Positions 1 through 41,470 of a stretch of 41,470 nt of DNA are shown piece after piece. Under the pieces are notes generated by a model, which made no database searches, was not told the origin of the DNA, and saw only the letters and a list, made by a program, of their open reading frames with translations. This DNA is from a virus. Lineage: Duplodnaviria > Heunggongvirae > Uroviricota > Caudoviricetes. How positions within the stretch are numbered: the stretch's first letter is position 1; each line of letters starts with the position of its first letter. The stretch spans positions 1 through 41,470 of the IMG/VR virus record IMGVR_UViG_2690316195_000001; one strand, 5' to 3'. The translations under genes and the position numbers were made by a program.

Positions 1-1248
1 ATGGCACTGAATATTCCATTCAGAAATGCGTACTATCGTTTTGCATCCAGTTACTCATTTCTCTTTTTTATTTCCTGGTCGCTGTGGTGGTCGTTATACG
101 CTATTTGGCTGAAAGGACATCTAGGGTTGACAGGGACGGAATTAGGTACACTTTATTCGGTCAACCAGTTTACCAGCATTCTATTTATGATGTTCTACGG
201 CATCGTTCAGGATAAACTCGGTCTGAAGAAACCGCTCATCTGGTGTATGAGTTTCATCCTGGTCTTGACCGGACCGTTTATGATTTACGTTTATGAACCG
301 TTACTGCAAAGCAATTTTTCTGTAGGTCTAATTCTGGGGGCGCTATTTTTTGGCTTGGGGTATCTGGCGGGATGCGGTTTGCTTGATAGCTTCACCGAAA
401 AAATGGCGCGAAATTTTCATTTCGAATATGGAACAGCGCGCGCCTGGGGATCTTTTGGCTATGCTATTGGCGCGTTCTTTGCCGGCATATTTTTTAGTAT
501 CAGTCCCCATATCAACTTCTGGTTGGTCTCGCTATTTGGCGCTGTATTTATGATGATCAACATGCGTTTTAAAGATAAGGATCACCAGTGCGTAGCGGCA
601 GATGCGGGAGGGGTAAAAAAAGAGGATTTTATCGCAGTTTTCAAGGATCGAAACTTCTGGGTTTTCGTCATATTTATTGTGGGGACGTGGTCTTTCTATA
701 ACATTTTTGATCAACAACTTTTTCCTGTCTTTTATTCAGGTTTATTCGAATCACACGATGTAGGAACGCGCCTGTATGGTTATCTCAACTCATTCCAGGT
801 GGTACTCGAAGCGCTGTGCATGGCGATTATTCCTTTCTTTGTGAATCGGGTAGGGCCAAAAAATGCATTACTTATCGGAGTTGTGATTATGGCGTTGCGT
901 ATCCTTTCCTGCGCGCTGTTCGTTAACCCCTGGATTATTTCATTAGTGAAGTTGTTACATGCCATTGAGGTTCCACTTTGTGTCATATCCGTCTTCAAAT
1001 ACAGCGTGGCAAACTTTGATAAGCGCCTGTCGTCGACGATCTTTCTGATTGGTTTTCAAATTGCCAGTTCGCTTGGGATTGTGCTGCTTTCAACGCCGAC
1101 TGGGATACTCTTTGACCACGCAGGCTACCAGACAGTTTTCTTCGCAATTTCGGGTATTGTCTGCCTGATGTTGCTATTTGGCATTTTCTTCTTGAGTAAA
1201 AAACGCGAGCAAATAGTTATGGAAACGCCTGTACCTTCAGCAATATAG
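1..1248 (+). CDS. cscB: Sucrose:H+ symporter, LacY-family MFS permease (host gene, outside prophage)
   Basis: 415-aa ORF from the track, hydrophobic multi-TM composition, clear LacY-family character; N-terminus MALNIPFRNAYYRF matches CscB as I recall it. Internal ORFs on other frames treated as spurious. Confidence 0.8.
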   Translation: MALNIPFRNAYYRFASSYSFLFFISWSLWWSLYAIWLKGHLGLTGTELGTLYSVNQFTSILFMMFYGIVQDKLGLKKPLIWCMSFILVLTGPFMIYVYEPLLQSNFSVGLILGALFFGLGYLAGCGLLDSFTEKMARNFHFEYGTARAWGSFGYAIGAFFAGIFFSISPHINFWLVSLFGAVFMMINMRFKDKDHQCVAADAGGVKKEDFIAVFKDRNFWVFVIFIVGTWSFYNIFDQQLFPVFYSGLFESHDVGTRLYGYLNSFQVVLEALCMAIIPFFVNRVGPKNALLIGVVIMALRILSCALFVNPWIISLVKLLHAIEVPLCVISVFKYSVANFDKRLSSTIFLIGFQIASSLGIVLLSTPTGILFDHAGYQTVFFAISGIVCLMLLFGIFFLSKKREQIVMETPVPSAI

Positions 1249-1689
1249 ACGTAAACTTTTTCCGGTTGTTGTCGATAGCTCTATATCCCTCAACCGGAAA
1301 ATAATAATAGTAAAATGCTTAGCCCTGCTAATAATCGCCTAATCCAAACGCCTCATTCATGTTCTGGTACAGTCGCTCAAATGTACTTCAGATGCGCGGT
1401 TCGCTGATTTCCAGGACATTGTCGTCATTCAGTGACCTGTCCCGTGTATCACGGTCCTGCGAATTCATCAAGGAATGCATTGCGGAGTGAAGTATCGAGT
1501 CACGCCATATTTCGCTATCAGGATTCTGTGTGATGGTTACATCGCCCGGCCCAGGGCTGTTTAGTCATCAGCGCTTTCTGACAGTGCTGAGATTTCAACC
1601 TGTTGCAGTAAAAATGAGTAGATATAAGGCAAGTGTGCTGCCAAACCCATCTTTTACGGGGTGAAGGTAGATTTCGTTTGAAGGGTATC

Positions 1690-1704
1690 TGGTGTCCCCT
1701 GCAG
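1690..1704. other. Probable prophage-host junction core (attR): TGGTGTCCCCTGCAG, reverse complement of a tRNA 3' end ending in CCA
   Basis: 15-nt string matches the 3' terminus of tRNA-Arg (argW) as recalled; sits between host cscB and the first prophage gene, on the end opposite the integrase. Confidence 0.55.
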
Positions 1705-1777
1705 ACATCTACTTGAGGCGGCAGGGGATTGATTGGAATGGTGTTTTTTAGATGTGAAAAATATTTTACCCGCTATT

Positions 1778-1978
1778 TTACCCATTGGCGCGGCTTAAGA
1801 GCTTATTTTTGAATTCACAATGGTCACGATATAACCATCTTGCTCGCCCGTGGATAACTTTGGCTTTTGGCAGGTCGCCGGACTTAATCCGGTCGTAGAT
1901 GAAGGTTTTACCAAAGCCAGTATCAGCCATGATGAATTTCAAATCAACTAGTGAATCAGGCTGTAGTTCGTGTTGCAT
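1778..1978 (-). CDS. torI: Excisionase / recombination directionality factor, AlpA/TorI family (66 aa)
   Basis: Small winged-helix-like protein (MADTGFGKTFIYDRIKSGDLP...GRARWLYRDHCEF) typical of AlpA/TorI regulators of P4-type integrases; terminal position matches torI in E. coli K-12 KplE1/CPS-53. Confidence 0.7.
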   Translation of the reverse strand: MQHELQPDSLVDLKFIMADTGFGKTFIYDRIKSGDLPKAKVIHGRARWLYRDHCEFKNKLLSRANG

Positions 1979-2022
1979 GAGTGCTATCTCCGAATAGGGA
2001 ATCGAACCTGCAAATCAGGTAA

Positions 2023-2043
2023 TAAAAAACCGCCATCAGGCGG
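2023..2043 (-). terminator. Rho-independent terminator ending the leftward early operon
   Basis: Stem CCGCC/GGCGG (2030-2034/2039-2043), 4-nt loop, plus-strand A-tract 2024-2029 giving a T-tract on the minus strand; stop codon of ORF 2036..2218 lies in the loop. Confidence 0.5.
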
Positions 2044-2218
2044 CTTGGTGTTCTTTCAGTTCTTCAATTCGAATATTGGTTACGTCTGCATGCGCTATCT
2101 GCGCCCACAGCATCCAGTGGTCATAGCAGTCGTTGATGTTCTCCGCTTCGATAACTCTGTTGAATGGCTCTCCATTCCATTCACCTGTGACTCGGAAGTG
2201 CATTCGTGATTTCTCCAA
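2036..2218 (-). CDS. Hypothetical small phage protein (60 aa)
   Basis: Track ORF at the distal end of the early-left operon, same strand as neighbours; no recognisable family. Confidence 0.4.
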   Translation of the reverse strand: MEKSRMHFRVTGEWNGEPFNRVIEAENINDCYDHWMLWAQIAHADVTNIRIEELKEHQAA

Positions 2219-2238
2219 AAGATGCTTGAGTGCGCTTC

Positions 2239-2550
2239 TTATTCGATTCGCACACCTGGTATTTCGCCTTTTGAAATGGCTAAGTCATAAATTTGCGCAG
2301 CACTATACCCATCTCGCATCCATGAATCTAAGGCGCGAATAGCCTCGCTACGCTTTTTATCTTCTCTTTCATTTTTGATATCAACGAGGACATCAACGCA
2401 ATTAAGGCATATGTGGATTTTGTCCTTACATTCGATCATGGCGGCTTTACCATGATTTCCTCCACACAGTGAGCATAAATCTTCAGGGTCTGTCTGGTAT
2501 TTCTGTAACGTTAAAGGGTTGAATGTTGAACAGGCCATAATCATCTCCAT
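2239..2550 (-). CDS. Hypothetical Cys-rich protein, possible zinc finger (start may be the third ATG at 2538)
   Basis: Track ORF with CxxC...CxxC spacing (CSLCGG, CLNC); GGAG lies 6 nt upstream of the ATG at 2538. Confidence 0.5.
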   Translation of the reverse strand: MEMIMACSTFNPLTLQKYQTDPEDLCSLCGGNHGKAAMIECKDKIHICLNCVDVLVDIKNEREDKKRSEAIRALDSWMRDGYSAAQIYDLAISKGEIPGVRIE

Positions 2551-2609
2551 AAAACAAAACTCGCCGTAGCGAGTTCAGATAAAAGAAATCCCCGCGAATG
2601 CGAGGATTG

Positions 2610-2894
2610 TTATTCAGTGCCGATATTCACCTTTATCGCGAACACCTTTACCGGTTTATCGCCGAAGTGGGGATGTGTGATTGTCTTGATTTCATATCCG
2701 TCATACGGAATATCAATTCTGCGGCTGGAATCGTCGCGCTTCGGATATCCCTTTGTGATAATCAGACGGTCATACTTTCGGAACATAATTCGCTTATTCC
2801 AATAGTCATTACACAGGCGATACTCTTCCGTTTTCTCTCCGCGAATCATGGCATCGAAGTATTCACCTTTAACGGCAAGTTGCAGGTTAGCCAC
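2610..2894 (-). CDS. Hypothetical protein, ASCH/DUF3850-like
   Basis: 94-aa ORF in operon context; N-terminal motif (KGEYFDAMIRGEKTEEYR) resembles ASCH-like small proteins; family call tentative. Confidence 0.45.
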   Translation of the reverse strand: MANLQLAVKGEYFDAMIRGEKTEEYRLCNDYWNKRIMFRKYDRLIITKGYPKRDDSSRRIDIPYDGYEIKTITHPHFGDKPVKVFAIKVNIGTE

Positions 2895-3438
2895 GGTTAA
2901 CCTCCTGCGGCGGCTCCGGTAGCGGCATCCAGTGAGTTATTTCATCGGCAAAGATATCTGAGTTAAGTTCCGTCCAACTATTCCAATACCCAGATTCATC
3001 CCACCATTTAACCTCGACATGCTCGCCGTCGGTCACTAACACATCAGCATACCCTTTCGGCATTCGCTCACTACAGCTTATCCAAGCATCCGGAGTTACC
3101 GGAGAGTTGCCATTTACATCGAAGTTTGGCTCTGCGTCCTGAACCAGGAGGATGTAACCATTCTTGGCAGTATCAAGTTCTAACGCTTCGGTGACGGTGC
3201 CGAAATAGCGATTACCTAAATCAGCATCACAAGTGCTTACATCAATGGAAACTTCCATGCCTTCGATCAATTCTGGCAAGTTGTAAGTTTGGCTTACAGG
3301 TTCGGCTTCCAGTGAGGCTAACGCAATCCGTGCCAGTTCTTCCGCTTCTTCTGCTGGCAGTACAACGTTGCTACCCGGTCCGTATGTTTCGCGCCACTGC
3401 TTGATTGTCAGCAGTCGCTCTTTGGTCATAGTGGTCAT
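2887..3438 (-). CDS. DUF551-domain phage protein (start trimmed to MTTMTKERLL)
   Basis: C-terminal ...ITHWMPLPEPPQ signature of DUF551; AAGGAGAG RBS upstream of the ATG at 3438; the 5' part of the track ORF overlaps the upstream gene. Confidence 0.65.
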   Translation of the reverse strand: MTTMTKERLLTIKQWRETYGPGSNVVLPAEEAEELARIALASLEAEPVSQTYNLPELIEGMEVSIDVSTCDADLGNRYFGTVTEALELDTAKNGYILLVQDAEPNFDVNGNSPVTPDAWISCSERMPKGYADVLVTDGEHVEVKWWDESGYWNSWTELNSDIFADEITHWMPLPEPPQEVNRG

Positions 3439-3439
3439 A

Positions 3440-3946
3440 TCACTCTCCTTTGATGCGAACGCCAGCGACGCGTGGCACATTAACTTCCACAATGCGCACA
3501 GTTGGTTTGTACATCTCAATTGCTGTCAGCCAGTCAGCGCCGGTCATGCGCTTTTCTGCATCGCCATTAGTCCACTTAACCGGCACACCAATAGCCTTCA
3601 TCGCGATTTCTATTTCCCCGGCAATGGCGCTTTTTCCGCAACCAGTAAAACCAGATACAACGACAAGAACTTCGCCTTTGGCTGGTTTTATTTCCCGTGC
3701 TTCCAGTTCTGCAATGCGCTTTTTTGCTGCTTCCAGTTCATCCAGTAATGCCAGCACAGCAGCCGGATTGGCTGCTGCTATGAATCGCTTATTGGCGCGC
3801 TTATCTGGTCCTGCGCATAATGCTATGTAGTAATTGCCATTCAGTCCGGCATCAGCAATTACCCCATAGTAGTCATCAGTACACCATTCGCCTGGTGTTG
3901 CATTTTCTGCCGCCATTCGCAGTGCCTGGTAATTAATTTCGCTCAC
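3440..3946 (-). CDS. Ead/Ea22-like protein (GTG start)
   Basis: N-terminal VSEINYQALRMAAENATPGEW and coiled-coil segment typical of Ea22-like proteins; GGGGAGG RBS 5-6 nt upstream of the GTG at 3944-3946. Confidence 0.65.
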   Translation of the reverse strand: MSEINYQALRMAAENATPGEWCTDDYYGVIADAGLNGNYYIALCAGPDKRANKRFIAAANPAAVLALLDELEAAKKRIAELEAREIKPAKGEVLVVVSGFTGCGKSAIAGEIEIAMKAIGVPVKWTNGDAEKRMTGADWLTAIEMYKPTVRIVEVNVPRVAGVRIKGE

Positions 3947-4199
3947 TGGTTGCCTCCCCTTCCCACGTTTTAATGCTTTCACCACAGAACGGGCAAAATG
4001 AAACTCGAATCGGTAATTTAGAAAATTCACCTGACCGCAGCATGATCAAGTCTTGTGAGTGAATTAATTCATTGTTATAGATTTTGTATTTCAGCAGACC
4101 TTTTCGCGTCGTGTATTCAGCATCATGCTCAAGGGACCTTGCCAGTGCCGCACACGGCTCTATCTGATTGCCATAAACCTGGCATTTTGATTCGCTCAT
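3933..4199 (-). CDS. Hypothetical small protein with zinc-ribbon-like Cys pairs
   Basis: 88-aa track ORF, operon context, C..C and CPFC motifs; overlaps the downstream gene by 14 nt. Confidence 0.45.
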   Translation of the reverse strand: MSESKCQVYGNQIEPCAALARSLEHDAEYTTRKGLLKYKIYNNELIHSQDLIMLRSGEFSKLPIRVSFCPFCGESIKTWEGEATSERN

Positions 4200-4402
4200 T
4201 GCTTGAATCCCTCCCGAAGCTGTTCTGCACAGTGCAGCAGCGCATCAGTCGCTTCTTTCACCGTAACGAGATCGCCATCGTCCAGTCCTGCAATTTTTGC
4301 GTGCCTGACAAACGCCGCGCAAAGGTCGTTAAACGCCCCAGCCCGCACATCCGCCAAGAAAGCGTTAGCAGCAGCCAATTCCTGATAGTCAATCTTGCTC
4401 AC
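4196..4402 (-). CDS. Ea22-like N-terminal-domain paralogue (68 aa, GTG start)
   Basis: Starts [15 protein letters not shown], paralogous to the N-terminus of the 3440..3946 protein, with the same 17-nt start/RBS region (gctcactggttgcctcc). Confidence 0.5.
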
Positions 4403-4562
4403 TGGTTGCCTCCTTTGCGCCACATCGCATTCAGATATTTGTTTTGATTCACTGACGGAAAAGAATTTCTCTTAAGCAATTCCTCTCTCGATGGCATTGG
4501 CTTTACGCGTTGGCGAATAATCATTTCTGCCGGAAGAATGCCGGGATTGTATGCAAGTCCTC

Positions 4563-4853
4563 TCATGATTTACTCTCAACGAACTGGTCAATAGCCATGC
4601 TAAGTGACACACCTAATGTCTCGATGTGCTGCTGAATATCCTGTAGCGTCTGCGCCTGAGATAACAGGATTTCACGGTTGCATAACTCTTTAACCAGATG
4701 CTCAAACTTGCTGTAATAACCGATACGGCTTAGTGTTTCTTTCCCTGCATTCTCACCTTCTTTGATAATTCCTCTTTCGCTAAGAATCAGGTCGTGTTTG
4801 GTTCCGGTAATAACGTATTTGCCGAGGTCGATGTTTAGCTTCATTGTTTTCAT
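4563..4853 (-). CDS. Conserved hypothetical phage protein (96 aa)
   Basis: Track ORF trimmed to [17 protein letters not shown] with GAGGAA RBS upstream; operon context. Confidence 0.55.
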
Positions 4854-4863
4854 TGTTAATTCC

Positions 4864-5160
4864 TCAGTCATTACTGATAGCGCCATAACGTGAGCGGTAA
4901 TTACGCAGGCGCGGGTCGATATATTCAGGGAAGTGGGTATATGTGGCTTTACGGAATGGTCGGATTGATGTCTGGTAAATTCGCTCGCGTTCTTCTTTCT
5001 CTGCAAGCCATATACAGTGGCGAAATTCCTTTTCCTCTTTCGTTTCCTGCGGTAGTGACATTATCCGATCGTAGTTTTTTCTGAATTTATCCAGCACCTC
5101 CGATACGGAATTGCCGGAACAGCGGCGCGGGTCATCCGCACCATACAGAGGCGCTGGCAT
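4864..5160 (-). CDS. Hypothetical phage protein (98 aa)
   Basis: Track ORF with AAGGA RBS, tight operon spacing. Confidence 0.5.
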   Translation of the reverse strand: MPAPLYGADDPRRCSGNSVSEVLDKFRKNYDRIMSLPQETKEEKEFRHCIWLAEKEERERIYQTSIRPFRKATYTHFPEYIDPRLRNYRSRYGAISND

Positions 5161-5183
5161 GATTAAATCCTTATTTTTCTGAA

Positions 5184-5567
5184 TCAGAATGGGATGGAAT
5201 CGTCGTATACAGGAGTGTTCTGCTGGTTACTACTTTGCTGCTGCGGGCCATTTCCTGAAGCTGCAAATCCAATCTTTGCATTCAGTAATTCAAGAGTGAT
5301 TGATTGACCATTTTGCCCCTGATAAACATCAACCCTGATGTTTTCTCCGGTAATTTCTACAATGCCACCTTCAACAAGAACACTACGGTAGTAATCCGCT
5401 TGCTCTCCCGGCTTGGCAAATACAACGGCGCTGTAGTTTGTCCATTCTTTCTTTTTTGTCTGGCGATCGTAATACTGAACGCCAGCACGGATGTTGAATC
5501 CGATATTTTCCCCGGCCTGAAACTCTCTTGCGGGCTTGTTTAGTCTTACAGTAATAGAATGTGCCAT
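5184..5567 (-). CDS. Single-stranded DNA-binding protein-like, with SSB-type acidic C-terminal tip
   Basis: 127 aa from MAHSITV; ends ...VYDDSIPF resembling the E. coli SSB tip DDDIPF; immediately downstream of erf with a 1-nt TAATG start/stop overlap. Confidence 0.65.
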   Translation of the reverse strand: MAHSITVRLNKPAREFQAGENIGFNIRAGVQYYDRQTKKKEWTNYSAVVFAKPGEQADYYRSVLVEGGIVEITGENIRVDVYQGQNGQSITLELLNAKIGFAASGNGPQQQSSNQQNTPVYDDSIPF

Positions 5568-6172
5568 TAAGCAGCAGCTCCTTCTAATTCGTCTCGTCTG
5601 ATGTTGTAAACGTCCTGCGCTTTGTGCTGCTCCGGTGTGCCTTCGAGCATCTTCCACGCTTTGGCGAACGCCTGTTTAAGCTCTTCTACGGTGTTTTTCT
5701 GCAATGCTGCGTCAGTGAATGCTTTTAGAACCTGTTCAGGTGTAGGTGATGGTTTTGATTGCTTTGCTGCTGCGTTCTGCTGATGTTTATGCTCGTCTGT
5801 ATCTGCATCTTTCGCATCATCAATGCCGAACAAACCATTGAGGCAATACTTGCGTGCATAAGAGCTTGTAGCTCCCGTAACTTGTGCAGAATCCATTCCT
5901 TTCTTGCTTTCTTCCTCTCGTGCAAGAGCGGTTGCTGTATGACTGTTTTCGCCATCAGTAATAGTTGCCGTTGCTTTCACGTAATACCGATCACCAATCA
6001 ACACAACTTCATCGCTGATTGATAAAAACAGACCATTCAGTAACGGCTTAACGCCTTCAAGAATATCTTCGCAGCTTCTGTATTTATATTTGCCGAATGA
6101 GTTGTACTGATTCTTTGGCGCGTTCAGATTCTCCTGAATAGCTGCCAGTCTTGCGTAAAATTCTTTGCTCAT
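5567..6172 (-). CDS. erf: Erf-family single-strand annealing recombinase
   Basis: MSKEFYARLAAIQENLNAPKNQYNSFGKYKYRSCEDILEG... matches P22 Erf as recalled; start trimmed from the track ORF to the MSKEFY ATG. Confidence 0.9.
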   Translation of the reverse strand: MSKEFYARLAAIQENLNAPKNQYNSFGKYKYRSCEDILEGVKPLLNGLFLSISDEVVLIGDRYYVKATATITDGENSHTATALAREEESKKGMDSAQVTGATSSYARKYCLNGLFGIDDAKDADTDEHKHQQNAAAKQSKPSPTPEQVLKAFTDAALQKNTVEELKQAFAKAWKMLEGTPEQHKAQDVYNIRRDELEGAAA

Positions 6173-6273
6173 ATGATTGTTCTCAGAATGGACACGGCCC
6201 AAGGAAATAACGCTGATTTAATACTTCGACTCGGGACAAGTTAAGGCATACCCGCATTCCTTCGCGGTCGCCA

Positions 6274-6432
6274 TTATGGCGATACCAGAGAGCTTTCTGT
6301 GTGTACATGCGTCTCTGTAACTTGCTCTCCTTCACTGTGGTTGCAAGTGACATGAATATCTCCTTCGTTACCGATTAAATCTTTCATCTGACGAATGAAT
6401 TCTTCGTCTGACCAGTTATCTGTAAAACTCAT
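6274..6432 (-). CDS. Small hypothetical protein (52 aa) in the kil position
   Basis: ATGA start/stop overlap with the upstream cIII-like gene; no family recognised; positional analogy only. Confidence 0.35.
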   Translation of the reverse strand: MSFTDNWSDEEFIRQMKDLIGNEGDIHVTCNHSEGEQVTETHVHTESSLVSP

Positions 6433-6599
6433 GGACGGCCTTGTTGTTTCAAAATATCCCAAAGCTTTTCGAGCAAACTTTTCATTCTTGGTTGTTTAAA
6501 GTCTGCTCCGGTTAAAATGTTTTTTCGTGAATGCTGCACCGATAAAATTGGGTTGAAAGGGCGAACCGATGCCGCCCCTGCAATAGCGAACTGTTGCAT
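6429..6599 (-). CDS. cIII: CIII-like protein (FtsH inhibitor, stabilises CII)
   Basis: 56 aa, MQQFAIAG...LEKLWDILKQQGRP resembles lambda CIII (MQYAIAGW...DILNQPGVP); GAAGGAG RBS. Confidence 0.7.
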   Translation of the reverse strand: MQQFAIAGAASVRPFNPILSVQHSRKNILTGADFKQPRMKSLLEKLWDILKQQGRP

Positions 6600-6662
6600 A
6601 GGATGCTCCTTCTGTTTGATTGCATAACGAAAACGCCTCGAGTGAAGCGTTATTGGTATGCA

Positions 6663-6689
6663 TATAAAAAGGCCCTCACACTGGAGGGC
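6663..6689 (-). terminator. Rho-independent terminator (tL-like) between the AT-rich island and cIII
   Basis: Stem GCCCTC/GAGGGC with 6-nt loop; plus-strand A-tract 6666-6670 gives a T-tract on the minus strand. Confidence 0.5.
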
Positions 6690-6793
6690 AAAGAAGATTT
6701 CCAATAATCAGAACAAGTCGGCTCCTGTTTAGTTACGAGCGACATTGCTCCGTGTATTCACTCGTTGGAATGAATACACAGTGCTTATTCGTA

Positions 6794-7264
6794 CTAATAA
6801 AACACCCAGTTTTCTGTTTCTTGGTTGTGTCCAAAGTTATATTCAATATCTGGTGTTGATGTATCAATATTCTTCATCCCATCAACAAGAGTTGATACAA
6901 CAGCCAAATCTTGTTTGATTCTCATTAAATGGTATTTCTTCCGGCGCAATAAACTTTCAATGGCAAGTTTCTTCGTTGGGAATGCAAAAGATCTTTCTGC
7001 ATTTTTTGCTACTTTCTTAATTGCATATCTATTTCTCTTTTGTTTCCATTCCTGTAACCACTGATTTGGTGCTGGTTTAAAATTAACAATCCAATGCGCA
7101 GGAACCAACCATGCATAATGCTCTGTCTGATGAAAAGCTATATATTGAAGTGCGAATATTTTGATTCCATCTTCTTCAACTGTCGCCTGGAATCTCCAGA
7201 AAACAGGCATTCCATCATGTTCAGTTTCTGATTCAGGAAAAGGTACGCTCCATGATTTTGTCAT
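6794..7264 (-). CDS. Hypothetical protein (156 aa), AT-rich island gene A
   Basis: Track ORF with GAGGTGAG RBS; strongly AT-rich relative to flanks; no recognisable domain. Confidence 0.6.
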   Translation of the reverse strand: MTKSWSVPFPESETEHDGMPVFWRFQATVEEDGIKIFALQYIAFHQTEHYAWLVPAHWIVNFKPAPNQWLQEWKQKRNRYAIKKVAKNAERSFAFPTKKLAIESLLRRKKYHLMRIKQDLAVVSTLVDGMKNIDTSTPDIEYNFGHNQETENWVFY

Positions 7265-7312
7265 ATCTCACCTCAAATAATTCAGTGCAGTGTTTATTCT
7301 GTTGTTAGTGCC

Positions 7313-7338
7313 AAAAATAAAGGCCGACTATGCGGCCT
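7313..7338 (-). terminator. Rho-independent terminator between island genes B and A
   Basis: Stem AGGCCG/CGGCCT (7321-7326/7333-7338), loop ACTATG, adjacent plus-strand A-tract 7313-7320; stop codon of gene B sits in the loop. Confidence 0.5.
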
Positions 7339-7951
7339 CGGAAGGAAGTCCAATCATCTTATTCAAATCTTCTACCCGTAAAGCAGGAAGTGCTGTACTT
7401 GCTTTATCTGCTTCTTTTGGTAGCAATTCTTTGCTTTCAGGCCAAACTTCAATAAGTCGCTTAACTGTTGTGACTGAGTTCAAAGCAGCCCATACATTTG
7501 ATTCGATATCCTTTTTCTTGGCTTCAAGTTTTTGTTGCAATGCGCAGATTTCATCAAACCTTTTTGTTATTTCGTGTTCTGCGCTAAACATGCATTTATC
7601 TTCGTTCGGAGTAGGGAGCAATATATCTTCGCCGTTGCCGTCTTTCCCATATGAAAGCCATCCAACCCTTCTGCCAGATACAGTAAGATAAATTGAAGTA
7701 GAACGAACATCGTATGAGTAAAATGAACATCCCATCTTTCCAAGTTCTTCACTTATAGCTACCAACTTGGATGATAACTGATCCACTTCCTCAGTTTTCT
7801 TTTTACCGCCAAACGCAATAACTCTGGCGTCAAGTGCAAGCTGGTTCTTTAACTTTGTTACTTCTTCAAGTTCAGTGAAAACCCCAGACTTAATTAAAGC
7901 GTTACGAGCGATTTCCTCTTTCATTCTCGTAGTTAAGCGGATTGATGACAT
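7328..7951 (-). CDS. Hypothetical protein (207 aa), AT-rich island gene B
   Basis: Track ORF trimmed to MSSIRLTT with GAGAGGA RBS; AT-rich; predicted coiled-coil segments; no recognisable domain. Confidence 0.6.
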   Translation of the reverse strand: MSSIRLTTRMKEEIARNALIKSGVFTELEEVTKLKNQLALDARVIAFGGKKKTEEVDQLSSKLVAISEELGKMGCSFYSYDVRSTSIYLTVSGRRVGWLSYGKDGNGEDILLPTPNEDKCMFSAEHEITKRFDEICALQQKLEAKKKDIESNVWAALNSVTTVKRLIEVWPESKELLPKEADKASTALPALRVEDLNKMIGLPSEAA

Positions 7952-8133
7952 ATTAATTCCTCTCAAATAAGTGGTTTGCTGCCTAATTTCATTTTCTGGC
8001 GGCCTGAGCATGCCACACCCATTTCACTGCGTGGCTTGCGGTAGTAAAGATTGTGCCTGTCTTTTAACCACATCAGGCTCGGTGGTTCTCGTGTACCCCT
8101 ACAGCGAGAAAAATAGTAAAATCCTCTCACCCC

Positions 8134-8496
8134 TTATTTTGTCAGGGGGATATCTCCTTCAGTTCTGACCATTCGCCTTAATACTTTCCTTAAGTCGATG
8201 TAAAGTTGAAGGTCTCCATTTGCTGCGGCATCAGCCATTTTTTGCCTGACAAGCAGTAATGTTTCATACGGCTCAATAAGAATATCGTCATGAGTAATTA
8301 GGTGAAGCGTTGCCGCATCAACTATTCCTAGAGCTGCGCCAAGTATCAAAAATTCCCTGCTATTTTTGTCGCATGAGGAGATAAGCGTATTTAGCGCATA
8401 CCTAATATTCTTTATAGCTGTTGTTAATGCTGCAATTTCTTCTATGGCGTCTTCTTCAATGAGCTTTTTAAGCTCATATTTTTCTTCCTGACCCAT
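8134..8496 (-). CDS. Hypothetical protein (120 aa), AT-rich island gene C, immediately downstream of N
   Basis: Track ORF trimmed to MGQEEKYELKK with GAGG RBS; no recognisable domain. Confidence 0.5.
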   Translation of the reverse strand: MGQEEKYELKKLIEEDAIEEIAALTTAIKNIRYALNTLISSCDKNSREFLILGAALGIVDAATLHLITHDDILIEPYETLLLVRQKMADAAANGDLQLYIDLRKVLRRMVRTEGDIPLTK

Positions 8497-8498
8497 AA

Positions 8499-8771
8499 TT
8501 ACCTCGCCGTCAGTTGTTTTGATTTCCGGTAGCCTGCCGCGTAAATAGCTACGTTTGGCAGGCAAATACTTCCACTGCATTCATCTGCCTTCTTGCAGCG
8601 AAGGCTTCCGAGTGATGCTGCTTTATCTGCTCTGACGCAACCAGAGAGCTTTAGCGCAATTTTTCGCGCCAGTCGCTGCTCTTGCATTGCCTGTTCACGT
8701 TGAGCCTGTCTGCGTGCTCTGCGGCGATTTCTGGCGTTATCGTCAGCCAGATATGTAATGACTACTGTCAT
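8499..8771 (-). CDS. N: N-like transcription antiterminator (P22 gp24 type)
   Basis: Arg-rich N-terminus (NARNRRRARRQAQREQ) and C-terminus ...LPNVAIYAAGYRKSKQLTAR resembling P22 gp24 as recalled; GGAGG RBS; downstream of nutL. Confidence 0.8.
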   Translation of the reverse strand: MTVVITYLADDNARNRRRARRQAQREQAMQEQRLARKIALKLSGCVRADKAASLGSLRCKKADECSGSICLPNVAIYAAGYRKSKQLTAR

Positions 8772-9084
8772 GTTGACCTCCGATGAAACAACTTTGGAAT
8801 TTTTTTTATTACAAAGTGGTTTCCTTCCCCGCCAATTAGACGGGGATGGAAGAGCATTTATGAGCCTTTATGGACTCTGCTCGATCAGTTCTATTTAATT
8901 AATCTCTCAATTGAATGTAAGTATTCACATAAATCCTCCTACCTCTTGTGCAGCTTTCTTGAATATGGTGGCGGCTGCATAACGCCTATGGAATTGACTT
9001 TGGCGGTGACGCGCCGGGTGCTTATCTTCCGGTTGCCGTCGTGCAGCTGCACTTCACGTCACCCCAAAGCCAACTACTCTTTGG

Positions 9085-9127
9085 TTCCCGCATTTCGGCG
9101 GGACAATCCCATCAATGTTAAAGAGCC
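9085..9127 (-). promoter_or_regulatory. nutL (boxA GGCTCTTTAA plus boxB hairpin)
   Basis: Minus-strand boxB is identical to the nutR boxB core (TTCCCGCCGAAATGCGGGAA); boxA-like 10-mer sits 14 nt upstream with the same spacing as nutR. Confidence 0.6.
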
Positions 9128-9173
9128 TTCCAATCTGTTCCGTTTGGCTACCAGCGTCCTGCTGATGGCTAAA

Positions 9174-9260
9174 GAATACTGTAGGTATTTTATTGTGTAA
9201 ATACCCAAGGTATTTATTTTTGATGAAATAATGATAAGCAAATGAATACAAAGGATATTT
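9174..9260. promoter_or_regulatory. OL operator cluster / pL region: three 17-bp sites
   Basis: GAATACTGTAGGTATTT (9174-9190), AAATACCCAAGGTATTT (9199-9215, perfect inverted repeat), GAATACAAAGGATATTT (9244-9260); same half-site consensus as OR. Confidence 0.6.
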
Positions 9261-9345
9261 ATTTCTTTCGGTGTCTGCTTGTTCAGTGCTTTTTTGCGGG
9301 ATATGTGAAGTGTATCCCGATAGCTATTGCTGCCGGGATTATAGG

Positions 9346-9714
9346 TTAGTCAGCGAAGGTTAAGACGAGAATTACCTTAATGATGTCTGCTACAACAGAC
9401 ACGGCCATAGATAAACCAAAGACGATCCAAGCCACAGTGATGTCTTCACTACCATCGTATAGAGTTCCGTAATCACTGGTGTAAGGCGTAAATGTCGCGC
9501 CTTGATACAATAGGTATAAGCTTGATCCATAGAGGATAAATGCAGATATCCCTTGTATTGCTATGATCACAAGAATCATGAAACGAGCTGATCTATGCGC
9601 CCAAGCCTGGCTTATTTTTTCTGATAGAGATTTCGCAATAAAAGCATGCGCTAAGCCGTAAATTGTCGAGATTGCCAACATCCCAAAAAAGCTTGCTATA
9701 GCGGTTCCAACCAT
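9346..9714 (-). CDS. Small multi-pass membrane protein co-transcribed downstream of cI (122 aa from the ATG at 9714; a TTG at 9735 is an alternative start)
   Basis: Three to four hydrophobic helices; AAGGGG RBS before the ATG at 9714; stop of cI directly upstream on the same strand. Confidence 0.6.
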   Translation of the reverse strand: MVGTAIASFFGMLAISTIYGLAHAFIAKSLSEKISQAWAHRSARFMILVIIAIQGISAFILYGSSLYLLYQGATFTPYTSDYGTLYDGSEDITVAWIVFGLSMAVSVVADIIKVILVLTFAD

Positions 9715-9731
9715 AAGCGCCCCTTGCGTGA

Positions 9732-10448
9732 TCAAACCAGCCTTAGTTTTGTCTCAATTGCAACGCCTATAATCTTGCAGTTTCCATTGATTGGCACGAG
9801 AGGCCATGCAGGATTAAGTCCCTTGAGGTATTTATTTCCGCCGTCGATTATCAGCTTCTTGAATGTTGCTTCGTTAGAGTCAGAAAGTTTTGCTATGACC
9901 AAGCTGCCGTTGATCGCCTCCCTTCCGGTATCGAAAAGAACGAATGTTCCCTCTGGAATGCTTAACCCAACCGGTGCCGTCATTGAATCACCTTCCACTT
10001 TAAGCCAAAACGCATTACCTTGAATATGCGCGTCAGACTCAAGCCAAACATCTATGTCTTTAATGGTGTATGGTTCGCATGCTTCACACCACGAGCCAGC
10101 CTGGATACTGCTTAACACCGGATACCTCTTTCCTGCTCTGTATTCCCCTGCATACCTTACGTTGGCATCGCTCTTAAGGCTTTCTGCCTGTTCTGCAACC
10201 TTGGCAGCAATTGACTGGCTAAAATCAGCAATTGAGACTTGCAACAATCGTGCAAAACCAGATGCAACCTCAACGTTTAGCGCATTTCTGCCATTAAGAT
10301 AATGCCCTACCGCTCCTTGGGTGATACCCAGTTCATCAGCGATTGAGTATTGGGTTATTCCCAATTCTTTCTTTTTTGACTCATACAAAGCCTTAAGCCG
10401 CTTAGCGTCTTCGAGCTGTTCTGTCGTCAGTGATTTTTTATTTTCCAT
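9732..10448 (-). CDS. cI: CI-type prophage repressor (LexA-like autocleaving)
   Basis: 238 aa with strong similarity to lambda cI by recall ([20 protein letters not shown]...; FWLEVEGNSMTAP; FKKLI); Ala-Gly cleavage site (QAG) and Ser/Lys catalytic motifs present. Confidence 0.95.
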   Translation of the reverse strand: MENKKSLTTEQLEDAKRLKALYESKKKELGITQYSIADELGITQGAVGHYLNGRNALNVEVASGFARLLQVSIADFSQSIAAKVAEQAESLKSDANVRYAGEYRAGKRYPVLSSIQAGSWCEACEPYTIKDIDVWLESDAHIQGNAFWLKVEGDSMTAPVGLSIPEGTFVLFDTGREAINGSLVIAKLSDSNEATFKKLIIDGGNKYLKGLNPAWPLVPINGNCKIIGVAIETKLRLV

Positions 10449-10458
10449 AGCTTAATTC

Positions 10459-10524
10459 TAATAGCTAAGGTACTTAAACTAAAAATACCCTGAGTATTGA
10501 TTGCTTTGAATACCTGTAGTATTC
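10459..10524. promoter_or_regulatory. OR operator cluster with pR/pRM: OR1 GAATACCTGTAGTATTC (10508-10524), OR2 AAATACCCTGAGTATTG (10483-10499), tentative OR3 (10459-10475)
   Basis: Perfect 17-bp palindrome plus a second site 25 bp away (centre to centre) in the cI-cro intergenic region; candidate pR -35 TTGATT (10497-10502). Confidence 0.7.
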
Positions 10525-10554
10525 TTTGTTCATGGTTAATAACGGAGAGTGCAT

Positions 10555-10749
10555 ATGATTCGAATGACACTTGCCGATTACGCCAAAATCCATGGACAGG
10601 CTAAAGCAGCCAGTGACTTTGGTGTAATCCAGTGCGCTATCAGCAAGGCCATTCTGGCAGGCCGTAACATCATGGTTACGGTAAAGCCTGATGGCAGTGT
10701 GATTGGAGAGGAAGTTCGTCCTTTCCCAAGCAACAAGAAAAACAAATAG
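10555..10749 (+). CDS. cro: Cro repressor
   Basis: 64 aa, [24 protein letters not shown]...[18 protein letters not shown] closely resembles lambda Cro; GGAGAG RBS; start trimmed from the track GTG to the ATG at 10555. Confidence 0.9.
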
Positions 10750-10755
10750 TAACAC

Positions 10756-10801
10756 CGCTCTTTAACAGTCATGGTCCTCATTCCCGCCGAAATGCGGGAA
10801 T
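10756..10801 (+). promoter_or_regulatory. nutR (boxA CGCTCTTTA plus boxB hairpin)
   Basis: boxA at 10756-10764; 8-bp stem ATTCCCGC/GCGGGAAT with 6-nt loop at 10780-10801, no T-tract, so not a terminator. Confidence 0.65.
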
Positions 10802-10856
10802 ACAACGCGCATAAGTTGATGCGCATAACTCTTATTTGTTAAGGAAATACTTACAT

Positions 10857-11135
10857 ATGGAACTTACAAGTACTCGCAAGAAAGCGAATGCAATTACAAG
10901 CAACATCCTGAATCGAATTGCTGTACGTGGTCAGCGAAAGGTTGCCGACGCGTTAGGGATTAATGAATCGCAAATTTCGCGATGGAAAGACAGCTTCATC
11001 CCAAAAATGGGAATGCTTCTGGCTGTTCTTGAATGGGGTGTTGAAGACGAGGAGTTGGCGGAACTGGCTAAGAAAGTAGCCAGAATGCTGACAAAAGAAA
11101 AAGCCCCGAAGAACGGCGAATTCTTCGAGGCCTGA
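10857..11135 (+). CDS. cII: CII transcriptional activator
   Basis: ...SQISRWKDSFIPKMGMLLAVLEWGVEDEELAELAKKVA matches lambda CII (SQISRWKRDWIPKFSMLLAVLEWGV); start set at the ATG at 10857. Confidence 0.9.
   Translation: MELTSTRKKANAITSNILNRIAVRGQRKVADALGINESQISRWKDSFIPKMGMLLAVLEWGVEDEELAELAKKVARMLTKEKAPKNGEFFEA
11093..11130 (-). terminator. oop-like antisense terminator overlapping the 3' end of cII
   Basis: Minus-strand hairpin (stem CGAAGAA/TTCTTCG extendable to 9-10 bp) followed by a TTTTTCTTTT tract; same position as the lambda oop terminator. Confidence 0.5.
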
Positions 11136-11169
11136 TGTAGAAAGACTGGATCAATCCACAGGAGTAATT

Positions 11170-11331
11170 ATGACAAAACGTCGTAAGAAATACCAGGAAA
11201 AAGAAGAGATTCGACACCCTGATTCACCTGAGGGATTAGTGGTAGCCGCAGCAAATAACAGGGCGTTCGCAGAGCGCCTTGTTGGTGTTTACAGGCTAGC
11301 CAAAGCAGGAGTGAAACATGGGCGTCGTTAA
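11170..11331 (+). CDS. Possible small basic protein (53 aa), not in the ORF track
   Basis: ATG with AGGAG RBS at 11160-11164; MTKRRKKYQEKEE...; overlaps the start of the replication gene by 14 nt. Confidence 0.3.
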   Translation: MTKRRKKYQEKEEIRHPDSPEGLVVAAANNRAFAERLVGVYRLAKAGVKHGRR

Positions 11332-12208
11332 GTTAGCTGATTACAGGCATAACCCTGTACAACATCAGGAGGCATCCAGTATGGGGTATGTCTCTATACA
11401 CCGCCAGTTTATGGACAGCAGGCTCTATAAGGACTCTCAGGCAGTACATCTTTGGCTTCACTTAATCCTCAAGGCTAATCACGAATCTACTGTCGTCAAT
11501 ACGGATATCGGTCCGATAACTGTTGATCGCGGTCAGATGATAACTGGACGCCCGTCGCTGGTCAGAGAAACATTCATCCCCGACAACAAAGTTCGGAGCT
11601 TATTACGGACTTTTGAGTCGAAAGGGATGCTTAATATTTGCTCGATGGGGAAGAAATTTAGCCTGTTTACAATCGTTAAATATGACGATTTTCAGGCAAA
11701 AAATTGTCCAACGGTTGTCCAACGGTTGTCCAACGCAAACACCAGTAATGGCGCGGCTCTCAGTGGAGATTGTCCAACGGTTGTCCAACGGTTGTCCATA
11801 AACAATAATATAAATAATATCTCTAATACTGACGTATTAGAGAGTGCCACAGCAGACAAAAAGTCTGACAAGAAAAAACCTCCCGTCAGCTGTCAGGATG
11901 TTGTCGATGCTTACCACGAAATCATTCCTGAAGCGCCAAGAATCCGCGCACTGAATGACAAGCGTAAAAACCAGATCCGAACGTTCTGGCGCAAAGCCGG
12001 AGTGATAACCCGCCAGCTTGACGGACATGGGTTCACGATGCAGGACTGGAGAAATTATTTGAGCTACGTAGGCGAAAATTGCCGATGGATGTTCGAAGAG
12101 CGTCCAAACCATCAACGCGGAACCGTCTGGCACAAAAAGGGATTTGATTTCCTGCTTAACGATAATACCTACCTGAAAGTTCGTGAGGGTGAACACGATG
12201 ACCGATAA
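11318..12208 (+). CDS. Replication initiator (O-like) with internal origin iterons; alternative start at 11381
   Basis: Position after cII, iterons inside the coding sequence as in lambda O, ATGA-type overlap with the helicase gene; the C-terminal DnaT-like call is tentative. Confidence 0.75.
   Translation: MGVVKLADYRHNPVQHQEASSMGYVSIHRQFMDSRLYKDSQAVHLWLHLILKANHESTVVNTDIGPITVDRGQMITGRPSLVRETFIPDNKVRSLLRTFESKGMLNICSMGKKFSLFTIVKYDDFQAKNCPTVVQRLSNANTSNGAALSGDCPTVVQRLSINNNINNISNTDVLESATADKKSDKKKPPVSCQDVVDAYHEIIPEAPRIRALNDKRKNQIRTFWRKAGVITRQLDGHGFTMQDWRNYLSYVGENCRWMFEERPNHQRGTVWHKKGFDFLLNDNTYLKVREGEHDDR
11704..11800. repeat. Origin iterons: six copies of TTGTCCAACGG in two triplets, followed by an AT-rich tract
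   Basis: Direct 11-bp repeats at 11704-11736 and 11770-11800, encoding the repeated peptide CPTVVQRLS, then an AT-rich stretch to about 11830. Confidence 0.75.
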
Positions 12209-13634
12209 TTTTTATGCGCCGCCCCATAGCATCGAGGCAGAGCAGGCGGTGATTGGTGGATTGCTTCTGGATGATGACAGCAGTGAGCGCGTCCAGAAAG
12301 TTCTGGCGATGCTGAAGCCTGATTCATTTTACAGCCGACCACACAAAATCCTTTTCGAAGAAATAACCAGAATGCACCGGGAGCAAAAGCCAGTAGATGG
12401 CCTGACGCTTTTCGATGAACTGGAGCGTAAATCGTTAACGGCGTCTGTTGGCGGTTTTGCTTATATCGCTGAGATCGCAAAGAACACGCCAAGCGCAGCA
12501 AACATTGTTGCCTATGCAATGCAGGTTCGTGAAACCGCAATGGAACGCTACGCCATCAACCGCATGACTGAAGCGACGGAATTGCTCTATTCCCGCAACG
12601 GAATGACTGCAACGCAGAAGTACGAAGCTATTCAGGCGATTTTCACGCAACTGACAGACCATGCAAAAACCGGATCGCGTCGCGGCCTTCGCTCATTTGG
12701 TGAGGTCATGGAAGACTGGGTTAGCGACCTTGAGAAGCGATTTGACCCGTCAGGCGAACAACGAGGAATGAGCACAGGGATCCCATCTCTGGACAGGATG
12801 CTGTCACCGAAAGGTCTGGTGAAAGGCTCTCTGTTCGTCATTGGCGCTCGCCCTAAGATGGGGAAAACGACGCTATACAGCCAGATGGCAATCAACTGCG
12901 CAGTGCATGAGAAAAAGCCCGCTCTGATGTTCAGTCTTGAAATGCCAGGCGACCAGATACTGGAAAAGCTGGTAGGACAGAAGTCAGGTGTTAACCCGAA
13001 TATTTTTTACCTTCCGGCGACAAATGACGCTGATGACGGCTATCAGGGTGATTACGATGGTGACTTCAACAGGGCGATAGAAACAGCAAATCGCTTGAGT
13101 GAAATCGACATGCTTTACATCGACGACACGCCGGGATTATCTCTGGCTCAAATCGTCAGCGAAAGCCGTCGAATCAAGCGAGAAAAAGGATGTGTTGGCA
13201 TGATTCTGGTCGATTACCTGACACTAATGACCGCTGAGAAGGCCGATCGCAACGACCTTGCTTACGGCATGATCACCAAAGGACTGAAGAACCTTGCCAA
13301 AGAGCTTGATTGCGTTGTTGTGCTTCTGACGCAGCTTAACCGCGCATTGGAAAGCCGAACCAATAAACGCCCATTACCAAGTGACTCGCGAGATACAGGG
13401 CAGATTGAACAGGATTGCGATTATTGGGTTGGGATCCATCGGGAAGGTGCTTTTGATGACAGCGTTCCTCCTGGTGAAACCGAACTAATCCTTCGCCTCA
13501 ATCGTCATGGCAATACCGGCACGGTGTATTGCATACAGGCAAATGGCGCTATTTATGACACAGACCAACAGTCTGCTGAAATGCGCCGCCGTGAACGCGA
13601 GGAACCGCAGTCCAAGAAGAAAGGAGGATTCTGA
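12198..13634 (+). CDS. DnaB-family replicative helicase (P22 gp12 analogue)
   Basis: 478 aa with N-terminal DnaB domain (SIEAEQAVIGGLLLD), Walker A (GARPKMGKT) and RecA-like core; GAGGG RBS; start overlaps the stop of the initiator. Confidence 0.9.
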   Translation: MTDNFYAPPHSIEAEQAVIGGLLLDDDSSERVQKVLAMLKPDSFYSRPHKILFEEITRMHREQKPVDGLTLFDELERKSLTASVGGFAYIAEIAKNTPSAANIVAYAMQVRETAMERYAINRMTEATELLYSRNGMTATQKYEAIQAIFTQLTDHAKTGSRRGLRSFGEVMEDWVSDLEKRFDPSGEQRGMSTGIPSLDRMLSPKGLVKGSLFVIGARPKMGKTTLYSQMAINCAVHEKKPALMFSLEMPGDQILEKLVGQKSGVNPNIFYLPATNDADDGYQGDYDGDFNRAIETANRLSEIDMLYIDDTPGLSLAQIVSESRRIKREKGCVGMILVDYLTLMTAEKADRNDLAYGMITKGLKNLAKELDCVVVLLTQLNRALESRTNKRPLPSDSRDTGQIEQDCDYWVGIHREGAFDDSVPPGETELILRLNRHGNTGTVYCIQANGAIYDTDQQSAEMRRREREEPQSKKKGGF

Positions 13635-13662
13635 TGACCATCTACATCACTGAGCTAATAAC

Positions 13663-13694
13663 AGGCCTGCTGGTAATCGCAGGCCTTTTTATTT
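13663..13694 (+). terminator. Rho-independent terminator after the replication genes (tR2-like)
   Basis: 8-bp stem AGGCCTGC/GCAGGCCT, 8-nt loop, then TTTTATTT. Confidence 0.6.
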
Positions 13695-13709
13695 GGGGGA
13701 GAGTAAATC

Positions 13710-13916
13710 GTGGTTGAGTTGATTTTCTCTGCATTGAGGCTTCTCGGTGCTCTGTGGATGGTGGCGACGTTCATTGTGGTTGCTGGCTGTTTTGTCCGGT
13801 TGGTAGGCGAAGGTAAAGACCTGGTGGGTGTGCTTTTCGGTAGCATTTTCCTGTGGGTGATTATCGGTGTTATGCCTGTCGCTGTAGCAAAAATGGCGTG
13901 GCGTTTTGTGAGTTGA
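13710..13916 (+). CDS. Small hydrophobic membrane protein (68 aa, GTG start)
   Basis: Track ORF with GGGGGAGAG RBS; two predicted TM segments. Confidence 0.45.
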   Translation: MVELIFSALRLLGALWMVATFIVVAGCFVRLVGEGKDLVGVLFGSIFLWVIIGVMPVAVAKMAWRFVS

Positions 13917-13933
13917 GCTGAGGGTAAGTACCG

Positions 13934-14209
13934 ATGGACGAATCAAGAAAGCAGTTTTTGGAGTTCGCGAAAAAGCAAAATTTAAGCCTTGCATATGGTG
14001 ATTGCGGGTATGTTTATTCATCCACGGAAATGGCATGGAGGGCATGGCAGGCATCTCGCGCAGCTATTGAAATAACCACGCCAAAGTTTATCGACAGCAG
14101 AGAAGCATTAGCCAAAGGGTTTACTGTTGATTATTCCAATGGCTTCGGTGATGCAATGGATGCTTATGAGGAAAACATCCGCGCTGCTGGAGTCAAAGTG
14201 AAGGAGTGA
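13934..14209 (+). CDS. Hypothetical nin-region protein (91 aa)
   Basis: Track ORF with GAGGG RBS. Confidence 0.55.
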   Translation: MDESRKQFLEFAKKQNLSLAYGDCGYVYSSTEMAWRAWQASRAAIEITTPKFIDSREALAKGFTVDYSNGFGDAMDAYEENIRAAGVKVKE

Positions 14210-14211
14210 GT

Positions 14212-14376
14212 ATGAGCGCATACGAAGAAATCATGTTAGCCCTGCGATTCTTTTTCGGTGTGGAAGAAGATGAAAACGTAAATGAGATTATCGGGCAAGA
14301 CCATGACCCGATAGGGACTATTGCAGCTGCACTTGACGATTACAGGAGCGTAAATGGTGAGGAAACTAACGTTTGA
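14212..14376 (+). CDS. Possible small protein (54 aa), not in the ORF track
   Basis: ATG 6 nt after an AAGGAG RBS; overlaps the ninB start by 23 nt. Confidence 0.3.
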   Translation: MSAYEEIMLALRFFFGVEEDENVNEIIGQDHDPIGTIAAALDDYRSVNGEETNV

Positions 14377-14797
14377 ACTAAGAAGCCCCATCCATCAGCA
14401 GAACGCCATTCAAGCTATCCAGCAAATCCTTCCAGACCCAACCAAACCAATCGTAGTAACCATTCAGGAACGCAACCGCAGCTTAGACCAAAACAGGAAG
14501 CTATGGGCCTGCTTAGGTGACGTCTCTCGTCAGGTTGAATGGCATGGTCGCTGGCTGGATGCAGAAAGCTGGAAGTGTGTGTTTACCGCAGCATTAAAGC
14601 AGCAGGATGTTGTTCCTAACCTTGCCGGGAATGGCTTTGTGGTAATAGGCCAGTCAACCAGCAGGATGCGTGTAAGCGAATTTGCGGAGCTATTAGAGCT
14701 TATACAGGCATTCGGTACAGAGCGTGGCGTTAAGTGGTCAGACGAAGCGCGACTGGCTCTCGAATGGAAAGCGCGATGGGGAGATCGGGCTGCATGA
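14354..14797 (+). CDS. ninB: NinB (Orf-family recombination mediator)
   Basis: Near-identical to lambda NinB by recall (KLTFE.RSP.HQQNAI.A.QQILPDPTKPIVVTIQERNRSLDQNRKLWACLGDVSRQVEWHGRWLD...). Confidence 0.9.
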   Translation: MVRKLTFELRSPIHQQNAIQAIQQILPDPTKPIVVTIQERNRSLDQNRKLWACLGDVSRQVEWHGRWLDAESWKCVFTAALKQQDVVPNLAGNGFVVIGQSTSRMRVSEFAELLELIQAFGTERGVKWSDEARLALEWKARWGDRAA

Positions 14798-15321
14798 CTA
14801 TCAAATCAAATACGCCAGCACACGACAAGGACTGCTGGCAAACGCCGCTTTGGCTTTTTGATGCACTGGATATTGAGTTTGGATTCTGGCTGGATTCGGC
14901 AGCGAGCGACAAAAATGCTCTGTGCGCTCACTGGCTAACTGAGGCCGACGACGCGCTCAATTCTGAGTGGATAAGCTACGGTGCAATCTGGAATAACCCA
15001 CCTTACAGCAATATCAGACCGTGGGTGGAAAAAGCCGCTGAGCAGTGCATACAACAGCGACAGGCGGTAGTGATGCTTGTGCCAGAGGATATGTCAGTCG
15101 GATGGTTCAGCAAGGCTCTGGAGAGTGTCGACGAAGTTCGCATTATCACTGATGGACGGATTAATTTTATCGAACCATCGACAGGGCTGGAGAAGAAGGG
15201 AAACAGCAAAGGCTCCATGCTGCTGATTTGGCGACCGTTCATCAGTCCTCGACGGATGTTTACTACCGTATCCAAAGCGGCATTGATGGCGATCGGGCAG
15301 GGCGTCAGGAGGGCGGCGTGA
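14794..15321 (+). CDS. Phage Dam-like DNA N6-adenine methyltransferase
   Basis: 175 aa from [22 protein letters not shown]; catalytic NPPY motif (IWNNPPYSN); ATGA overlap with ninB. Confidence 0.8.
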
Positions 15322-15500
15322 GGCGACAGCGACGAAGTATCACCGACATCATCTGCGAAAACTGCAAATACCTTCCAACGAAGCGCTCCAGAAATAAACG
15401 CAAGCCAATCCCAAAAGAATCTGACGTAAAAACCTTCAACTACACGGCTCACCTGTGGGATATCCGGTGGCTTAGAGAACGTGCGAGGAAAACAAGGTGA
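15318..15500 (+). CDS. ninE: NinE
   Basis: GTG start; [51 protein letters not shown] matches lambda NinE by recall. Confidence 0.8.
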
Positions 15501-15667
15501 TTGACCCAAATCGAAGTTACGAACAAGAAAGCGTCGAGCGGGCTTTAACGTGCGCTAACTGCGGTCAGAAGCTGCATGTGCTGGAAGTTCACGTGTGCTC
15601 AGATTGCTGCGCAGAACTGATGAGCGATCCGAATAGCTCAATGTACGAGGAAGAAGACGATGAATGA
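15497..15667 (+). CDS. ninF: NinF (56 aa, GTG start), not in the ORF track
   Basis: [33 protein letters not shown]...[14 protein letters not shown] matches lambda NinF by recall; GTGA overlap with ninE. Confidence 0.7.
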
Positions 15668-16382
15668 GTTAATAAATGGCAATGCCATCAAAATGACAAG
15701 CATTGAAATTGCTGAGTTGGTTGGTAAGCGTCATGACAATGTGAAACGTACCATCGAAACGCTGGCTAAAAATGGTGTTATCCGGCTTCCTCAAATTGAG
15801 GTTTCCGAAAGAATCAATAACTTAGGGTTCAATGTTCAGTACGAGCATTACGTCTTCGAGGGCGAACAAGGTAAGCGAGACAGTATTGTCGTTGTTGCCC
15901 AGTTGTCGCCGGAATTCACCGCTCGCCTTGTTGACCGCTGGCGAGAGCTTGAAGAAGCTGCGGTTAATATCCCAAAAACGCTACCAGAAGCGTTGCGCCT
16001 TGCTGCTGACCTTGCTGAGCAGAAAATGCAACTGGAAAACCAGCTCGCAATTGCCGCACCTAAAGTTGAGTTTGCCGATCGCGTTGGCGAGGCCAGCGGA
16101 ATTTTGATTGGAAACTTTGCAAAGGTTGTTGGAATTGGTCCAAACAAACTGTTTGCGTGGATGCGCGATCACAAAATCCTTATTGCTTCAGGTTCCCGGC
16201 GCAATGTGCCAATGCAGGAATATATGGATCGCGGCTATTTCACAGTGAAAGAAACAGCGTTCAACACAAATCACGGAATACAGATATCGTTCACCACAAA
16301 AATCACCGGGCGTGGTCAACAGTGGCTGACCAGAAGGCTGCTCTATAGCGGAATGCTGAAAGTAACAGGGGAGGCTGCTTAA
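15660..16382 (+). CDS. Rha-family regulator / antirepressor (N-terminal Rha domain, C-terminal ANT/KilAC domain)
   Basis: N-terminus NGNAIKMTSIEIAELVGKRHDNVKR typical of Rha; C-terminal half typical of the antirepressor ANT domain. Confidence 0.75.
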   Translation: MNELINGNAIKMTSIEIAELVGKRHDNVKRTIETLAKNGVIRLPQIEVSERINNLGFNVQYEHYVFEGEQGKRDSIVVVAQLSPEFTARLVDRWRELEEAAVNIPKTLPEALRLAADLAEQKMQLENQLAIAAPKVEFADRVGEASGILIGNFAKVVGIGPNKLFAWMRDHKILIASGSRRNVPMQEYMDRGYFTVKETAFNTNHGIQISFTTKITGRGQQWLTRRLLYSGMLKVTGEAA

Positions 16383-16672
16383 TGGCTAAACTACGCAAAG
16401 AAGCGCGCGGCAGAGAATGCCAGGTACGTATTTACGGCGTATGCAATGGCAACCCTGAAACTACAGTTCTGGCACATTACCGGATGGCTGGAATTTGCGG
16501 AACGGGAATGAAGCCTGACGACCTGATCGGCGCATGGGCTTGTAGCGCGTGTCACGATGAAATCGACCGACGTACCCATAACCTCGACAACAAAGACGCC
16601 AGACTTTACCACCTCGAAGGCGTGATCAGGACGCAGGCGATACTGCTGAAGGAGGGGAAGATTAAGTCATGA
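16382..16672 (+). CDS. DUF1364-family nin-region protein (YbcO-like)
   Basis: MAKLRKEARGRECQVRIYGVCNGNPETTVLAHYR...ACSACHDEIDRRTH resembles E. coli DLP12 YbcO by recall. Confidence 0.7.
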   Translation: MAKLRKEARGRECQVRIYGVCNGNPETTVLAHYRMAGICGTGMKPDDLIGAWACSACHDEIDRRTHNLDNKDARLYHLEGVIRTQAILLKEGKIKS

Positions 16673-17031
16673 ACGAATATCAGTTTGTGCTTCCATACCC
16701 GCCGTCGGTGAACACCTACTGGCGAAGACGGGGAAGCCAATACTACATCAGCGATAAAGGCCAGAAATACCGAAAAGACGTTCAGAAAATCATCCGCCAA
16801 CTCAAGTTAGACATTTTCACCAAATCACGACTCCGCATCAAAGTAATCGCAGACGTTCCAGACTCCCGCCGCCGCGACCTCGATAACATCCTGAAAGGTT
16901 TACTCGACTCACTTATCCACGCCGGATTTGCGGAAGACGACGAGCAATTCGATGACATTCGCGTAATTCGTGGTGTGAAAGTACCAGGCGGAAGGCTTGG
17001 AATAAAAATCACCGAACTGGAGAACGTATGA
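16669..17031 (+). CDS. rusA: RusA Holliday-junction resolvase
   Basis: 120 aa with RusA hallmarks (LPYPPSVNTYWRR, RRRDLDN, GGRLGIKITE). Confidence 0.9.
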   Translation: MNEYQFVLPYPPSVNTYWRRRGSQYYISDKGQKYRKDVQKIIRQLKLDIFTKSRLRIKVIADVPDSRRRDLDNILKGLLDSLIHAGFAEDDEQFDDIRVIRGVKVPGGRLGIKITELENV

Positions 17032-17216
17032 ACGCCACAATTCAAACGATACCAGAGCTTCTTATCCAGACACGAGGCAATCAGACCGAAGTGGCGAGGA
17101 TGCTTTCCTGCGCAAGAGGAACAGTGCTCAAGTACAACCGAGACAGCAAAGGCGAGCGTCACGTAATAGTTAACGGCGTCCTGATGGTCAAACAGGGCAA
17201 GAGGGGAAGACCATGA
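17028..17216 (+). CDS. ninH: NinH-like small DNA-binding protein
   Basis: ...GNQTEVARMLSCARGTVLKYNRD...VIVNGVLMV resembles lambda NinH (GNQTEVARRLKCSRGTVRKY). Confidence 0.7.
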   Translation: MNATIQTIPELLIQTRGNQTEVARMLSCARGTVLKYNRDSKGERHVIVNGVLMVKQGKRGRP

Positions 17217-17836
17217 GACTCGAAAGCGTAGCTAAATTTCACTCGCCAAAAAGCCCGATGATGAGCGACTCACCACGGGCTACGGCTTCTGACTCTCTTT
17301 CCGGTACTGATGTGATGGCTGCTATGGGGATGGCGCAATCACAAGCCGGATTCGGAATGGCTGCATTCTGTGGTAAACATGAACTCAGCCAGAACGACAA
17401 ACAAAAGGCTATCAACTATCTGATGCAATTTGCACACAAGGTATCGGGGAAATACCGTGGTGTGGCAAAGCTTGAAGGAAATACTAAGACAAAGGTACTG
17501 CAAGTGCTCGCAACATTCGCTTATGCGGATTATTGCCGTAGTGCCGCGACGCCGGGTGCAAGATGCAGAGATTGTCACGGTACAGGCCGTGCGGTTGATA
17601 TAGCCAAAACGGAGCAGTGGGGGAGAGTTGTTGAGAAAGATTGCGGAAGATGCAAAGGTGTCGGCTATTCAAGAATGCCAGCAAGCGCCGCATATCGCGC
17701 TGTAACGATGCTAATCCCAAACCTTACCCAACCCACCTGGTCACGCACTGTTAAGCCGCTGTATGACGCTCTGGTGGTGCAATGCCACAAAGAAGAGTCA
17801 ATCGCAGACAACATTTTGAATGCTGTCACACGTTAG
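17213..17836 (+). CDS. Q: Late-gene antiterminator Q (lambda type)
   Basis: 207 aa, MRLESVAKFHSPKSPMMSDSPRATASDSLSG... essentially identical to lambda Q by recall. Confidence 0.95.
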   Translation: MRLESVAKFHSPKSPMMSDSPRATASDSLSGTDVMAAMGMAQSQAGFGMAAFCGKHELSQNDKQKAINYLMQFAHKVSGKYRGVAKLEGNTKTKVLQVLATFAYADYCRSAATPGARCRDCHGTGRAVDIAKTEQWGRVVEKDCGRCKGVGYSRMPASAAYRAVTMLIPNLTQPTWSRTVKPLYDALVVQCHKEESIADNILNAVTR

Positions 17837-17878
17837 CAGCATGATTGCCACGGATGGCAACATATTAACGGCATAATA

Positions 17879-17907
17879 TTGACTTATTGAATAAAGTTGG
17901 GTAAATT
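17879..17907 (+). promoter_or_regulatory. Late promoter pR' (-35 TTGACT, -10 TAAATT) with adjacent qut region
   Basis: ATATTGACTTATTGAATAAAGTTGGGTAAATTTGACTCAACGATGG closely matches the lambda pR' region as recalled. Confidence 0.7.
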
Positions 17908-17942
17908 TGACTCAACGATGGATAAATGCACTCGTTAAATAA

Positions 17943-17977
17943 AGCCCTGAGTTAATAGCTCGGGCTTTTTGCGTTTT
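17943..17977 (+). terminator. Promoter-proximal rho-independent terminator downstream of pR'
   Basis: Hairpin AGCCC...GGGCT followed by TTTTTGCGTTTT about 40-60 nt after the predicted start. Confidence 0.5.
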
Positions 17978-18113
17978 AATCACGACCTTTCTGAAAGCAC
18001 ATCAAACCAAATACCAGACAGACAAAAATAATCACCTTATCCGCTGTGGCTACGGTGCGGTGTGCTTTGCATAAAAGAAAACCAGCGCAATGGCTGGCTT
18101 CGTGAAAGCGGGT

Positions 18114-18148
18114 GGCAAGAGGTTGCGCTAACAACCTCCTGCCGTTTT
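18114..18148 (+). terminator. tR'-like terminator (lambda-homologous hairpin)
   Basis: GGCAAGAGGTT / AACCTCCTGCC stem followed by GTTTT; sequence block closely matches the lambda tR' region as recalled. Confidence 0.6.
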
Positions 18149-18270
18149 GCCCGTGCATATCGGTCACGAACAAATCTGATTACTAAACACAGTAGCCTGG
18201 ATTTGTTCTATCAGTAATCGACCTTATTCCTAATTAAATAGAGCAAATCCCCTCAATGAAGGGGTAGAGC

Positions 18271-18474
18271 ATGTACCGTATGGACAAAATCAGAGAATGG
18301 TTCAGTTACAGCTTCGGAGGACTGACTGCGATGGGTGGCATTCTCTCCCTGAATGACTGGGCTGTCATCATTGGTATTCTTTGTACTGTCGGCACATTTG
18401 GCATCAACTGGTACTACAAGCGCAAAGAGCGCGAGGACAGATTGAATGGCAATGTCACCGGCACTACGAAATAG
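18271..18474 (+). CDS. Holin, probably pinholin-type, with dual-start motif
   Basis: 67 aa, two TM segments, Gly-rich TMD1 ([13 protein letters not shown]), charged C-terminus; two Met codons at positions 1 and 4 (MYRM); partnered with a SAR endolysin. Confidence 0.7.
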
Positions 18475-18949
18475 CGTAATAGCGGCGATAAGTGGCGGGG
18501 CTATTGCTATAGCATCTGTGTTAATCACTGGGCCAAGTGGTAACGATGGTCTGGAAGGTGTCAGCTACATACCATACAAAGATATTGTTGGTGTATGGAC
18601 TGTATGTCACGGACATACCGGAAAAGACATCATGCTCGGTAAAACGTATACCGAAGCAGAATGCAAAGCCCTCCTGAATAAAGACCTTGCCACGGTAGCC
18701 AGACAAATTAACCCGTACATCAAAGTCGATATACCGGAAACAACGCGCGGCGCTCTTTACTCGTTCGTCTATAACGTGGGCGCAGGCAATTTCAGAACAT
18801 CTACTCTTCTTCGCAAAATAAACCAGGGCGATATCAAAGGCGCATGTGACCAGCTACGTCGTTGGACATATGCTGGCGGTAAGCAATGGAAAGGGCTGAT
18901 GACTCGCCGTGAGATTGAGCGTGAAGTCTGTTTGTGGGGGCAACAATGA
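18446..18949 (+). CDS. SAR endolysin (phage 21 R-type lysozyme)
   Basis: N-terminal signal-anchor-release domain ([30 protein letters not shown]) plus lysozyme core; matches the phage 21 endolysin by recall. Confidence 0.9.
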
Positions 18950-19383
18950 GCAGAGCAACCGCGATTATCTCTGCTCTGGTTATCTGCATCATCGTCTGCC
19001 TGTCATTGGCTGTTAATCATTACCGTGATAACGCCATGACCTACAAAGAGCAGCGCGATAAGGCCACATCCACAATCGCTGACATGCAGAAGCGTCAACG
19101 TGATGTAGCAGAACTTGACGCCAGATACACAAAGGAGCTTGCTGATGCTAACGCGACTATCGAAAGCCTCCGTGCTGATGTTTCTGCTGGGCGTAAGCGC
19201 CTGCAAGTCGCCGCCACCTGTGCAAAGTCAACGACCGGAGCCAGCAGCATGGGCGATGGAGAAAGCCCAAGACTTACAGCAGATGCTGAACTCAATTATT
19301 ACCGTCTCCGAAGTGGAATCGACAAGATAACCGCGCAGGTTAACTACCTGCAGGAGTACATCAGGACGCAATGCCTTCGATGA
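18946..19383 (+). CDS. Rz: Rz i-spanin
   Basis: [30 protein letters not shown]... resembles lambda Rz; ATGA overlap with the endolysin stop. Confidence 0.9.
19145..19330 (+). CDS. Rz1: Rz1 o-spanin lipoprotein, embedded in Rz in the +1 frame
   Basis: AAGGAG RBS 7 nt upstream; signal peptide with lipobox LLGVSAC; Pro-rich mature region. Confidence 0.8.
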
Positions 19384-19761
19384 TAGCGATAATTTTACTC
19401 ATCATCCTTCACATCTGGCTCTGTAGACAGGGTGGTGATCACTTCTGGAGTGAATCCAGATTAAACATCTCATTGCTGATGCTTGATATTGAGCATCTGG
19501 CGCGCGGTAAGGGGCTGCGTTGAGATAAGAGCCAGTTCATTACAAAGCCTATCTACGGGTGGGCTTGATAATGAAACCGGAATTTATTCTTGGCAACCAG
19601 TTACGGCAGTACAGCGAAACAACCCAAGCCAGTAAGTGGGGAAATAACACTGGCAGCCACTGAAAGATGAACCTCCAGCCTTATGGCAAAAAAGATTCTT
19701 TGTGGTGGCGGACTGATGGAAAGACATCCTAATCAAGCAACCACTCTACAGGGTCATAATT

Positions 19762-20118
19762 ATGAACGACCAGCAAATCGAAAAAGAAATCGTTGAGAAA
19801 GGCAAAACGTCACCGCGCGTTACGCCTCAATATATCGAAAGCATCATTCTTGAAGAGCATTTCTTTACTGCTTATGACGGCATTCGTGCTGCCAATATGG
19901 GCGTTGGCGATTCATGGACAGCGCATAAATCTACAGACCTCCTGACTTTCTGCGTACTGGTGCTGAAGAATGGCTTCACCGTCACCGGAGAGAGTGCCTG
20001 TGCAAGCCCGGAAAACTTTGATGCAGAAATCGGGCGCAAGATTGCTCGCCAGAATGCTGTAAACAAAATCTGGATGCTTGAAGGTTACTTGCTGAAGCAG
20101 AAGCTAAGCGAACAGTAG
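19762..20118 (+). CDS. Hypothetical phage protein (118 aa)
   Basis: Track ORF between the lysis and packaging modules. Confidence 0.5.
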   Translation: MNDQQIEKEIVEKGKTSPRVTPQYIESIILEEHFFTAYDGIRAANMGVGDSWTAHKSTDLLTFCVLVLKNGFTVTGESACASPENFDAEIGRKIARQNAVNKIWMLEGYLLKQKLSEQ

Positions 20119-20221
20119 TTATTACAAAAGCCATTCCCTACAGAGTGGCTTTGATAATGGCTTATACCCTACACGGGATAACTTAACTGATATCCCTTTT
20201 AACGGATAAACGGAGCCAACA

Positions 20222-20464
20222 ATGGCAGAGATTATTCCCATGACTGAAGAACAGAAATTCCAGTTAGAGATTTACAAACTGGTCATGAACCAGAACGCAG
20301 CCGCAGAGGAAGCATTTCAGTTCATTGGCACTGACGAACTGAAGCTTGAGCTATTCAAAATTCACTTCCAGTCAGGCGGCGCTAATTCAGATATCACGAC
20401 CCGCACTATCGAAGCGGTGCGTAAATCGAAGGAAGCGTTAGACCTGTTCACCACCGGAGCATGA
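20222..20464 (+). CDS. Hypothetical phage protein (80 aa)
   Basis: Track ORF with GGAG-like RBS. Confidence 0.5.
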   Translation: MAEIIPMTEEQKFQLEIYKLVMNQNAAAEEAFQFIGTDELKLELFKIHFQSGGANSDITTRTIEAVRKSKEALDLFTTGA

Positions 20465-20465
20465 T

Positions 20466-20645
20466 GTGAGCCGCGTAATCAATTTGGGTAAGGATAAGAA
20501 ATTCCCAATTACTCAAGAGCTATACGAGCGGCTGGAAAGCGTCATCCATGATTACGATGGTGAAATCAGTTTATGCGAGGCGATTGGCACACTCGAATTG
20601 CTGAAGCAGTCACTGATTGAAGGCGCGAAAGAGTCCTCAACCTGA
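20466..20645 (+). CDS. Possible small protein (about 59 aa, GTG start), not in the ORF track
   Basis: GTG directly after the upstream stop; coordinates uncertain by about 1 nt. Confidence 0.25.
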   Translation: MSRVINLGKDKKFPITQELYERLESVIHDYDGEISLCEAIGTLELLKQSLIEGAKESST

Positions 20646-20662
20646 AATGACAACTAAGTGAG

Positions 20663-21091
20663 ATGAATATGGCGACTGAACCAAAAGCTGGTCGCCCCTC
20701 TGATTATATGCCGGAGGTGGCTGACGATATCTGCTCGTTGCTTTCTTCTGGCGAGAGCTTGCTGAAAGTATGCAAGCGCCCAGGTATGCCGGATAAGTCC
20801 ACTGTTTTCCGCTGGTTGGCAAAGCATGAGGATTTTCGCGACAAGTACGCGAAGGCAACTGAGGCGCGAGCTGATTCTATTTTCGAAGAGATATTCGAAA
20901 TTGCTGACAATGCGATTCCAGATGCTGCTGAGGTGGCAAAGGCAAGACTTCGCGTTGATACCCGCAAATGGGCGCTGGCCCGAATGAATCCCCGTAAGTA
21001 TGGCGACAAGGTAACTAACGAGCTTGTCGGCAAAGACGGCGGCGCAATACAGATTGAAACATCACCGATGAGCACTCTATTCGGAAAATGA
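20663..21091 (+). CDS. Terminase small subunit (Sf6 gp1 type)
   Basis: MNMATEPKAGRPSDYMPEVADDICSLLSSGESLLKVCKRPGMPDKSTVFRWL... matches Sf6 small terminase by recall; immediately upstream of the large subunit. Confidence 0.85.
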   Translation: MNMATEPKAGRPSDYMPEVADDICSLLSSGESLLKVCKRPGMPDKSTVFRWLAKHEDFRDKYAKATEARADSIFEEIFEIADNAIPDAAEVAKARLRVDTRKWALARMNPRKYGDKVTNELVGKDGGAIQIETSPMSTLFGK

Positions 21092-22500
21092 CCTCGATTA
21101 ATCCTATCTTTGAACCGTTCATTGAGGCGCATCGCTACAAAGTCGCCAAAGGCGGTCGAGGTAGCGGTAAATCATGGGCAATCGCGAGGCTGCTTGTTGA
21201 AGCGGCGCGTCGGCAGCCGGTGCGTATTCTCTGCGCTCGTGAACTGCAAAACAGTATCAGCGATTCGGTAATCCGGTTGCTTGAAGACACCATAGAGCGG
21301 GAAGGGTATTCGGCTGAGTTTGAAATTCAGCGTTCCATGATTCGTCATCTCGGAACGAATGCTGAATTCATGTTCTACGGCATCAAAAACAACCCGACGA
21401 AGATTAAATCTCTCGAAGGCATTGATATCTGCTGGGTGGAAGAAGCGGAAGCGGTAACGAAGGAATCATGGGATATCCTGATACCAACCATCCGTAAGCC
21501 GTTCTCTGAAATATGGGTGAGCTTTAACCCGAAGAACATACTCGACGATACCTATCAGCGATTCGTAGTAAACCCTCCCGATGATATTTGTCTGCTGACG
21601 GTGAACTACACCGACAACCCGCACTTTCCTGAAGTTCTCCGTCTGGAGATGGAAGAGTGTAAACGCAGAAACCCGACACTGTATCGTCACATCTGGCTTG
21701 GTGAGCCGGTAAGCGCAAGTGATATGGCAATCATCAAACGTGAATGGCTTGAAGCCGCAACCGATGCGCACAAAAAACTCGGATGGAAAGCGAAAGGCGC
21801 TGTTGTCTCTGCGCATGATCCATCAGATACAGGGCCAGATGCTAAAGGTTATGCATCGCGTCACGGTTCGGTAGTTAAGCGCATTGCCGAAGGTCTGCTG
21901 ATGGACATCAACGAGGGTGCTGACTGGGCAACTTCGCTGGCGATTGAAGACGGTGCTGACCACTACCTGTGGGATGGCGATGGCGTTGGTGCCGGGCTAC
22001 GCAGACAGACAACGGAAGCGTTCTCCGGCAAGAAAATCACCGCCACGATGTTCAAGGGTAGCGAATCGCCATTCGATGAAGATGCTCCGTATCAGGCCGG
22101 AGCATGGGCTGATGAAGTCGTACAGGGTGACAACGTTCGCACTATTGGTGATGTGTTCCGCAATAAGCGAGCGCAATTCTATTACGCGCTGGCTGACAGG
22201 ATGTATCTGACATATCGGGCGGTTGTCCACGGTGAGTATGCAGACCCCGACGACATGCTGAGTTTCGACAAAGAAGCGATAGGCGAGAATATGCTGGAGA
22301 AGCTGTTTGCAGAACTGACGCAGATTCAGCGCAAATTCAATAACAACGGGAAGCTGGAGCTTATGACTAAGGTCGAAATGAAGCAGAAGCTCGGTATTCC
22401 ATCTCCTAACCTGGCTGATGCGCTGATGATGTGTATGCATTGCCCGGCATTGGTCCGCGAAGAAACAGAAATATACGTTCCCTCATCCTCCGGTTGGTAA
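21088..22500 (+). CDS. Terminase large subunit
   Basis: 470 aa with Walker A (GGRGSGKS) and nuclease C-terminal domain; ATGA overlap with the small subunit. Confidence 0.95.
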   Translation: MTSINPIFEPFIEAHRYKVAKGGRGSGKSWAIARLLVEAARRQPVRILCARELQNSISDSVIRLLEDTIEREGYSAEFEIQRSMIRHLGTNAEFMFYGIKNNPTKIKSLEGIDICWVEEAEAVTKESWDILIPTIRKPFSEIWVSFNPKNILDDTYQRFVVNPPDDICLLTVNYTDNPHFPEVLRLEMEECKRRNPTLYRHIWLGEPVSASDMAIIKREWLEAATDAHKKLGWKAKGAVVSAHDPSDTGPDAKGYASRHGSVVKRIAEGLLMDINEGADWATSLAIEDGADHYLWDGDGVGAGLRRQTTEAFSGKKITATMFKGSESPFDEDAPYQAGAWADEVVQGDNVRTIGDVFRNKRAQFYYALADRMYLTYRAVVHGEYADPDDMLSFDKEAIGENMLEKLFAELTQIQRKFNNNGKLELMTKVEMKQKLGIPSPNLADALMMCMHCPALVREETEIYVPSSSGW

Positions 22501-22502
22501 AC

Positions 22503-24629
22503 ATGGCAGAGACATTAGAGAAAAAACATGAGCGGATCATGCTCAGGTTTGACCGCGCCTATTCTCCACAGCAGGAAGTGCGCGAAAAGTGCATTGAAGC
22601 TACGAGGTTTGCTCGTGTCCCCGGAGGTCAATGGGAAGGAGCAACGGCGGCTGGAACTAAGCTTGATGAGCAGTTCGAGAAGTATCCTAAGTTTGAAATC
22701 AATAAGGTAGCAACTGAACTTAACCGCATCATTGCAGAATACCGCAATAACAGAATCACTGTTAAGTTTCGTCCTGGTGACAGAGAGGCAAGCGAAGAGT
22801 TAGCCAATAAATTAAATGGTCTGTTCCGTGCTGACTACGAAGAAACTGATGGCGGTGAGGCTTGCGATAATGCATTTGACGACGCCGCTACTGGTGGTTT
22901 CGGTTGCTTCCGTTTGACGTCGATGCTGGTCAATGAATACGACCCCATGGACGATCGTCAGCGTATTGCTATTGAACCAATATACGACCCGTCGCGCTCT
23001 GTGTGGTTTGACCCTGACGCTAAGAAGTACGACAAATCTGACGCGTTGTGGGCGTTCTGCATGTATTCGTTGTCACCTGAAAAATATGAGGCTGAATACG
23101 GAAAGAAACCTCCTGCTTCTCTGGATGTACCGTCTATGACCAGTTGGGAATATGACTGGTTTGATGCAGATGTTATTTACATAGCGAAGTATTACGAAGT
23201 TCGTAAAGAGTCTGTTGACGTCATCAGTTATCGACATCCAATCACTGGAGAGATTGCAACATACGACAGTGATCAGGTTGAAGATATTGAAGATGAACTG
23301 GCAATAGCTGGATTTCATGAAGTGGCAAGGCGCTCAGTGAAGCGCCGTCGTGTGTATGTATCCGTAGTGGATGGTGATGGTTTCCTTGAGAAACCTCGAC
23401 GTATTCCTGGTGAACATATCCCCCTCATCCCGGTTTATGGAAAACGCTGGTTCATTGATGATATTGAGCGTGTCGAAGGGCACATTGCAAAAGCAATGGA
23501 TCCACAGCGTTTGTACAACCTTCAGGTTTCAATGCTGGCTGATACTGCAGCGCAAGACCCCGGTCAGATCCCTATAGTTGGCATGGAGCAAATTCGTGGA
23601 CTTGAGAAGCACTGGGAGGCTCGCAACAAGAAACGCCCAGCGTTCTTGCCGTTGCGCGAAGTGAGAGATAAATCTGGCAACATTATCGCTGGAGCTACCC
23701 CGGCAGGATATACACAGCCTGCGGTTATGAATCAGGCATTGGCTGCATTACTACAGCAAACCAGTGCAGATATTCAGGAGGTTACAGGCGGCAGTCAGGC
23801 CATGCAGCAGATGCCAAGTAATATTGCTCAGGAAACGGTTAACAACTTGATGAATAGAGCAGATATGGCTTCGTTTATCTATCTGGACAATATGGCGAAA
23901 AGTCTTAAACGCGCTGGTGAAGTATGGCTGTCAATGGCGCGTGAAGTGTACGGTTCAGAACGTGAAGTGCGCATCGTTAACGAAGATGGAAGTGATGATA
24001 TCGCTGTCCTGAGCGCACAGGTTGTTGACAGGCAAACAGGGGCTGTTGTTGCGTTAAATGACCTTTCTGTCGGTCGATACGATGTGACGGTTGATGTTGG
24101 ACCAAGCTACACAGCACGACGTGATGCAACGGTTTCTGTACTGACAAGTGTCCTTAGCTCTATGCTTCCAACAGACCCAATGCGCCCGGCAATTCAGGGT
24201 ATTATTCTGGACAATATCGATGGCGAAGGCCTTGATGACTTCAAAGAGTACAACCGAAACCAACTGCTGATATCTGGCATTGCAAAACCACGCAATGAGA
24301 AAGAGCAGCAGATTGTTCAACAGGCGCAAATGGCAGCACAAAGCCAGCCAAATCCTGAAATGGTTCTCGCTCAGGCGCAAATGGTAGCAGCGCAGGCAGA
24401 AGCGCAAAAAGCAACTAACGAAACTGCTCAAACTCAAATCAAAGCATTTACTGCCCAGCAGGATGCGATGGAGAGTCAGGCAAACACTGTCTATAAACTG
24501 GCTCAAGCCAGAAACATCGATGACAAAGCAGTGATGGAGGCAATACGCCTTCTGAAAGATGTCGCCGAGTCACAACAACAGCAATTCCAGTCACCACCAC
24601 AGTCTCCGGCAGACTTAATGCCGAGTTAA
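22503..24629 (+). CDS. Portal protein (P22 gp1 type)
   Basis: 708 aa from MAETLEKKHERIML; P22-portal-like length and Gln/Ala-rich C-terminal barrel region. Confidence 0.95.
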   Translation: MAETLEKKHERIMLRFDRAYSPQQEVREKCIEATRFARVPGGQWEGATAAGTKLDEQFEKYPKFEINKVATELNRIIAEYRNNRITVKFRPGDREASEELANKLNGLFRADYEETDGGEACDNAFDDAATGGFGCFRLTSMLVNEYDPMDDRQRIAIEPIYDPSRSVWFDPDAKKYDKSDALWAFCMYSLSPEKYEAEYGKKPPASLDVPSMTSWEYDWFDADVIYIAKYYEVRKESVDVISYRHPITGEIATYDSDQVEDIEDELAIAGFHEVARRSVKRRRVYVSVVDGDGFLEKPRRIPGEHIPLIPVYGKRWFIDDIERVEGHIAKAMDPQRLYNLQVSMLADTAAQDPGQIPIVGMEQIRGLEKHWEARNKKRPAFLPLREVRDKSGNIIAGATPAGYTQPAVMNQALAALLQQTSADIQEVTGGSQAMQQMPSNIAQETVNNLMNRADMASFIYLDNMAKSLKRAGEVWLSMAREVYGSEREVRIVNEDGSDDIAVLSAQVVDRQTGAVVALNDLSVGRYDVTVDVGPSYTARRDATVSVLTSVLSSMLPTDPMRPAIQGIILDNIDGEGLDDFKEYNRNQLLISGIAKPRNEKEQQIVQQAQMAAQSQPNPEMVLAQAQMVAAQAEAQKATNETAQTQIKAFTAQQDAMESQANTVYKLAQARNIDDKAVMEAIRLLKDVAESQQQQFQSPPQSPADLMPS

Positions 24630-24642
24630 CAAGGAGTAATCA

Positions 24643-25527
24643 ATGGAAAACGAACTGATCATCGACGGTCAGGTTATTGGCCTGTCTGAAACACAGGAAA
24701 ATGCAGAAGAAACCATCATCCAAACAGAGTCACAGCCTGAGAATGAAAGCCAGGATGACAACGGTAAAGAGGTGGCAACTGAGCCTGAAAAAACCGAAGA
24801 GACACCAGAAGATTACGCCTTGCGTATTGGTGATGAAGAAATTCAGCTTAACGCTGACGATGATGATCACATTGACGGGCAACCTGCACCGCAATGGGTG
24901 AAAGATCTTCGCAAAGGCTTCAAAGAAACACAGAAAGAAAACCGTGAGTTGCGCCGCCAGCTTGAGGAAGCATTAGCCAAGCCAGCGGAACATCAGCAAC
25001 CACAACCAGACGCTATTCCACCAAAACCGACTCTTGAGTCGTGTGATTATGACGAACAGGCGTTTGAACAGGCATTGACTGATTGGCATGAGAAAAAAGG
25101 CCGTGTCGAACAGCAGCAGCAACAAAAACTACGTCAGCAACAGGAATACCAGCAGCGTTTCCAGCAAAGGGTAGAAGCGCATAAACAACGGGCAGCCAAA
25201 CTTCCTGTGAAAGATTATCAGGAAATGGAAGCCATTGTTCTTAGTGAGCTACCACCAATTCAGCAGGAAATCATCATTCACTGTGCAGACGAAGGCTCTG
25301 AACTACTCGCCTATGGCTTAGGTAAGAGCCAGCAATTACGCCAGCGTGTAGCCGCTGAGACAGATCCAATTCGCGCAGCATTCATCTTGGGGCAGATTAG
25401 CAAACAGGTAAGCCTTGCTCCAAAACCAAAGAAAGCCATCAAGCCAGAGCCGGAAGTACGTGGTGGCGGTGCTGATGCGAAACAAGACGAATTCAACAAA
25501 TTATGCCCCGGCGCAAAAATCGAATAA
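24643..25527 (+). CDS. Scaffolding protein
   Basis: 294 aa, acidic and Gln-rich helical protein between portal and coat. Confidence 0.85.
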   Translation: MENELIIDGQVIGLSETQENAEETIIQTESQPENESQDDNGKEVATEPEKTEETPEDYALRIGDEEIQLNADDDDHIDGQPAPQWVKDLRKGFKETQKENRELRRQLEEALAKPAEHQQPQPDAIPPKPTLESCDYDEQAFEQALTDWHEKKGRVEQQQQQKLRQQQEYQQRFQQRVEAHKQRAAKLPVKDYQEMEAIVLSELPPIQQEIIIHCADEGSELLAYGLGKSQQLRQRVAAETDPIRAAFILGQISKQVSLAPKPKKAIKPEPEVRGGGADAKQDEFNKLCPGAKIE

Positions 25528-25538
25528 GGAAAAGATAA

Positions 25539-26810
25539 ATGCCTAACAATCTCGACAGTAACGTCAGTCAAATCGTTCTGAAAAAATTCCTTCCGGGTTT
25601 TATGTCAGATTTAGTTCTGGCGAAAACCGTAGACCGTCAGTTGCTGGCAGGTGAAATCAACTCCAGCACTGGCGATAGCGTTAGCTTTAAACGTCCGCAT
25701 CAATTCTCATCCCTCCGTACTCCCACTGGTGATATTTCAGGGCAAAATAAAAACAACCTGATCTCAGGTAAAGCCACGGGGCGTGTAGGTAACTACATCA
25801 CTGTTGCTGTTGAATATCAGCAACTGGAGGAAGCGATCAAGCTTAACCAGCTGGAAGAAATTCTCGCGCCGGTTCGCCAGCGAATCGTTACCGACCTTGA
25901 AACAGAGCTTGCTCACTTCATGATGAATAACGGTGCGTTGTCACTTGGTAGCCCCAATACTCCAATCACCAAATGGTCTGATGTTGCACAGACGGCATCT
26001 TTCCTGAAAGACCTCGGCGTTAATGAAGGTGAAAACTATGCTGTAATGGATCCATGGTCTGCACAGCGACTTGCTGATGCGCAGACTGGTTTGCATGCTT
26101 CAGATCAATTGGTTCGTACTGCATGGGAGAACGCACAGATCCCAACCAATTTTGGCGGCATTCGCGCACTGATGTCTAATGGGCTTGCCTCTCGTACGCA
26201 GGGGGCATTTGGCGGAACACTGACAGTCAAAACACAGCCAACTGTTACCTATAACGCAGTTAAAGACTCATACCAGTTCACTGTAACATTGACCGGAGCG
26301 ACAGCCAGCGTTACAGGTTTTCTGAAAGCTGGTGATCAGGTCAAATTCACCAATACCTACTGGCTGCAACAGCAGACCAAACAGGCGTTGTATAACGGAG
26401 CCACACCAATTAGCTTCACTGCAACGGTTACTGCTGATGCTAATTCAGACAGCAGTGGCGATGTGACGGTTACGCTTTCTGGTGTTCCGATTTATGACAC
26501 TACAAACCCGCAGTACAACTCTGTAAGTCGTCAGGTAGAGGCAGGCGATGCCGTATCTGTAGTAGGCACTGCTAGCCAGACAATGAAGCCAAACCTGTTC
26601 TATAACAAGTTCTTCTGTGGACTTGGCTCTATCCCACTGCCGAAACTGCACAGTATTGATTCTGCTGTTGCAACATATGAAGGTTTCTCCATCCGCGTAC
26701 ATAAATACGCAGATGGCGATGCCAACGTGCAAAAAATGCGCTTTGACTTACTGCCTGCATATGTGTGCTTTAACCCTCACATGGGCGGTCAGTTCTTCGG
26801 TAATCCGTAA
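25539..26810 (+). CDS. Major capsid (coat) protein, P22 gp5 type
   Basis: 423 aa, conserved position after the scaffold, followed by a strong terminator. Confidence 0.9.
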   Translation: MPNNLDSNVSQIVLKKFLPGFMSDLVLAKTVDRQLLAGEINSSTGDSVSFKRPHQFSSLRTPTGDISGQNKNNLISGKATGRVGNYITVAVEYQQLEEAIKLNQLEEILAPVRQRIVTDLETELAHFMMNNGALSLGSPNTPITKWSDVAQTASFLKDLGVNEGENYAVMDPWSAQRLADAQTGLHASDQLVRTAWENAQIPTNFGGIRALMSNGLASRTQGAFGGTLTVKTQPTVTYNAVKDSYQFTVTLTGATASVTGFLKAGDQVKFTNTYWLQQQTKQALYNGATPISFTATVTADANSDSSGDVTVTLSGVPIYDTTNPQYNSVSRQVEAGDAVSVVGTASQTMKPNLFYNKFFCGLGSIPLPKLHSIDSAVATYEGFSIRVHKYADGDANVQKMRFDLLPAYVCFNPHMGGQFFGNP

Positions 26811-26814
26811 TAAC

Positions 26815-26841
26815 AAGGGGCTTACGCCCCTTTTATGTTTT
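26815..26841 (+). terminator. Rho-independent terminator after the coat gene
   Basis: Stem AAGGGGC/GCCCCTT, loop TTAC, then TTATGTTTT. Confidence 0.6.
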
Positions 26842-26852
26842 AAGGAAACAAT

Positions 26853-27038
26853 ATGGATCGCATGAGTGTATTCCTTGCCGCAGATAACGAATCCGGGCAT
26901 GTACAGGCCGTTATCGCAGAAAAAGACCTCCAGTTTTTCGAAAAGTTGGGCTTTGTTGCCTCAGTTGATGAATTGAAACCGACCAGTAAGCGAGGTCGTA
27001 AGGCGGAAGACAATGGCAACAGTACTGACAAAGGGTGA
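26853..27038 (+). CDS. Hypothetical small protein (61 aa)
   Basis: Track ORF with AAGGA RBS; overlaps the next gene by 26 nt. Confidence 0.45.
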   Translation: MDRMSVFLAADNESGHVQAVIAEKDLQFFEKLGFVASVDELKPTSKRGRKAEDNGNSTDKG

Positions 27039-27495
27039 GATCGTCCTTTTTGCGCTTCGTAAGTTTGCTATTGCTTCTAATGCATCGCTGACTGATGTTG
27101 AGCCGCAATCAATTGAAGATGGTGTAAATGATCTGGAAGATATGATGTCCGAGTGGATGATTAACCCCGGCGACATTGGTTACGCTTTCGCAACTGGAGA
27201 TGAGCAGCCATTACCAGATGATGAGTCAGGTCTTCCAAGAAAATACAAACACGCAGTAGGCTATCAGTTATTGCTGAGAATGCTATCTGATTACAGCCTT
27301 GAGCCAACTCCGCAAGTTCTCAGTAACGCCCAACGCTCATATGATGCCTTGATGACCGACACTCTGGTTGTTCCTTCAATGCGACGACGTGGAGATTTTC
27401 CTGTAGGGCAGGGTAATAAATATGACGTGTTCACATCTGACCGATATTATCCAGGCGATCTCCCTCTGATTGATGGCGATATCCCAAACGCATAG
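27013..27495 (+). CDS. Head-tail adaptor (P22 gp4 homologue)
   Basis: ...[23 protein letters not shown] resembles P22 gp4 ([23 protein letters not shown]). Confidence 0.85.
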   Translation: [160 protein letters not shown]

Positions 27496-27503
27496 GTGAA
27501 TAA

Positions 27504-28922
27504 ATGCCGATTCAGCAACTTCCGCTTATGAAAGGTGTCGGCAAAGACTTTCGAAACGCCGACTATATCGACTATCTGCCAGTGAATATGCTGGCTACAC
27601 CCAAAGAAATCCTTAACAGCAGCGGATATCTTCGCTCATTCCCGGGCATTGCCAAACGCTCTGATGTGAATGGTGTATCGCGCGGTGTCGAGTACAACAT
27701 GGCGCAGAATGCTGTTTATCGCGTTTGCGGTGGAAAGTTGTATAAGGGCGAAAGCGAGGTCGGTGACGTCGCCGGAAGTGGTCGCGTATCAATGGCTCAT
27801 GGTCGGACATCACAGGCAGTTGGCGTTAACGGGCAACTGGTCGAGTATCGCTATGATGGCACGGTTAAAACAGTCTCAAACTGGCCTACAGACAGCGGAT
27901 TCACGCAGTATGAGTTAGGTTCGGTTCGTGACATTACGCGCTTGCGTGGGCGTTATGCGTGGTCAAAAGACGGCACTGATTCATGGTTTATCACTGACCT
28001 TGAAGACGAATCGCATCCTGACCGTTACAGCGCACAATATCGTGCTGAGTCTCAGCCTGACGGCATCATCGGCATAGGTACATGGCGAGACTTTATCGTC
28101 TGCTTTGGTTCATCGACGATTGAATATTTCTCCCTGACAGGCGCAACTACCGTTGGTGCCGCTTTGTATGTCGCACAGCCATCACTGATGGTGCAAAAAG
28201 GCATCGCCGGGACTTACTGCAAAACGCCATTCGCTGATTCTTATGCGTTCATCAGCAATCCGGCAACAGGTGCGCCGTCTGTGTACATCATCGGCTCCGG
28301 TCAGGTGTCACCAATCGCCAGCGCGAGCATTGAGAAAATTCTCCGCTCCTACACTGCTGATGAACTGGCTGATGGCGTAATGGAATCGCTGCGGTTTGAT
28401 GCTCATGAATTGCTGATTATCCATCTTCCGCGTCACGTCCTCGTGTACGACGCATCTTCAAGCGCCAATGGTCCGCAATGGTGTGTGTTGAAAACAGGCC
28501 TGTATGACGATGTGTACCGCGCTATCGACTTCATTTATGAAGGCAATCAGATAACGTGCGGCGATAAGCTGGAATCCGTGACCGGGAAATTGCAGTTCGA
28601 CATCAGCAGCCAGTATGGGCTACAGCAAGAACACATGCTGTTTACTCCACTGTTCAAAGCGGATAACGCCAGAGTTTTCGACCTTGAAGTTGAATCGTCA
28701 ACTGGCGTTGCGCAGTACGCCGACCGCCTGTTCCTCTCTGCAACCACTGACGGCATAAATTACGGGCGTGAGCAGATGATTGAGCAGAATGAACCGTTCG
28801 TTTATGACAAACGTGTTTTGTGGAAGCGAGTCGGGCGCATCAGGAAAAACATTGGCTTCAAATTGCGCGTTATCACGAAGTCACCTGTAACTCTGTCTGG
28901 CGCTCAGATAAGGATTGAGTAA
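27504..28922 (+). CDS. Tail hub protein (P22 gp10 homologue)
   Basis: [49 protein letters not shown]... near-identical to P22 gp10 by recall. Confidence 0.9.
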
Positions 28923-29770
28923 TGGCGGATTCGAATCTCAATGTGCCGGTAATCATCCAGGCTACGCGGCTAGATACATCAGTTCTTCCACGCAATATCT
29001 TCTCGCAGTCGTATCTGCTTTACGTTATCGCACAGGGCACTGATGTTGGTAACGTGGCTAACAAGGCCAACGAGGCCGGACAGGGCGCTTATGACGCACA
29101 AGTCAGGAACGATGAGCAGGATGTGATTCTCGCTGACCATGAGCAGCGAATTTCTGCTGCGGAAGCAACTCTTGTTAATCATGAGGAGCGAATCAGCCAG
29201 GCAGAATCAACTCTTCAGGAACATGAAACACGAATAGCTCAGAATGAAAGCGATATTGCGTCGCTTGATACCAGAGTTCAGTCGCTGGAATCGCAGGTTT
29301 CAGACCATGAAACGCGCATCGATGCTCTGGAGTATGCCACTACTCGCAAGAAGTCAGAGGTTGTTTACTCTGGCGTATCTGTAACCATACCGACAGCGCC
29401 TACCAACCTTGTTAGCCTGCTGAAAACGCTCACGCCGTCATCCGGCTCGTTGGCACCATTCTTCGACACAGTTAACAACAAGATGGTTGTGTTCAACGAG
29501 AACAAAACCTTGTTCTTCAAGCTGTCGATCGTCGGGACGTGGCCCAGCGGAACCGCCAACAGGTCAATGCAGCTAACCTTTTCAGGCTCTGTTCCTGACA
29601 CACTGGTAAGCAGTCGTAATGCGGCGACAACAACCGACAACATCCTGTTAGCTACGTTCTTCAGCGTGGATAAAGACGGATTTCTTGCCACAAATGGCAG
29701 TACGTTAACCATCCAGTCAAATGGTGCGGCGTTTACTGCCACAACCATCAAGATAATCGCGGAGCAGTGA
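28922..29770 (+). CDS. Tail needle (P22 gp26 homologue) with divergent C-terminal domain
   Basis: N-terminus [43 protein letters not shown] matches gp26; trimeric coiled-coil heptads; C-terminal 120 aa unlike P22. Confidence 0.85.
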
Positions 29771-30225
29771 TGATTCAGTTCAAACCAACGCGAAACATCG
29801 ACCTGATCGAAGCAGTCGGAAATCACCCTGACATTATTGCCGGGAGCAACAACGGTGATGGATACGACTACAAACCTGATTGCCGTTACTTTGAGGTGAA
29901 CGTGCACGGGCAGTTCGGCGGCATTGTTTACTATCAGGAGATTCAGCCGCTGACATTCGATTGCCACGCCATGTACCTGCCAGAGATTCGCGGCTTCAGC
30001 AAGGAAATTGGGCTGGCGTTCTGGCGATACATTCTGACTAACACCACCGTTCAGTGCGTCACATCGTTCGCCGCACGCAAATTCCGCCACGGGCAGATGT
30101 ACTGCGCAATGATTGGCCTTAAGCGTGTAGGAACCATCAAGAAATACTTCAAAGGCGTGGATGACGTGACGTTTTACAGCGCCACACGCGAAGAACTAAT
30201 CGACTTCCTGAATCACGGGAGATAG
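29767..30225 (+). CDS. gp14-like virion assembly protein (by synteny)
   Basis: Position between the tail needle and the ejection-protein genes; ATGA overlap. Confidence 0.55.
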
Positions 30226-30227
30226 CT

Positions 30228-30920
30228 ATGTTATATGCATTTAAGCTGGGCAGAAAACTGCGCGGCGAGGAACCTTATTGCCCTGAAAAAGGCGGGAAAG
30301 GTGGCAGCTCTGATAAAAGCGCAAAGTATGCAGCAGAAGCTCAGAAGTATGCCGCAGACCTGCAAAATCAGCAGTGGCAGACGATCATGAAAAACCTTGC
30401 TCCGTTCACGCCTCTTGCGGAGCAGTATGTTAACCAGCTTCAGAATCTTTCCAGTTTAGAAGGTCAGGGGCAGGCACTTAATCAGTATTACAACTCTCAG
30501 CAGTATAAAGACCTTGCAGGTCAGGCGCGTTACCAGAGTCTTGCTGCTGCGGAGGCGACGGGTGGACTTGGTTCGACAGCCACAAGCAATCAACTGGCTA
30601 CGATCGCGCCGACACTCGGTCAGTCTTGGTTATCAAATCAGATGAGCAATTACAACAATCTGGCAAACGTTGGGCTTGGTGCGCTGCAAGGTCAGGCAAA
30701 CGCTGGGCAGACATACGCCAACAACATGAGCAGCATTGCACAGCAAAGTGCAGCACTTGCCGCTGCTAATGCCAATAAACCATCAAGTCTTCAGACTGCA
30801 ATTAGCGGTGGCACGTCTGGTGCGATCGCCGGTGCAGGTCTTGCCAGCCTTTTGGGAACATCAACGCCTTGGGGCGCTGGCATTGGTGCTGGTATCGGAT
30901 TGCTTGGCTCGTTGTTTTAA
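30228..30920 (+). CDS. Ejection protein, gp7-like (by synteny and size)
   Basis: 230 aa, Gln/Ala/Gly-rich with C-terminal hydrophobic segment; first of three ejection-protein genes. Confidence 0.65.
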   Translation: MLYAFKLGRKLRGEEPYCPEKGGKGGSSDKSAKYAAEAQKYAADLQNQQWQTIMKNLAPFTPLAEQYVNQLQNLSSLEGQGQALNQYYNSQQYKDLAGQARYQSLAAAEATGGLGSTATSNQLATIAPTLGQSWLSNQMSNYNNLANVGLGALQGQANAGQTYANNMSSIAQQSAALAAANANKPSSLQTAISGGTSGAIAGAGLASLLGTSTPWGAGIGAGIGLLGSLF

Positions 30921-30929
30921 GGGGTAATC

Positions 30930-32261
30930 ATGGCTACTTGGCAAGGAACAAACGGCGGATTGTTGGCTGGTATCGGCGGCGTCAACTCAAACGCTCCGAG
31001 CGTAAATGACATCGGCAATACGCTTCAGCTTATCAGGCAGAACAATGATATTGAGCGTTCAGGCGCTAACAATGTTGGGCTGACTGCTTTGCAAGGCCTT
31101 TCAGGTATTGCGGGTGTTTTTCAGCAGGAAAAGCAGGCTCAGCGGCAGAAAGAATTTCAGCAGGCGTACGCTAATGCTTATGCGTCTGGTGATCGCGGTG
31201 CTTTGCGTCAGTTGGCTACTCAATATCCAGACCAGATTGAATCCGTTCGTAAAGGCATGGGATTCATTGATGAAGAGCAGCGTAATTCTATCGGCACCTT
31301 AGCGGCTGGCGCACGCCTTGCGTCATCGTCTCCAGAAGCAATGCAATCATGGCTGCAAAACAACGCCGGTGAGTTAGCTCGTGTTGGCGTTAATCCTCAT
31401 GACGTCGCTCAGATGTACCAACAGAACCCGCGGCAGTTCGGCGAATTTGTCGATCACCTGGGGATGAACAGTCTCGGGCCCGAAAAATACTTTGACCTAC
31501 AGGATAAAATGCAGGGTCGCCAGGTTACCATGCGCGGTCAGGATCTGGATTCGCAAACCGCCGCTCGGAATCAGGCAATCACAATGCGCGGGCAAGATAT
31601 CCAGGCGAATTTAGGTCAGCAGCGCATTAATCTGGACGCAGAAACAAACCGCATTAACAACGAAAATAAGCGCCTTGACCGGATGCTATCAGCAGAAACT
31701 AACGACCTGAAGCGCCAGGAAATACAGAGCCGCATAGCAGCCAACAACCAGCAGTTGCAGCAGAAGCAGCAAGCGCTAAATGATGGCTACAAAGACGGCA
31801 TCAACACCCTCACAACCAGCATGTTCACTCTGAACGATATCGTTAGTTCTCCTTCACTTAAGAGCATTACAGGCTTACGTGGAGTAATCCCCAACGTTCC
31901 AGGCTCACAGGCTGCAGACACTCAGGCACGACTTGATACCTTTAAATCCCAAGCATACCTGACAGCGGTTCAGGCCATGCGAGGCATGGGCGCACTTTCT
32001 GATGCCGAGGGCAAAAAGCTCGACCAGGCTGTTGGTTCGCTGCAGAACTCGCAGAGCGAGGAGTCATTTCGTCGCAACGCTGGCGTCATCCTGAACACTC
32101 TCAACCAGAAGCGTAATGAGGCGGTTGGTAAGTACGTTCAGCAAAACGGTATCAAGCGAGTGGAAGCGCCTCAGGCTTCTATAGATTACCTGAAGCAGCA
32201 CCCCGAGCTGTCAATCGACTTCATTAATCGCTACGGATATCTTCCATCTTTGGGGCAGTAA
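30930..32261 (+). CDS. Ejection protein, gp20-like (by synteny)
   Basis: 443 aa, Gln-rich, second of three ejection-protein genes. Confidence 0.65.
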   Translation: MATWQGTNGGLLAGIGGVNSNAPSVNDIGNTLQLIRQNNDIERSGANNVGLTALQGLSGIAGVFQQEKQAQRQKEFQQAYANAYASGDRGALRQLATQYPDQIESVRKGMGFIDEEQRNSIGTLAAGARLASSSPEAMQSWLQNNAGELARVGVNPHDVAQMYQQNPRQFGEFVDHLGMNSLGPEKYFDLQDKMQGRQVTMRGQDLDSQTAARNQAITMRGQDIQANLGQQRINLDAETNRINNENKRLDRMLSAETNDLKRQEIQSRIAANNQQLQQKQQALNDGYKDGINTLTTSMFTLNDIVSSPSLKSITGLRGVIPNVPGSQAADTQARLDTFKSQAYLTAVQAMRGMGALSDAEGKKLDQAVGSLQNSQSEESFRRNAGVILNTLNQKRNEAVGKYVQQNGIKRVEAPQASIDYLKQHPELSIDFINRYGYLPSLGQ

Positions 32262-34655
32262 ATGGCTAATTACCGTGATTTGTTAGAGCAGGCTGGCGCA
32301 CGTTACGGTGTGCCAGAAGGGTTGATGACTGCACTGGGTGCCAAGGAGTCTTCTTACAACCCTGCCGCAGTAAGCTCCGCCGGGGCTGTAGGATTGACTC
32401 AGGTCATGCCTGGGACATGGCGTGATATGGGTTATACCGATGAGCAAATGCAAAACCCCGAATATCAGGCTGACGCTGGCGCGCGCTATCTGGCAAAGAT
32501 GTACCAGCAGTTTGGTAACTGGCGTGACGCTCTTCAGGCTTATCACGACGGTCCCGGCAACGTTATGAAGGCAAAGCGTGGTGAATATACGCCAGGACCT
32601 GAAGGCCGCGGTTACGTTGATGATCGCTTTGCTCAATGGGCGGGTGACCCGGTGACAGACTCAACAGTCGAACAGCGCGCCACCTCTGCAAAGGTACATC
32701 CTCAGCAAGACCCTAACAACCCGTTTGCACAACTGGAAGCACAGTCATCCGAACAAGTATCGGCATCAGGCGTGCAGTCAGACCCAAATAATCCATTTGC
32801 TCAGATTGAGCAGCAGGCAGCCAGTCAGCAGCCACCCCAACCCGTAAGTTCTGTCGCACCGAAACCTGTTCAGCAGCAAGGCGGAATAATGTCTGACCTT
32901 GGTAATGGACTTGCTGAAACCGGGCGCGGCTTACTACAGGCAGGAATCAACGTAGCGAACATACCTGCTGAACTCACTGATGCTGTAACAAGCGCGGCGG
33001 CTTGGGCTGGCGGTAAACTCGGCATTGGCGATGGTACATATCAACCAGCACCACGAGTAACAACGCAGGGATTAGAGCAGGACTTTGGCCTTCAGCAAGG
33101 CGCGCTGACTCCACAAACGACAGAGGGAAGGGTATTTGCTGAAGCATTACCTTACCTCACTCCTGCTGGCGTTGAGAGAGCGGCAACACAGGCACCAACA
33201 CTTGCTGGTCGAATTGCTCAGGGGGCAACTCGCCTTCTAGCAGAAAACGCAGTTGGATCACTTGCTGCAAACAGTGCGAAAGATGATGCGGAAGCACTCG
33301 CCACCGATTTAGGCGTTGGTGTGCTGGCTGGCGGTACTATTAACGCTGCCGGACGTGGATTAGGTGCTGCTTATCGTGGTGTTCGTGGTTCGATAGCACC
33401 AGAAGCTCAACAGGCTATCAGGTTTGCAGAGCGTGAAGGAGTTCCTCTGCACACCACAGACCTGTTACAGCCTACTTCCCGCGTCGGGAAAATGGCGCAG
33501 ACTACAGCAGAAAATATCCCTCTGGCTGGCACAAGCGGAATGAGAGCAACGCAACAGGAAGCGAGAAGCCAGTTGGTGCAGAGATTTGCTGATAAATTCG
33601 GTGAGTATGATCCATCTGTTGTTATTGACAGCCTTAAAGCGAAAACATCAGGAATTCGTCGTGCCGCCGGTAATCGACTGGAGCAGGTTCAGAATGCTAT
33701 GGCTGGAGTAAACATTCAGCCTGCGCGAGCAATTCAGCAGATTGATACAGAAATATCTAATCTGCAGAAGCTTGGTAAGGTAGCTGATAACGAGACAATT
33801 TCAAAACTTCAGTCATATCGTGATGAGCTTGTTCGCAATGCTGGCCCTGATGGTCCGGTTAATCTGGATTTGAAGCAATTAAGCGATCTGCGCAGCCAGT
33901 TCAGAATGGACGTGAAGGGGGAGCGACCAGTGTTACCAAACCGTTCCGATGCCGCCATTCAACGTGTTTACAAGGCGATGACCGACGATATCAATGGTGC
34001 CATTGGTCAGAATCTTGGCAACGATACTCTCCGTAAATATCAGCAGGCCAATGCCGTCTACGCTGACGAAGCGGCGAAACTAAAGAATACCAGGCTGAAG
34101 AATGTTCTCATGAAAGGAGACCTGACGCCGGAAGTTGTCAACAACATGCTATTCAGCAAGAACAAATCGGAAATTAAGACGCTGTATAACTCAGTTGGTC
34201 GTGTTGGCAGGGCGCAAATGCGCAATGGCATCATTGGAAAGGCGATGGAGAAATCTGGCGGATCCCCTGACCAGTTCCTTCGGCAGCTTAACATCCTGCA
34301 AAACCAGACTGGCATCACATTTAAGGGGCAGGACGCTGCTTATCTGAAAGGATTAAAAAACTACCTGCAATCCACGCAGCAGGCTGCAAAAGCGGCAGTA
34401 ACAACACCCACAGGGCAGCAAACTATCCCGTTCATTATTGGGTATGGGACGGCAATGAACCCGGCGACAACTGGCGCAGCGGTAAGCTACGGACTTCTTA
34501 CTCGCGCCTATGAGAGCGAACCATTCAGAAATGCAATGCTCCGAATGGCAAACACCCCACGCGGATCAACAGCCTTTGAGAAAGCAATGCAGCAGGCACA
34601 AAAGGCAATTAACGCTCTGACGCAGGGGGCTAAGTCTGATGCGTTGTCAGAATAG
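32262..34655 (+). CDS. Ejection protein (gp16 position) with N-terminal lytic transglycosylase domain
   Basis: 797 aa; N-terminus carries an SLT-like motif (ALGAKESSYNPAAVSSAGAVGLTQVMPGTWRD...YHDGPGNV). Confidence 0.75.
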   Translation: MANYRDLLEQAGARYGVPEGLMTALGAKESSYNPAAVSSAGAVGLTQVMPGTWRDMGYTDEQMQNPEYQADAGARYLAKMYQQFGNWRDALQAYHDGPGNVMKAKRGEYTPGPEGRGYVDDRFAQWAGDPVTDSTVEQRATSAKVHPQQDPNNPFAQLEAQSSEQVSASGVQSDPNNPFAQIEQQAASQQPPQPVSSVAPKPVQQQGGIMSDLGNGLAETGRGLLQAGINVANIPAELTDAVTSAAAWAGGKLGIGDGTYQPAPRVTTQGLEQDFGLQQGALTPQTTEGRVFAEALPYLTPAGVERAATQAPTLAGRIAQGATRLLAENAVGSLAANSAKDDAEALATDLGVGVLAGGTINAAGRGLGAAYRGVRGSIAPEAQQAIRFAEREGVPLHTTDLLQPTSRVGKMAQTTAENIPLAGTSGMRATQQEARSQLVQRFADKFGEYDPSVVIDSLKAKTSGIRRAAGNRLEQVQNAMAGVNIQPARAIQQIDTEISNLQKLGKVADNETISKLQSYRDELVRNAGPDGPVNLDLKQLSDLRSQFRMDVKGERPVLPNRSDAAIQRVYKAMTDDINGAIGQNLGNDTLRKYQQANAVYADEAAKLKNTRLKNVLMKGDLTPEVVNNMLFSKNKSEIKTLYNSVGRVGRAQMRNGIIGKAMEKSGGSPDQFLRQLNILQNQTGITFKGQDAAYLKGLKNYLQSTQQAAKAAVTTPTGQQTIPFIIGYGTAMNPATTGAAVSYGLLTRAYESEPFRNAMLRMANTPRGSTAFEKAMQQAQKAINALTQGAKSDALSE

Positions 34656-34745
34656 CTTTTCAAACACCAGGAGCGTGTAAAAACCAAATATGTAGAACGC
34701 GAGGTTTATCGTACCACTCTGCATAGGCGATACCTTTGCTGATTG

Positions 34746-35231
34746 TTATCTTATGTTACTGCTACTGTTGCATGTGACTGTATTTCCAAACCCTGAATTG
34801 CAGTTTGTGTAAGTGTCAACGCGTGTTGGATAGGGTTGAGTTATAACAGGCTGTCTCGCTTTTTGCTCGATCGCTTGCATTGTGTTTACAGCCTGATAAT
34901 TCAATAAAGCCTGCTGGAATGCTTGGCTTTGTGCTATTTGTTGGGCTTGTTCTTGGCTTTGTAATTGAACATAAAGATTCTGAAGCTCAAGTCTTGCCTG
35001 TGCGTCACTTATCTTGCCTTCATCGACACCTTGCCCGAGCATCTTTGCAGCAAGGACATACAGCTTAGGTGTTGGTGCTGATGCCATGCGTGAGTCGTTC
35101 TTCACACTGGCATCAAGGCAATTAGCCATATCGCTAAGCTTTTGATAGCGTTGTTCGCAACTTGCTTGATAGTCACTTACTTTTGCGCATCCAACCAGTA
35201 GAAGCGGGATAATTAACAGTGATTTTTTCAT
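34746..35231 (-). CDS. Lipoprotein of unknown function (moron on opposite strand)
   Basis: Start trimmed to MKKSLLIIPLLLVGC (lipobox LVGC) with AAGGAGAG RBS; Gln-rich mature region with several Cys. Confidence 0.7.
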   Translation of the reverse strand: MKKSLLIIPLLLVGCAKVSDYQASCEQRYQKLSDMANCLDASVKNDSRMASAPTPKLYVLAAKMLGQGVDEGKISDAQARLELQNLYVQLQSQEQAQQIAQSQAFQQALLNYQAVNTMQAIEQKARQPVITQPYPTRVDTYTNCNSGFGNTVTCNSSSNIR

Positions 35232-35301
35232 ATGGTTAACTCTCCTTAGTTTTTCACAGGATATCATGAAGGCAATGCCATTTTATCCGGAAACTAGATT
35301 T

Positions 35302-35568
35302 CTATGTTTCCTTTTTATTATTGCTATACATGGTCTTAAGCGTTTCAAAAACCATTTTCTTAACCATATCAGATTGTTGTTCTGCCATACGCTCTGCATC
35401 GTCAATGTAAACGGATGCAGAGCTTTGTTTAGCCAACGATTCTTCAATCGCTGCAATTATCTCTGAGTTCAGCGATCTGTTATTCATCTTCGCACGCTGC
35501 TTAATTTTCGCGTGGAGTTCATGCGGAAGTCTCAAGTGAAACTGCGCCTCGTCGTATTTACTGTACAT
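35302..35568 (-). CDS. mnt: Mnt-like ribbon-helix-helix repressor (Arc/MetJ fold)
   Basis: FHLRLPHELHAKIKQRAKMNNRSLNSEI...DDAERMAEQQSDMVKKMVFETLK resembles P22 Mnt (FNFRMPMEVREKLKFRAEANGRSMNSEL...NDAERLADEQSELVKKMVFDTLK). Confidence 0.8.
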   Translation of the reverse strand: MYSKYDEAQFHLRLPHELHAKIKQRAKMNNRSLNSEIIAAIEESLAKQSSASVYIDDAERMAEQQSDMVKKMVFETLKTMYSNNKKET

Positions 35569-35689
35569 CCTTGATGCCTCACCAGTTGGGTGGAATGGCA
35601 TCGTAACCTACTGGATAAATACTCAATAGTACCATTTCGGTATGCAATCACATCATGGTTGCATCATATCATTCGTCTGGAGCAATGAA

Positions 35690-37582
35690 ATGTCAGATAT
35701 CACCGCAAATGTTGTGGTAAGCATGCCTTCGCAACTCTTCACTATGGCTCGTTCTTTTAAAGCCGTAGCCAATGGCAAAATTTATATCGGTAAAATTGAC
35801 ACTGACCCGGTAAATCCTGAAAACCAGATTCAGGTTTATGTGGAGAACGAAGACGGTTCTCACGTTCCTGTTTCGCAACCAATCATCATTAACACTGCTG
35901 GATATCCGGTATATAACGGACAGATTGCCAAGTTCGTAACTGTGCAAGGCCATTCTATGGCTGTTTATGATGCATATGGTGCGCAGCAGTTCTATTTTCC
36001 TAATGTGCTGAAGTATGACCCCGATCAGGCATTGCCAGCTTTCATAAGTAAATTGGCAGCAGTTGATGGTGAATCTTATATTGTTGGGGCGACTTATGAA
36101 CAAATAAGGACATCTAATGTTTCTGGAACGCAAATAAAATGCGTAGGAAGAGAACATAATAAGGATGGAGGGGAAGGATGGTTCTTCCTTGACTCAGATG
36201 ATACAACGACTGAAGATGATGATGGAACAGTATTAATTGATGCAGTCGGCCGTCGCTGGAAGCGTTCATATAATGGCGCAAAAATGGCTTCATGGTTTGG
36301 CGTGAAATCTGGAACAGAGGTTTCACCTGCTATTCAAAATATGCTTAATACTGGTACTGGAGGTATAGAAATTAAGGATGGGCAATACAATTCTACCACA
36401 AAAGTTACAGTAAACCACTCTGGATCAAATTTTCCTGTAATGGGAAGAAAAAGTAAGAGGTTTGACTTTACTGGCGAGTCAATGGTGAATACTGCATTTA
36501 ACACCAATGGCAATGATTTCCTTGAGTATATAGGTAATTCAGAAGGGGACGGGCAGGGTGTGCATAGCGGTATGAAGTTATCTAATTTCACTGTTTATGG
36601 TACTGGTAACTCTGGAGTTGGATTACGGTTAAGCAATGCTGCATACCTAAAAGTTGAGGATGTGTATCTCGTAAGAAATAATTCAGGCTTGGTAATAACA
36701 GGAGTTCTTACCAGTGAATTTAACAGAATTAACTCTCAATATAATAACTACGGTATGTACATCAACGGAGGAACAAACAGCACAGTTAACGCACTAAAAA
36801 TAAATGGTGTTTTTAGTGGTAACTCAAAATTTGGAATTGAAGGAGATATAGGCACAAGGATAAATCTAAACAACTGCAATTTTGAGGGTAATGGAACTCA
36901 GGGAGATACTGGTACAGGAGGTGTTTACCTAAGAGCTAAAGAACCAATGTCTGTGATAAATATATCTGATTGCTATTTTGAAGCAAATCAAGGAATATCA
37001 GACATTCAGGTTAATAACATGACATCTTCACCTCTTATAGTAAATATCAATTCATGCACATTTATAAGGGGGAATTCATCAGGCGGTTATTGTACATATG
37101 TGATTAGAGCGTTAAGCACTGGTGGTGGGCGTGTCATTGTTAACCTTAATGGGTGTCATTTTTTTACTCAAACAGCTTTTGGATACATACCTAGCGCTTC
37201 GAGACCATTTATCTCAGGAGGTACTTATATGACTTTAAATGGAATGGATACCTGTCATTTTAGTGAGGACATAAGCAAGTCTATATCTACGGTAAGCACT
37301 TCATCGGTGATTTCTGGAAGTGTAACATCGGCAGGTGTTGCGTATGCACCATCTTATTTAACAATAGCAAAACAATCCACAGGGGTATATTCAATTGATA
37401 GCACTTTCTCATATGGACCAACAGTAAATGACTTTCAGGTAGTAGCAAGTACTAAAACTAACGGGTTTAAGGTGCTATATGCAGGCAAGCCAAGCACAAC
37501 AGCCATCAGGATCGTGACCACTGATAACTCTGGCAACTTGGCTGATGCAGATTTTGACTTTATGATAACAAGAGTTAGATAA
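35690..37582 (+). CDS. Tailspike with P22-type head-binding domain and divergent beta-helix receptor-binding domain
   Basis: N-terminal about 125 aa ([43 protein letters not shown]...VLKYDPDQ) match the P22 gp9 head-binding domain; remainder is a repetitive, AT-rich beta-helix-like region. Confidence 0.9.
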
Positions 37583-37586
37583 AATT

Positions 37587-37619
37587 AAGGGCGAATACCG
37601 CCCTTAGCTTATTTTTTTA
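37587..37619. terminator. Bidirectional rho-independent terminator between convergent tailspike and gtrC
   Basis: Stem AAGGGCG/CGCCCTT, loop AATAC, with A-rich 5' flank and T-rich 3' flank. Confidence 0.6.
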
Positions 37620-38880
37620 TTATATCTAAATACCATCCTGAGTGTGGTAGTGTGTGCATTTTCACGCGGCTCCCTGGCTCTGCTGTCTCATATTTGTATG
37701 CCTCTTGCACCCATCCATTGTTAGGTCTTTTTTCAATTTTAAAGCTAACAATTCCAGATAGAATTACTGAGCAAGCCACTATGCAAAATGCTAATTTCTT
37801 TACATGCCCATGAAGCATATTAGTGAATGCTAGAAGTATCGACACCCAAAATATGGCCGGTATGACAAAATACCTTTGTCCTGGTCCTATTTGTAAGAGA
37901 GGCCATTGAGGCTGGTCTCTTGCAATGACTGGTCTGGCAAGGGCAAATCCCAACATAAGATAAGGAAAAATCACTAATGCTTTTTCTTTCCAGTTCCCTT
38001 TTAATAGCACGTATGCACTAATTGATAGGCCACATAAAGAAACAAAGTAATTTAAAGCATGCAGATCCCACACCTTTCTTGATAAGCTCTCGCTAAGAAA
38101 TGAGCCAAGGAATACTCTGGAGGATAGTATATCCATCAAAATACCTACACCTGCACCAAGTGGCGCGGTCGGTCGAGAGCCTTTAGAAGAGAGAAGTATG
38201 GCGGCTATCTGAATTAAACACACTATTGCGAAAGTTATGTAGAATAAGTTTAAGTTTCTGAATGCATTTTTTACTGCATTGATAGGAGTTTTTAGAATAT
38301 CTCCGTTTGTAATTCTTAGTAAGGCAACAGGAGCTAAAAAAACAATGAATGGCCCACTTAGGCCAGCCACAACCATCACCAAAAAGTCGTGTGCTTTCCA
38401 ATATAATCCATCAGTTCTATCTGCTACCAGCACCAAGAATAGCCATATTGCCATATACCAATGAGTGTTGGTTACGTTGGCATGCACCTCTTCAAGGTGT
38501 GGCATAGTTAAAATGAAGATTGAAATTAATATTCTTGGATATATAGAAACGCTTTTGAATCTATTAGATAGTATGAAGGTTATTATTACGCATCTTATCG
38601 ATAATGCAATAACAGTGAAAATAAAAGGTGATAGATATAATGGGAACAGCATGGAGAATGTCGCAACAAGTTTTGAAATTGTCTGATAGTAACCATCCTG
38701 TACTAAAATTATAGATTTCAGAGGGCCCAATGCATAAGCCTGACCAAGCCATACCCGTCCATCCTCTGCCCATAGTTGAGGGTGTGAAATAATATCAGGA
38801 CGACGCATGCAGAATATGATGAAACATATAACAAATATAATCAAAAACAAAAATATTCTGTTTGTGTTTATGCTATTCAT
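37609..38880 (-). CDS. gtrC: GtrC-like serotype-specific O-antigen glucosyltransferase (polytopic membrane protein)
   Basis: 423 aa, about 10 TM segments, AT-rich; ATGA overlap with gtrB; third gene of a gtrABC-type operon. Confidence 0.65.
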
Positions 38881-39800
38881 GATTGTTCCTTTTTCTTTAA
38901 AATATATCGTGGTCTGCATTTTACTTCCACATAAATTCTTCCTATATATTCACCAAGTACACCGATACCGATAAGTTGAATACCTCCAAGGAAAAGAATG
39001 GAGACCAATAACGATGGATATCCACGAACAGCATTGCCGAATACAAGCGTGTCAAAAATCATCCATGCACCATAAAGAAAAGCAATTCCAGCAACGAACA
39101 ATCCGATATAAGTCCACATGCGCAGCGGGAATGTTGAGAAACTGGTTATCCCCTCAAGGGCAAGGTTCCACAGTTTCCATCCGTTAAATTTAGTGCTGCC
39201 TGCGACTCGTTCTGCTCGTGCATATTCAACGACATCGGTGCGTCCGCCAACCCAGCTCAGCACGCCCTTCATAAACAGGTTGCGCTCTGGCATGAGCTTA
39301 ATGTTTTCCACCACCTCGCGAGACATCAAGCGGAAATCACCAACGTTTTCCTCGATCTGCGGGTTGCTAATTTTGTTATGCAGCTTATAGAACCACTCGG
39401 CGGTTTTCCTCTTCAGTCTGCCATCCGTTGATCGGTCAGATCGTTTAGCAAGCACCATATCGGCACCTGCTTGCCACTTTTCAATCAGATGAGGAATAAC
39501 CTCAATCGGGTCTTGCAGGTCAACATCAATAGGAATAACAGCATCGCCTGTTGCATGGTCTAACCCTGCGAATAATGCTGGTTCTTTACCAAAGTTTCGT
39601 GTAAATGACAGCGGAACAACTAGAGGATCTGAAACAGCCAGAGCATTAATAATTGACTCCGTAGCGTCTTTGCTGCCGTCATTTATGAAAACAATTTCCA
39701 CTTCGTATGGCTTCAACTCTTCGAATTCACGTACCGTTTTATAAAAAATTGGTATTGCTTCTTCTTCATTGAAGACAGGAACTACAAGAGATATCTTCAT
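38877..39800 (-). CDS. gtrB: GtrB bactoprenol glucosyltransferase (GT2 family)
   Basis: 307 aa; GT2 motifs ([19 protein letters not shown]-x-D region) plus two C-terminal TM helices. Confidence 0.9.
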
Positions 39801-40159
39801 TTCGCATCCCTAAAGACAATGAACTTTGAATAGACGAAACCGCACACAAGACTGATGGCTGAGAAGGTGATGAGAGTGACAATTGGAGGAAGTGAACATC
39901 TATCAGCAGCCCATCCAACAGTTGCACTCAGTGTTCCCATGAACCCGACATATAACATGTAGCGCATCGTTGTAGTTGATGCTTTGAATGTGAATTTTGC
40001 ATTCGCGAAGAAGCTAAAACTCACAGCCACAACAAAACCTGCGAAGTTTGCAAGAGCTTGGTTTGTATGCGCGACATAGATACATACACCAAAAACCACC
40101 CAGTGTATAAGTGTGTTCAGCACACCAATCGAGGTGTACTTTGCAAATAGCTTTAACAT
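39797..40159 (-). CDS. gtrA: GtrA flippase (GtrA/DPMS2-family small membrane protein)
   Basis: 120 aa with four TM segments; ATGA overlap with gtrB. Confidence 0.85.
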
Positions 40160-40312
40160 TTCTTCTATCAGCTAATAATCAAAGGCATGAAGTCTATCAT
40201 CCAAGTCTCAATCGATCGATGACTTGCTGTGGTTGATGAGACAAAACTGATGCACACAAAGCTTTGCACTGGATTGCTAGACTTTGCGCTCTTCGATAGT
40301 GGTTAAGGTGGA

Positions 40313-41470
40313 TCACTCCACCTTTTCATCAAGCCAGTCCGCCCACCATTGCATCATTTCCCTGCGTTTATCGAGATACTGCGCATGGTTGTAAATCCCG
40401 CGCACAGAACCGCCGTTGGCATGTGCCAGTTGCACTTCAATAGCATCAGCAGGCCATTCGTGCTCGTTCATAATCGTGCTGAATTCATGCCTGAATCCGT
40501 GACCGCTTTCCAGACCCTCATAGCCGATTTGTTTGATCACAAGCAATACCGCGTTCTCGCAGATTGGCTTTTTCTTATCGTTGCGGCCGGCAAAAACAAA
40601 CTCTGATACTGGTTTGGTGATAGAGCTTAGCGTAGTGAGAAGTTCAACCACCTGGTCTGACATAGGAACCACATGAATTTTGCGTCCCTTCATCACACTG
40701 GCGTTGATAGTGATAATCCTGTTTTCAAAATCGACGTTATTCCATAGCATAGAACGAAGCTCTTTCGTTCTTAGGGCTGTATAGCGTAAAACCTTGGTGG
40801 CAATGAGCGATACGATACTTCCTGAAAATGTTGCAAGTGCTTTGTTGAATGCCGGGATCTGGTCGGCAGGTAAAAATGGGAAGTTCTTCTTGCGGTATCC
40901 CTTCATGGCGTCAGCAAGGTCAGGTGCCGGGTTATATTTAGCCCTACCAGTGACAATAGCGTAACGGAAAACCTCGCCGCATCTTCTGCGGGCTTTGTTG
41001 GCTCGCTCCATTGCACCGCGATCTTCAAATCTGCGGATTACTTCCAGCAGTTGCATCGGCTCAATATCCTGAATTTCAAGGCCGCCGATGATAGGTAAAA
41101 TGTCGTCATCAAACATTTTTGCAAGTTCAGTCGCATACCCTACTGACCAGACTTGCTTCTTGTGCTCGTACCATTCCTTGTAAATCGCACTAAAGGAATT
41201 GTTGTTAGACGAAGCCTTTTTCGCCTTTACCGGATCGATGCCAACCGAGATGTCTTTCCTCGCAGTCCATGCCTTATCCCTTGCCTCCTGCAAAGTCATT
41301 AGCGGATATTTTCCTACGGTCAGGATTTTCTCCTTACCGTCAATCTTGTAGCGAAGCTGCCATACCTTTTTCCCTGACACAGGGACATAAAGGTACAGGC
41401 CATTACCATCGAGAAGGCGGTATGGTTTTTCTTTCGGCTTTGCTGCTTCAATCTGCTTAACGGTGAGCAT
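40313..41470 (-). CDS. int: Tyrosine integrase, P4/CP4-57 type
   Basis: 385 aa; N-terminal arm-binding DUF4102-like region (KPYRLLDGNGLYLYV...WQLRYK) and C-terminal catalytic domain (R...HGFRHEF...Y); start codon is the last codon of the window. Confidence 0.9.
   Translation of the reverse strand: MLTVKQIEAAKPKEKPYRLLDGNGLYLYVPVSGKKVWQLRYKIDGKEKILTVGKYPLMTLQEARDKAWTARKDISVGIDPVKAKKASSNNNSFSAIYKEWYEHKKQVWSVGYATELAKMFDDDILPIIGGLEIQDIEPMQLLEVIRRFEDRGAMERANKARRRCGEVFRYAIVTGRAKYNPAPDLADAMKGYRKKNFPFLPADQIPAFNKALATFSGSIVSLIATKVLRYTALRTKELRSMLWNNVDFENRIITINASVMKGRKIHVVPMSDQVVELLTTLSSITKPVSEFVFAGRNDKKKPICENAVLLVIKQIGYEGLESGHGFRHEFSTIMNEHEWPADAIEVQLAHANGGSVRGIYNHAQYLDKRREMMQWWADWLDEKVE

Follow-up and report, generated by a model that had tools for sequence, protein, structure and literature searches.

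Two argW-matching fragments on either side of the torI excisionase gene in a P22-like prophage

The window, by which we mean the whole stretch of DNA analysed here (41,470 nucleotides), contains a P22-like (Sf6/HK620-type) prophage of roughly 40 kb. In STEC384, a 98.8%-identical relative, the annotation comprises an early-left operon, ERF/anti-RecBCD functions, a cI/cro region and P22-type head genes, together with a tailspike, gtr-like genes and intS. The left end of the window is a cscB-like transporter gene and the right end is the intS start codon. ARAGORN found no tRNA genes in the window, and argW lies just outside it; the argW sequence was taken from STEC384 and from K-12, in both of which the 3' part of the gene reads AATTGCAGGTTCGATTCCTGCAGGGGACACCA. 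The order in STEC384 is intS, attL, tRNA-Arg, with the window's own attL and argW directly past the window end. The recombination module and the gene upstream of it comprise the following features.

40313..41470, minus strand: intS, the integrase gene, recognised as an open reading frame and from its sequence, at the opposite end of the prophage from torI.
2036..2203, minus strand: lambda orf55 homologue, with which the early-left operon closes ahead of the recombination module (RefSeq CDS in STEC384; homology to lambda 29118-29285).
2027..2046, minus strand: intrinsic terminator after the orf55-like gene, abutting the fragment-2 block on its upstream side (terminator scan; common to lambda).
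1998..2013, minus strand: fragment 2, TTGCAGGTTCGATTCC, identical to the T-arm segment of argW, the 16 nt preceding the part of the tRNA represented by fragment 1.
1998-2007, minus strand: conserved core of fragment 2, GTTCGATTCC, 19 nt upstream of the torI ATG.
1986..1991, minus strand: Shine-Dalgarno region of torI, GGAGAT, its positions 87-97% conserved over 39 cassettes.
1778..1978, minus strand: torI, encoding an excisionase (recombination directionality factor) of 66 aa (listed open reading frame; RefSeq TorI in STEC384).
1690..1704, minus strand: fragment 1, the attR core, comprising the last 15 nt of argW (CTGCAGGGGACACCA; 15/15 nt match), annotated as the pseudo-tRNA 'pawZ' in K-12.

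The TorI protein of the window is 100% identical to HkaC of HK620, gp18 of Sf6 and TorI of K-12. Furthermore, torI adjoins attR and intS adjoins attL, the latter side being read in STEC384, which is the arrangement of the KplE1/HK620/Sf6 type. We consider it likely, jointly with the whole explanation developed below, that the prophage sits at argW by means of a KplE1-type module, torI - attP - intS.

Fragment 1 (TGGTGTCCCCTGCAG at 1690-1704 of the plus strand) is exact and occurs once in the window. The first-pass annotation had recognised it as the reverse complement of the argW 3' end and had placed the prophage-host junction there. Comparison with argW of STEC384 and K-12 confirmed an exact match over the last 15 nt, and the placement agrees both with the empty site and with the core known from the literature. 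Of 5,426 complete E. coli genomes, 1,471 carry the predicted empty site, in which the argW 3' end is joined to the left flank of the window (GATACCCTTC..., flank from 1689), with identities reaching 100%; this places the junction exactly at fragment 1. KplE1 is bordered by a duplicated 16-mer core, CTGCAGGGGACACCAT (PMC2951348), and Kapi1, which has a 17-bp att, shares one site with Sf6 and HK620, with attP between xis and int (PMC8787464). The identity at attR of the window is 15 rather than 16 nt, since the first base of the host flank is G and not T. IntS- and TorI-dependent excision with a crossover in the core is taken here from published work on KplE1 (PMC2951348) and Kapi1 (PMC8787464) and from the structure of virion genomes, and strand exchange by IntS must fall within the block of core identity. 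The HK620 and Sf6 virion genomes run uninterrupted from fragment 2 through torI to the core. Fragment 1 is thus the already known att core of KplE1, HK620 and Sf6, a textbook element to which the window adds nothing new, and the locus is a further member of this well-studied module, largely ordinary and no new kind of system.

The surroundings of the core contain three further elements.

1705..1715, minus strand: phage-side flank of the core, CAAGTAGATGT, a degenerate T-loop-like sequence (from comparison of relatives).
1696..1727, no strand: inverted repeat CCCCTGC (1696-1702) / GCAGGGG (1721-1727) with a spacer of 18 nt, one arm lying within the core (direct reading).
1762..1783, minus strand: a tandem pair of GGGTAAAAT repeats running over the torI stop codon, putative IntS arm-type sites of the attR P arm (from the sequence).

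At the core flank the relatives carry ATTCGATGT(A/C), as against GGTTCGATTCC in the tRNA, and the segment is presumably an integrase core-type (C) site. The inverted repeat, in which the core had been described as embedded, is real, with the correction that only one of its arms lies in the core, at the positions given above. It is kept in most relatives, across genera, at a spacing of 13-22 nt, and compensating changes occur where the core differs (CCCCTACA/TGTAGGGG in Rouxiella, TCCCTGCA/TGCAGGGA in Edwardsiella). As RNA it folds somewhat better than shuffled sequence (z = -2.3). The inverted repeat probably has a function, as a palindrome bound by a protein or else as a hairpin at the torI 3' end.

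Arm-type sites of IntS carry a conserved TAAA, and TorI sites on attL carry GTTCG, GATCG or GTCCG (PMC2951348). The GGGTAAAAT arm repeats become GCGGGCATAA in the g341c and phiEt88 clades, and the attL of relatives contains phased GTTCG repeats, the window's own attL lying beyond its end. On the P' arm, putative excisionase-binding repeats occur at +11, +31, +74, +84 and +94 from the core, positions that are constant across clades; these repeats read GTTC(G) in HK620, Midgardsormr38, g341c and L158, and TTACC or TAACC in phiEt88, L129 and L131. The switch between clades looks like an excisionase co-evolving with its sites in a fixed scaffold. An open reading frame of 43 aa (window 1654-1785, minus strand), annotated across the attP core as hkaB in HK620 and gene 17 in Sf6, has its start within the arm-type repeats (MGKIAGKI...) and reads across the crossover, and is probably an artefact of the repeats and not a gene.

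Fragment 2 (GGAATCGAACCTGCAA at 1998-2013 of the plus strand) is likewise exact and present once in the window. As proposed, it matches the adjoining T-arm segment of argW, over exactly 16 nt in STEC384 and K-12, and the separation of about 290 bp with torI in between corresponds to a gap of 293 nt (1705-1997) that holds torI (1978..1778). The joint tRNA segment is 30 nt, not the 31 nt first given, since one C is shared by both fragments. By arithmetic, about 2e-5 chance matches to an exact 16-mer are expected over the two strands of 41 kb, and shuffled sequence gave 0.05 and 0.44 matches even with 2-3 mismatches allowed. A chance match was rejected, both fragments being exact, unique and adjacent in tRNA coordinates. 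The window holds no further copies of the fragment-2 motif and hence no pointer of that kind to a regulator. Within the literature searched, a full-text query for the 16-mer returned only tRNA probe lists; the descriptions of the KplE1-type module found there pass over fragment 2, and neither its tRNA identity nor its conservation across genera came up.

The block TTTTTTATT(G/A)CCTGATTTGCAGGTTCGATTCCCTATTCGGAGATAGCACTC-ATG precedes torI in K-12, HK620, Sf6 and CUS-3, as well as in the 49 IMG/VR prophage loci that match the torI start pattern, a few of them with a single-base difference. It stands behind at least three different upstream contexts, each closing in a terminator hairpin. The layout of the cassette is terminator, TTGCCTG, (C)AGGTTCGATTCC(C), about 5 nt, GGAG and ATG. 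Just upstream of the T-arm box in K-12 (L005 10680-10735, ypdJ), in g341c (L110 2100-2160) and in many IMG/VR loci, we observed roughly the first 18 codons of another excisionase-like gene (MESHSLTLDEACAFLKIS), putatively a P22-type xis by its N-terminus. This stretch seems to be left over from an earlier recombination module whose place torI-attP-intS has taken.

Loci fetched by excisionase alignments from species-representative genomes, viral contigs and GenBank phages revealed that the motif extends well beyond E. coli. The sequence (C)AGGTTCGATTCC(C) precedes the gene for the excisionase in Serratia, Citrobacter, Pantoea and Edwardsiella, in many contigs of unknown host, and in Erwinia phage Midgardsormr38, Salmonella phage g341c and Erwinia phage phiEt88; it is present even in g341c and phiEt88, whose excisionases are 51% and 39% identical to TorI, respectively. 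The core GTTCGATTCC occupies -29..-20 relative to the excisionase start codon in at least 39 distinct cassettes from at least eight genera, and the motif with no more than one mismatch was found in 43 of 78 unique upstream sequences. After correction of mis-called start codons it ends 18-20 nt before the ATG, save for the upstream copy of a tandem pair in Midgardsormr38. Over the 39 cassettes GTTCGATT is 92-100% conserved, the left flank 38-90% and third codon positions 41-67%, with a sharp step in conservation at -30/-29, in a set made up of related, recombining phages partly selected on the motif, so that recent exchange could inflate these figures.

The motif persists across changes of excisionase and of integrase arm sites, and nearly all relatives found target argW-type cores. 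It is nevertheless altered in places. Small deletions have produced two junctions, TTGCCTG|GAGG in Dryocola (L016) and TTGCC|CGGAGG in L116, L119 and L124, and the motif has decayed in L132, L177 and L180. Its loss or decay in several lineages indicates that it is dispensable, as would be expected equally of a neutral relic and of an accessory element. The sole duplication seen is in Midgardsormr38 (L006, 2790-2825, minus strand), where two tandem copies of CAGGTTCGATTCCC stand 16 nt apart.

The comparison with tRNA genes beyond E. coli comprises one Proteus tRNA-Arg(CCU), with the T-arm ACAGGTTCGATTCCTGT. In this Proteus hauseri locus (L025, 2992-4567) an excisionase homologue is convergent with an intS-like 3' end beside tRNA-Arg(CCU); the ACAGGTTCGATTCCTGT T-arm has the stem variant that also occurs in the Edwardsiella and Pantoea stewartii boxes, and the arrangement of the locus is unlike that of the window. 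Two short contigs from metagenome-assembled genomes labelled Actinomycetes (L013) and Parachlamydiaceae (L028) hold enterobacterial torI cassettes that are 85-92% identical to the E. coli cassette, most likely through contamination or mis-binning.

Taken together, these data support a model in which IntS would exchange strands inside the 15-16 nt common to attP and the argW 3' end, rebuilding the tRNA at attL and leaving a pseudo-3'-end of 15 nt beside torI at attR. Fragment 2 would lie outside this exchange, as a second, older copy of the argW T-arm at the 5' edge of the excisionase cassette. Its tRNA origin is shown by 13-16 nt of identity, by its orientation, which is that of the core, and by a full T-arm hairpin in some lineages. 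That fragment 1 is the true attR core and fragment 2 a duplicate T-arm relic is, as a whole explanation, the one we hold to be likely. Fragment 2 may then be a scar of module assembly, produced when att DNA was duplicated or accreted at argW or when DNA beside the tRNA was captured, and since kept within a short conserved excisionase leader. Sequential integration at the same tRNA, which the first-pass annotation had offered as one origin of fragment 2, is possible.

As for why such a scar would be retained, the favoured reason would be that its sequence is specifically recognised, with a B-type core half-site contacted by the core-binding domain of the integrase as the most plausible form; a second possibility is that it may serve as a short linker at which phage annealing recombinases swap modules. 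The B-type half-site is favoured because the core specificity of the integrase and the target tRNA, along with the host machinery, are constant wherever the motif is present. In a regulatory reading, the arm-binding domain of the integrase would be anchored at the P1/P2 repeats at the torI 3' end and its core-binding domain would contact the box, looping or blocking torI so that the excisionase stays silent in lysogens. However, the C site of attP can change at positions where fragment 2 never varies, which weakens the integrase half-site idea. That the GTTCGATTCC box is a selected regulatory site copying the tRNA side of attB (the B site), or else a dedicated linker for module exchange, is for us an unlikely reading.

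Other proposals for fragment 2 place it in the control of the recombination genes. One is that it forms the spacer of a cII-activated, pI-type promoter, and the element in question overlaps its upstream end.

2010..2022, minus strand: TTACCTGATTTGC, a degenerate counterpart of the lambda pI cII box, TTGC-N6-TTGC (HK620 cII annotation; comparison with lambda).

HK620 is annotated with a promoter and a cII site (TTGCCTGATTTGC) here, Sf6 is annotated with pI, and the cII box of lambda pI has a homologous place after the orf55 terminator. However, the box in the window is TTAC-N5-TTGC and not TTGC-N6-TTGC: its spacing is N5, TTAC replaces the first TTGC in the window and in about half of the E. 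coli copies, and the second TTGC is absent in other genera. A scan for sigma-70 promoters over positions 1500-2700 found none. In addition, a promoter of the lysogeny phase before the excisionase gene would make the wrong protein, and the invariance of GTTCGATT would be left unexplained, so that we consider a pI-type promoter at fragment 2 quite improbable. From the comparison with lambda, the first four bases of the 16-mer (TTGC) may stem from an old cII box rather than from the tRNA copy.

Alternatively, fragment 2 could be an operator at which TorI regulates its own gene through GTTCG. Fragment 2 does contain GTTCG, one of the sequences carried by TorI sites on attL along with GATCG and GTCCG (PMC2951348), and the two tandem copies of the motif in Midgardsormr38 would fit an operator. 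In contrast, in phiEt88 and L131 the P'-arm repeats, in the same register, are TTACC or TAACC and lack GTTCG, and the upstream motif is still GTTCGATTCC. Autoregulation by TorI at fragment 2 is, in light of this, quite doubtful.

The first-pass annotation had read the two fragments as one contiguous tRNA segment split by the excisionase gene; that is, attP would once have held a contiguous tRNA block of about 30 nt, the halves of which were parted when the gene was inserted. The fragments do abut in tRNA coordinates in E. coli, with one shared C and the same orientation, and a contiguous TTCGATTCC...GGGGACCA block occurs in the attP of L159, a distant relative. Apart from L159, however, no unsplit block was found in the relatives, and none at the position of fragment 2. 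In most genera the core keeps its own T-loop-like flank (ATTCGATGTATGCAGGGG): the attP flank beside it reads ATTCGATGTATGCAGGGGACACCA in most relatives, a vestige of GGTTCGATTCCTGCAGGGGACACCA in the tRNA, and its fuller form in most genera is ATTCGATGT(A/C)TGCAGGGGACACCA. Fragment 2, for its part, keeps its own 3' T-stem strand in several lineages (CCAGGTTCGATTCCTG in Serratia; ACAGGTTCGATTCCCTGT in Edwardsiella and Pantoea stewartii). Because the two tRNA-like pieces overlap, they are duplicates and not complementary halves, and a simple insertion of torI does not fit; the near-abutment in E. coli, with its one shared C, is incidental. The T-loop flank at the core and the separate T-stem at fragment 2 thus speak against the split-segment reading, which we rate as very improbable.

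A structured element in the torI leader, such as an RNA mimic of the T-arm, is still less probable. Fragment 2 is part of a putative 5' untranslated region, its spacing to the Shine-Dalgarno sequence is constant, and its Edwardsiella and phiEt88 copies can form a T-arm-like hairpin. However, RNAalifold returned neither a conserved structure nor covariation (-1.36 kcal/mol), the 5' stem bases (CAG, AAG, CTG, TAG) vary without compensation, and ARAGORN and Rfam found nothing above threshold. Below threshold, Rfam matched the Salmonella sRNA candidate STnc130 to window 1928-2055 of the plus strand (23.7 bits against a threshold of 55); the match is antisense to the torI start and the T-arm box, and comes mainly from the bidirectional terminator hairpin.

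The weakest proposal, that crossover takes place at fragment 2 as an alternative core, which is how the CUS-3 record reads it, is almost certainly wrong. CP000711 does give TTGCAGGTTCGATTCC the labels 'attL core' and 'attR core', and the CUS-3 prophage is flanked by it as a perfect direct repeat of 16 bp. But IHE3034 carries a sequence 100% identical to the right end of CUS-3 and has torI and a second core past that 'attR core', and the virion genomes of HK620 and Sf6 include torI. Not one of the 5,426 E. coli genomes holds the chimeric junction of the 5' part of argW with fragment 2 and torI; the product would truncate argW, and there is no identity beyond the repeat to serve as the overlap region. 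The suggestion in the first-pass annotation that a tRNA-like recombination site was kept in the torI promoter region stands in part: the sequence is derived from the tRNA and is located 5' of torI, but a crossover there is seen in 0 of 5,426 genomes and the promoter tests were negative.

In the CUS-3 record (L002, CP000711) the cores are at 1-16 and 40192-40207, and the prophage was ended there. In the K1 strain IHE3034 (L193, 1690-2020), torI and a core follow the CUS-3 'attR core' and precede dsdC, indicating that CP000711 lacks both torI and the genuine attR. IHE3034 has lost 1 nt from the attR core that follows torI (CTGCAGGGACACCAT); the true repeat may have been overlooked for that reason, and excision could be impaired. 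In our view, the annotation of fragment 2 as a promoter and cII site in HK620 and Sf6 and its annotation as an att core in CUS-3 are both incorrect.

The duplicate relic has practical consequences. A perfect 16-bp T-arm repeat can be mistaken for an att site, as in the CUS-3 record, which trims off the excisionase gene and the true attR, and tools that call prophage boundaries from the longest direct repeat could make the same kind of error. In addition, a tRNA-derived 10-13-mer has been fixed before the excisionase gene in many enterobacterial phages while the excisionase, its sites and the arm sites changed. Were this sequence to prove a binding site, the module, whose excision is considered to hinge on excisionase expression alone, would gain a further point of control. 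The analysis corrects a reference annotation and raises a small regulatory question.

Compared with KplE1 (CPS-53), HK620, Sf6 and Kapi1, the window has the same gene order (torI, attP core, intS), the same core CTGCAGGGGACACCA and an identical TorI, and the arm-type repeats, the fragment-2 block 5' of torI and the inverted repeat are common to all. It differs in its host flank, which is a cscB-like transporter gene where those systems have dsdC, and in the 15 nt of identity at attR where KplE1-type systems have 16. CUS-3 (CP000711) has the 16-nt TTGCAGGTTCGATTCC and a right-end gene context identical to that of the window; its record reads TTGCAGGTTCGATTCC as the recombination core, which the present evidence opposes.

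Lambda has a homologous orf55 gene and terminator, then TTTTTT(C/A)TTGC, and the excisionase gene comes next in both. Lambda and the window share TTTTTTCTTGC, after which lambda has the rest of its cII box (GTGTAATTGC), GGAG and the start of xis, whereas in the torI cassettes that place is taken by some 25 nt containing the T-arm motif. The lambda excisionase is a different protein, and the order is xis-int-attP in lambda and xis-attP-int here.

Internal att scars arise from tandem accretion of integrative elements at tRNA genes. Fragment 2 resembles such scars in being an extra tRNA-derived direct repeat inside a composite element and in pointing the same way as the functional att sites. In contrast to accretion scars, the repeats enclose a single 66-codon gene and no second element or integrase, and the repeat at fragment 2 does not include the crossover segment. 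Accretion would be one conceivable route by which the second argW T-arm copy came to stand before torI.

Follow-up and report, generated by a model that had tools for sequence, protein, structure and literature searches.

The window, by which we mean the whole 41,470-nucleotide stretch of DNA analysed here, opens with host DNA that lies outside the prophage. This flank carries cscB (1 to 1248, plus strand), encoding a 415-aa sucrose permease that is 100% identical to an oligosaccharide MFS transporter of E. coli 55989, where the gene adjoins cscK and cscA; the prophage starts right after it, so that a sequence-only reading made before this analysis was correct in placing the element beside a sucrose-utilisation gene. 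The csc regulon is located between the argW region and dsdX (PMC3032704), and P22-like prophages of this layout are common between cscB and argW among E. coli genomes, 55989 being one example. The left boundary of the prophage is exact. The sequence TGGTGTCCCCTGCAG (1690 to 1704) is the torI-side att core and duplicates 15 nt of the argW 3' end: it is the exact reverse complement of the final 15 nt of tRNA-Arg(CCU) argW, and K-12 pawZ and the attP cores of HK620 and Sf6 have the identical sequence. Similarity to HK620, Sf6 and K-12 CPS-53 likewise begins at base 1690 (blastn). The right end had been set at 41470, but this is the edge of the window, which stops at the intS start codon. Contig LIUX01000001.1, 100% identical over window positions 1 to 15951 and 27609 to 41470, has argW 162 bp past that codon and places the second att core and argW 162 to 176 bp out; the window does not reach the int-proximal att arm or the intS promoter, both of which are read solely from this contig. 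The gene-dense prophage spans 1690 to 41470 and a further stretch of about 176 bp past the window edge, for a size of about 39.9 kb.

Genes for site-specific recombination are found at both ends. At the left, torI (1778 to 1978, minus strand) encodes a 66-aa recombination directionality factor (excisionase) that is 100% identical to K-12 TorI, Sf6 gp18, and HK620 HkaC. At the right, intS (40313 to 41470, minus strand) encodes a 385-aa tyrosine integrase with Arm-DNA-bind_3, Phage_int_M, and Phage_integrase domains (Pfam), 99% identical in amino acids to K-12 IntS and 98% to 99% to the integrases of Sf6 and HK620. Both the integrase module and the TorI-like excisionase recognized earlier are thus present. 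The recombination module that the element shares with CPS-53 is already published for HK620, Sf6, and CUS-3 (PMC2951348) and has been in print since at least 2010; the HK620 GenBank record (NC_002730) also remarks on the similarity of its int to CPS-53.

The gtr O-antigen modification operon (37609 to 40159, minus strand) comprises gtrA (39797 to 40159; PF04138; 97% amino acid identity to K-12 YfdG), gtrB (38877 to 39800; PF00535; 92% to K-12 YfdH), and a serotype-specific third gene of the gtrC type (37609 to 38880, or to 38919 from an upstream ATG). This third gene matches phrog_19534 “glucosyltransferase” (E 1.5e-69) and its homologues bear the name glucosyl transferase; the family has no Pfam model. 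Its product is confidently predicted to adopt a GT-C fold: the AlphaFold model has a pLDDT of 93, GT-C enzymes account for all of its best PDB matches, and the top Foldseek matches are AglB, ALG9, STT3, AftA, PglB, and ArnT. Similarity to K-12 yfdI is not detectable. The description of gtrABC as an end module of K-12 CPS-53 therefore holds for gtrA and gtrB and fails for the third gene. Because gtrA, gtrB, and a third gene with a predicted GT-C fold are all intact, serotype conversion, suggested beforehand, is plausible.

The distal early-left (pL) operon (2036 to 6704, minus strand), as described by Pfam and PHROG matches and by gene calls on the identical contig, encodes the anti-RecBCD protein Abc2 (4864 to 5160), the Erf recombinase (5567 to 6172), a 127-aa protein, ea-type accessory proteins (DUF551, Ead/Ea22, DUF2737, and DUF5405), and small ORFs in the kil/cIII position. 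Its proteins are 95% to 100% identical in amino acids to counterparts in 55989, Sf6, or HK620. A three-gene accessory block (6794 to 8496, minus strand) lies directly downstream of N: an hkaQ homologue (8134 to 8496), a gene for an Nmad5-domain protein (7328 to 7951; PF18757, E 5.5e-72), and a gene for a 156-aa protein (6794 to 7264; phrog_1636). PHROG assigns the block to families of unknown function, and a PADLOC search of it gave zero matches.

The immunity region (8499 to 11135) has the order N-nutL/pL/OL-hkaS-cI-OR/pR-cro-cII and the specificity of HK620. On the minus strand are N (8499 to 8771; N_peptide; 98% amino acid identity to HK620 N), the gene for the membrane protein HkaS (9346 to 9714), and cI (9732 to 10448; HTH_3 and Peptidase_S24); on the plus strand are a lambda-family cro (10555 to 10749; Pfam Cro; 98% to HK620 Cro) and cII (10857 to 11135; Phage_CII). 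The lambda-type immunity named in the sequence-only reading is accordingly complete in N, cI, Cro, and CII. nutL/pL/OL lies between N and hkaS, with a pL-like promoter at 9201 to 9173, and OR/pR lies between cI and cro. The region is 98.5% to 99.1% identical in nucleotides to HK620 7004 to 9847 (blastn), save for a 206-bp extra segment between nutL and N that is missing from HK620 and is also carried by the 55989 prophage. The repressor is 100% identical in amino acids to cI of HK620, a plaque-forming temperate phage; because it matches a functional repressor and has an S24 autopeptidase domain, the prophage is plausibly inducible, as had been proposed.

The replication and nin region (11170 to 17836, plus strand) encodes an O-like initiator (11318 to 12208), a DnaB-like helicase (12198 to 13634), a Dam methylase (14794 to 15321; Pfam Dam), and Roi/antirepressor (15660 to 16382), together with NinB, NinE, NinF, a DUF1364 protein, RusA, and NinH; all are full length and 95% to 100% identical in amino acids to Sf6, HK620, or 55989 proteins. 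It ends in a lambda-type Q antiterminator (17213 to 17836; PF03589, Antiterm Q), as claimed before, which is 98% identical to HK620 Q. The lysis cassette (18271 to 19383, plus strand) consists of a class II holin (18271 to 18474; PF16080, HP1 type, E 4e-21), a SAR endolysin (18446 to 18949), Rz (18946 to 19383), and an embedded Rz1 lipoprotein (19145 to 19330; lipobox LGVSAC). The cassette had been assigned to the phage 21 type. This fits the endolysin, which is 21/DLP12-like and 95.8% identical to K-12 RrrD, but not the holin: the score for the S21 family (PF04971) is under its cut-off, PF16080 fits instead, and comparison of the holin with EssD gave no significant match. The nucleotide sequence of the cassette shows 97% to 98% identity with that of Salmonella phage Emek and 91.6% with that of phage PS34.

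The virion assembly cluster (20669 to 34655, plus strand) is of the P22/Sf6 type. It encodes TerS, TerL, portal, scaffold, coat, gp4, gp10, a knobbed tail needle, gp14, and the ejection proteins gp7, gp20, and gp16, the last with an N-terminal SLT domain. The Pfam families represented are Sf6_terminase, Terminase_3, P22_portal, P22_CoatProtein, P22_Tail-4, Phage_stabilise, Phage_tail_NK, Inj_translocase, and SLT. Every protein has its full length, with 97% to 100% amino acid identity to proteins of Sf6, HK620, or the JB2 prophage; the Sf6/P22-type virion genes expected from the earlier reading are present at this identity to Sf6 and free of truncations. The tailspike gene (35687 to 37582, plus strand) joins a conserved head-binding domain (PF09008, E 7e-67, residues 2 to 114) to a divergent receptor-binding domain. 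Among sequenced phages, the receptor-binding part reaches just 30% to 36% amino acid identity to the tail proteins of Sf11 and Sf101; of 5426 complete E. coli genomes, 1 has it at the DNA level, and only in part.

The element is a mosaic in which a lambdoid early region and Sf6-type virion genes are combined with int, gtr, and torI end modules, and it looks intact, in agreement with the make-up first proposed. End-to-end alignments with counterparts in Sf6, HK620, E. coli prophages, or K-12, at 92% to 100% amino acid identity, were obtained for all 13 virion proteins, TerS and TerL, the replication and lysis proteins, N, cI, Cro, CII, Q, IntS, and TorI. None of the genes in the element was found to be broken by a frameshift, stop codon, or IS element, and those for virion, lysis, replication, regulatory, and recombination functions are all full length, which supports the view that it appears complete.

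Comparison of the whole element with Sf6, HK620, and CPS-53 at the nucleotide level reveals an Sf6/HK620-type phage whose end modules are shared by CPS-53. Similarity, mostly 93% to 99%, covers 22.7 kb for Sf6 (39.0 kb) and 22.0 kb for HK620 (38.3 kb; blastn). Shigella phage Sf6 (NC_005344, Lederbergvirus Sf6) shares TerS into gp20 (20669 to 31466) and most of gp16, at 93% to 97% nucleotide and 97% to 100% amino acid identity where the two match, with the knobbed needle included, as well as the integrase (99%), the TorI-type factor (100%), the attP core in argW, the initiator and helicase (99%), NinB, and Dam. It differs in its repressor specificity (Sf6 operators are 434-like), phage-21-type Q, two tRNA genes, lambda-type S/R lysis pair, IS911 insertion, tailspike receptor-binding domain, and gp16 N-terminal part (the SLT domain in the element), and has the O-acetylase gene oac where the element has gtrABC. 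Coliphage HK620 shares the immunity region, hkaQ and hkaS, the nin region from roi to the lambda-type Q, the head genes (97% in nucleotides), integrase, TorI, and attP. Its holin and endolysin are of the lambda type, its needle has no knob, its gp20 and gp16 are divergent, its tailspike receptor-binding domain is different, and the O-antigen-polymerase-like hkcF stands in place of gtrABC; HK620 also lacks both the 206-bp segment and the Nmad5 cassette. The argW prophage at the csc locus of 55989 shares the cscB-torI junction, the lysis cassette (100% in amino acids), the 206-bp N leader segment, and the Erf/Abc2 block, and the Sf6-like phage HF4s has gtrA and gtrB 90% identical in nucleotides; 55989-type prophages and HF4s differ in cI specificity, Q, several ea and nin genes, the receptor-binding domain, and the gtrC allele. 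The exact mosaic is absent from 50,697 sequenced phage records and from complete E. coli genomes, where the best coverage across both sets is 70% to 81% of either half.

The sequence-only reading had likened the element to the ancestor of the K-12 CPS-53/KplE1 remnant, an intact form from which the remnant would have arisen by deletion. The 2 do share the argW integration site, a 15/16-nt core, torI, and intS, gtrA (yfdG), and gtrB (yfdH) in the same end-module order, with int and the directionality factor at opposite ends (PMC2951348), and K-12 identities of 99% for IntS, 97% for GtrA, 92% for GtrB, and 100% for TorI speak for such descent. However, the common DNA is confined to 339 bp of att core and torI (98.2%) and 2531 bp of intS-gtrA-gtrB (91.1%; blastn), a total of 2870 bp or 7% of the element. 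CPS-53 is 10.2 kb long, without a repressor or virion cluster, and its interior (yfdI, tfaS, and yfdK to yfdT) is unrelated to the element: from yfdI to yfdT it has no tblastx match to the window at E<=1e-3, and yfdI bears no relation to the element's third gtr gene. Instead, the early genes yfdM-yfdT are 97% to 98% identical to those of phages PhiR29 and SfII, with matches over shorter stretches to mEp460, SfV, and SfIV. These are long-tailed phages, which agrees with the tail-fibre assembly genes tfaS, yfdK, and yfdL of CPS-53, genes that P22-like short-tailed phages lack. Since the common ground is limited to the end modules, the element does not portray a CPS-53 ancestor; we hold that descent to be very improbable, and, judged by these comparisons, it is already refuted for the CPS-53 interior.

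We consider it highly probable that the element is a complete P22-like temperate phage (Lederbergvirus, Sf6/HK620 subtype), which IntS inserted at the argW 3' end of a csc+ E. coli strain; it is an ordinary, apparently complete prophage of a well-known kind. An unlikely alternative is a cryptic prophage that point mutations, at regulatory sites or in essential proteins, would keep from forming infectious particles and that would survive solely as a vehicle for gtr and other lysogenic-conversion genes. Decay is seen in many E. coli argW prophages of this type: two (L006 and L011) keep just int-gtrABC and a 117-aa tailspike fragment, and only a 10-kb remnant is left of CPS-53 in K-12. The absence of this exact mosaic from the phage records and the extra segment between nutL and N point the same way. 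Against decay stand the uninterrupted genes, the 92% to 100% identity of the proteins to functional phage or prophage counterparts, a repressor equal to that of HK620, and an operator/promoter region 98.5% to 99% identical to that of HK620.

From its gene products, we infer how a complete phage of this kind would act. In the lysogen, the HK620-specificity repressor would keep pL and pR shut, and the prophage would probably express gtrABC along with the gene for a lipoprotein and that for the membrane protein linked to cI. Through Und-P-glucose, the gtr products would attach a sugar (most likely glucose) to the O-antigen, with GtrB loading the carrier, GtrA flipping it, and the GT-C-fold GtrC transferring the sugar. 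SOS induction would lead to self-cleavage of cI, N would antiterminate transcription, and the genome would be cut out at the 15-nt cores by TorI acting with IntS. Replication would then rely on the O-like initiator and the DnaB-like helicase, and the lambda-type Q would turn on the late genes. The Sf6-type terminase would then package DNA by the headful into a P22-type capsid with an O-antigen-specific tailspike, and lysis of the cell would be brought about by the class II holin, the SAR endolysin, and Rz/Rz1.

The lipoprotein gene is one of 2 leftward genes (34746 to 35568, minus strand) that sit between gp16 and the tailspike. It encodes a 161-aa protein (34746 to 35231; phrog_6067, unknown function; lipobox LLVGC) whose cluster has 871 members in E. 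coli; its neighbor encodes a Mnt/Arc-family repressor (35302 to 35568) with Arc and Repressor_Mnt Pfam domains.

By homology, the element that occupies the window from base 1690 onward is confirmed as a P22-like prophage of the Sf6/HK620 type (Lederbergvirus). We translated about 68 candidate genes and compared them by tblastn with phages Sf6 (NC_005344) and HK620 (NC_002730), the K-12 CPS-53 region, and the argW prophages of Escherichia coli 55989 and JB2. Every protein of the P22-like life cycle was found, and each could be aligned over its whole length to a counterpart. The virion set follows the P22 order (TerS, TerL, portal, scaffold, coat, gp4, gp10, gp26, gp14, gp7, gp20, gp16, and tailspike) and is full length throughout; from TerS to gp16, amino acid identity to Sf6, HK620, or the JB2 prophage is 97% to 100%, and gp26 is a knobbed needle. 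N, cI, cro, cII, the replication genes, the nin genes, and Q make up a full lambdoid early region with 98% to 100% amino acid identity to HK620. Among the regulators, identity is 98% for N, 98% for Cro, 100% for cI, 97% to 99% for CII, and 98% for Q, and the replication initiator and DnaB-like helicase are 99% to 100% identical to their counterparts. The family assignments are independently confirmed by Pfam, both for the virion (P22_portal, P22_CoatProtein, P22_Tail-4, Phage_stabilise, Phage_tail_NK, Inj_translocase, Sf6_terminase, and Head_binding) and for early and regulatory proteins (N_peptide, HTH_3 with Peptidase_S24, Cro, Phage_CII, Antiterm for Q, ERF, and Dam). No IS elements, frameshifts, or premature stops were found in the prophage. 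The prophage is intact-looking and probably inducible.

A sequence-only reading of this DNA had described an intact mosaic prophage resembling the ancestor of the K-12 remnant CPS-53/KplE1. Its observation is confirmed; its interpretation is partly supported. The Sf6/P22-type virion genes are present as a complete set, the element still appears complete at the sequence level after translation of the essential genes, and the predicted lambda-type immunity and Q modules are there: the immunity module has lambda architecture and HK620 specificity. The whole-element comparison with Sf6, HK620, and CPS-53 that this reading proposed reveals a mosaic of Sf6- and HK620-like parts. By blastn, Sf6 covers 22.7 kb of the element and HK620 covers 22.0 kb, mainly at 93% to 99% identity. 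Four parts resemble Sf6: the cluster from head to ejection genes, the replication genes, the NinB/Dam block, and the knobbed needle. Likeness to HK620 is seen in the immunity region (8130–11179), in the nin region from roi to Q, and around the late promoter and qut. The 55989 prophage is matched by the Erf/Abc2 block, by the lysis genes, and by 206 bp that lie between nutL and N. Among phage records and complete E. coli genomes, the best coverage of either half is 70% to 81%. Its exact combination of modules is a new one, like that of most lambdoid mosaics.

The host flank and the attachment site define where the prophage begins. A complete cscB gene occupies 1–1248; its product is 100% identical to the sucrose/oligosaccharide major facilitator superfamily (MFS) transporter of E. 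coli 55989, where the cscB homologue adjoins cscK and cscA. The sucrose-utilization neighbor named in the earlier reading is this gene, which flanks the prophage. Some 440 bp of noncoding DNA separate it from the left att core, TGGTGTCCCCTGCAG (1690–1704), an exact reverse complement of the last 15 nt of the tRNA-Arg(CCU) gene argW. The same sequence is the annotated attP core in HK620 and Sf6 and the pawZ repeat of K-12 CPS-53. The left boundary, placed at 1690 from the start, is exact, since similarity to HK620, Sf6, and CPS-53 sets in at that base. The right end is different: 41470 is a mere window edge, because the window stops at the integrase start codon and the prophage continues beyond it. 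A tRNA scan of the window finds no tRNA gene, as argW lies outside it. The public E. coli draft contig LIUX01000001.1 (GCA_001419825.1), recovered by exact-protein look-ups, is 100% identical to window positions 1–15951 and 27609–41470, and on it argW lies 162 bp past the intS start, followed by yfdC and mlaA. The prophage therefore runs from window position 1690 to the equivalent of about 41646, or about 39.96 kb with both cores, compared with 39.0 kb for Sf6 and 38.3 kb for HK620. The argW 3′-end core is thus duplicated, with the left copy in the window (1690–1704) and the right copy, together with argW itself, seen only in the 100% identical contig. The order cscB, torI, P22-like prophage, gtr, intS, argW, and yfdC recurs among E. 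coli prophages, and the csc regulon is known to sit between the variable argW region and dsdX (PMC3032704).

The homology to argW is split. The 15-nt core (1690–1704) corresponds, in reverse complement, to tRNA 3′ positions 1 to 15; the following 16 nt of the tRNA, the T-arm GGAATCGAACCTGCAA, lie 293 bp away at 1998–2013, directly upstream of torI. K-12 CPS-53, HK620, and Sf6 share this layout, and in Sf6 the T-arm falls within the annotated pI promoter. It looks as if the torI cassette is set within an older and longer tRNA-homologous attP.

Kinship with CPS-53 is confined to the recombination module and its surroundings. The end modules that were thought to be shared are indeed shared: IntS, 98% to 99% identical to its counterparts, has 99% amino acid identity to K-12 IntS, and TorI is 100% identical to K-12 TorI, with torI at the left end of the prophage and intS at the right. 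At the nucleotide level (blastn), CPS-53 matches 1690–2028 (the att core and torI) at 98.2% and 38940–41470 (gtrB, gtrA, and intS) at 91.1%. Together, these segments come to 2,870 bp, that is, 7% of the element and 28% of CPS-53. Outside the end modules, the interior genes of CPS-53 (yfdI, tfaS, and yfdK to yfdT) show no similarity by blastn, tblastn, or tblastx, the last with no match to the window at E ≤ 1e-3. Instead, yfdM to yfdT (5960–11800 of L003, the K-12 locus used here) are 97% to 98% identical to the early regions of PhiR29 and SfII, and shorter interior stretches match mEp460, SfV, and SfIV at similar identity; all 5 are long-tailed phages. CPS-53 also carries the tail-fiber assembly genes tfaS, yfdK, and yfdL, which would be out of place in a short-tailed, P22-like phage.

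For the interior, these comparisons refute the view that an element of this kind was the progenitor of CPS-53, and the ancestor claim fails. Judging from its unshared interior, the resemblance of that interior to PhiR29 and SfII, and its tail-fiber genes, CPS-53 is the remnant of another mosaic with the same int/gtrAB/torI module, and stems from a lineage of the PhiR29/SfII kind and not from a P22-like one. The idea that such phages decay into stubs is right in general. In 2 E. coli drafts (GCA_025830895.1 and GCA_025829615.1), the equivalent of window 37057–41470 retains int-gtrABC and a 117-aa tailspike fragment at 99.4% identity, and unrelated Rac/Qin-like genes come after the fragment; these are CPS-53-like stubs of this kind of prophage, and CPS-53 is not one of them. 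The correction is that such elements are not progenitors of CPS-53, which is itself a mosaic. The KplE1/HK620-type recombination module has been in print since at least 2010 (PMC2951348), and the likeness of int to CPS-53 is already stated in the HK620 GenBank record.

The gtr operon was likewise presented as a CPS-53 end module, and this holds for 2 of its 3 genes. The flippase-like GtrA (PF04138) has 97% amino acid identity to K-12 YfdG, and GtrB (PF00535), a bactoprenol glucosyltransferase of the GT2 type, has 92% to YfdH; the third gene has no similarity by tblastn to YfdI or to the JB2 GtrC. Neither Pfam nor NCBIfam holds a model that matches this third protein. It does match phrog_19534, “glucosyltransferase” (E 1.5e-69), and belongs to a family of proteins of about 420 aa from Enterobacter, Pantoea, and other bacteria, often named “glucosyl transferase”; beyond its own cluster, the closest one reaches just 50% identity. 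Because a search of PDB sequences with the family profile gave no match at E ≤ 1, we turned to a fold search. An AlphaFold model built from 36 homologues (pLDDT 93, pTM 0.92) matches GT-C enzymes in the PDB with probability of about 1.0 and TM scores of 0.39 to 0.46, and the top matches are all GT-C transferases that use lipid-linked sugars: AglB, ALG9, STT3, AftA, DPY19, PglB, ALG12, and ArnT. No variation occurs within the family at E39 and D40, which lie in a WAEDG motif, or in 15 further columns. The phrog match, the naming, the GT-C fold, and the invariant E39/D40 therefore make the third gene a credible serotype-specific GtrC, predicted to be a polytopic GT-C glycosyltransferase. The prophage is probably O-antigen-modifying, and it may bring about serotype conversion.

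The tailspike gene lies next to this operon. The N-terminus of its product is a P22-type head-binding domain (PF09008, E 7.4e-67, residues 2–114), and its receptor-binding domain (36029–37582) has only 30% to 36% amino acid identity to any sequenced phage protein. The DNA of this domain is found, in part, in 1 of 5,426 complete E. coli genomes, and that of the gtrC allele in none of them nor among the sequenced phage isolates searched. The exact product of this allele (37609–38919, minus strand) turns up in dozens of drafts, and the cluster it forms at 90% identity spans E. coli and Enterobacter hormaechei, with most members labeled only “hypothetical protein.” The G+C content of the gtrC region is low (0.37 to 0.39), which suggests recent import. 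The tailspike-gtrCBA-intS block recurs at 99% identity on a different backbone, with an ant/arc immI region and a different gp16, and so is present on at least 2 E. coli prophage backbones. The mosaic, the tailspike domain, and the gtrC allele are absent from every characterized phage. Tentatively, and with somewhat less than even confidence, we propose that the receptor-binding domain (36029–37582) and the third gtr gene (37609–38880) form a linked, previously uncharacterized pair, one recognizing and the other modifying the same O-antigen, and so conferring a new serotype conversion. Such a receptor/modification pair is plausible as a variation on a well-understood theme, and it could define a new O-antigen specificity.

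The lysis cassette had been called phage-21-type, a description that suits the endolysin and not the holin. The endolysin has a SAR-like N-terminus and the Pfam domain Phage_lysozyme, and is 95.8% identical over 165 residues to RrrD of the K-12 prophage DLP12, a phage-21-type enzyme. The 67-aa holin belongs to PF16080, the HP1 class II holin family (E 4e-21); against the S21 family (PF04971) it scores 19.5 bits with a cut-off of 26, and blastp finds no significant similarity to EssD of DLP12 (E 0.024 over 27 aa). The 55989 prophage encodes the same holin and endolysin (100% identity), and Rz is 95% identical; Rz1 is nested in Rz and has a lipobox. At the nucleotide level, the cassette is 97% to 98% identical to Salmonella phage Emek and 91.6% to phage PS34. 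As a whole it is not a member of the phage 21 cassettes; its pairing of a small class II holin with a SAR endolysin probably functions in the phage 21 manner.

From protein families, we infer how the prophage would act. Lysogeny would be kept by cI, an HTH protein with an S24 autopeptidase that is identical to HK620 cI, and the genes probably expressed in the lysogen are the gtr operon and those for a 161-aa lipoprotein, a Mnt-type repressor, and the cI-linked membrane protein HkaS. Upon an SOS response, self-cleavage of cI would open pL and pR, and N would antiterminate. IntS and TorI would excise the prophage at the 15-nt cores, with int and the recombination directionality factor (RDF) transcribed separately, as in KplE1 (PMC2951348). 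A lambda-type Q would turn on the late genes, and the Sf6-type terminase would package DNA by the headful. The tailspike would bind, and probably cleave, a specific O-antigen; holin, SAR endolysin, and spanins would lyse the host.

Much of this has little significance beyond cataloguing: argW P22-like prophages, the KplE1-type module, gtr modification, and the csc neighbor are all well described. The accessory cassettes merit notice, specifically an Nmad5 gene, the lipoprotein gene, and the nutL-N insert. The Nmad5-domain gene (7328–7951, minus strand; nucleotide-modification-associated PF18757, E 5.5e-72) lies in the early-left operon directly downstream of N and hkaQ, and its recorded form has 207 aa. 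A second prophage, whose repressor and N are of other types, carries its cassette (7283–8043, 761 bp) at 98.3% identity. In Dhillonvirus, nmad5 mutations permit escape from Tmn defense (PMC11846954). The lipoprotein gene (34746–35231, minus strand; lipobox LLVGC, Q-rich, phrog_6067) is located between gp16 and mnt on the opposite strand; the cluster formed at 90% numbers 871 E. coli members, and neither PADLOC nor Pfam gives a match for its product. In P22, the equivalent place is occupied by sieA. The gene is a candidate for one that the lysogen expresses, either for exclusion or as a moron. A homologue of HkaS, a multi-pass membrane protein of 122 aa (9346–9714, minus strand; phrog_6534), is encoded directly downstream of cI, where lambda has rexAB, and the stop and start codons of the two genes overlap; from this position, co-expression with the repressor is probable. 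PADLOC yields nothing credible among 10 accessory proteins, the sole match being to Cas1 (E 0.0097, 13 bits), and NCBIfam yields no useful matches for GtrC, Nmad5, tailspike, holin, or TorI.

The nutL-N insert (8787–8992), between nutL and the N start codon, is missing from HK620 and from another prophage compared (L016), and recurs at 99.7% identity in the E. coli 55989 prophage. The segment contains no ORF and has no other copy in the window, no Rfam family (the whole window has no match at gathering thresholds), and no terminator-like site; we reject a mobile element, an ORF, or a terminator on these grounds, and leave the segment as an indel polymorphism common to the 55989 prophage. The gp16 ejection-protein homologue (32262–34655, plus strand; 797 aa) has an N-terminal SLT lytic transglycosylase domain (PF01464) that stands in place of the first 207 or so residues of Sf6 gp16, a form also found in other E. 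coli prophages, such as that of JB2.

Follow-up and report, generated by a model that had tools for sequence, protein, structure and literature searches.

In lambda, the region between the antitermination gene N and cIII carries ral, orf28, sieB, ea10, the tL2 terminators and the PreS small RNA. PreS, which binds Hfq and accumulates as RNAs of about 88 and 68 nt, is reported to be encoded in the ral-ea10 interval, to end at tL2a on its 3' side and to regulate dnaN (bioRxiv 10.1101/2024.10.31.621285). In related phages the same slot reads N-gp45-cIII (HK97), N-Nun-Nmad5-cIII (mEp235) or N-hkaQ-hkaP-cIII (HK620). The DNA analysed here (IMG/VR record IMGVR_UViG_2690316195_000001; 41,470 nt, referred to as the window) represents a P22-like prophage of the HK620/CUS-3 type in its integrated state. 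A LacY-like ORF at the start of the window had raised the suspicion of an engineered construct, which was dropped because the transporter is a chromosomal MFS protein that flanks the prophage in 115 genomes. Compared with lambda, the locus shows the same pL-operon slot and the same backbone linkers, whereas the coding cargo is wholly different. Three minus-strand genes, A (156 aa), B (207 aa) and C (120 aa), lie between N (8499-8771, minus strand; Pfam N_peptide PF25694, E = 1.1e-15) and cIII (6429-6599, minus strand, 56 aa; phrog_550, CIII, E = 4e-22), which forms the left edge of the variable slot and stands at the homologous position in mEp235, E9 and HK97. The first-pass annotation had called these ORFs and placed them in the N-cIII accessory slot, within reach of pL transcription, and both statements held. 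All three are real genes, with strong Shine-Dalgarno sequences and purifying selection (dN/dS 0.16 for C; dS saturated for A and B, with dN of 0.28-0.57). Judged by homology, gene C is HkaQ, gene B an Nmad5-family protein and gene A an HK97-gp45-family protein. We consider it probable that three mutually independent accessory genes have come to lie side by side in this slot, a variable part of the pL (early-left) operon, and that they serve the phage in lytic growth; this applies to the joint reading, of which the anatomy and mosaic structure are near-certain and the functional part much less so.

The base composition of the segment differs from that of its flanks. Its GC content is 39.5%, whereas the window as a whole averages 46.8% (z = -2.0, with values this low in 5% of windows of the same length), and the windowed calculation placed it below its flanks, not level with them. 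Gene A has 36.1% GC (z = -2.5), B 40.2% and C 39.7%, so that the three genes lie at 36-40% versus 45-51% in the neighbouring genes, and third-position GC is 0.29, 0.34 and 0.34 for A, B and C, compared to 0.42-0.44 for erf, cI and N. The AT-richness that had been noted by eye is thus real but modest, and the lowest values occur elsewhere; the GC minimum of the window is found at 36-38 kb. A base composition unlike that of the flanks, as used to recognise morons, is present in all three genes.

This shared skew, together with their adjacency and common orientation, would fit the view that A, B and C were acquired horizontally as one cassette and work together as a new defence, anti-defence or exclusion system, as the term 'three-gene island' in the first-pass annotation implied. 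Among 5,426 complete E. coli genomes, we found gene A in 593 (~11%), gene B in 209 (~4%) and gene C in 95. A and B are neighbours in 48 of these genomes, which speaks for a cassette, but B and C are neighbours in only 5, A adjoins B in only 23% of the B carriers, and all three genes are adjacent in none. Likewise, no place in the 5,426 genomes covers at least 80% of 6600-8800, and the conserved co-occurrence expected of a multi-gene defence cassette was not found in this set. Each gene also occurs without the other two in a type phage, namely A in HK97, B in mEp235 and C in HK620. In one Vibrio phage, a remote homolog of A and an Nmad5 gene share an early operon, which is a further point in favour of a cassette; a functional link between A and Nmad5 was considered on this basis and given up, as four other remote A contexts lack Nmad5, with the reservation that two contigs are only ~1.3-1.5 kb long and carry little weight. 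Moreover, the segment has three distinct junctions with insertion scars, and the module boundaries are sharp (6785/7282; 7283/~7961; and 8130 to 8786, with gene C moving together with N). Neither the three proteins nor the hkaS-like ORF had a meaningful match in PADLOC-DB. The co-occurrence counts largely refute the single-cassette reading, which we regard as highly improbable.

Instead, the region represents ordinary lambdoid mosaicism, all parts of which are already in databases. ORFs about 96-100% identical to A, B and C were already sequenced and annotated in classic phages, and the genes are catalogued hypothetical ORFs, with 97-100% identical ORFs annotated as such since 2000-2001. In this mosaic, the cargo genes are joined at short conserved boundaries common to lambdoid phages, namely central N, a fossil N 3' end, a T-run linker as found after lambda ral, and a PreS/tL2A element. 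The anatomy, the boundaries, the family assignments and the independent assortment of the three genes are directly shown.

The PreS/tL2A element (6662-6784, minus strand) is the equivalent of the lambda ral-ea10 intergenic region; it holds the PreS/LPR1 sRNA region and ends in tL2A. Its 123 nt are 97.6% identical to lambda 33,923-34,045, the first 113 nt being identical, and the corresponding RNA has a folding z-score of -4.7; a search of 6000-9500 against Rfam 15 gave no matching family. tL2A itself consists of a hairpin at 6672-6689 and a T-tract, and HK620 annotates tL2A at the homologous site. A second backbone terminator-like hairpin, tL2B (6632-6651, minus strand), was found in the terminator scan and mapped from HK620. 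Because the PreS/tL2A segment is backbone sequence, present in all seven loci compared whether or not they contain gene A, the terminator at 6689-6672 is not gene A's own. Directly next to it, gene A occupies a 498-bp insertion (6785-7282, minus strand; CDS 6794-7264) bordered on both sides by copies of a short direct repeat, GAATAAACACTGCACTG (7283-7299) and GAATAAGCACTG (6779-6790). Lambda and mEp235 retain the empty site, which reads …AACAC(T/A)GCACTG and, across the junction, TGTATTC….

A second terminator-like site, GAGGCCG-CATAG-TCGGCCTT followed by a T-run (7310-7339, minus strand; hairpin 7339-7320), overlaps the stop codon of gene B. From the 3' half of the hairpin through the T-run (7283-7331), it shares 92% identity with the stretch that immediately follows lambda ral. 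Overall, the terminator scan yielded five hairpin plus T-run sites, compared to 2.6±1.9 expected, an excess that is not significant. The terminators that had been proposed after B and A therefore exist as hairpin plus T-run sites, but the site after A belongs to the conserved tL2A/PreS backbone and the site after B is half linker, and the claim that they insulate the segment transcriptionally did not stand. The regulatory signals are a property of the backbone and not of an island. The PreS/tL2A element is a conserved backbone joint beside which cargo genes are swapped, and this role should guide how 'terminators' are annotated in such regions. An AT-rich accessory gene with a following terminator, as seen for B, also fits the classical picture of a moron.

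At the other end of the slot, N is a 90-aa hybrid. Its codons 1-64 match N of STEC379 and HK620 (annotated in HK620 as similar to N of H-19B and phage 21), and alignment with the N of STEC379, which is uninterrupted and 101 aa long, identified the last 26 codons (8499-8579) as an alternative tail, SGSICLPNVAIYAAGYRKSKQLTAR. A relative with an N of just 39% identity retains this tail, whose dN/dS is 0.09. The 3' end of a canonical N gene, ending in LYYRKPRSEMGVACSGRQKMKLGSKPLI and a stop, persists as a fossil that fills the spacer between C and B (7963-8050, minus strand) and aligns with the C-termini of both the uninterrupted STEC379 N and lambda N; mEp235 contains the same fossil upstream of Nmad5. 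In addition, 8031-8111 is 98.8% identical to lambda 34,373-34,453.

Gene C (8134-8496, minus strand; phrog_7374, E = 3e-79) encodes an acidic protein (pI 5.0) and starts 2 nt past the N stop codon, with its Shine-Dalgarno sequence within the last N codons. A 148-aa ORF reaches 8580, but a 64%-identical relative starts at the Met equivalent to that of the 120-aa protein, and the 148-158-aa ORF calls for this gene just overlap N in another frame. Residues 30-120, as aligned by tblastn, are 98.9-100% identical to hkaQ of HK620, HK629 and HK630, and at DNA level the N-hkaQ stretch matches HK620 with 99% identity over the whole gene; the 64%-identical protein is the only diverged relative. In HK620, hkaQ likewise begins 2 nt downstream of this hybrid N, but is followed there by the convergent sieB-like hkaP and tL1, whereas here the fossil N tail, B and A take the place of hkaP. 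In mEp235, HK022-type Nun occupies gene C's exact slot, directly following N, with the same fossil N tail and Nmad5 downstream. The two proteins nevertheless show no sequence relation (hhalign probability 0.3%), and gene C lacks an arginine-rich motif. The NCBI label 'antitermination N domain protein' was likewise rejected for gene C, which matches no N family (PF25694, PF11438 and PF26859; Pfam and NCBIfam) and has no arginine-rich motif. The N tail and gene C might form a functional pair, as both are kept in the 64% relative, but this idea is weakened by phage phi367, in which the same tail is followed by a different gene. Searches of Pfam, NCBIfam, PADLOC and PDB gave no match for gene C, and the one mention of HkaQ found in the literature is as the landmark for an insertion, in a paper on a biosensor.

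Gene A matches phrog_1636 over its whole length (E = 5.4e-112, 1-156/156) and is 98.7% identical to HK97 gp45 and 100% identical to an H-19B ORF. In HK97, too, gp45 is located in the N-cIII interval with the same terminator downstream, but there it is the sole gene of the slot. Family members are also found in BP-4795, Min27 (ORF20) and many other Stx phages, and the wider family (PHROGs 1636, 13631 and 25384; 85 representatives) has no Pfam model. The AlphaFold model of gene A (pLDDT 52.6) was too poor for a fold search. The surroundings of gene A and of its remote relatives are early regions, with xis-int, RecT/YqaJ or DUF2800 as neighbours. The gp45-family protein, which is basic and Trp-rich and shares early operons with recombination modules across distant phages, could conceivably be an unrecognised nucleic-acid-binding accessory or nuclease inhibitor. 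The earlier statement that none of the three proteins has a recognisable domain holds for A and C, which have no Pfam match, but not for B, which spans the whole Pfam Nmad5 model. Homology to early-left proteins with established roles was not found for any of the three: A, B and C show no detectable homology to Ral, Ea10, SieB, P22 gp17 or Nun, and Pfam and PHROG assign them to other families (gene A versus lambda Ea10 and versus the P22 gp17 homolog: hhalign probability 0.1% each). NCBIfam gave no match for A, B or C, a PDB sequence search returned chance matches only, and a literature search by accession numbers found nothing.

With 99% identity, the immunity region, pL and nutL agree closely with their annotated counterparts in HK620, which allowed us to map the signals of the operon. 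pL, the promoter of the early-left operon (N, C, B, A), lies at 9166-9201 (minus strand; 99% identity to HK620), in agreement with a promoter-like match (TTTACA-17-TATTCT) at 9201-9173. Upstream of pL, the terminator tIMM at the end of the cI-hkaS (pRM) transcript maps to 9234-9264 (minus strand; 99% homology to HK620), and nutL, with boxA GCTCTTTAA and a boxB hairpin, to 9086-9127 (minus strand; 99% homology to HK620 nutL). An alternative nutL at ~8825-8857, where a boxA-like sequence and a hairpin occur, was given up for the HK620-annotated site. A crude sigma-70 consensus scan, which weak or non-sigma-70 promoters may escape, yielded three weak matches compared to 5.5 expected, one of them pL, and none upstream of A, B or C as a promoter of their own. 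The first intrinsic terminator predicted downstream of pL is the hairpin at 7339-7320, Rho-dependent terminators not being predictable. From this arrangement we infer that transcription would begin at pL and that N, C and B, because they precede this terminator, would be made immediately. Gene A and the PreS-like sRNA, which lie behind it, would depend on N antitermination at nutL. A, B and C would then act early in lytic growth of the infecting or induced phage, with host takeover, support of DNA metabolism or counter-defence as candidate roles.

In other phages this slot also houses sieB, HK022-type nun and a homolog of P22 gene 17, genes that are lysogen-expressed or carry an annotation as exclusion genes, and position alone can therefore not decide who benefits. 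A, B and C might accordingly be individual morons expressed from the prophage that guard the lysogen against superinfection like sieB, rex or nun, as would be in line with the sieB-like hkaP, the Nun homolog and the P22 gene 17 homolog in this slot of relatives, the GC content below that of the flanks and the terminator after B. We consider this unlikely, since promoter-like sites are missing upstream of the three genes in the consensus scan, tIMM stands between pRM transcription and A/B/C, and the genes are tightly spaced on the strand of the pL operon, with C beginning 2 nt after N. The lack of PADLOC matches likewise speaks against morons of this kind, as do Nmad5 relatives in virulent phages, in which lysogen defence would be senseless. 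The predicted tIMM would in particular argue against read-through expression of N and A/B/C in the lysogen. With regard to the defence, anti-defence or exclusion function proposed by the first-pass annotation, the absence of PADLOC matches and of detected promoters of their own, together with the upstream tIMM, favours a role for the infecting phage over lysogen defence. Based on their co-orientation with pL, the lack of promoter-like sites of their own and the shielding from pRM by tIMM, A, B and C are most likely pL-driven genes for lytic growth and not a defence cassette expressed in the lysogen.

Gene B (7328-7951, minus strand) covers the entire Nmad5 model (PF18757; E = 5.5e-72; 242.6 bits at a cut-off of 27; model positions 1-206/206) and is 96-98% identical to ORFs of HK244 and mEp235. 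A 227-aa ORF reaches 8011, but the homologs all begin with MSSIRL. Nmad5 homologs are present in phages of the genera Dhillonvirus and Yuavirus, which are virulent. These proteins share with gene B an N-terminal RLT…NAL and a C-terminal T-x-K-[KR]-L-x-x-WPE…LN…G[LI]P, although in Dhillonvirus only the C-terminal half aligns with gene B. Gene B could take part in modifying the bases of the phage DNA as a way to evade restriction, given its full-length Nmad5 match and a Yuavirus (M6-like) homolog within a thymidine-hypermodification cluster (PMC9476957), where it lies between kinase and aGPT-Pplase-position genes on one side and a dU hydroxymethylase on the other. The family owes its name to this kind of genomic neighbourhood with nucleotide-modification enzymes. 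Unlike this homolog, gene B has no surrounding modification gene cluster: the flanking and nin-region ORFs scanned contained no aGPT-Pplase, kinase or hydroxymethylase, but N antiterminator, Erf, Abc2, Ead/Ea22, DUF551, DnaB, NinB, Dam, Rha/ANT, RusA and Q, as well as cIII by PHROG. The literature we found reports no base-modification activity for Nmad5. While the name Nmad5 hints at an enzymatic role, neither the genomic context nor the predicted fold of gene B lends it support, and we regard a part in base modification as quite improbable.

The AlphaFold model of gene B (pLDDT 84.3) shows a long helical bundle with a small beta insert and a disordered but conserved tail. It matches viral models in BFVD, several of them named Nmad5 (best E = 4e-13, TM 0.77), whereas no solved structure and no solved enzyme relative was matched. 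The C-terminal motif T-x-K-[KR]-L-x-x-WPE … LPAL-x-V-x-DLN-x-x-IGLP is invariant, and this motif together with the predicted helical-bundle fold suggests that gene B may be a partner-binding adaptor rather than an enzyme. In Dhillonvirus, nmad5 is dispensable, attempts to clone it failed, apparently due to toxicity, and its link to the Tmn defence system comes from K-to-E escape mutants and not from a biochemical function (PMC11846954). If the published proteins have the same length as that of phage Oekolampad, the escape residue would correspond to the K/R of the K-[KR]-L motif (K164-R165 in gene B). We tentatively propose, as a possibility of limited weight, that these early proteins, each of which stands alone, include at least one new effector of counter-defence or host takeover, most concretely Nmad5 as an adaptor sensed by Tmn. 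Such an adaptor would engage a host DNA-replication or repair factor via its invariant C-terminal motif without modifying nucleotides, and Tmn would sense this motif. If true, lambdoid Nmad5, made immediately from pL, would both aid the phage and expose it to Tmn-like immunity. Distant homologs of gene B in Serratia and Providencia prophages lie right after the repressor gene and before recombination or replication genes, an early-operon setting that speaks for the lytic reading.

The window represents an integrated prophage that is P22-like and belongs to the HK620/CUS-3 type. A host MFS (LacY-family) oligosaccharide transporter gene (1-1248) flanks its left end, followed by a TorI-like excisionase gene (1778-1978) and, left of the immunity region, the Ead/Ea22, Abc2 and Erf genes. 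DnaB, NinB, Dam, RusA and Q lie right of the immunity region, then structural genes with a P22-type tailspike and gtrABC, and the integrase gene occupies 40313-41470. Excisionase and integrase are located at opposite prophage ends, an arrangement known for KplE1/HK620-type phages. On the minus strand, the early-left region comprises cI (9732-10448), an hkaS-like hydrophobic ORF (9346-9735), N (8499-8771), gene C (8134-8496, 120 aa), gene B (7328-7951, 207 aa), gene A (6794-7264, 156 aa) and cIII (6429-6599), then a kil-region ORF and Erf. Beside Erf, a 157-aa ORF (5184-5657, minus strand) without Pfam match ends in …PVYDDSIPF, like the acidic tail of bacterial SSB; its mEp235 counterpart carries a single-strand binding protein annotation.

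The first-pass annotation had read genes A, B and C, whose ORFs and coordinates it gave correctly, as one newly acquired island of domain-less proteins, far more AT-rich than its flanks. All three are real genes, with strong Shine-Dalgarno sequences, protein-level conservation across genera, and saturated synonymous divergence (A and B) or a dN/dS of 0.16 (C). The AT skew holds up on calculation but is moderate: the N-cIII segment has 39.5% GC, and the window averages 46.8% (z=-2.0). Gene A is the extreme among the three (36.1%), and GC3 reaches 0.29, 0.34 and 0.34 in A, B and C versus 0.42-0.44 in erf, cI and N. The lowest-GC stretch of the window is not this segment but 36000-38000 (~38%), which covers the C-terminal part of the tailspike and a gtrC-like gene. 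GC content of gene B homologs tracks the host (Serratia prophage 52%, Providencia 34%, Pseudomonas phage 64%). The skew is compatible with acquisition from a lower-GC gene pool and gives no date for the event.

Aligning the window to seven related loci (L001-L007) revealed sharp and separate boundaries for an A module (6785-7282) and a B module (7283 to ~7961), while C moves together with N (8130-8786). Of 5,426 complete E. coli genomes, 593 carry gene A, 209 carry B and 95 carry C; A and B were adjacent in 48, B and C in five, and all three in none. At least 80% of 6600-8800 was held by no phage record and by none of these genomes. Each gene also occurs without the other two in a classic phage: A in HK97 (N-gp45-terminator-cIII), B in mEp235 (N-Nun-Nmad5-cIII), and C in HK620 (N-hkaQ-hkaP-tL1-tL2A-tL2B-cIII). 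Other relatives carry ral, a P22 gene 17 homolog or unrelated ORFs in this slot. These analyses show A, B and C to be distinct mosaic modules, placed between conserved joints of the pL operon, and do not support one newly acquired island. All components have been catalogued before, namely HK97 gp45, Nmad5 and HK620 HkaQ as coding genes, plus the PreS/tL2A element; gene B belongs to the Nmad5 family (Pfam PF18757) and is not domain-less. The first-pass observation stands in part.

The junctions retain scars. The gene A module is a 498-bp insertion, with the empty site …AACAC(T/A)GCACTG|TGTATTC… in lambda and mEp235 and a direct repeat (GAATAAACACTGCACTG / GAATAAGCACTG) on both sides of the insertion in the window. 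What looks like a 180-bp spacer between C and B contains, downstream of gene C, a fossil 3' end of a canonical N gene (7963-8050, minus strand; …YYRKPRSEMGVACSGRQKMKLGSKPLI*). Measured against the 101-aa N of strain STEC379, which is uninterrupted, the window N keeps 64 codons and has ~531 bp in place of 22 bp, bringing an alternative 26-residue N tail (8499-8579, minus strand; Pfam N_peptide type, PF25694) and gene C. The N gene of the window is a hybrid. The alternative tail, which resembles the P22 gp24 C-terminus, stands in for one aligning with the C-terminus of lambda N, whose C-terminal part contacts RNA polymerase. It is under purifying selection (dN/dS 0.09 versus a relative with an N of just 39% overall identity). 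The place of gene C is taken in mEp235 by a Nun homolog, upstream of the same fossil N end. In a metagenomic relative (L014, 1009-2948), an N (90 aa)-HkaQ-like pair precedes, in the same operon, a complete second antiterminator gene from a different family (PF26859), so this phage has two N-type genes.

Window positions 10600-8993 and 8786-8130 are 99% identical to HK620, and transfer of its annotation placed tIMM at 9234-9264, pL at 9166-9201, nutL at 9086-9127, tL2A at about 6662-6689 and tL2B at about 6632-6651. The terminator after gene A, previously taken to insulate the island, is thus the backbone tL2A. It lies within a segment (6662-6784; RNA fold z=-4.7) present in 7/7 related loci, with or without gene A, and 97.6% identical to the lambda ral-ea10 intergenic region (first 113 nt identical). 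In lambda, this region is the reported site of the Hfq-dependent sRNA PreS (LPR1; ~88 and 68 nt, ending 3' at tL2a; bioRxiv 10.1101/2024.10.31.621285). Here, the PreS/LPR1-like region (6662-6784, minus strand), for which Rfam holds no family, would serve as 3' UTR to gene A rather than to ral. After gene B, a hairpin (7339-7320) overlaps the B stop codon; the 3' half of this hairpin and the T-run share 92% identity with the sequence directly after lambda ral. Five terminators in the region versus 2.6+/-1.9 expected are by themselves no significant excess. The stretch from nutL to the start codon of N includes a 206-bp segment (8787-8992) that is missing with an exact junction in HK620, phi367, STEC379, E9 and O26 prophages and carried by CUS-3 (98.9%) and HK140 (89%). 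The segment contains a boxA-like TGCTCTTCC followed by a hairpin (CCCCGTC-TAATT-GGCGGGG) and may be a second nut-like site.

Because a consensus scan found no promoter-like sites ahead of A, B and C and tIMM is expected to stop read-through from pRM, the three genes would be transcribed from pL only. N, C and B, located before the first predicted intrinsic terminator, should be immediate-early, and A and the PreS-like RNA, located behind it, should need N at nutL. Slot position alone cannot settle function, since relatives carry sieB-like, gp17-like and Nun genes there. Nmad5 also occurs in virulent phages (Dhillonvirus, Yuavirus); together with pL timing, this tentatively points to functions that benefit the phage during infection or induction (takeover of the host, support of DNA metabolism or counter-defence), and does not seem to point to lysogen defence.

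The Nmad5 name derives from genomic association. Unlike the homolog of Yuavirus/M6-like phages, which lies within a thymidine-hypermodification cluster, Dhillonvirus nmad5 stands alone, encoded on the opposite strand with lysis genes on one side and capsid genes on the other. The homolog of Serratia and Providencia prophages is directly downstream of the repressor gene, with recombination or replication genes further along the operon. No modification enzymes were found beside gene B among the window ORFs scanned. Dhillonvirus nmad5 is dispensable, cloning attempts failed, apparently from toxicity, and a single K-to-E change allows escape from Tmn defence, whereas deletion does not (PMC11846954); our literature search found no further experimental data on Nmad5.

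Gene A corresponds to HK97 gp45, an H-19B ORF, Min27 ORF20 and many Stx-phage ORFs, and encodes a basic (pI 9.0), Trp-rich protein whose structure model is too poor for use (pLDDT 52.6). An exhaustive profile search retrieved 85 remote representatives of about 130-155 aa, with no Pfam family and spread over three PHROGs; those whose context could be read map to early regions of phages, close to RecT/YqaJ, DUF2800 or xis-int. The distant Vibrio phage vB_Vp_PvVp04_M carries a remote A homolog (4001-4450, ~24% identity) and an Nmad5 gene (5448-6080) in one early operon, three genes apart; Nmad5 was absent from four other remote contexts, two being contigs of only ~1.3-1.5 kb. Gene C (HK620 HkaQ) encodes an acidic protein (pI 5.0) with only one diverged relative (64% identity) in 5.8 billion clusters. 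Hundreds of NCBI records label this protein "antitermination N domain protein". No test run supports the label, no N-family model matches, and some gene calls lengthen C by 28 residues that overlap N in a different reading frame; the label appears to be an annotation artefact. A, B and C matched nothing in PADLOC, NCBIfam or PDB sequences, nor Ral, Ea10, gp17 or Nun.

The hkaS homolog (9346-9735, minus strand; 129 aa, GRAVY 1.0, phrog_6534) occupies the position that rexAB has in lambda, immediately behind cI and ahead of tIMM. The lysogen probably transcribes it together with the repressor gene, so it is a stronger candidate than A, B or C for a lysogen-expressed exclusion gene.

What the first reader, a model, noticed from the sequence alone, without database searches (positions are those of the whole stretch)
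9174..10524. Lambda-like cI and Cro paired with a distinct operator set (GAATAC-N5-GTATTC)
The repressor and Cro closely resemble lambda cI and Cro in sequence, but the operators are different 17-bp sites. OR1 is a perfect palindrome and OR2 lies 25 bp away; OL has two sites at the same 25-bp spacing plus a third 45 bp further on. That implies an immunity specificity different from lambda despite the related proteins, and the OL layout would constrain cooperative or looped repression.
Basis: seen in the sequence. Interest (0 to 1): 0.5.

Follow-up and report, generated by a model that had tools for sequence, protein, structure and literature searches.

The report
HK620-type phage immunity switch operators
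This is the ordinary, already annotated lysis/lysogeny switch of the coliphage HK620 immunity type: a lambda-like repressor and Cro with their own operator sequence.

Summary
The region is 99% identical to the immunity region of coliphage HK620 and relatives (mEpX2, HK630, HK140, some Stx2c phages). The 2001 HK620 GenBank record already annotates OL1, OL2, OR1, OR2, OR3, pL and pR, all sequence-identical here. mEpX2 is experimentally heteroimmune to lambda. The main finding is therefore already known.

- cI is only 43% identical to lambda cI; Cro is 63% identical to lambda Cro.
It is conserved in 22 of 28 diverged relatives.

In 50 distinct related OL regions, third sites occur almost only at -45/-44, -30/-29 or -21 from OL2, and the far and near positions are mutually exclusive. 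None in this clade lies at the annotated position, and the "terminator" does not fold better than shuffles. Caveat: the site overlaps a box that lambda also carries at the same offset, so part of the match is inherited.

No binding was tested.

The parts
9173..9201 (-). pL promoter: -35 TTTACA at 9201-9196 and -10 TATTCT at 9178-9173, 17-nt spacer
   Evidence: Only sigma-70-like hit of the scan in 8750-10900. Lies inside the pL feature of the HK620 record (window 9166-9201), which is identical in sequence.
9174..9190 (.). OL1 operator GAATACTGTAGGTATTT; overlaps the pL -10 and spacer
   Evidence: Rank 3 of 41,454 with the relatives-only matrix. Identical to the OL1 feature of AF335538. Paired with OL2 at 24-25 bp in every related OL segment where a pair was found.
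9199..9215 (.). OL2 operator AAATACCCAAGGTATTT; overlaps the pL -35 by 3 bp
   Evidence: Rank 1. Identical to the OL2 feature of AF335538.
9244..9260 (.). Probable OL3 (weaker site) GAATACAAAGGATATTT, 45 bp from OL2 and about 86 bp upstream of the inferred pL start. It overlaps a box that lambda also has at this offset, and lies inside the 'tIMM' feature of the HK620 record.
   Evidence: Rank 8 (relatives-only matrix) or rank 5. P = 0.005 for its local search space. Operator-like site at -45/-44 in 26 of 50 distinct related OL segments, mutually exclusive with sites at -31..-19 (Fisher p = 8e-6). Nearly invariant in 81 near-identical copies. Not tested by binding.
9346..9714 (-). hkaS-like gene (122 aa from the ATG; the ORF list extends it to a TTG at 9735), downstream of cI in the position rexAB holds in lambda. 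Cargo of the immunity operon, not part of the switch logic.
   Evidence: hkaS in HK620. PHROG 6534, unknown function. No Pfam or PADLOC match.
9732..10448 (-). cI repressor, 238 aa: N-terminal HTH domain plus LexA-like S24 self-cleavage domain
   Evidence: Pfam HTH_3 39 bits and Peptidase_S24 84.6 bits. 43% identical to lambda cI. N-terminal domain aligns without gaps to 1LMB, E = 4e-24. Ala117-Gly118, GDSM and FKKL motifs present.
10455..10460 (-). pRM -10 hexamer TAGAAT, 6 nt before the cI ATG, implying a leaderless cI mRNA as in lambda
   Evidence: Read from the sequence. Same TAGAxT-N6-ATG geometry as lambda: TAGATT-TAACGT-ATG versus TAGAAT-TAAGCT-ATG here. Promoter activity is inferred.
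10459..10475 (.). OR3 operator (weak) TAATAGCTAAGGTACTT; overlaps the pRM -10.
   Evidence: Identical to the OR3 feature of AF335538. Rank 5. A site at this offset in 22 of 28 non-redundant relatives versus a control mean of 0.15.
10483..10499 (.). OR2 operator AAATACCCTGAGTATTG; overlaps the pR -35 by 3 bp and abuts the weak pRM -35 region
   Evidence: Rank 2. Identical to the OR2 feature of AF335538. Site at this offset in 24 of 28 relatives.
10497..10525 (+). pR promoter: -35 TTGATT 10497-10502, 17-nt spacer, -10 TATTCT 10520-10525
   Evidence: Read from the sequence. Lies inside the pR feature of AF335538 (window 10497-10532), identical in sequence. At 8 of 12 matches it is just under the threshold of the scan.
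10508..10524 (.). OR1 operator GAATACCTGTAGTATTC; perfect 6-bp arms; covers the pR spacer and -10
Evidence: Rank 4. Identical to the OR1 feature of AF335538. Site at this offset in 24 of 28 relatives.
10555..10749 (+). cro, 64 aa, lambda-Cro fold family
   Evidence: Pfam PF09048 Cro 91.3 bits against a cutoff of 32.7. 63% identical to lambda Cro. Gapless alignment to 5CRO/6CRO.

Best explanation
The region is the immunity module of a lambdoid (P22-like) E. coli prophage of the HK620 immunity type, and it works like the lambda switch. SHOWN by sequence and comparison: cI and cro are divergently transcribed. Between them lie three 17-bp operators (OR1, OR2, OR3), 25 and 24 bp apart. OR1 and OR2 overlap pR. 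OR3 overlaps the pRM -10, which sits 6 nt before the cI ATG as in lambda. About 1.33 kb away, OL1 and OL2 (25 bp apart) overlap pL. The operator core is AATAC-N7-GTATT. INFERRED: cI dimers on OR1/OR2 and OL1/OL2 shut off pR and pL. cI at OR2 activates the weak pRM. cI at OR3 limits its own synthesis. Cro reads the same sites to favour lytic growth. RecA-stimulated self-cleavage at Ala117-Gly118 induces the prophage. Specificity differs from lambda at half-site positions 1, 3 and 4 (lambda T-A-T-C-A-C, here R-A-A-T-A-C), matching replacements in the recognition helices: cI S45G, G46A, A49H; Cro Y26I, S28C, N31S. The contacts to A2, A5 and C6 are kept (cI Q33, Q44, N55, K4; Cro Gln H1, Ala H3, Lys H6). 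SUB-CLAIM, about 0.65: the third left operator is the weaker site at 9244-9260, 45 bp from OL2, not the 9221-9237 stretch annotated in HK620. By analogy with lambda it would pair with OR3 across an OL-OR loop. The overall confidence given (0.88) is for the switch as a whole, not for this sub-claim.
For: Identity: 99.1-99.3% to HK620, mEpX2 and HK630 over 9100-10800. All six HK620-annotated operators plus pL and pR are identical in sequence. Motif specificity: a relatives-only matrix puts the four strong sites at ranks 1-4 of 41,454, OR3 at 5 and the 9244 site at 8. Deep conservation: in 28 non-redundant relatives (59-84% identity in the cI N-terminal domain; Yersinia, Serratia, Pantoea, Pectobacterium, Proteus, Morganella and others) sites occur at the OR1, OR2 and OR3 offsets in 24, 24 and 22 loci, against a control mean of 0.15 and maximum of 4. 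Proteins: Pfam HTH_3 + Peptidase_S24 and Cro; gapless alignments to lambda cI N-terminal domain and lambda Cro structures. Independent code test: the published Cro 'evolutionary code' pairs Gln H1 with A2, Ala H3 with A5 and Lys H6 with G-6 (PMC6649833). This Cro has Q, A and K there, and the half-site has A2, A5 and C6, invariant across relatives at 103/104, 104/104 and 90/104. Heteroimmunity to lambda: PMC3442831; no lambda operators present. pRM geometry is the same as lambda's. OL3 sub-claim: in 50 distinct OL segments, third sites occur only at -45 (21), -44 (5), -30 (3), -29 (7), -21 (11) and -15 (1). Far only 23, near only 18, both 3, none 6; Fisher p = 8e-6. In the window's clade: 23 far only, 7 near only, 0 both, 1 none, and none has a site at the annotated OL3 offset. 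The HK620-annotated OL3 ranks about 8,500th to 17,000th. The annotated tIMM hairpin folds at -2.6 kcal/mol, z = -0.05, with no T-run.
Against: No binding, footprint or reporter data for this repressor, Cro or operators were found. The original HK620 paper is not held, and no open-access paper prints these operator sequences. For OL3: the site coincides with a box (CAAAAAATAAAT[T/A][C/T]C...TCA) that starts exactly 45 bp from the start of OL2 in all relatives and in lambda itself, whose operators are unrelated. So one half-site is largely inherited, and the fixed 45-bp offset may reflect another function. The Fisher test is not corrected for shared ancestry. The site has a T for C at position 6 of one half. 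It is centred about 86 bp upstream of the pL start, too far to occlude RNA polymerase at pL.
Confidence: 0.88

Rival explanations
1. OL has only two true operators (OL1, OL2), as in phage 933W. The 9244-9260 palindrome is the local version of a pan-lambdoid pL-upstream element, such as an IHF-binding or UP-like A/T-rich element or a module-boundary sequence, that merely resembles the operator.
For: The same box starts exactly 45 bp from the start of OL2 in lambda and in all relatives, including those whose box does not resemble the operator. Upstream of the box every locus carries unrelated cargo, so it marks the edge of the conserved OL module. 933W is documented to lack OL3 (PMC3317979). From my own recollection, not verifiable in the held library, lambda has an IHF site with an UP element centred near -86 of pL (Giladi et al. 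1990-1996); only the title of the 1992 paper was seen.
Against: In the window's clade the box specifically carries A rather than T at position 5 (AAATA[C/T] versus AAATT[C/A] in lambda and the -21 class) and (G/A)TATTC on the other side, which are operator-specific features. Operator-like boxes and alternative third sites are mutually exclusive (p = 8e-6), and 44 of 50 segments have at least one third site. That is what is expected if the box serves as the third operator where it is operator-like. An IHF consensus scan finds nothing above background at 9205-9275. The two roles are not mutually exclusive.
Confidence: 0.28
2. The HK620 GenBank annotation is right: OL3 is 9221-9237 (22 bp from OL2, lambda-like spacing) and the palindrome at 9234-9264 is the intrinsic terminator tIMM of the cI transcript.
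For: It is annotated so in AF335538. The lambda OL2-OL3 spacing is 20 bp. Some relatives outside this clade do have a third site at -21.
Against: 9221-9237 (TGATGAAATAATGATAA) scores -21 to -28 bits and ranks about 8,500th to 17,000th. No member of the window's clade has even a 7/10 core match at offsets -24 to -20. The commonest polymorphism in the near-identical population (9223 A/G) lies inside it. The proposed tIMM hairpin is -2.6 kcal/mol, no better than shuffles (z = -0.05), with no T-run, and the terminator scan finds nothing on that strand.
Confidence: 0.04
3. The palindromes are chance A/T-rich inverted repeats in promoter DNA, and the real operators are different sequences.
For: The region is A/T-rich.
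Against: The four best sites in 41 kb all fall within two 42-bp stretches overlapping pL and pR. Position and sequence are conserved in relatives from many genera while flanks and central spacers diverge. The sites agree with the Cro recognition code.
Confidence: 0.02

Closest known systems
Immunity region of coliphage HK620 (GenBank AF335538; Clark, Inwood, Cloutier & Dhillon 2001, J Mol Biol 311:657), shared by mEpX2, HK630, HK140, HF4s and some Stx2c phages
   Same: 99.1-99.3% identical DNA over 9100-10800. cI N-terminal domain 100% identical to HK140 and phi296. OL1, OL2, OR1, OR2, OR3, pL and pR as annotated there are sequence-identical here. Same hkaS gene between cI and OL.
   Different: The record places OL3 at the equivalent of 9221-9237 and calls 9234-9264 a terminator (tIMM). 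My analysis supports 9244-9260 as the third site and finds no support for either annotation. The rest of the window is a different mosaic: Sf6/HK620-like virion genes at about 96%, other early genes.
Bacteriophage lambda cI / Cro / OR-OL switch
   Same: Same protein families and folds. Divergent cI and cro with three 17-bp operators. OR1/OR2 over pR, OR3 over the pRM -10. The same TAGAxT-N6-ATG leaderless cI start. OL1/OL2 over pL. Ala-Gly, Ser and Lys self-cleavage motifs. Half-site positions A2, A5 and C6 and their contact residues are retained.
   Different: Half-site R-A-A-T-A-C-Y versus lambda T-A-T-C-A-C-C. No lambda operators present. Heteroimmune (PMC3442831). Spacings of 25/24 bp versus 24/23 in OR. 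Candidate OL3 at 45 bp versus 20 bp. OL1-OR1 distance of 1,334 bp versus about 2.4 kb. Cargo is hkaS instead of rexA/rexB. cI is only 43% identical.
Bacteriophage 933W switch (Koudelka laboratory)
   Same: A lambdoid switch whose OL departs from the three-adjacent-sites paradigm. It shows that OL3 is dispensable or variable among lambdoid phages (PMC3317979).
   Different: 933W has no OL3 and its repressor does not bind adjacent sites cooperatively. Here a third operator-like site exists but is displaced. Cooperativity is unknown. The repressor and operator sequences are unrelated in specificity.
Cro 'evolutionary code' (Hall, Cordes et al.; summarised in PMC6649833)
   Same: Gln H1 / A2, Ala H3 / A5 and Lys H6 / G-6 all hold for this Cro and operator, and across all relatives examined.
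   Different: The specificity differences from lambda lie at positions 1, 3 and 4, which the three-pair code does not cover.

Membership tests
Lambda-type CI repressor (HTH + LexA-like S24 domain) | N-terminal helix-turn-helix DNA-binding domain homologous to the lambda cI N-terminal domain | tested here: met
   Pfam HTH_3 39 bits (cutoff 23). Gapless alignment to 1LMB residues 3-90, E = 4e-24.
Lambda-type CI repressor (HTH + LexA-like S24 domain) | C-terminal Peptidase_S24 domain with the Ala-Gly cleavage site and the Ser/Lys dyad | tested here: met
   Peptidase_S24 84.6 bits (cutoff 23.3). QAG, GDSM and FKKL align with the lambda QAG, GNSM and FKKL motifs. The lambda residue numbers A111-G112, S149 and K192 come from my own knowledge.
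Lambda-type CI repressor (HTH + LexA-like S24 domain) | RecA-stimulated self-cleavage and SOS induction | not testable with these tools
   Needs a biochemical or induction assay.
Lambda Cro family (Pfam PF09048) | Full-length match to the Cro profile and to solved lambda Cro | tested here: met
   91.3 bits against a cutoff of 32.7, profile positions 1-59 of 59. 63% identity to lambda Cro. PDB 5CRO/6CRO E = 5e-19.
Lambda-type tripartite operator switch | Three operators between divergent cI and cro, overlapping pR and pRM | tested here: met
   OR1, OR2 and OR3 at 10508, 10483 and 10459. Overlaps read from the sequence. Conserved in 24, 24 and 22 of 28 relatives.
Lambda-type tripartite operator switch | Three operators at OL | tested here: inconclusive
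   OL1 and OL2 are clear. The third site (9244-9260) is supported by comparative data but overlaps a pan-lambdoid box. The annotated OL3 is not supported.
Lambda-type tripartite operator switch | Binding of both cI and Cro to these sites; pairwise cooperativity; OL-OR looping | not testable with these tools
   No experimental data found.
imm-HK620 immunity group | Same repressor DNA-binding domain and same operators as HK620 | tested here: met
   N-terminal domain 100% identical to HK140 and phi296. 99.1% DNA identity to HK620. All annotated operators identical.
imm-HK620 immunity group | Cross-immunity with HK620 or mEpX2 lysogens | not testable with these tools
   Needs a plating test.
imm-lambda immunity group | Lambda operator sequences (TATCACCGC-type half-sites) at OL and OR | tested here: not met
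   The best match to the lambda consensus within 9100-10600 has 7 of 17 mismatches; lambda's own six sites have 0-6. Recognition residues S45, G46 and A49 are replaced. mEpX2 is heteroimmune to lambda (PMC3442831).

The most novel reading that the evidence does not exclude
In HK620-type phages the third left operator has moved 45 bp from OL2, onto a box upstream of pL that lambda also carries (in lambda, as I recall, an IHF/UP-element region). Across this widespread Enterobacterales repressor family, OL3 occupies one of three discrete, mutually exclusive positions (-21, -29/-30, -44/-45), while the OL1-OL2 spacing and the OR layout stay fixed. That would be a natural experiment on how much geometric freedom the OL3-OR3 loop-closing contact tolerates. 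It would also mean that the 25-year-old OL3 and tIMM annotations of HK620 are wrong. A further lead: cI residue 34 (Y versus Q) and Cro H0/H2 (I,C versus H,T) change together with operator position 1 (purine versus pyrimidine), suggesting sub-specificities within one operator family.
Probability: 0.55. Interest if true: 0.3.

Novelty: already known. Interest (0 to 1): 0.15.

Why it matters
The main finding adds nothing new. The operators, promoters and genes were annotated with the HK620 genome in 2001, and heteroimmunity to lambda is established for phages with this immunity region.

The residual value is modest:
- It is a likely correction of the OL3 and tIMM annotation, which may have been copied into related records.
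- The relatives collected here form a set of natural OL variants (third site at 21, 29 or 45 bp) on which lambda-derived models of OL3-OR3 loop closure and pRM autoregulation could be tested.
- The family is a source of repressor/operator pairs orthogonal to lambda, with a simple recognition logic.

Tried and rejected
- **Circular matrix:** the first matrix was built from the window's own four strong sites. I replaced it with one built only from relatives' OR1/OR2 sites.
- **Ungapped OL comparison:** it was corrupted by 1-nt indels and its counts are meaningless. I redid it with MAFFT. Polymorphism among about 99% identical copies was too sparse to discriminate the OL3 candidates on its own.
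- **Original HK620 paper:** J Mol Biol 2001 is not in the held library, so I could not read how OL3 and tIMM were assigned, or whether any binding was tested.
- **Literature search for the operator strings:** no paper holds them. Searches on HK620/operator/repressor and on mEpX2 gave context only.
- **Lambda IHF/UP element:** I tried to document its position upstream of pL. Only the title of Giladi et al. 1992 was found, so the '-86' detail stays marked as my recollection.
- **IHF consensus scan (WATCAANNNNTTR):** nothing above background around 9205-9275, and nothing at 1 mismatch or fewer in lambda's own region either. The test is therefore weak.
- **First, smaller sample (16 OL segments):** it gave no clear far/near association. 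This only emerged after adding three more viral-contig scans.
- **hkaS-like protein:** no Pfam or PADLOC match.
- **Considered and dropped:** a secondary pL2-like promoter between OL2 and the third site. No convincing -35/-10 pair is seen by eye.
Full report
**What is in the sequence.**
Window 9100-10800 holds a textbook lambdoid immunity region.
- On the minus strand are an N-type antiterminator (8499-8771), a nutL site, pL, a 122-aa gene (9346-9714) and cI (9732-10448).
- On the plus strand are cro (10555-10749), nutR and cII (10857-11135).
- Centre-to-centre spacings are 25, 45 and 25 bp.

**Is it more than chance?**
Yes.
- With up to 2 mismatches to GAATAC-N5-GTATTC the 41.5-kb window has seven hits, five of them here.
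- A matrix made from the window's own four best sites would be circular. I therefore built one only from the OR1/OR2 sites of diverged relatives.

**It is a known element.**
- The region is 99.1-99.3% identical to coliphages HK620, mEpX2, HK630, HK140 and HF4s and to some Stx2c phages.
- The HK620 GenBank record (AF335538; Clark et al. 2001) already annotates OL1-3, OR1-3, pL, pR, tIMM, nutL and nutR.
- After mapping (window = locus + 7599), OL1, OL2, OR1, OR2, OR3, pL and pR are sequence-identical here.
- mEpX2, with the same immunity region, is placed in an immunity group separate from lambda and was kept in double and triple lysogens with lambda (PMC3442831).
- The immunity region has no lambda-type operators. 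The best match has 7 of 17 mismatches, whereas lambda's own six sites have 0-6.
- The window as a whole is a P22-like mosaic, with Sf6/HK620-like virion genes at about 96%.

- cI is 43% identical to lambda cI, and about 53% in the DNA-binding domain judged from lambda-immunity phages such as mEp234. Cro is 63% identical to lambda Cro. They are related, but cI is not close.
- OR has three sites.

**Evidence from relatives.**
- A genome scan with the cI N-terminal domain found 30 prophages with 59-84% identity in Yersinia, Serratia, Pectobacterium, Pantoea, Proteus, Morganella, Kluyvera and others.
- In 28 non-redundant loci, a site with at least 8 of 10 core matches (AATAC on both halves) lies at the OR1 offset in 24, at the OR2 offset in 24 and at the OR3 offset in 22.
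- Random 6-nt windows elsewhere in the same loci average 0.15 loci, with a maximum of 4.
- The family-wide half-site is N-A-A-T-A-C-Y, with A2 in 103 of 104, A5 in 104 of 104 and C6 in 90 of 104 half-sites.

**How it most likely works.**
Shown from sequence:
- pR (-35 TTGATT 10497-10502, -10 TATTCT 10520-10525) is covered by OR1 and clipped by OR2.
- pL (-35 TTTACA, -10 TATTCT) is covered in the same way by OL1 and OL2.
- A TAGAAT hexamer (10460-10455, minus strand) lies 6 nt before the cI ATG and inside OR3. This is the same TAGAxT-N6-ATG arrangement as lambda pRM, so cI mRNA is probably leaderless.

Inferred by homology with lambda: repression of pR and pL by cI, activation of pRM from OR2, negative autoregulation through OR3, Cro acting on the same sites, and SOS induction by self-cleavage. 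The Ala-Gly, GDSM and FKKL motifs align with lambda's.

**Why the specificity differs.**
- Both proteins align without gaps to the solved lambda structures.
- In cI, Q33, Q44, N55 and K4 are kept, while S45, G46, A49 and I54 become G, A, H and R.
- In Cro, Gln H1, Ala H3 and Lys H6 are kept, while H0, H2 and H5 change (Y to I, S to C, N to S).
- The published Cro 'evolutionary code' pairs Gln H1 with A2, Ala H3 with A5 and Lys H6 with G-6 (PMC6649833). The proposed half-site R-A-A-T-A-C has exactly A2, A5 and C6, here and in all relatives.
- This is an independent check that the 17-bp sites are in the right register. The differences from lambda (T-A-T-C-A-C) are at positions 1, 3 and 4.
- The assignment of individual cI contacts rests on my knowledge of the lambda co-crystal literature. 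It is inference, not a test.

**The one open point: OL3.**
The HK620 record puts OL3 at the equivalent of 9221-9237 (TGATGAAATAATGATAA). It calls the palindrome at 9234-9264 the terminator tIMM.

Against the annotation:
- 9221-9237 ranks about 8,500th to 17,000th with either matrix.
- The tIMM hairpin is -2.6 kcal/mol, no better than shuffles (z = -0.05), and has no T-run.

This gave 62 distinct cI N-terminal domains and 50 distinct OL segments anchored on the OL1/OL2 pair.
- Between -95 and -15 of OL2, operator-like third sites occur only at -45 (21), -44 (5), -30 (3), -29 (7), -21 (11) and -15 (1).
- Far and near positions are mutually exclusive: 23 far only, 18 near only, 3 both, 6 none. 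Fisher p = 8e-6, not corrected for phylogeny.
- In the window's own clade (cI residue 34 = Tyr; 31 segments) the counts are 23 far only, 7 at -29 only, none with both and 1 with neither. None has even a 7/10 match at the annotated OL3 offset.
- 44 of 50 segments have at least one third site.
- This is the pattern expected if each phage keeps one third operator whose position is free to move.

**The caveat.**
- The -45 site coincides with a box (CAAAAAATAAAT[T/A][C/T]C...TCA) that begins exactly 45 bp from the start of OL2 in every relative and in lambda itself, whose operators are unrelated.
- Everything upstream of the box differs between loci, so the box is the edge of the conserved OL module.
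- One half-site is therefore largely inherited. The operator-specific evidence is the A at position 5 (AAATA[C/T] versus AAATT[C/A]) and the (G/A)TATTC of the other half.
- In lambda I recall an IHF site with an UP element about 86 bp upstream of pL, which is where this box lies. I could not verify that in the held library.
- A consensus IHF scan is uninformative.
- I put about 0.65 on 9244-9260 being a real cI site, about 0.28 on a two-operator OL with a look-alike box, and about 0.04 on the GenBank placement. The first two are not exclusive.

- In lambda, OL3 and OR3 are thought to pair across the OL-OR loop, to stabilise it and to repress pRM (PMC2685085). 933W lacks OL3 altogether (PMC3317979).
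- Here OL1 and OR1 are 1,334 bp apart.
- 45 bp has the same helical remainder as the 24-bp OR2-OR3 spacing (4.29 versus 2.29 turns). The -21 and -29 variants do not share that phase.
- The comparative picture therefore argues that the placement of the third site is tolerant rather than constraining. Nothing here tests cooperativity.

**Verdict.**
It is ordinary.
- The only additions are the missed OR3 and a probable re-assignment of OL3 and tIMM in the HK620 family.

Noticed in passing
window 9346-9714 (minus strand; the ORF list extends it to a TTG at 9735): A 122-aa hkaS-like protein sits between cI and OL, in the position lambda uses for rexA/rexB, so it is presumably expressed in lysogens. 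PHROG 6534 (unknown function). No Pfam or PADLOC match.
   Followed up: partly
loci L004-L033 and L115-L328, between the cI stop and OL: The slot between cI and OL is a variable cargo site. Relatives have nothing there (OL2 about 800 nt from the cI start) or up to about 1.7 kb of unrelated ORFs. L010 has ORFs of 279 and 144 aa, the sizes of lambda rexA and rexB. Similarity between loci begins abruptly at the box 45 bp from OL2.
   Followed up: partly
window cI residue 34 (Tyr), Cro residues 25 and 27 (Ile, Cys); operator position 1: The window's clade (cI '..TQY..', Cro 'VIQCAISK') has a purine at operator position 1. Other relatives (cI '..TQQ..', Cro 'VHQTAISK') have T or C. This may be a sub-specificity within one operator family, but the Tyr-34 loci were grouped by that residue, not by a tree, so it may reflect a single evolutionary change.
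   Followed up: partly
window 9244-9270; lambda 35660-35683; all related OL regions: A box (CAAAAAATAAAT[T/A][C/T]C...TCA) starts exactly 45 bp from the start of OL2, in lambda too despite its unrelated operators. Its function was not established here. From recollection it may correspond to lambda's IHF/UP element region upstream of pL.
   Followed up: partly
window 9262-9345 (minus strand): Just after the hkaS stop the transcript can form a stable hairpin (region about 9308-9339; -16.2 kcal/mol for the 84-nt stretch, z = -3.3) with no following T-run. It may be the real 3' end or a processing signal of the cI operon, in place of the annotated tIMM.
   Followed up: partly
window about 9266, about 9295 and about 9314: In the hkaS-OL spacer the window differs at three positions (two substitutions and a 1-nt deletion in a T-run) from all 81 near-identical copies that could be aligned (IMG/VR contigs plus the HK620 and mEpX2 records). 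One of the three lies in the hairpin region.
   Followed up: no
window 9086-9127 (minus strand) and 10756-10802 (plus strand): nutL and nutR share a boxA (GCTCTTTAA) and an identical boxB hairpin TCCCGCCGAAATGCGGGA. The N protein (8499-8771) matches Pfam N_peptide and is annotated in HK620 as similar to phage 21 and H-19B N.
   Followed up: no
window 11803-11831 (inside the O gene, 11318-12208): Two overlapping operator-like 17-mers (12.2 and 7.8 bits with the relatives-only matrix) lie in an A/T-rich stretch of the replication gene, upstream of where the HK620 record maps its rep_origin feature (about 11702-11797 in window coordinates). Probably chance.
   Followed up: no
window 10615-10800: A 186-nt stretch (3' half of cro plus nutR) is 100% identical to part of the 254-kb Aeromonas phage AP1 record MT713136.1. 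That is an unexpected host and genome type, and may be an assembly chimera or contamination in that record.
   Followed up: no

Follow-up and report, generated by a model that had tools for sequence, protein, structure and literature searches.

HkaS, a predicted three-helix membrane protein encoded behind the cI repressor gene of HK620-type prophages, is a candidate phage exclusion factor

Introduction

In phage lambda, the membrane protein RexB is encoded between cI and OL/pL, on the same strand as cI, and is expected to be made in the lysogen. RexB has four transmembrane helices in a chain of 144 aa, and it is paired with RexA, the two forming an abortive-infection pair. Genes that are co-transcribed with cI from pRM, such as rexAB, stk of phage 933W and hex of phage 434, provide accessory exclusion functions (PMC3564112). 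Stk is a kinase, and a purified fragment of Hex blocks RecA-stimulated cleavage of repressor in solution (PMC3564112). Single inner-membrane proteins of resident phages are also able to block the entry of DNA, as is the case for SieA and Imm, and T4 Imm, P22 SieA and HK97 gp15 are all small, helical proteins that stand alone in the inner membrane (PMC10883804; PMC11436027).

The DNA examined here, referred to as the window, is a 41,470-nucleotide stretch of a viral genome (IMG/VR record IMGVR_UViG_2690316195_000001). As a whole, the window is a P22-like mosaic that combines HK620-like early genes with Sf6-like virion genes; it also encodes gtrABC, an integrase and a lipoprotein in the sieA slot. 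The gene behind its repressor gene is the same as hkaS of phage HK620 and has the same neighbors, with cI upstream and tIMM, OL and pL downstream, at 99.1% DNA identity across the immunity region and 99% identity in the protein. Nothing of substance differs between the two loci, and hkaS simply sits in another mosaic here. The gene is thus already known, having been annotated in 2001, and its function was never characterized; our search of the literature on hkaS, HK620, mEpX2 and membrane proteins encoded downstream of cI did not find a functional or expression study.

Set beside the described systems, HkaS is like lambda RexB in being a membrane protein that is expected in the lysogen and whose gene shares the strand of cI and lies between cI and OL/pL, but it has three helices and 122 aa and lacks a RexA-like partner. 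The analogy with RexB is one of position only, with no relationship in sequence. Like T4 Imm, P22 SieA and HK97 gp15, HkaS is a small helical protein that appears to stand alone in the inner membrane, although the families of these proteins were not detected in it and their genes occupy other genome positions. The genes 434 hex and 933W stk, both of which have exclusion phenotypes, are accessory cargo of the cI transcript made from pRM (PMC3564112). A similar place in the transcript would be expected for hkaS, whereas HkaS is a predicted integral membrane protein that is similar to neither of their products. SieB of lambda and P22 is, like HkaS, a small phage membrane protein, and the same can be said of the lambda S holin.

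Results

The Gene Behind cI Is hkaS of Phage HK620

The hkaS coding sequence occupies positions 9346..9714 of the window on the − strand, and its 369 bp encode 122 aa and a stop codon according to both the list of open reading frames and the translation. Its ATG can be read at 9714-9712 (−), with an AAGGGG ribosome-binding site at 9720..9725 (−), 5 nt 5′ of the ATG. The original prediction, which had been made from the letters of the window, had proposed an ORF of about 122 aa that follows cI in the same orientation and is served by an AAGGGG ribosome-binding site, and both of these statements agree with what we found. It had also described the stop codon of cI as overlapping the start codon of the downstream gene, and here it was mistaken, since a gene at 9346..9714 leaves a spacer of 17 nt between the cI stop and the hkaS ATG. 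The sole start codon that does overlap the cI stop is a TTG at 9735 (TTGA), which would give a 129-aa form of the protein, and we rejected this form on account of in-frame stops in the homologues from Salmonella (L003) and from locus L007. An ATG and an AAGGR ribosome-binding site are kept in every hkaS homologue examined, with AAGGAC or AAGGAT taking the place of AAGGGG in the Salmonella, Hafnia and L007 homologues. Because the TTG extension is blocked in homologues and the ATG is conserved together with its ribosome-binding site, we regard the 122-aa form as the real one.

The identity of the gene follows from its near-perfect match to hkaS of HK620, the product of which is listed as "unknown" in the HK620 record (AAK28867 / NP_112052). 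The HkaS protein is 99–100% identical to hkaS of HK620, mEpX2 and HK630, and the stretch from 9000 to 10800 aligns without gaps at 99.1–99.3% identity to HK620, mEpX2, HK630, HZ41, phi296 and phi367, and at 98.7% identity to HK140 and two Stx2c phages. Among protein families, HkaS is a full-length match to phrog_6534 (E = 2.4e-79, residues 1–122 against profile positions 1–122 of 122), a family of "unknown function" that was matched by all eight of the diverse HkaS members we tested. The GC content of hkaS is 42.0%, vs. 46.7% for the whole window.

The Immunity Region and the Expected Transcript

The gene upstream of hkaS, which would come first in the maintenance transcript, encodes a 238-aa repressor (9732..10448, −; stop codon TGA at 9734-9732) with matches to HTH_3 (8e-10), Peptidase_S24 (5e-24) and phrog_4, "transcriptional repressor," and its counterpart in HK620 is annotated "repressor protein cI." On the far side of cI, the operators OR3, OR2 and OR1 and the promoter pR lie at 10459..10532, as transferred from the HK620 annotation at 99.1% ungapped identity, followed by cro (10555..10749, +), which is divergent from cI and appears both in the HK620 annotation and in the list of open reading frames. 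Operators of the form AATACC-N5-GGTATT can be seen at 10459-10524 and again at 9174-9215. From reading the sequence, we identified a candidate pRM on the − strand (TTTAGT-N17-TAGAAT) that ends 6 nt before the cI ATG; it has a weak −35 element and abuts OR2, which is the layout of a lambda-like pRM.

Downstream of hkaS, the HK620 annotation places OL1, OL2 and OL3 with pL (TTTACA-N17-TATTCT) at 9166..9237 (−), at the start of the leftward early operon, and our promoter scan found pL independently at 9201..9173. This OL/pL stretch is 70–90% conserved in relatives despite the divergence of hkaS. The first gene of the pL operon, at 8499..8771 (−), encodes the N antiterminator (Pfam N_peptide, 1e-15; phrog_271) and can be taken as the left boundary of the immunity region. 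The map drawn by the authors of HK620 has the same order, with cI and hkaS on one strand, then tIMM, OL3–OL1 with pL, nutL and N, and with OR3–OR1, pR and cro on the other side of cI. The original prediction had likened this position to that of rexAB, and hkaS does follow cI on its strand and precede OL/pL. Neither our list of open reading frames nor the HK620 annotation shows a second ORF between hkaS and OL/pL, and a RexA-like partner is thus absent, as had also been predicted; in all relatives inspected, the interval between cI and OL was likewise without an extra ORF.

Our scans found no terminator-like site in the 17-nt spacer between cI and hkaS and no sigma-70-like promoter either between the two genes or inside the 3′ end of cI. 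This, together with the HK620 map, in which tIMM comes after hkaS, strongly implies that a single transcript would cover cI and hkaS, starting at pRM in the lysogen and at pRE while lysogeny is being established. Just 3′ of the hkaS stop, RNA folding predicted a GC-rich hairpin, CCCGGCAGCAAUAGCUAUCGGG, at 9314..9339 (−), which lacks a U tract behind it and is not shared by relatives, nucleotide identity being lowest at this point. A canonical terminator after hkaS was found in the window neither by the terminator scan nor by RNA folding, and an Rfam search of the whole window returned nothing. The cI-hkaS transcript presumably ends at tIMM, an AT-rich weak hairpin transferred from the HK620 annotation to 9234..9264 (−), which the terminator scan did not pick up.

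HkaS Is Predicted to Span the Membrane Three Times

Kyte-Doolittle hydropathy revealed three hydrophobic segments in HkaS, at residues ~3–27, 44–70 and 93–121, and on the Hessa scale these gave summed values of −0.2 to +2.8 kcal/mol, while all other windows of the protein exceeded +13. AlphaFold2, given an alignment of eight sequences, produced a confident model (pLDDT 89.3, pTM 0.76) with helices at 2–29, 41–74 and 89–121, a short helix at 31–38 and a beta-hairpin at 78–86. The original prediction of three to four helices can therefore be narrowed to three, as hydropathy and the Hessa scale give three segments and AlphaFold2 gives three long helices. Loop 1 (residues 28–43) contains three Lys/Arg and one Glu, with R44 directly after it, and loop 2 (residues 73–92) contains four Asp/Glu and four aromatic residues and no basic ones. 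Applying the positive-inside rule to these loop charges, we infer that the N-terminus faces out, loop 1 the cytoplasm and loop 2 the periplasm, with the C-terminus inside. The protein ends right after helix 3, without a charged cytoplasmic tail, and it has no dual-start motif. Class I holins such as lambda S105 also have three helices and an N-out, C-in arrangement, but a class I holin has a charged cytoplasmic C-terminal tail that HkaS does not.

Across 13 diverse HkaS sequences, 32 columns are invariant, including K33, Q36, W38, H40 and R44, the residues Q54, D110 and K113, and a C-terminal LTFAD. Under the topology proposed above, K33, Q36, W38, H40 and R44 and the LTFAD motif would lie at the cytoplasmic face, and Q54, D110 and K113 would lie inside the bilayer. 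The putative periplasmic loop is the least conserved segment of the protein, with a mean pairwise identity of 47% and 2 of its 20 columns invariant, and the highest mean pairwise identity, 60–61%, is that of loop 1 and helix 3.

HkaS Forms a Small Family That Resembles No Described One

We searched for relatives of HkaS among families, structures and raw protein collections. Pfam and NCBIfam gave no matches above noise; the best of them, Cation_ATPase_C, scored 17.6 bits, short of the cut-off of 27.3, and was seen in two of the eight members. None of the defense models in PADLOC-DB v2 matched at E values up to 1. At the same threshold, the eight diverse members matched only phrog_6534 among the PHROGs, a collection derived from the proteomes of phages, with no family of RexB, Imm, SieA or gp15, and no holin PHROG was matched consistently across the family. 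The original prediction had recognized no family for the protein, and this stands, given that Pfam, NCBIfam and PADLOC were empty and that PHROGs led to a family of unknown function. A sequence search of the PDB yielded no matches, and Foldseek searches with the HkaS model gave best E values of 0.42 against the PDB and 0.29 against BFVD, a collection of predicted viral protein structures. A homology check against RexB, which had been suggested along with the prediction and which we ran with hhalign, lent no support to a relationship (probability 0.6–0.7%), and the corresponding probabilities were 1.1% for SieB and 0.15% for lambda S.

In a word-indexed search of 5.8 billion proteins, HkaS retrieved 12 clusters, all belonging to the same family and extending down to 52% identity, and an exhaustive HMMER search of 1.84 billion cluster representatives with the HkaS profile returned two matches, one of them a 44-aa fragment. 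The gene was present in one representative genome among 185,579 species, that of an uncultured Buttiauxella, and in 146 of 5,426 complete E. coli genomes, where every copy was chromosomal and full length (at least 80% of the query covered); in the 12 records listed, the E. coli copies are annotated "hypothetical protein." The named sources of HkaS are E. coli, Salmonella, Hafnia and Buttiauxella, and the family is a tiny orphan one confined to lambdoid prophages of Enterobacterales. Its carriers include podoviruses (HK620 and HF4s), siphoviruses (mEpX2, HK630 and HK140) and Stx phages, meaning that hkaS travels with the immunity region and not with the type of virion. HK620, mEpX2, HK630 and HK140 are sequenced phages whose deposited records name an E. 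coli host.

hkaS Occupies a Cargo Slot Behind cI and Has Moved Elsewhere

Among 120 metagenome and viral loci, 114 had hkaS 17–20 nt behind the end of an ORF whose C-terminal domain resembles that of HK620 cI, and this arrangement was conserved down to 50% HkaS identity. The order cro, cI, hkaS, OL/pL, N is kept in E. coli, Salmonella, Hafnia, Buttiauxella and metagenomes. In relatives in which cI is 76–78% identical and hkaS is absent, the slot holds other cargo: some have an ORF on the cI strand for a soluble product of 141 aa, others a convergent ORF whose 128-aa product has a signal peptide. At L093, which is from Buttiauxella, and at L133, the DNA-binding domain of the repressor differs and its C-terminal domain is nearly identical, and HkaS still follows.

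Two contigs, L128 and L131, are exceptions to the placement behind cI. Their hkaS homologue belongs to the late region, where a tRNA array lies 21 nt ahead of it and where it is followed within a few hundred bases by a phrog_5440 ORF, a holin gene and an endolysin gene; in L128, a terminator-like hairpin and another ORF lie between the homologue and the holin gene. The late-operon site after the tRNA genes is where Stx phages carry stx. The two late-region proteins are 95% identical to each other, 57–60% identical to the window protein and 76–77% identical to P0013 (L214), a copy from the cI slot, and they nest inside the cI-slot clade. Their near-identity and this nesting argue for a single relocation in which the ribosome-binding site was carried along. 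The relocation also indicates that HkaS needs no adjacent cI and behaves as a self-contained unit, and the maintenance operon is not the only setting of the family. Moron genes are recognized by their presence or absence between homologous flanks, and for hkaS we found both other cargo at the same site and a second site; the gene thus behaves as a self-contained, mobile accessory gene of the moron type.

hkaS Is Under Purifying Selection and Changes Faster Than cI

The dN/dS of hkaS was 0.14–0.22 across comparisons, and the gene is under purifying selection. Against the Hafnia copy, dN/dS was 0.14 for hkaS vs. 0.03 for cI, with equal dS in cI and hkaS (0.73 vs. 0.67), from which we conclude that the two genes share one history; a separate history of recombination as the cause of the low hkaS identity was rejected for the same reason. 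The difference lies in dN, which for hkaS vs. cI was 0.093 vs. 0.022 (Hafnia), 0.34 vs. 0.083 (Salmonella) and 0.42 vs. 0.074 (L007), corresponding to a ratio of 4.1 for Salmonella and 5.7 for L007, so that hkaS changes 4–6 times faster than cI at amino-acid-changing sites. At the same loci, cI is 86–96% identical and HkaS 50–83% identical, and nucleotide identity to relatives falls across hkaS and recovers at OL. The length of 121–122 aa, the start codon and the ribosome-binding site are conserved down to 48–52% identity. Frameshifts were seen in two metagenome copies (L126 and L127).

Discussion

Our best guess, which we put forward tentatively, is that HkaS is a stand-alone exclusion factor of the inner membrane. 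According to this proposal, hkaS would be an accessory gene in the cargo slot behind the HK620-type repressor gene, and its product would be made alongside the repressor, with transcription starting at pRM in the lysogen and at pRE when lysogeny is established. HkaS would insert into the cytoplasmic membrane with its fast-changing acidic and aromatic hairpin facing the periplasm, and there, by analogy with the described single-protein systems, it may act alone to protect the lysogen from other phages. The likeliest route would be a block of genome passage across the cytoplasmic membrane, or of a host inner-membrane factor that incoming phages need, which is the mode of action of the unrelated T4 Imm, P22 SieA and HK97 gp15. 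The positive functional evidence is contextual and consists of the exclusion genes transcribed with cI (rexAB, 933W stk and 434 hex) and of the single inner-membrane proteins that block DNA entry. What favors an exclusion role is that HkaS appears to stand alone, to be membrane-bound and to be made in the lysogen, that its putative periplasmic face evolves fast, and that its occurrence is independent of virion type.

Several observations weaken this proposal. HkaS has no homology or fold match to any exclusion or defense protein, and its best-conserved surfaces are predicted to be cytoplasmic and intramembrane rather than periplasmic; such surfaces are no less in keeping with an ion path, or with a conserved partner in the host, than with the recognition of parts of an incoming phage. 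Its faster change may be the looser constraint that is typical of small membrane proteins. The copies in the late region would be expressed in lytic growth, which exclusion does not require, and the window already has surface and entry functions in gtrABC and the lipoprotein in the sieA slot.

The conserved intramembrane residues also bear on an alternative that we consider unlikely, in which HkaS is an abortive-infection effector working on the logic of RexB or SieB, as a latent membrane pore or ion path that depolarizes the cell upon superinfection, with the trigger sensed by HkaS itself or by a host factor. Invariant polar and charged residues inside helices (Q54, D110 and K113 in 13 sequences) would be at home in an ion path or an oligomer interface, and hkaS occupies the same operon position as rexB, but a RexA-like sensor gene is absent, similarity to RexB or SieB is lacking (hhalign probability at most 1.1%) and PADLOC has no match. 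A constitutive pore would, moreover, need a gate, of which the sequence of HkaS gives no suggestion, and the late-operon copies would depolarize the phage's own host during its own growth. We give still less credence to a role in modulating lysogeny or host physiology, whether by tuning FtsH/HflKC and with it the stability of CII, by affecting prophage induction in the manner of 434 Hex, or by acting on a host transporter. That the most conserved residues would face the cytoplasm, and that hkaS should, judging from its position, also be transcribed with cI from pRE during establishment, is consistent with such a role, as is the precedent of Hex, which is co-transcribed with cI and stabilizes the lysogen (PMC3564112). 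The gene also stays linked to the conserved C-terminal domain of cI despite swaps of the N-terminal domain (L093 and L133), but adjacency alone explains this link; cI relatives at 76–78% identity do without hkaS, the gene in L128 and L131 is in a context without a nearby cI, and HkaS shows no similarity to any known regulator.

The late-region copies raise the question of lysis timing, in which HkaS would be a holin-like or antiholin-like membrane protein that either adjusts lysis by its own phage or shields the lysogen from a leaky holin. This we regard as improbable to a greater degree than either of the preceding alternatives: the proposed three-helix, N-out, C-in topology is that of class I holins (lambda S105), and the L128 and L131 homologues have holin and endolysin genes a few hundred bases downstream, but HkaS ends at helix 3 with neither a charged tail nor a dual-start motif, gives an hhalign probability of 0.15% against lambda S, and has no consistent holin PHROG. 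The homologue in L128 is, in addition, separated from the holin gene by the terminator-like hairpin and an ORF, and 114 of the 120 loci have hkaS in the repressor operon, well away from the lysis genes. The notion that hkaS is no functional gene, but an ORF that arose by chance or is in decay between cI and OL, could draw on its lack of a function and of an annotated database family, and on the frameshifted metagenome copies (L126 and L127), but it is effectively excluded by conservation: length, start codon and ribosome-binding site persist down to 48–52% identity, dN/dS is 0.14–0.22, the 146 E. coli copies are without exception full length, AlphaFold2 models the protein with confidence, and 32 columns are invariant in 13 sequences.

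Returning to exclusion at the inner membrane, a bolder form of this proposal is that HkaS founds a new, sensor-less family of single-gene membrane defense, with three helices and a buried network of Asp, Lys and Gln, that excludes heterologous phages at the inner membrane and can be plugged into either a repressor operon or a late operon. We consider this form possible, though on the doubtful side. If it were true, HkaS would represent a layer of immunity, so far unrecognized, that ~3% of E. coli genomes possess and that extends to Stx prophages.

hkaS is the sole passenger gene of a common immunity region, that of the HK620 type. If HkaS excludes phages, a small stand-alone membrane family would join the known defenses of lysogens, and part of the phage-resistance profile of the strains that carry it would be explained; if it has no exclusion effect, a role in lysogeny or lysis would be indicated. 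Either way, hkaS is an ordinary kind of prophage cargo and not a new principle.

Homologues of HkaS in the late region

Relatives of HkaS, the three-helix membrane protein encoded directly behind the repressor gene cI, were also found in two loci at a site that lies in the late region and not in the repressor operon (L128, 1250-1869, and L131, 29-494). These homologues share 57-60% identity with the window protein; in both loci, a phage tRNA array is followed after 21 nt by the HkaS homologue, with a phrog_5440 ORF, a holin and an endolysin lying 3′ of it. This late-region site is the “stx slot.” A terminator-like hairpin follows the homologue in L128 (2086-2115). The middle tRNA of the L128 array (1329-1401) was called by ARAGORN as a tRNA-Phe with the unusual anticodon AAA, and may be miscalled or an atypical phage tRNA.

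Sequence variation in and around hkaS

Frameshifted copies of hkaS, reading ...GATFYAFTPVITERY..., were found in L126 and L127 (1480..1827), both metagenome contigs from a single project (CYGL01), and represent rare pseudogenes or else errors of assembly. Comparison of the window with HK620 over the 9000-10800 stretch placed 22 of the 34 mismatches within 9265-9289, an untranslated block between hkaS and the terminator tIMM, which looks like two small indels compensating each other.

Other genes of the window

On the minus strand at 34746..35267, in the place of sieA in P22 and adjoining an Arc/Mnt-like repressor gene (35302..35601), lies an ORF of 173 aa whose product carries a lipoprotein signal (MKKSLLIIPLLLVGC). 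It matches phrog_6067, a family of unknown function, and a homologue from a Proteus phage bears the annotation “putative lipoprotein.” Its product is a candidate for a second lysogen-expressed envelope protein of this phage. Also on the minus strand, a gtrA/gtrB/gtrC-like O-antigen glucosylation cassette (37609..40159 and 40313..41470) adjoins the integrase gene; gtr cassettes are known lysogenic-conversion modules that modify the receptor. The pL operon encodes, two genes downstream of N, a 227-aa protein (7328..8011, minus strand) in which the Nmad5 domain (“nucleotide modification associated domain 5”; PF18757, E = 5.5e-72) is present over its full length. HK620 has different genes at this position.

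Alternative cargo at the cI slot and probable recombination within cI

Behind repressors with 76-78% identity to the window cI, the position occupied by hkaS holds other cargo. In one group (L079-L081, L090 and L091; about 3248..3634 in L080) this is an ORF of 128 aa in convergent orientation, with a signal peptide (MRLLVAAALALPMVANASC...), and in the other (L082, L087-L089 and L092) a 141-aa soluble ORF on the same strand, which had no match in Pfam. HkaS is preceded in L093 (2333-2980) and L133 by a repressor whose N-terminal DNA-binding domain is a different one, although the C-terminal S24 domain is about 88% identical; this points to a recombination junction within cI. Such a junction would confer a new immunity specificity while leaving the passenger gene unchanged.

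Follow-up and report, generated by a model that had tools for sequence, protein, structure and literature searches.

A block of short direct repeats followed by an AT-rich stretch lies in the middle of a replication gene of a virus of the class Caudoviricetes (IMG/VR record IMGVR_UViG_2690316195_000001; the complete stretch of 41,470 nucleotides analysed here is referred to as the window). The question raised by this locus is whether the block is the origin from which the genome replicates or, alternatively, a regulatory array, an RNA element, or a by-product of duplication within a coding sequence. The preliminary description assigned to it the binding sites of the initiator and the probable unwinding element of an origin, and computation supports this assignment through selection, layout, coupling with the N-terminal domain of the initiator, duplex instability and prior annotation. 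From sequence comparison, we consider it highly probable that the region is the origin at which theta replication starts in a temperate phage of the P22-like (HK620/Sf6-like) kind, located inside the linker-coding part of the gene for its own initiator.

Anatomy of the repeat array and its host gene

The repeats begin at 11704, as originally noted, and comprise six units in two clusters (Table 1). They had been described as six direct copies; there are indeed six units, but only four, at 11704, 11715, 11770 and 11781, are exact copies of TTGTCCAACGG, whereas the unit at 11726 matches at 10 of 11 positions, its last base being C, and the unit at 11792 is truncated, with a match at 7 of 11 (TTGTCCA, then taaa). 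Similarly, the distance of 66 bp given for the clusters is correct as the offset from start to start, but not as the gap, which is 33 bp. The units are head-to-tail direct repeats that lack an internal dyad, and their conserved core is TGTCCAAC, 8 bp at unit positions 2-9, with the other 3 bases variable. A CAAC-G-GTTG symmetry across the unit junctions was considered as a conserved feature and rejected, because it is confined to this variant and does not occur in ST160 or L. Compared with a DnaA box, the truncated sixth unit agrees at no more than 7 of 9 positions.

Table 1. Coordinates, in the window, of the putative origin elements and of the genes and domains around them
Feature	Position	Strand	Remarks
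Replication initiator gene	11318..12208	+	296 aa; type of Sf6 gp43, phage L gp18; PHROG 345
Predicted N-terminal winged-helix DNA-binding domain, coding region	11384..11695	+	aa ~23-126; predicted recognition helix aa 89-101
Iteron cluster 1	11704..11736	+	three head-to-tail 11-bp units, starts 11704, 11715, 11726
Spacer	11737..11769	+	33 bp = three 11-bp periods
Iteron cluster 2	11770..11798	+	units 11770 and 11781 complete, third (11792-11798, TTGTCCA) truncated
A-rich AT tract, probable DNA unwinding element	11799..11819		instability extends into the hairpin, to ~11839
Perfect inverted repeat TCTCTAATAC-tgac-GTATTAGAGA	11820..11843		10-bp stem, 4-nt loop
C-terminal helical domain, coding region	11885..12205	+	aa ~190-296; putative helicase-interaction module
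DnaB-type replicative helicase gene	12198..13634	+	Pfam DnaB 3e-31, DnaB_C 3e-60

In the whole window, TRF detects three tandem arrays only, two of which are the iteron clusters (period 11, 11704-11735 and 11770-11798, 100% matches each), and the tandem-repeat scan found no other iteron-like array in the window. The multiplicity of 11-mers alone is uninformative, given that four copies are reached in 3 of 300 shuffles, and neither does counting the pattern with 2 mismatches separate the repeats from shuffles; clustering and phase statistics were used instead. The 9-mer TGTCCAACG occurs five times on the plus strand, against 0.14 expected, with all five occurrences in 11-bp register. Five copies of one 9-mer lie here within 100 bp; of 300 dinucleotide shuffles, 299 reached two copies and the remaining one three. 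At 25 positions, an 8-mer is repeated exactly 11 bp further on, whereas shuffles give 0.77 such positions on average and never more than 4. The repeats do encode a repeated peptide, as had been proposed (CPTVVQRLS, at aa 130-138 and 152-160), but each 11-bp copy of a triplet sits in a different reading frame and, therefore, the 11-bp unit cannot be a repeat at the peptide level.

The encoded protein belongs to PHROG 345, 'replication initiation O-like' (E = 7e-84), and its gene is 98.9-99.1% identical in DNA to the O genes of Sf6, HK106 and mEp234. The earlier designation of the gene as O-like holds in that the repeats are inside the initiator ORF, but it does not extend to similarity with lambda O, which was undetectable by BLASTP (E = 4.5), so the gene is not referred to here as a homologue of lambda O. 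Assignment to the type of P22 gene 18, the 'Gp18' label carried by hit records, was also rejected: the phage L paper puts the identity to the true P22 gp18 at only 25% and counts four repeats of ~20 bp there (PMC8022706). Searches of the initiator against Pfam and NCBIfam yielded nothing above threshold, with DUF7376 below threshold over the linker only, and none of the eight members of the initiator family examined matched a Pfam family at threshold. When the family profile was run against PDB sequences, the one match, to a bromodomain, lay in the low-complexity linker and was spurious.

An AF2 model of the initiator, of medium confidence overall (mean pLDDT 66), consists of an N-terminal domain in which an HTH is followed by a beta-hairpin wing (pLDDT 76-91), a helical C-terminal domain (pLDDT 75-90), and between them a linker, aa 138-188, that is predicted to be disordered (pLDDT < 50) and coincides with the origin-encoded residues, 129-176. 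Foldseek against PDB matched the N-domain only to generic winged-helix proteins, TubR among them, and weakly (E >= 0.03), with no close or specific structural relative of the initiator in PDB; together, model and matches point to a predicted winged-helix fold.

The next gene encodes a DnaB-type helicase. Its longest ORF begins with GTG at 12183, but the start is probably the ATG at 12198, placed by homology to Sf6 gene 44 and confirmed by translation, from which the ORF overlaps the initiator gene by 11 nt. The first 97 aa of this helicase are 98-100% identical to the helicases of L and HK620. In the ORF list, there is no gene for a lambda-P-type loader between initiator and helicase.

Selection on the repeats and covariation with the N-terminal domain

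The layout of three 11-bp units, a 33-bp spacer, three further units, AT tract and hairpin is kept in ~325 related loci from phages of Escherichia, Salmonella, Klebsiella, Pantoea, Enterobacter, Erwinia and Cronobacter. In every lineage, the clusters start 66 bp apart and a truncated form of the unit (CCATA or CCACA) recurs, and the spacer is conserved in length and variable in sequence, with an amino-acid invariance of 0.09. Could such repeats, nevertheless, have been left behind by slippage or duplication in a disordered linker that tolerates such events, or have been selected as a peptide repeat, without any cis function in DNA? The region does encode a low-confidence, probably disordered linker, and the repeats recombine, as natural variants with an in-frame gain or loss of 66 bp attest. 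However, across seven lineages with this iteron, at 61-85% protein identity, the invariance of third codon positions is 0.83 in cluster 1, 0.80 in cluster 2 and 0.86 in the AT tract, against 0.15 and 0.17 in the folded N- and C-domains, respectively. Judging from this comparison, the iterons and the AT tract are under purifying selection at the DNA level, beyond what coding explains. Furthermore, in 40 distinct related sequences, positions 2-9 of the unit, the core, are essentially invariant while the junction bases drift (15, 24 and 31 variants at positions 10, 11 and 1, respectively), and conservation of the AT tract extends to its individual bases, rather than to T-richness alone. The 11-bp period is out of codon frame, and a neutral product would not persist in ~325 loci from at least seven host genera. 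Along with the covariation of lineage-specific cores with the DNA-binding domain, described below, selection and core invariance effectively refute this explanation of the repeats, to which we assign next to no probability.

The lineages differ in their cores, which are TGTCCAAC, TGTCCAGC, GTGCCAAC, TTACCAAC and TACCAGC. There is one iteron core per cluster of N-domains, and each core is paired with several clusters of C-domains; thus, the core tracks the N-terminal winged-helix domain independently of the C-terminal domain. Two relatives illustrate the pattern from opposite sides: HK620 has a C-domain 97% and an N-domain 50% identical to those of the initiator in the window, and a different iteron, whereas ENT47670, with 55% identity in the C-domain and 83% in the N-domain, has the same iteron. 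Within the predicted recognition helix, residues 93/94 co-vary with bases of the core, with (K/R)(S/A) paired with TGTCC, KY with (G/A)TGCC, and QY with (T/G)TACC. Linkage contributes to this covariation because the sequences, although mosaic, are phylogenetically related.

Variants with one or with three clusters are common in bacterial genomes, so either the exact 3+3 arrangement is not obligatory or some of these prophages are defective. More distant relatives of the N-domain, such as those in Staphylococcus phage PVL (orf46) and Vibrio phage 1.085.O, have repeats with a period of 11 bp at the same position in the gene; no clear 11-bp array was found in Shewanella phage 3/49. Erwinia phage 59 alone combines a C-terminal segment resembling that of lambda O, as judged by eye on an alignment, with a P-like loader. 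Salmonella phage ST-29 (L006), the initiator gene of which is frameshifted, was left out of the protein analyses.

The AT tract and the adjacent palindrome

The AT-rich stretch reported after the repeats was confirmed, with 12.5% GC in 11799-11830 and a range of 8.7-12.5% GC for the AT tract. The element had been drawn as ending at 11830 but, given the perfect inverted repeat at 11820-11843, it extends to 11843. At segment lengths of 21, 31 and 41 bp alike, 11798-11839 ranks first in duplex instability among the ~41,440 segments of the whole window.

The palindrome was overlooked in the preliminary description. As single-stranded DNA, it folds with dG = -7.5 kcal/mol (z = -5.6). Every lineage surveyed has a hairpin at this offset, with a palindrome of 9-10 bp and a 4-nt loop, and compensatory double changes affect 9 of the 10 pairs of the stem without wobble intermediates, a pattern matched in 0 of 500 shuffles. 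All 25 changed stem cells are Watson-Crick double changes, and G-U intermediates occur in 0 of 90 cells. Such Watson-Crick-only changes fit a dyad acting at the DNA level better than an RNA helix.

This bears directly on the possibility that the AT tract and hairpin (11799-11843) constitute an RNA element, either a leftward intrinsic terminator or an mRNA hairpin. A consensus scan does find a minus-strand terminator-like site at 11843-11820, with the tail TATTATTTAT, and a second one at 11889-11865; the record of phage L has two minus-strand terminators at the homologous places, and the minus-strand RNA folds with -13.5 kcal/mol (z = -3.0). The match comes, however, from a crude minus-strand pattern, the stem is weak for a terminator, with G-C in 3 of its 10 pairs, and the T tract is interrupted by an A. 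No leftward promoter is known or predicted, save for 9/12 consensus matches inside the iterons, and both the base-by-base conservation of the AT tract and the presence of the same kind of A-rich tract and palindrome in the lambda origin speak for a DNA element. Taken as a whole, these observations make a function in RNA improbable. A search of Rfam returned nothing over the origin region at E <= 1, nor over the whole window at gathering scores, and ARAGORN found no tRNA.

The palindrome is inherited with the module formed by the C-terminal domain and the helicase, not with the iterons, and the identity of the initiator C-domain across phages likewise follows the adjacent helicase rather than the iterons. 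The joint of recombination between the N-terminal and C-terminal modules falls in the AT tract (11799-11819). Genetic data cited in the phage L paper indicate that the replication region of L swaps as a unit (PMC8022706). We tentatively propose, with considerable reservation, that the palindrome is a functional structure of origin DNA rather than a passive spacer; conceivably, it may be extruded as a hairpin in one strand after melting, marking the site of helicase loading or the start of priming. The origin may then be bipartite, with a half that provides specificity, made of N-domain and iterons, and a half made of C-domain, helicase and hairpin, joined by recombination in the AT tract.

Relationship to known origins and a possible mechanism

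The closest relatives have been annotated in agreement with this interpretation. Gene 43 of Sf6 is 98.9% identical in DNA over 891 bp, and the rep_origin feature of Sf6, 28385-28480 (AF547987), corresponds to 11703-11798 in the window. The record of phage L places rep_origin at the same repeats, and that of HK620 (AF335538) at the homologous ones; the phage L paper describes 'six imprecise repeats of ... TGTCCAACGGA; likely the origin' (PMC8022706). The annotations in Sf6 and L are predictions and cover the repeats only, without the AT tract or the palindrome, and the searchable literature yielded no origin cloning, footprinting or mapping of replication intermediates for this origin type. The locus has the traits of the Sf6/L-type module, namely, a related initiator, a central block of six 11-bp repeats with the core TGTCCAAC(G) in its gene, and an overlapping DnaB-family helicase gene. 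The iteron copies align column for column with those of Sf6, ST160 and L. The initiators of L and ST64T share 82% amino-acid identity with this one over aa 23-296, and the origin in the gene 18 of L, ST64T and ST160 is of the same make; L shares the TGTCCAACG core in six copies as well as the hairpin, and its AT tract is identical. The differences from Sf6, L, ST64T and ST160 are confined to junction bases, a few bases of the spacer and the N-terminal ~22 aa of the initiator. The group of HK620, HK022 and VT2-Sakai has an initiator of the same family (65% identical overall, 97% in the C-domain), the same succession of 3x11, 33 and 3x11 bp and AT tract, an identical hairpin, and a helicase N-terminus that is 100% identical. 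HK620 differs in its N-domain, with 50% identity, and in its core, (G/T)TACCAGC instead of TGTCCAAC, which points to a different origin specificity.

The lambda origin is experimentally established and bound by the O protein, relatives of which occur in 434, 933W, P27 and ES18; a general description of the lambdoid origin is available (PMC7466680). The characterization of the locus as a classic lambdoid origin is apt with respect to layout, that is, iterons, AT tract and palindrome in the linker of the initiator, but not with respect to the type of iteron or the homology of the initiator. As in lambda, the origin lies within the initiator gene between the parts for the N- and C-terminal domains, and the lambda sequence, read directly, has the same succession of iterons, an A-rich tract and a palindrome with a 4-nt loop, GTCAGAGAATTC-tggc-GAATCCTCTGAC. 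In contrast, the four iterons in lambda gene O are imperfect inverted repeats of 18-19 bp spaced by 20-24 bp, each bound by an O dimer, whereas those studied here are 11-bp direct repeats without an internal dyad, arranged in two phased triplets. The partner of the initiator differs as well, being a DnaB-type helicase of the phage itself, whereas in lambda, the loader P recruits the host DnaB.

The lambda comparison also bears on a further alternative, under which the initiator, or some other protein of the phage, does bind the array, the main role of which is nevertheless regulatory, be it autoregulation, a roadblock to transcription, or titration of the initiator for copy control or exclusion, with replication starting elsewhere. 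The covariation of N-domain and iterons implies a partnership of protein and DNA, the purpose of which it does not specify, and iteron arrays can act as titrators, inasmuch as the lambda origin, when present in ectopic copies, reportedly inhibits phage growth (PMC3349717, PMC4488673). However, the array is always joined to the least stable duplex and a conserved palindrome, as in the proven origin of lambda, the window contains no other iteron-like array, and the helicase gene adjoins the layout in every lineage. A mainly regulatory array therefore seems unlikely, by a wide measure.

Origins of similar design exist outside the lambdoid phages. In SPP1, according to the published description with which we compared it, oriL combines direct repeats with an AT-rich unwinding element inside gene 38, which encodes the origin-binding protein G38P (PMC6316719). 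The N-domain matches PHROG families annotated as 'DnaD-like helicase loader' (E = 1.6e-23 and 9e-16), and in tblastn, it shows 27-31% identity to proteins of Staphylococcus and Bacillus phages, including 31% to PVL orf46, where the corresponding part of the gene contains at least nine repeats of 11-bp period that lead into an AT tract. The SPP1 and PVL orf46 types differ from the present one in the sequences and numbers of their repeats, and their C-terminal domains are unrelated; SPP1 also has a separate helicase loader, G39P, whereas here, the initiator and helicase genes overlap directly. In iteron plasmids, winged-helix Rep initiators act on direct repeats that adjoin an AT-rich unwinding element; these iterons measure 17-22 bp, and two-domain Rep monomers contact iterons of ~22 bp. 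The winged-helix TubR of the TubR-tubC centromere serves in partition rather than in initiation. The likeness to Rep and TubR, a winged-helix protein on helix-phased repeats in the same orientation, is an analogy that involves no sequence relationship; by that analogy, ~11 bp per winged-helix domain would match the ~22-bp iterons of two-domain Rep.

From these comparisons, we infer a sequence of binding, bending, melting and helicase recruitment. The N-terminal winged-helix domain of the initiator would bind the 8-bp core TGTCCAAC. All six sites would lie on one face of the DNA because the core recurs once per 11-bp turn and the triplets are three turns apart. Cooperative binding would then bend or wrap the DNA, as in the lambda O-some, and strain the adjacent AT tract; this analogy is an extrapolation because the iteron geometry differs from that of lambda. 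The strained tract, the least stable duplex, would melt, and the C-terminal domain of the initiator would recruit the DnaB-type helicase encoded by the next gene onto the opened DNA. The palindrome to the right of the AT tract would belong to the origin and may stabilise the open complex or mark the site of loading or priming.

As a discovery, this matters little: Sf6 and L already carry an annotation of the repeat block as a putative origin, as HK620 does for its homologue, the phage L paper discusses it, and the prediction of the origin, known from these near-identical phages, is ordinary but well supported. It does fix the origin and the module boundaries of the phage or prophage for annotation and engineering, and precise origin maps have some practical value because phage origins and palindromes are reported to trigger the Lamassu/DdmABC defence (PMC12663957). 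The origin type is widespread, occurring in HK022, HK620, Sf6, L, ST64T, VT2-Sakai and many prophages of E. coli, Shigella, Salmonella and Klebsiella, and its geometry, two phased triplets in which every helical turn presents a single 8-bp core, departs from the lambda paradigm. The pairs of N-domain and iteron, with residues 93/94 tracking bases of the core, represent a candidate specificity code, and the compensatorily maintained palindrome is a candidate origin component that these phages would have in common with lambda.

Phased iterons inside the initiator gene

The window, which represents a lambdoid phage or prophage of the P22-like, HK620/Sf6-like kind, contains two arrays of an 11-bp unit within 11704-11798. 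Exact copies of TTGTCCAACGG start at 11704, 11715, 11770 and 11781; the copy at 11726 matches at 10 of 11 positions, its last base being C, and the sixth, at 11792, retains TTGTCCA and then passes into AT-rich sequence. Thus, the six direct copies reported in the preliminary description are real as repeats, but only four are exact, with one imperfect and one truncated; the reported 66-bp distance between the clusters holds as a start-to-start offset, the intervening gap being 33 bp, exactly three periods. Tandem Repeats Finder recovers the clusters as two period-11 arrays, each with 100% matches; only one other tandem array exists in the 41.5-kb window, two copies of a 21-bp unit with 86% matches at 30317-30358. 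On the plus strand there are five occurrences of the 9-mer core TGTCCAACG, all in register, against 0.14 expected, and an 8-mer is repeated at exactly 11-bp distance at 25 positions. In 300 dinucleotide-preserving shuffles, such positions numbered 0.77 on average and never more than 4, no 9-mer exceeded three copies per 100 bp, and 299 of the 300 peaked at two. Plain k-mer multiplicity and the two-mismatch count were uninformative and are left out of the argument. A lone minus-strand TGTCCAACG core at 18859-18869, in ORF 18446-18949 and remote from the origin, may be a chance occurrence, given the 0.14 expected per strand.

The third unit of each triplet (11726-11740 and 11792-11802) is a conserved variant in every lineage, ending in ...CCAACGC-AAAC in cluster 1 and ...CCA(T/C)A-AAC in cluster 2; the truncated sixth copy is, therefore, a fixed feature rather than a decayed repeat, and it matches a DnaA box at only 7 of 9 positions. 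Each cluster encodes one copy of the peptide CPTVVQRLS, but the three units of a cluster are read in three frames, so that what had been described as a repeated peptide is a repeat at the DNA level. Constraint was measured as the fraction of invariant third codon positions, by region, among seven lineages that share the iteron at 61-85% protein identity, namely, the window, phage L, Cronobacter ENT47670 and four IMG/VR contigs (see the table). Across 40 distinct sequences of the window-iteron lineage, there is essentially no variation at unit positions 2-9 (TGTCCAAC), whereas positions 10, 11 and 1 show 15, 24 and 31 variants, respectively, implying a functional unit that consists of an 8-bp core and three free bases per 11 bp. 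The length of the spacer is always the same, although its sequence varies.

Among the variants from IMG/VR, locus L062 has three clusters (+66 bp) and a 318-aa initiator, and locus L064 has one (-66 bp) and a 274-aa initiator. Genomes of E. coli, Shigella and Salmonella commonly encode initiators of 318, 274 and 277 aa, and two clusters are present in all 26 cultured-phage records with a window-type initiator. Indels in 66-bp steps keep the reading frame, and we infer that units probably change in threes owing to the coding frame: three (3 x 11 = 33) are the fewest that can be gained or lost without a frameshift.

The array indeed lies inside an O-like gene: the initiator matches PHROG 345 'replication initiation O-like' (E = 7e-84), with no family matched in Pfam or NCBIfam. 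Its AlphaFold2 model, built from 17 sequences (mean pLDDT 66), recovered in Foldseek only weak matches to generic winged-helix proteins. The repeats, AT tract and palindrome together encode aa 129-176, so the element sits in the linker. The longest helicase ORF opens at GTG 12183, overlapping the initiator gene end; homology to Sf6, L and HK620 makes the ATG start, with an 11-nt overlap, the probable one. Upstream, antisense to the cII 3' end, lies a strong minus-strand terminator-like hairpin (11101-11133; 14 pairs, then a T run), which had no match in Rfam; its position matches that of the oop terminator of lambda, which suggests an OOP-like antisense RNA.

Coordinates and properties of features in the window and in related loci
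Feature	Position	Third-position invariance	Remarks
cI	9732-10448		minus strand
cro	10549-10749		
cII	10836-11135		
Small HK97-gp53-like ORF	between cII and initiator		
Initiator	11318-12208		296 aa
Winged-helix N-domain	aa ~26-125	0.15	AlphaFold2, pLDDT 76-91
Linker	aa 138-188		AlphaFold2, low confidence
Iteron cluster 1	11704-11736	0.83	
Spacer	11737-11769	0.55	
Iteron cluster 2	11770-11798	0.80	
AT tract	11799-11819	0.86	
Palindrome	11820-11843	0.38	
Helical C-domain	aa 190-293	0.17	AlphaFold2
DnaB-type helicase	12198-13634		probable start ATG 12198
Palindromes, related loci	L003 737-760; L005 810-831; L007 803-826; L008 809-832; L009 734-757		9-10-bp stem, 4-nt loop
Three-cluster locus	L062 1861-2090		
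One-cluster locus	L064 1861-1960		
Variant initiators, 318 aa	P0001-P0022		
Variant initiators, 274 aa	P0032-P0042		
Erwinia phage vB_EhrS_59	L010 638-1817		
Salmonella phage ST-29	L006 226-1125		CP051288
Staphylococcus phage PVL orf46	L092 1227-1346		
Vibrio phage 1.085.O	L093 1213-1267		
Bacillus phage 049ML001	L095 1259-1307		SPP1-like

The AT tract and the adjoining palindrome

The AT-rich stretch said to follow the repeats is borne out, with a GC content of 12.5% over 11799 to 11830, and 11798-11839 is the least stable duplex of the whole window by nearest-neighbour free energy at the 21-, 31- and 41-bp scales. Several of the AT-rich segments that rank next in instability cluster in 36700-38910 (for example, 37603-37633, 38505-38545 and 38815-38856), a region that may be of low GC content and horizontally acquired. 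Directly past the AT tract is a perfect inverted repeat that the preliminary description lacked, TCTCTAATAC-tgac-GTATTAGAGA, which scores -7.5 kcal/mol as single-stranded DNA (z = -5.6). The stem varies widely in sequence, and the loop is constant as TRAC or TAAA. In nine distinct lineage sequences, two-sided changes affect 9 of the 10 stem pairs, and of the 90 cells, 95.6% are paired and not one carries a one-sided (wobble) change; this covariation is approached by none of 500 shuffles and by no slid register.

Conceivably, the palindrome acts at the RNA level, as a terminator: the hairpin with its T-rich minus strand scored as terminator-like in a crude scan and is annotated as a terminator in the phage L record. 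However, the weak stem, the lack of wobble pairs and the parallel in lambda render this the less likely possibility, and a role as DNA is favored. Immediately to the right of the palindrome, at 11865-11889, the minus strand has another terminator-like hairpin, and the phage L record has two minus-strand terminators annotated at positions homologous to both hairpins.

The stem type follows the C-domain cluster of the initiator, not the N-domain or the iteron. This association may reflect simple linkage, because the joint at which modules recombine falls in the conserved AT tract, or else may result from co-evolution with the helicase module. The AT tract is a putative unwinding element and a putative recombination joint.

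Coupling of iterons and initiator domains

The ~325 loci fetched in all, with initiator homologues from HK620/HK022, Klebsiella ST11-VIM1phi8.1, Pantoea PA-1, Enterobacter CobraSix, Erwinia vB_EhrS_59, Cronobacter ENT47670 and phage L, follow a common plan: three 11-bp units, 33 bp, three 11-bp units with the last cut after CCA, the AT tract and, at a fixed offset, a 9-10-bp palindrome with a 4-nt loop. The cores are lineage-specific (TGTCCAAC, TGTCCAGC, (G/A)TGCCAAC, TTACCAAC and (G/T)TACCAGC), one per N-domain cluster at 80% identity, the sole exception being one cluster-5 locus with GTCCAAC as its first core; each core is combined with several C-domain clusters. Relative to the window, the C-domain of HK620 is 97% identical and its helicase start the same, but identity in the N-domain drops to 50% and the iteron differs; ENT47670, with a C-domain only 55% identical and an N-domain 83% identical, shares the iteron. 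Helicase identity tracks the initiator C-domain. Residues 93/94 (11594-11599), in the predicted recognition helix, co-vary with core positions 2-4, with the pairings (K/R)(S/A)-TGTCC, K-Y-(G/A)TGCC and Q-Y-(T/G)TACC; uncorrected for phylogeny, this correspondence is a lead.

In Erwinia phage vB_EhrS_59, the family N-domain and the 3+33+3 iteron, AT tract and hairpin plan are joined to another type of C-terminal segment, which on visual inspection of the alignment looks lambda-O-like, and the next gene encodes a lambda-P-like loader. To judge from these sequences, the phage represents a domain swap that arose naturally between two systems of helicase recruitment, and such swaps are to be expected under a division of labor in which the N-domain would recognize the iterons and the C-domain would serve the helicase system. 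In Salmonella phage ST-29, the initiator is frameshifted into ORFs of at most 117 aa, with iterons, AT tract and hairpin intact, owing to either a sequencing error or a defective prophage.

Relation to lambda and to annotated origins

In distant N-domain relatives, too, direct repeats with an 11-bp period occupy the corresponding place in the gene, just past the part that codes for the N-domain, and AT-rich sequence comes next: in Staphylococcus phage PVL orf46, at least nine copies of AACATCAAAAC precede an AT tract, and similar arrays occur in Vibrio phage 1.085.O and Bacillus phage 049ML001. An initiator gene with a site at every helical turn seems, then, to be a general trait of this N-domain family. 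The lambda origin, read directly, consists of four 18-bp dyad iterons, an A-rich tract and GTCAGAGAATTC-tggc-GAATCCTCTGAC, so that the order of parts is alike, palindrome included. The classic lambdoid ori of the preliminary description, accordingly, stands as a layout but not as membership in the lambda O/ori family: the window iterons are 11-bp units in direct orientation, BLASTP detects no similarity between the initiator and lambda O (E = 4.5), and the helicase is phage-encoded.

The element has been annotated before. Positions 28385-28480 of the Sf6 record, equivalent to 11703-11798, are labeled 'putative; repeat region reminiscent of the phage lambda origin; similar to phage HK620', and rep_origin features also mark the homologous repeats in the records of HK620 and phage L. 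The phage L paper (PMC8022706) regards six imprecise repeats as the likely origin, and genetic evidence that it cites indicates that the replication region of phage L replaces that of P22 only as a whole; a full-text literature search found no biochemical or genetic mapping of a window-type origin. Taken together, these observations make it highly probable that the window element is a replication origin, a well-supported prediction. Given that this type of element is known and already annotated, its interest as such is low. What appears worth keeping is the 8-bp core, the phased 3+3 geometry and the strict coupling of N-domain and iteron, along with the AT tract as a putative unwinding element and recombination joint, and the compensatorily maintained palindrome that the family has in common with lambda.

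Follow-up and report, generated by a model that had tools for sequence, protein, structure and literature searches.

An orphan PF05869 N6-adenine methyltransferase in the nin region of an HK620/P22-like lambdoid phage genome, probably directed at GATC

Phages with a methyltransferase of demonstrated dam-like activity include VT-2, and of these enzymes only those of T2 and T4 are homologous to host Dam (PMC7139368). M.EcoVT2Dam, the orphan methyltransferase of prophage VT2-Sa, is "known to target 5'-GATC-3'" (PMC6602927, citing Radlinska & Bujnicki 2001). Virion DNA of P22 and lambda is under-methylated at GATC, with replication outrunning host Dam (PMC8022706), while unmethylated GATC is a substrate of MutH, and enterobacteriophages show counter-selection of GATC (PMC5014478). 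The enzyme described here belongs to Pfam family PF05869, as does the Dam of the virulent siphovirus T1 (M.EcoT1Dam, YP_003925; PF05869 at 1.7e-70), with which the HP1/HP2 Dam group is classed as a close known system. Biochemical work by Scherzer, Auer and Schweiger reportedly characterized T1 Dam as a GATC enzyme.

We analyzed a window of 41,470 nucleotides, meaning the whole stretch of DNA examined here, which represents an HK620/P22-like lambdoid genome. An integrase gene and a gtrABC-like cluster occupy its right end. The early genes comprise N-like, cI, cro, cII, O and P, followed by a terminator-like hairpin, three small ORFs, ninB, the methyltransferase gene, ninE, ninF, roi/ant, ybcO, rusA, ninH and Q (17213..17836), and thereafter by the lysis and then the P22-type morphogenesis genes. 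The methyltransferase gene is thus placed as nin genes are, on the pR strand between P with its tR2-like site and Q, and it shares overlapping stop and start codons with its neighbors (Table 1). A sequence-only reading had described a 175-aa N6-adenine methyltransferase with an NPPY motif between ninB and ninE; both its position and its identity are borne out, the latter by family profiles that match over their full length.

The reading frame is intact, extending from the ATG through 175 codons to a TGA at 15319-15321. The list of ORFs also offers an in-frame GTG at 14734, which would yield a version of 195 aa. We preferred the ATG because homologues are 175 aa long and begin with MTIKSNTP, and because GGGGAG lies 10 nt upstream of it. 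The overlaps with ninB and ninE bear out the proposed translational coupling as an arrangement of codons, but not as a trait peculiar to this gene, since ATGA overlaps are the rule in nin regions (PMC8022706). The start codon of ninE is GTG in the window (15318..15320) and ATG in both VT2-Sakai and HK620, the difference amounting to GCA becoming GCG in the final methyltransferase codon, where it is synonymous. One GATC site is found at 14783, between the Shine-Dalgarno-like element and the methyltransferase start, and another at 15291, 27 nt before the ninE start.

Table 1. Positions in the window of the methyltransferase gene, its motifs, its expression signals and its neighbors
Feature	Position	Strand	Remarks
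Intrinsic-terminator-like hairpin and T-run, strong	13663..13686	+	Just 3' of gene P, at the tR2 position; compare the tR2 annotation of HK620
ninB, upstream neighbor	14354..14797	+	PF05772, 2.4e-54; orf-family recombination mediator
Shine-Dalgarno-like GGGGAG	14778..14783	+	10 nt before the methyltransferase ATG, within the 3' end of ninB
Methyltransferase CDS	14794..15321	+	175 aa, 19.7 kDa, pI 5.4; PF05869 / TIGR01712
ATGA overlap, methyltransferase start and ninB stop	14794..14797	+	Also the left edge of the mosaic module
WxTP motif, W15-Q-T17-P18	14836..14847	+	Precedes the N-terminal helix (19-29); T17 invariant, P18 at least 90% conserved
L33-D34-S-A-A37-S	14890..14907	+	On and just past strand 1 (31-34); D34 invariant, A37 at least 90% conserved
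NPPY codons, N68-P69-P70-Y71	14995..15006	+	Motif IV, catalytic / adenine-binding; immediately after strand 64-67
Residues 121-141	15154..15216	+	Long, conserved loop/hairpin joining two strands; invariant R122 and F125, with N137 at least 90% conserved
GTGA overlap, ninE start and methyltransferase stop	15318..15321	+	
ninE, downstream neighbor	15318..15500	+	PF05322, 3.2e-43

The protein matched PF05869, 'DNA N-6-adenine-methyltransferase (Dam)', over positions 1-167 of 169 (E = 9e-65; 217.9 bits against a cut-off of 28.1). It likewise matched the NCBIfam equivalog model TIGR01712, phage N-6-adenine-methyltransferase, over positions 1-165 of 165 (E = 3e-78; 261.1 bits against a cut-off of 97.05). 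PHROGs placed it in phrog_111, DNA methyltransferase, and the top PADLOC models were those for an 'orphan methyltransferase'. We aligned it with 50 diverse relatives (33-67% identity). T17, D34, N68, P70, R122 and F125 were invariant in the resulting 51-member alignment, while P18, F31, A37, W59, P69, Y71, L95, W104 and N137 occupied columns conserved in at least 90% of members. The window protein retained the family residue at all 15 of these columns, including those in WxTP, F..D..A, NPPY, GR..F and GN.KGS; loss of conserved residues, which had been named as the observation that would count against a functional methyltransferase, was therefore not seen at any of them. The segment L33-S38 is presumed to be the SAM-binding motif I, although it does not contain the usual GxG, and the WxTP resembles motif X of M.TaqI/EcoKI-type (gamma) amino-methyltransferases.

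AlphaFold2, run on the alignment, predicted a single Rossmann-type domain with high confidence (pLDDT 95.3, pTM 0.90). In this model WxTP is followed by the N-terminal helix, the strand comprising residues 31-34 bears D34, and a strand at 64-67 runs into NPPY. Helices and strands alternate beyond this point, interrupted by the long conserved loop at 121-141 (GR..F..GN.KGS), and the chain ends in a C-terminal helix. The predicted structure of the 175-aa protein contained no separate target-recognition domain; the 121-141 loop is a candidate for the element that would stack on the base and contact GATC. Neither a single-sequence search nor a search with the 51-member profile identified a solved structure related by sequence, and matches to Med31 structures were dismissed as chance hits through the string 'WCNPPYS'; no PF05869 member is represented among solved structures. 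By fold, the best Foldseek match in the PDB was the cap m6Am methyltransferase domain of PCIF1/CAPAM (6irv-6is0; E ~1e-4), with a TM score of 0.6 when normalized to the query and only 0.24 when normalized to the target. YfiC/TrmM-like and KsgA/DIMT1 tRNA/rRNA adenine methyltransferases followed, and giant-virus PCIF1-like proteins were also among the viral fold matches of the model. Although PCIF1/CAPAM is the closest solved fold, it is eukaryotic, much larger, acts on the cap-adjacent adenosine of mRNA, and has no significant sequence similarity to the window protein. An NPPY/F-type active-site motif is typical of the M.EcoKI/M.TaqI-type group of N6-adenine methyltransferases. Iyer et al. placed PCIF1 in this group, which they characterized by a helix conserved at the N-terminus and by degenerate elements near strand 3 (PMC4738411), a description that fits the predicted model of the window protein.

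The label 'Dam-like' that the gene had been given applies to activity, in that a GATC product is reported for its closest characterized relative, but not to ancestry. PF05869 was the sole Pfam family matched at E <= 0.01; there was no match to PF02086, the alpha-class family of E. coli and T4 Dam, and the model matched E. coli Dam (2g1p) only generically (Foldseek E 0.025, TM 0.35). E. coli and T4 Dam share with the window protein the reported G(m6A)TC product and orphan status; in contrast, they possess DPPY, FxGxG and an inserted recognition domain, while the window protein has NPPY and neither of the other two features, with only ~30 residues separating D34 from N68. No match was obtained to the beta class (PF01555, M.EcoGII type), whose motif order is reversed relative to that seen here, where the motif I-like D34 precedes N68 of motif IV. 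MT-A70 likewise gave no Pfam match, and METTL3-METTL14 structures were matched only at E >0.1 with a TM of 0.25.

M.EcoGII and Hia5/Hin1523 are, like the window enzyme, prophage-encoded orphan m6A methyltransferases and are thought to shield phage DNA; unlike it, they carry a recognition domain, measure ~300-350 aa, display no sequence specificity and fall outside PF05869. We accordingly rejected a kinship that would have put the specificity in doubt, both with Hia5/Hin1523, which are alpha-class, Dam-related enzymes with DPPY and FxGxG, and with M.EcoGI/GII, which are beta-class proteins of 349 aa with DPPY/FxGxG. M.EcoGV and gp5 of phage PA8 are prophage-borne in STEC and annotated as 'GATC adenine methyltransferase', and a gene of the M.EcoGV type can share one prophage with a copy of M.EcoVT2Dam (Phi14, strain 95NR1). 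They differ in being METTL3/14-like MT-A70 proteins with DPPW, encoded near int in the left arm of Stx phages. For this reason we also rejected a link between the nin gene and the Stx-phage '16S rRNA methyltransferase', which corresponds to gp5, a homologue of M.EcoGV encoded by the MT-A70 gene close to int.

The closest characterized relative was found in VT2-Sakai (NC_000902), whose orf32 product (NP_050531) is equal in length to the window protein and identical to it at 172 of 175 residues (98%). This gene lies between NinB and NinE and is the sole DNA methyltransferase annotated in that phage, from which we infer that it is M.EcoVT2Dam. The three substitutions (I60V, Y62H and A91T) all fall outside conserved columns, and the codon differences between the two genes comprise eight synonymous and three non-synonymous changes. 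Although the two loci agree in the ninB-ninE position and in the overlapping starts and stops, the VT2-Sakai gene resides in an Stx2 phage backbone rather than an HK620/P22-like podovirus, and the ninB allele upstream of it is unrelated. T1 Dam and the window protein share 33% identity and have the WxTP, DxAA, NPPY and GR..F..GN.KGS motifs in common. At 237 aa T1 Dam is longer, with an N-terminal extension of ~45 residues and, in the alignment, an insertion of 14 residues, and it is encoded outside any nin region. Based on the specificity reported for the 98%-identical enzyme, the target of the window enzyme is probably the adenine of GATC. The statement of the sequence-only reading that the target sequence was unknown is therefore outdated, given the 172/175 identity to orf32 and the membership of T1 Dam in the same family.

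A three-way alignment with VT2-Sakai and HK620 revealed how the gene is set into its surroundings. In HK620 the methyltransferase gene is absent and ninB is joined directly to ninE. The window and VT2-Sakai are ~98% identical in DNA sequence from the exact start of the methyltransferase gene, whereas their ninB alleles are only ~51% identical, and the alignment with HK620 resumes at the ribosome-binding site of ninE. This switch in identity, together with the rejoining of HK620, indicates that the gene is a discrete mosaic module with its junctions at gene boundaries, which is the usual pattern of mosaicism in nin regions. VT2-Sakai carries a Lar-like restriction-alleviation gene (15792..16034) directly upstream of ninB and close to the methyltransferase gene, so that its nin region holds two functions connected with restriction evasion; at the equivalent position (13710..14376) the window has three small ORFs with no function assigned.

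Elsewhere in the window, a full-length LacY-family sugar/H+ symporter (PF01306, 1.7e-193) is encoded at 1..1248 (+), from base 1 and adjoining the integrase end. It is annotated as 'sucrose transport protein' or 'sucrose permease' in the related phages vB_EcoP-611R6 and 683R2, and a metabolic transporter is unusual cargo for a P22-like phage. The leftward early region contains, beside the N-like gene, an Nmad5 gene at 7328..8011 (-) ('nucleotide modification associated domain 5', PF18757, 5e-72; phrog_1965). This may be a second nucleic-acid-modification gene or a defence/counter-defence gene; it is flanked by ORFs with no assigned function at 6794..7264 (-) and 8134..8580 (-), and no PADLOC match was obtained there. 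The gtrABC-like O-antigen modification cluster (37609..40159, -) consists of a 120-aa ORF, a family-2 glycosyltransferase and a 436-aa ORF that matched no Pfam family. GATC sites occur at 40214 and 40311 in the intergenic region upstream of it (40160..40312). Broadbent et al. (2010) reportedly observed Dam/OxyR-dependent phase variation of the gtr operons of P22-like phages.

The gene is widespread. DNA copies 95-99% identical to it were present in 244 of 50,697 phage records, and among the records listed with annotation every copy lay beneath NinB and/or NinE annotations. Of 5426 complete E. coli genomes, 1566 (~29%) carried copies, with up to five per genome, and more distant relatives extended to 2124 phage records and to 8549 protein clusters at 50% identity. 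The identical protein is already present at NCBI as phage N-6-adenine-methyltransferase, on at least 73 contigs. Few accessory genes of lambdoid phages are as common or have been known for as long, and the gene is already annotated. Its discovery value is correspondingly small, the exact protein having been deposited and named and the 98%-identical enzyme reported as cloned and assigned to GATC.

With respect to expression, the N-like, cro, cII, O, P and Q genes stand in lambda order, and the position of the terminator at the site of tR2 suggests that the nin region, methyltransferase gene included, depends on antitermination by N, and no promoter-like site was found between this terminator and the methyltransferase gene. 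With respect to the substrate, the window contains 90 GATC sites against 183 expected under a Markov model, a ratio of 0.49. Ratios elsewhere were 0.59-0.60 in VT2-Sakai, which has the gene, 0.55 in the retrieved part of HK620, a phage without the gene, and 0.78 in T1. Similar depletion in HK620 makes this measure uninformative for the role of the methyltransferase, and we rejected it as functional evidence (0.55 in the HK620 part compared with 0.49-0.60 where the gene is present). Five GATC sites are clustered at 9424-9730, just downstream of cI, and CTAG occurs in the window at 0.26 of its Markov expectation.

We considered whether the enzyme acts mainly during lysogeny, as an epigenetic regulator that supplements host Dam and thereby stabilizes lysogeny or alters host or prophage expression, for example through gtr phase variation. 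Maintenance of lysogeny by the Stx phage 933W is cited as requiring host Dam, and a Phi24B protein that goes by the name 'Dam methyltransferase' is reported to be expressed in lysogen cultures (PMC3342100); in addition, the gtrABC-like cluster of the window has GATC sites upstream. However, a gene that sits in the pR operon behind a tR2-like terminator and lacks its own promoter-like site should be repressed by cI, and since E. coli hosts already methylate GATC, an enzyme of the same specificity would add little in a slowly replicating lysogen. A regulatory role of this kind is therefore unlikely. The specificity itself could also be questioned. Over-expressed Dam-type enzymes can methylate off-target, and a 'GATC methyltransferase' label resting on over-expression may, by analogy, mislead. 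Such a case is PA8 gp5, which requires the partner PNB-2, prefers 16S rRNA, and proved to act mainly as a 16S rRNA methyltransferase (PMC10810198). If the same held here, GATC methylation would be a side activity seen on over-expression, and the main natural substrate would not be duplex GATC DNA but RNA or single-stranded DNA, or else another or a looser DNA motif, possibly with a partner protein directing the enzyme. The order of the closest solved folds (PCIF1/CAPAM, then TrmM and DIMT1/KsgA) and a model with no recognisable target-recognition domain are consistent with such a substrate. Yet the precedent comes from another family, with DPPW and MT-A70 rather than NPPY and PF05869. Moreover, the similarity to PCIF1 reflects a shared NPPY/F amino-methyltransferase core, as the low target-normalized TM score indicates, and the VT2 and T1 enzymes, at only 33% identity, are each reported to methylate GATC in DNA. 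We consider a main natural substrate other than duplex GATC DNA quite unlikely.

The same two structural observations, PCIF1 as the nearest solved fold and no recognition domain, make it conceivable that the enzyme does more than top up GATC methylation. It might work with the adjacent recombination genes (ninB/orf and rusA), for instance through methylation of recombination intermediates that are single-stranded or hemimethylated, which would keep MutHLS from aborting recombination between diverged mosaic phages, or it might also methylate RNA. In either case the nin-region methyltransferase would contribute to the mosaicism of phages or to the control of translation, and not to anti-restriction, a proposal that we regard as highly doubtful. 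That the gene is an inactive remnant riding in the mosaic nin region would agree with the dispensability of nin genes in the laboratory and with the existence of HK620 without it. We nevertheless give this view very little credence in light of the intact frame, the retention of family-invariant residues, the predominance of synonymous differences from VT2-Sakai and the confidently predicted fold. As for a restriction-modification system of which the gene would be the modification half, its endonuclease lying elsewhere or having been missed, two weak PADLOC matches to type II methyltransferases (5.8e-07 and 2.6e-05) point in that direction. The neighboring genes from O/P to Q are, however, all ordinary lambdoid genes, with standard nin genes on both flanks, and no endonuclease was found among them, in agreement with the sequence-only reading, which had noted no cognate restriction gene nearby. 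Furthermore, PADLOC returned no match to a defence or endonuclease partner among the larger unassigned ORFs of the window, the order ninB-methyltransferase-ninE recurs in hundreds of phages, and the orphan models outrank those of type II; a restriction partner is thus extremely improbable.

Taken together, these findings favor, with a probability of roughly 0.8, a single-domain, SAM-dependent orphan enzyme of the PF05869/TIGR01712 family that forms m6A in GATC, is the orthologue of M.EcoVT2Dam, is carried as a mosaic module of the nin region, would be expressed in dependence on N, and would top up the GATC methylation of phage DNA. Following the lambda paradigm, transcripts from pR would reach the gene only once N had carried them past the terminator behind P; the gene would hence be silent under cI repression in the lysogen and yield a delayed-early product, translated within a tightly packed string of overlapping genes. 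The enzyme would supply GATC methylation where phage DNA is copied too fast for scarce host Dam to keep pace. GATC sites methylated in full would be immune to nicking by MutH and to restriction enzymes that cut the unmethylated sequence, and would not rely on whether the next host has Dam.
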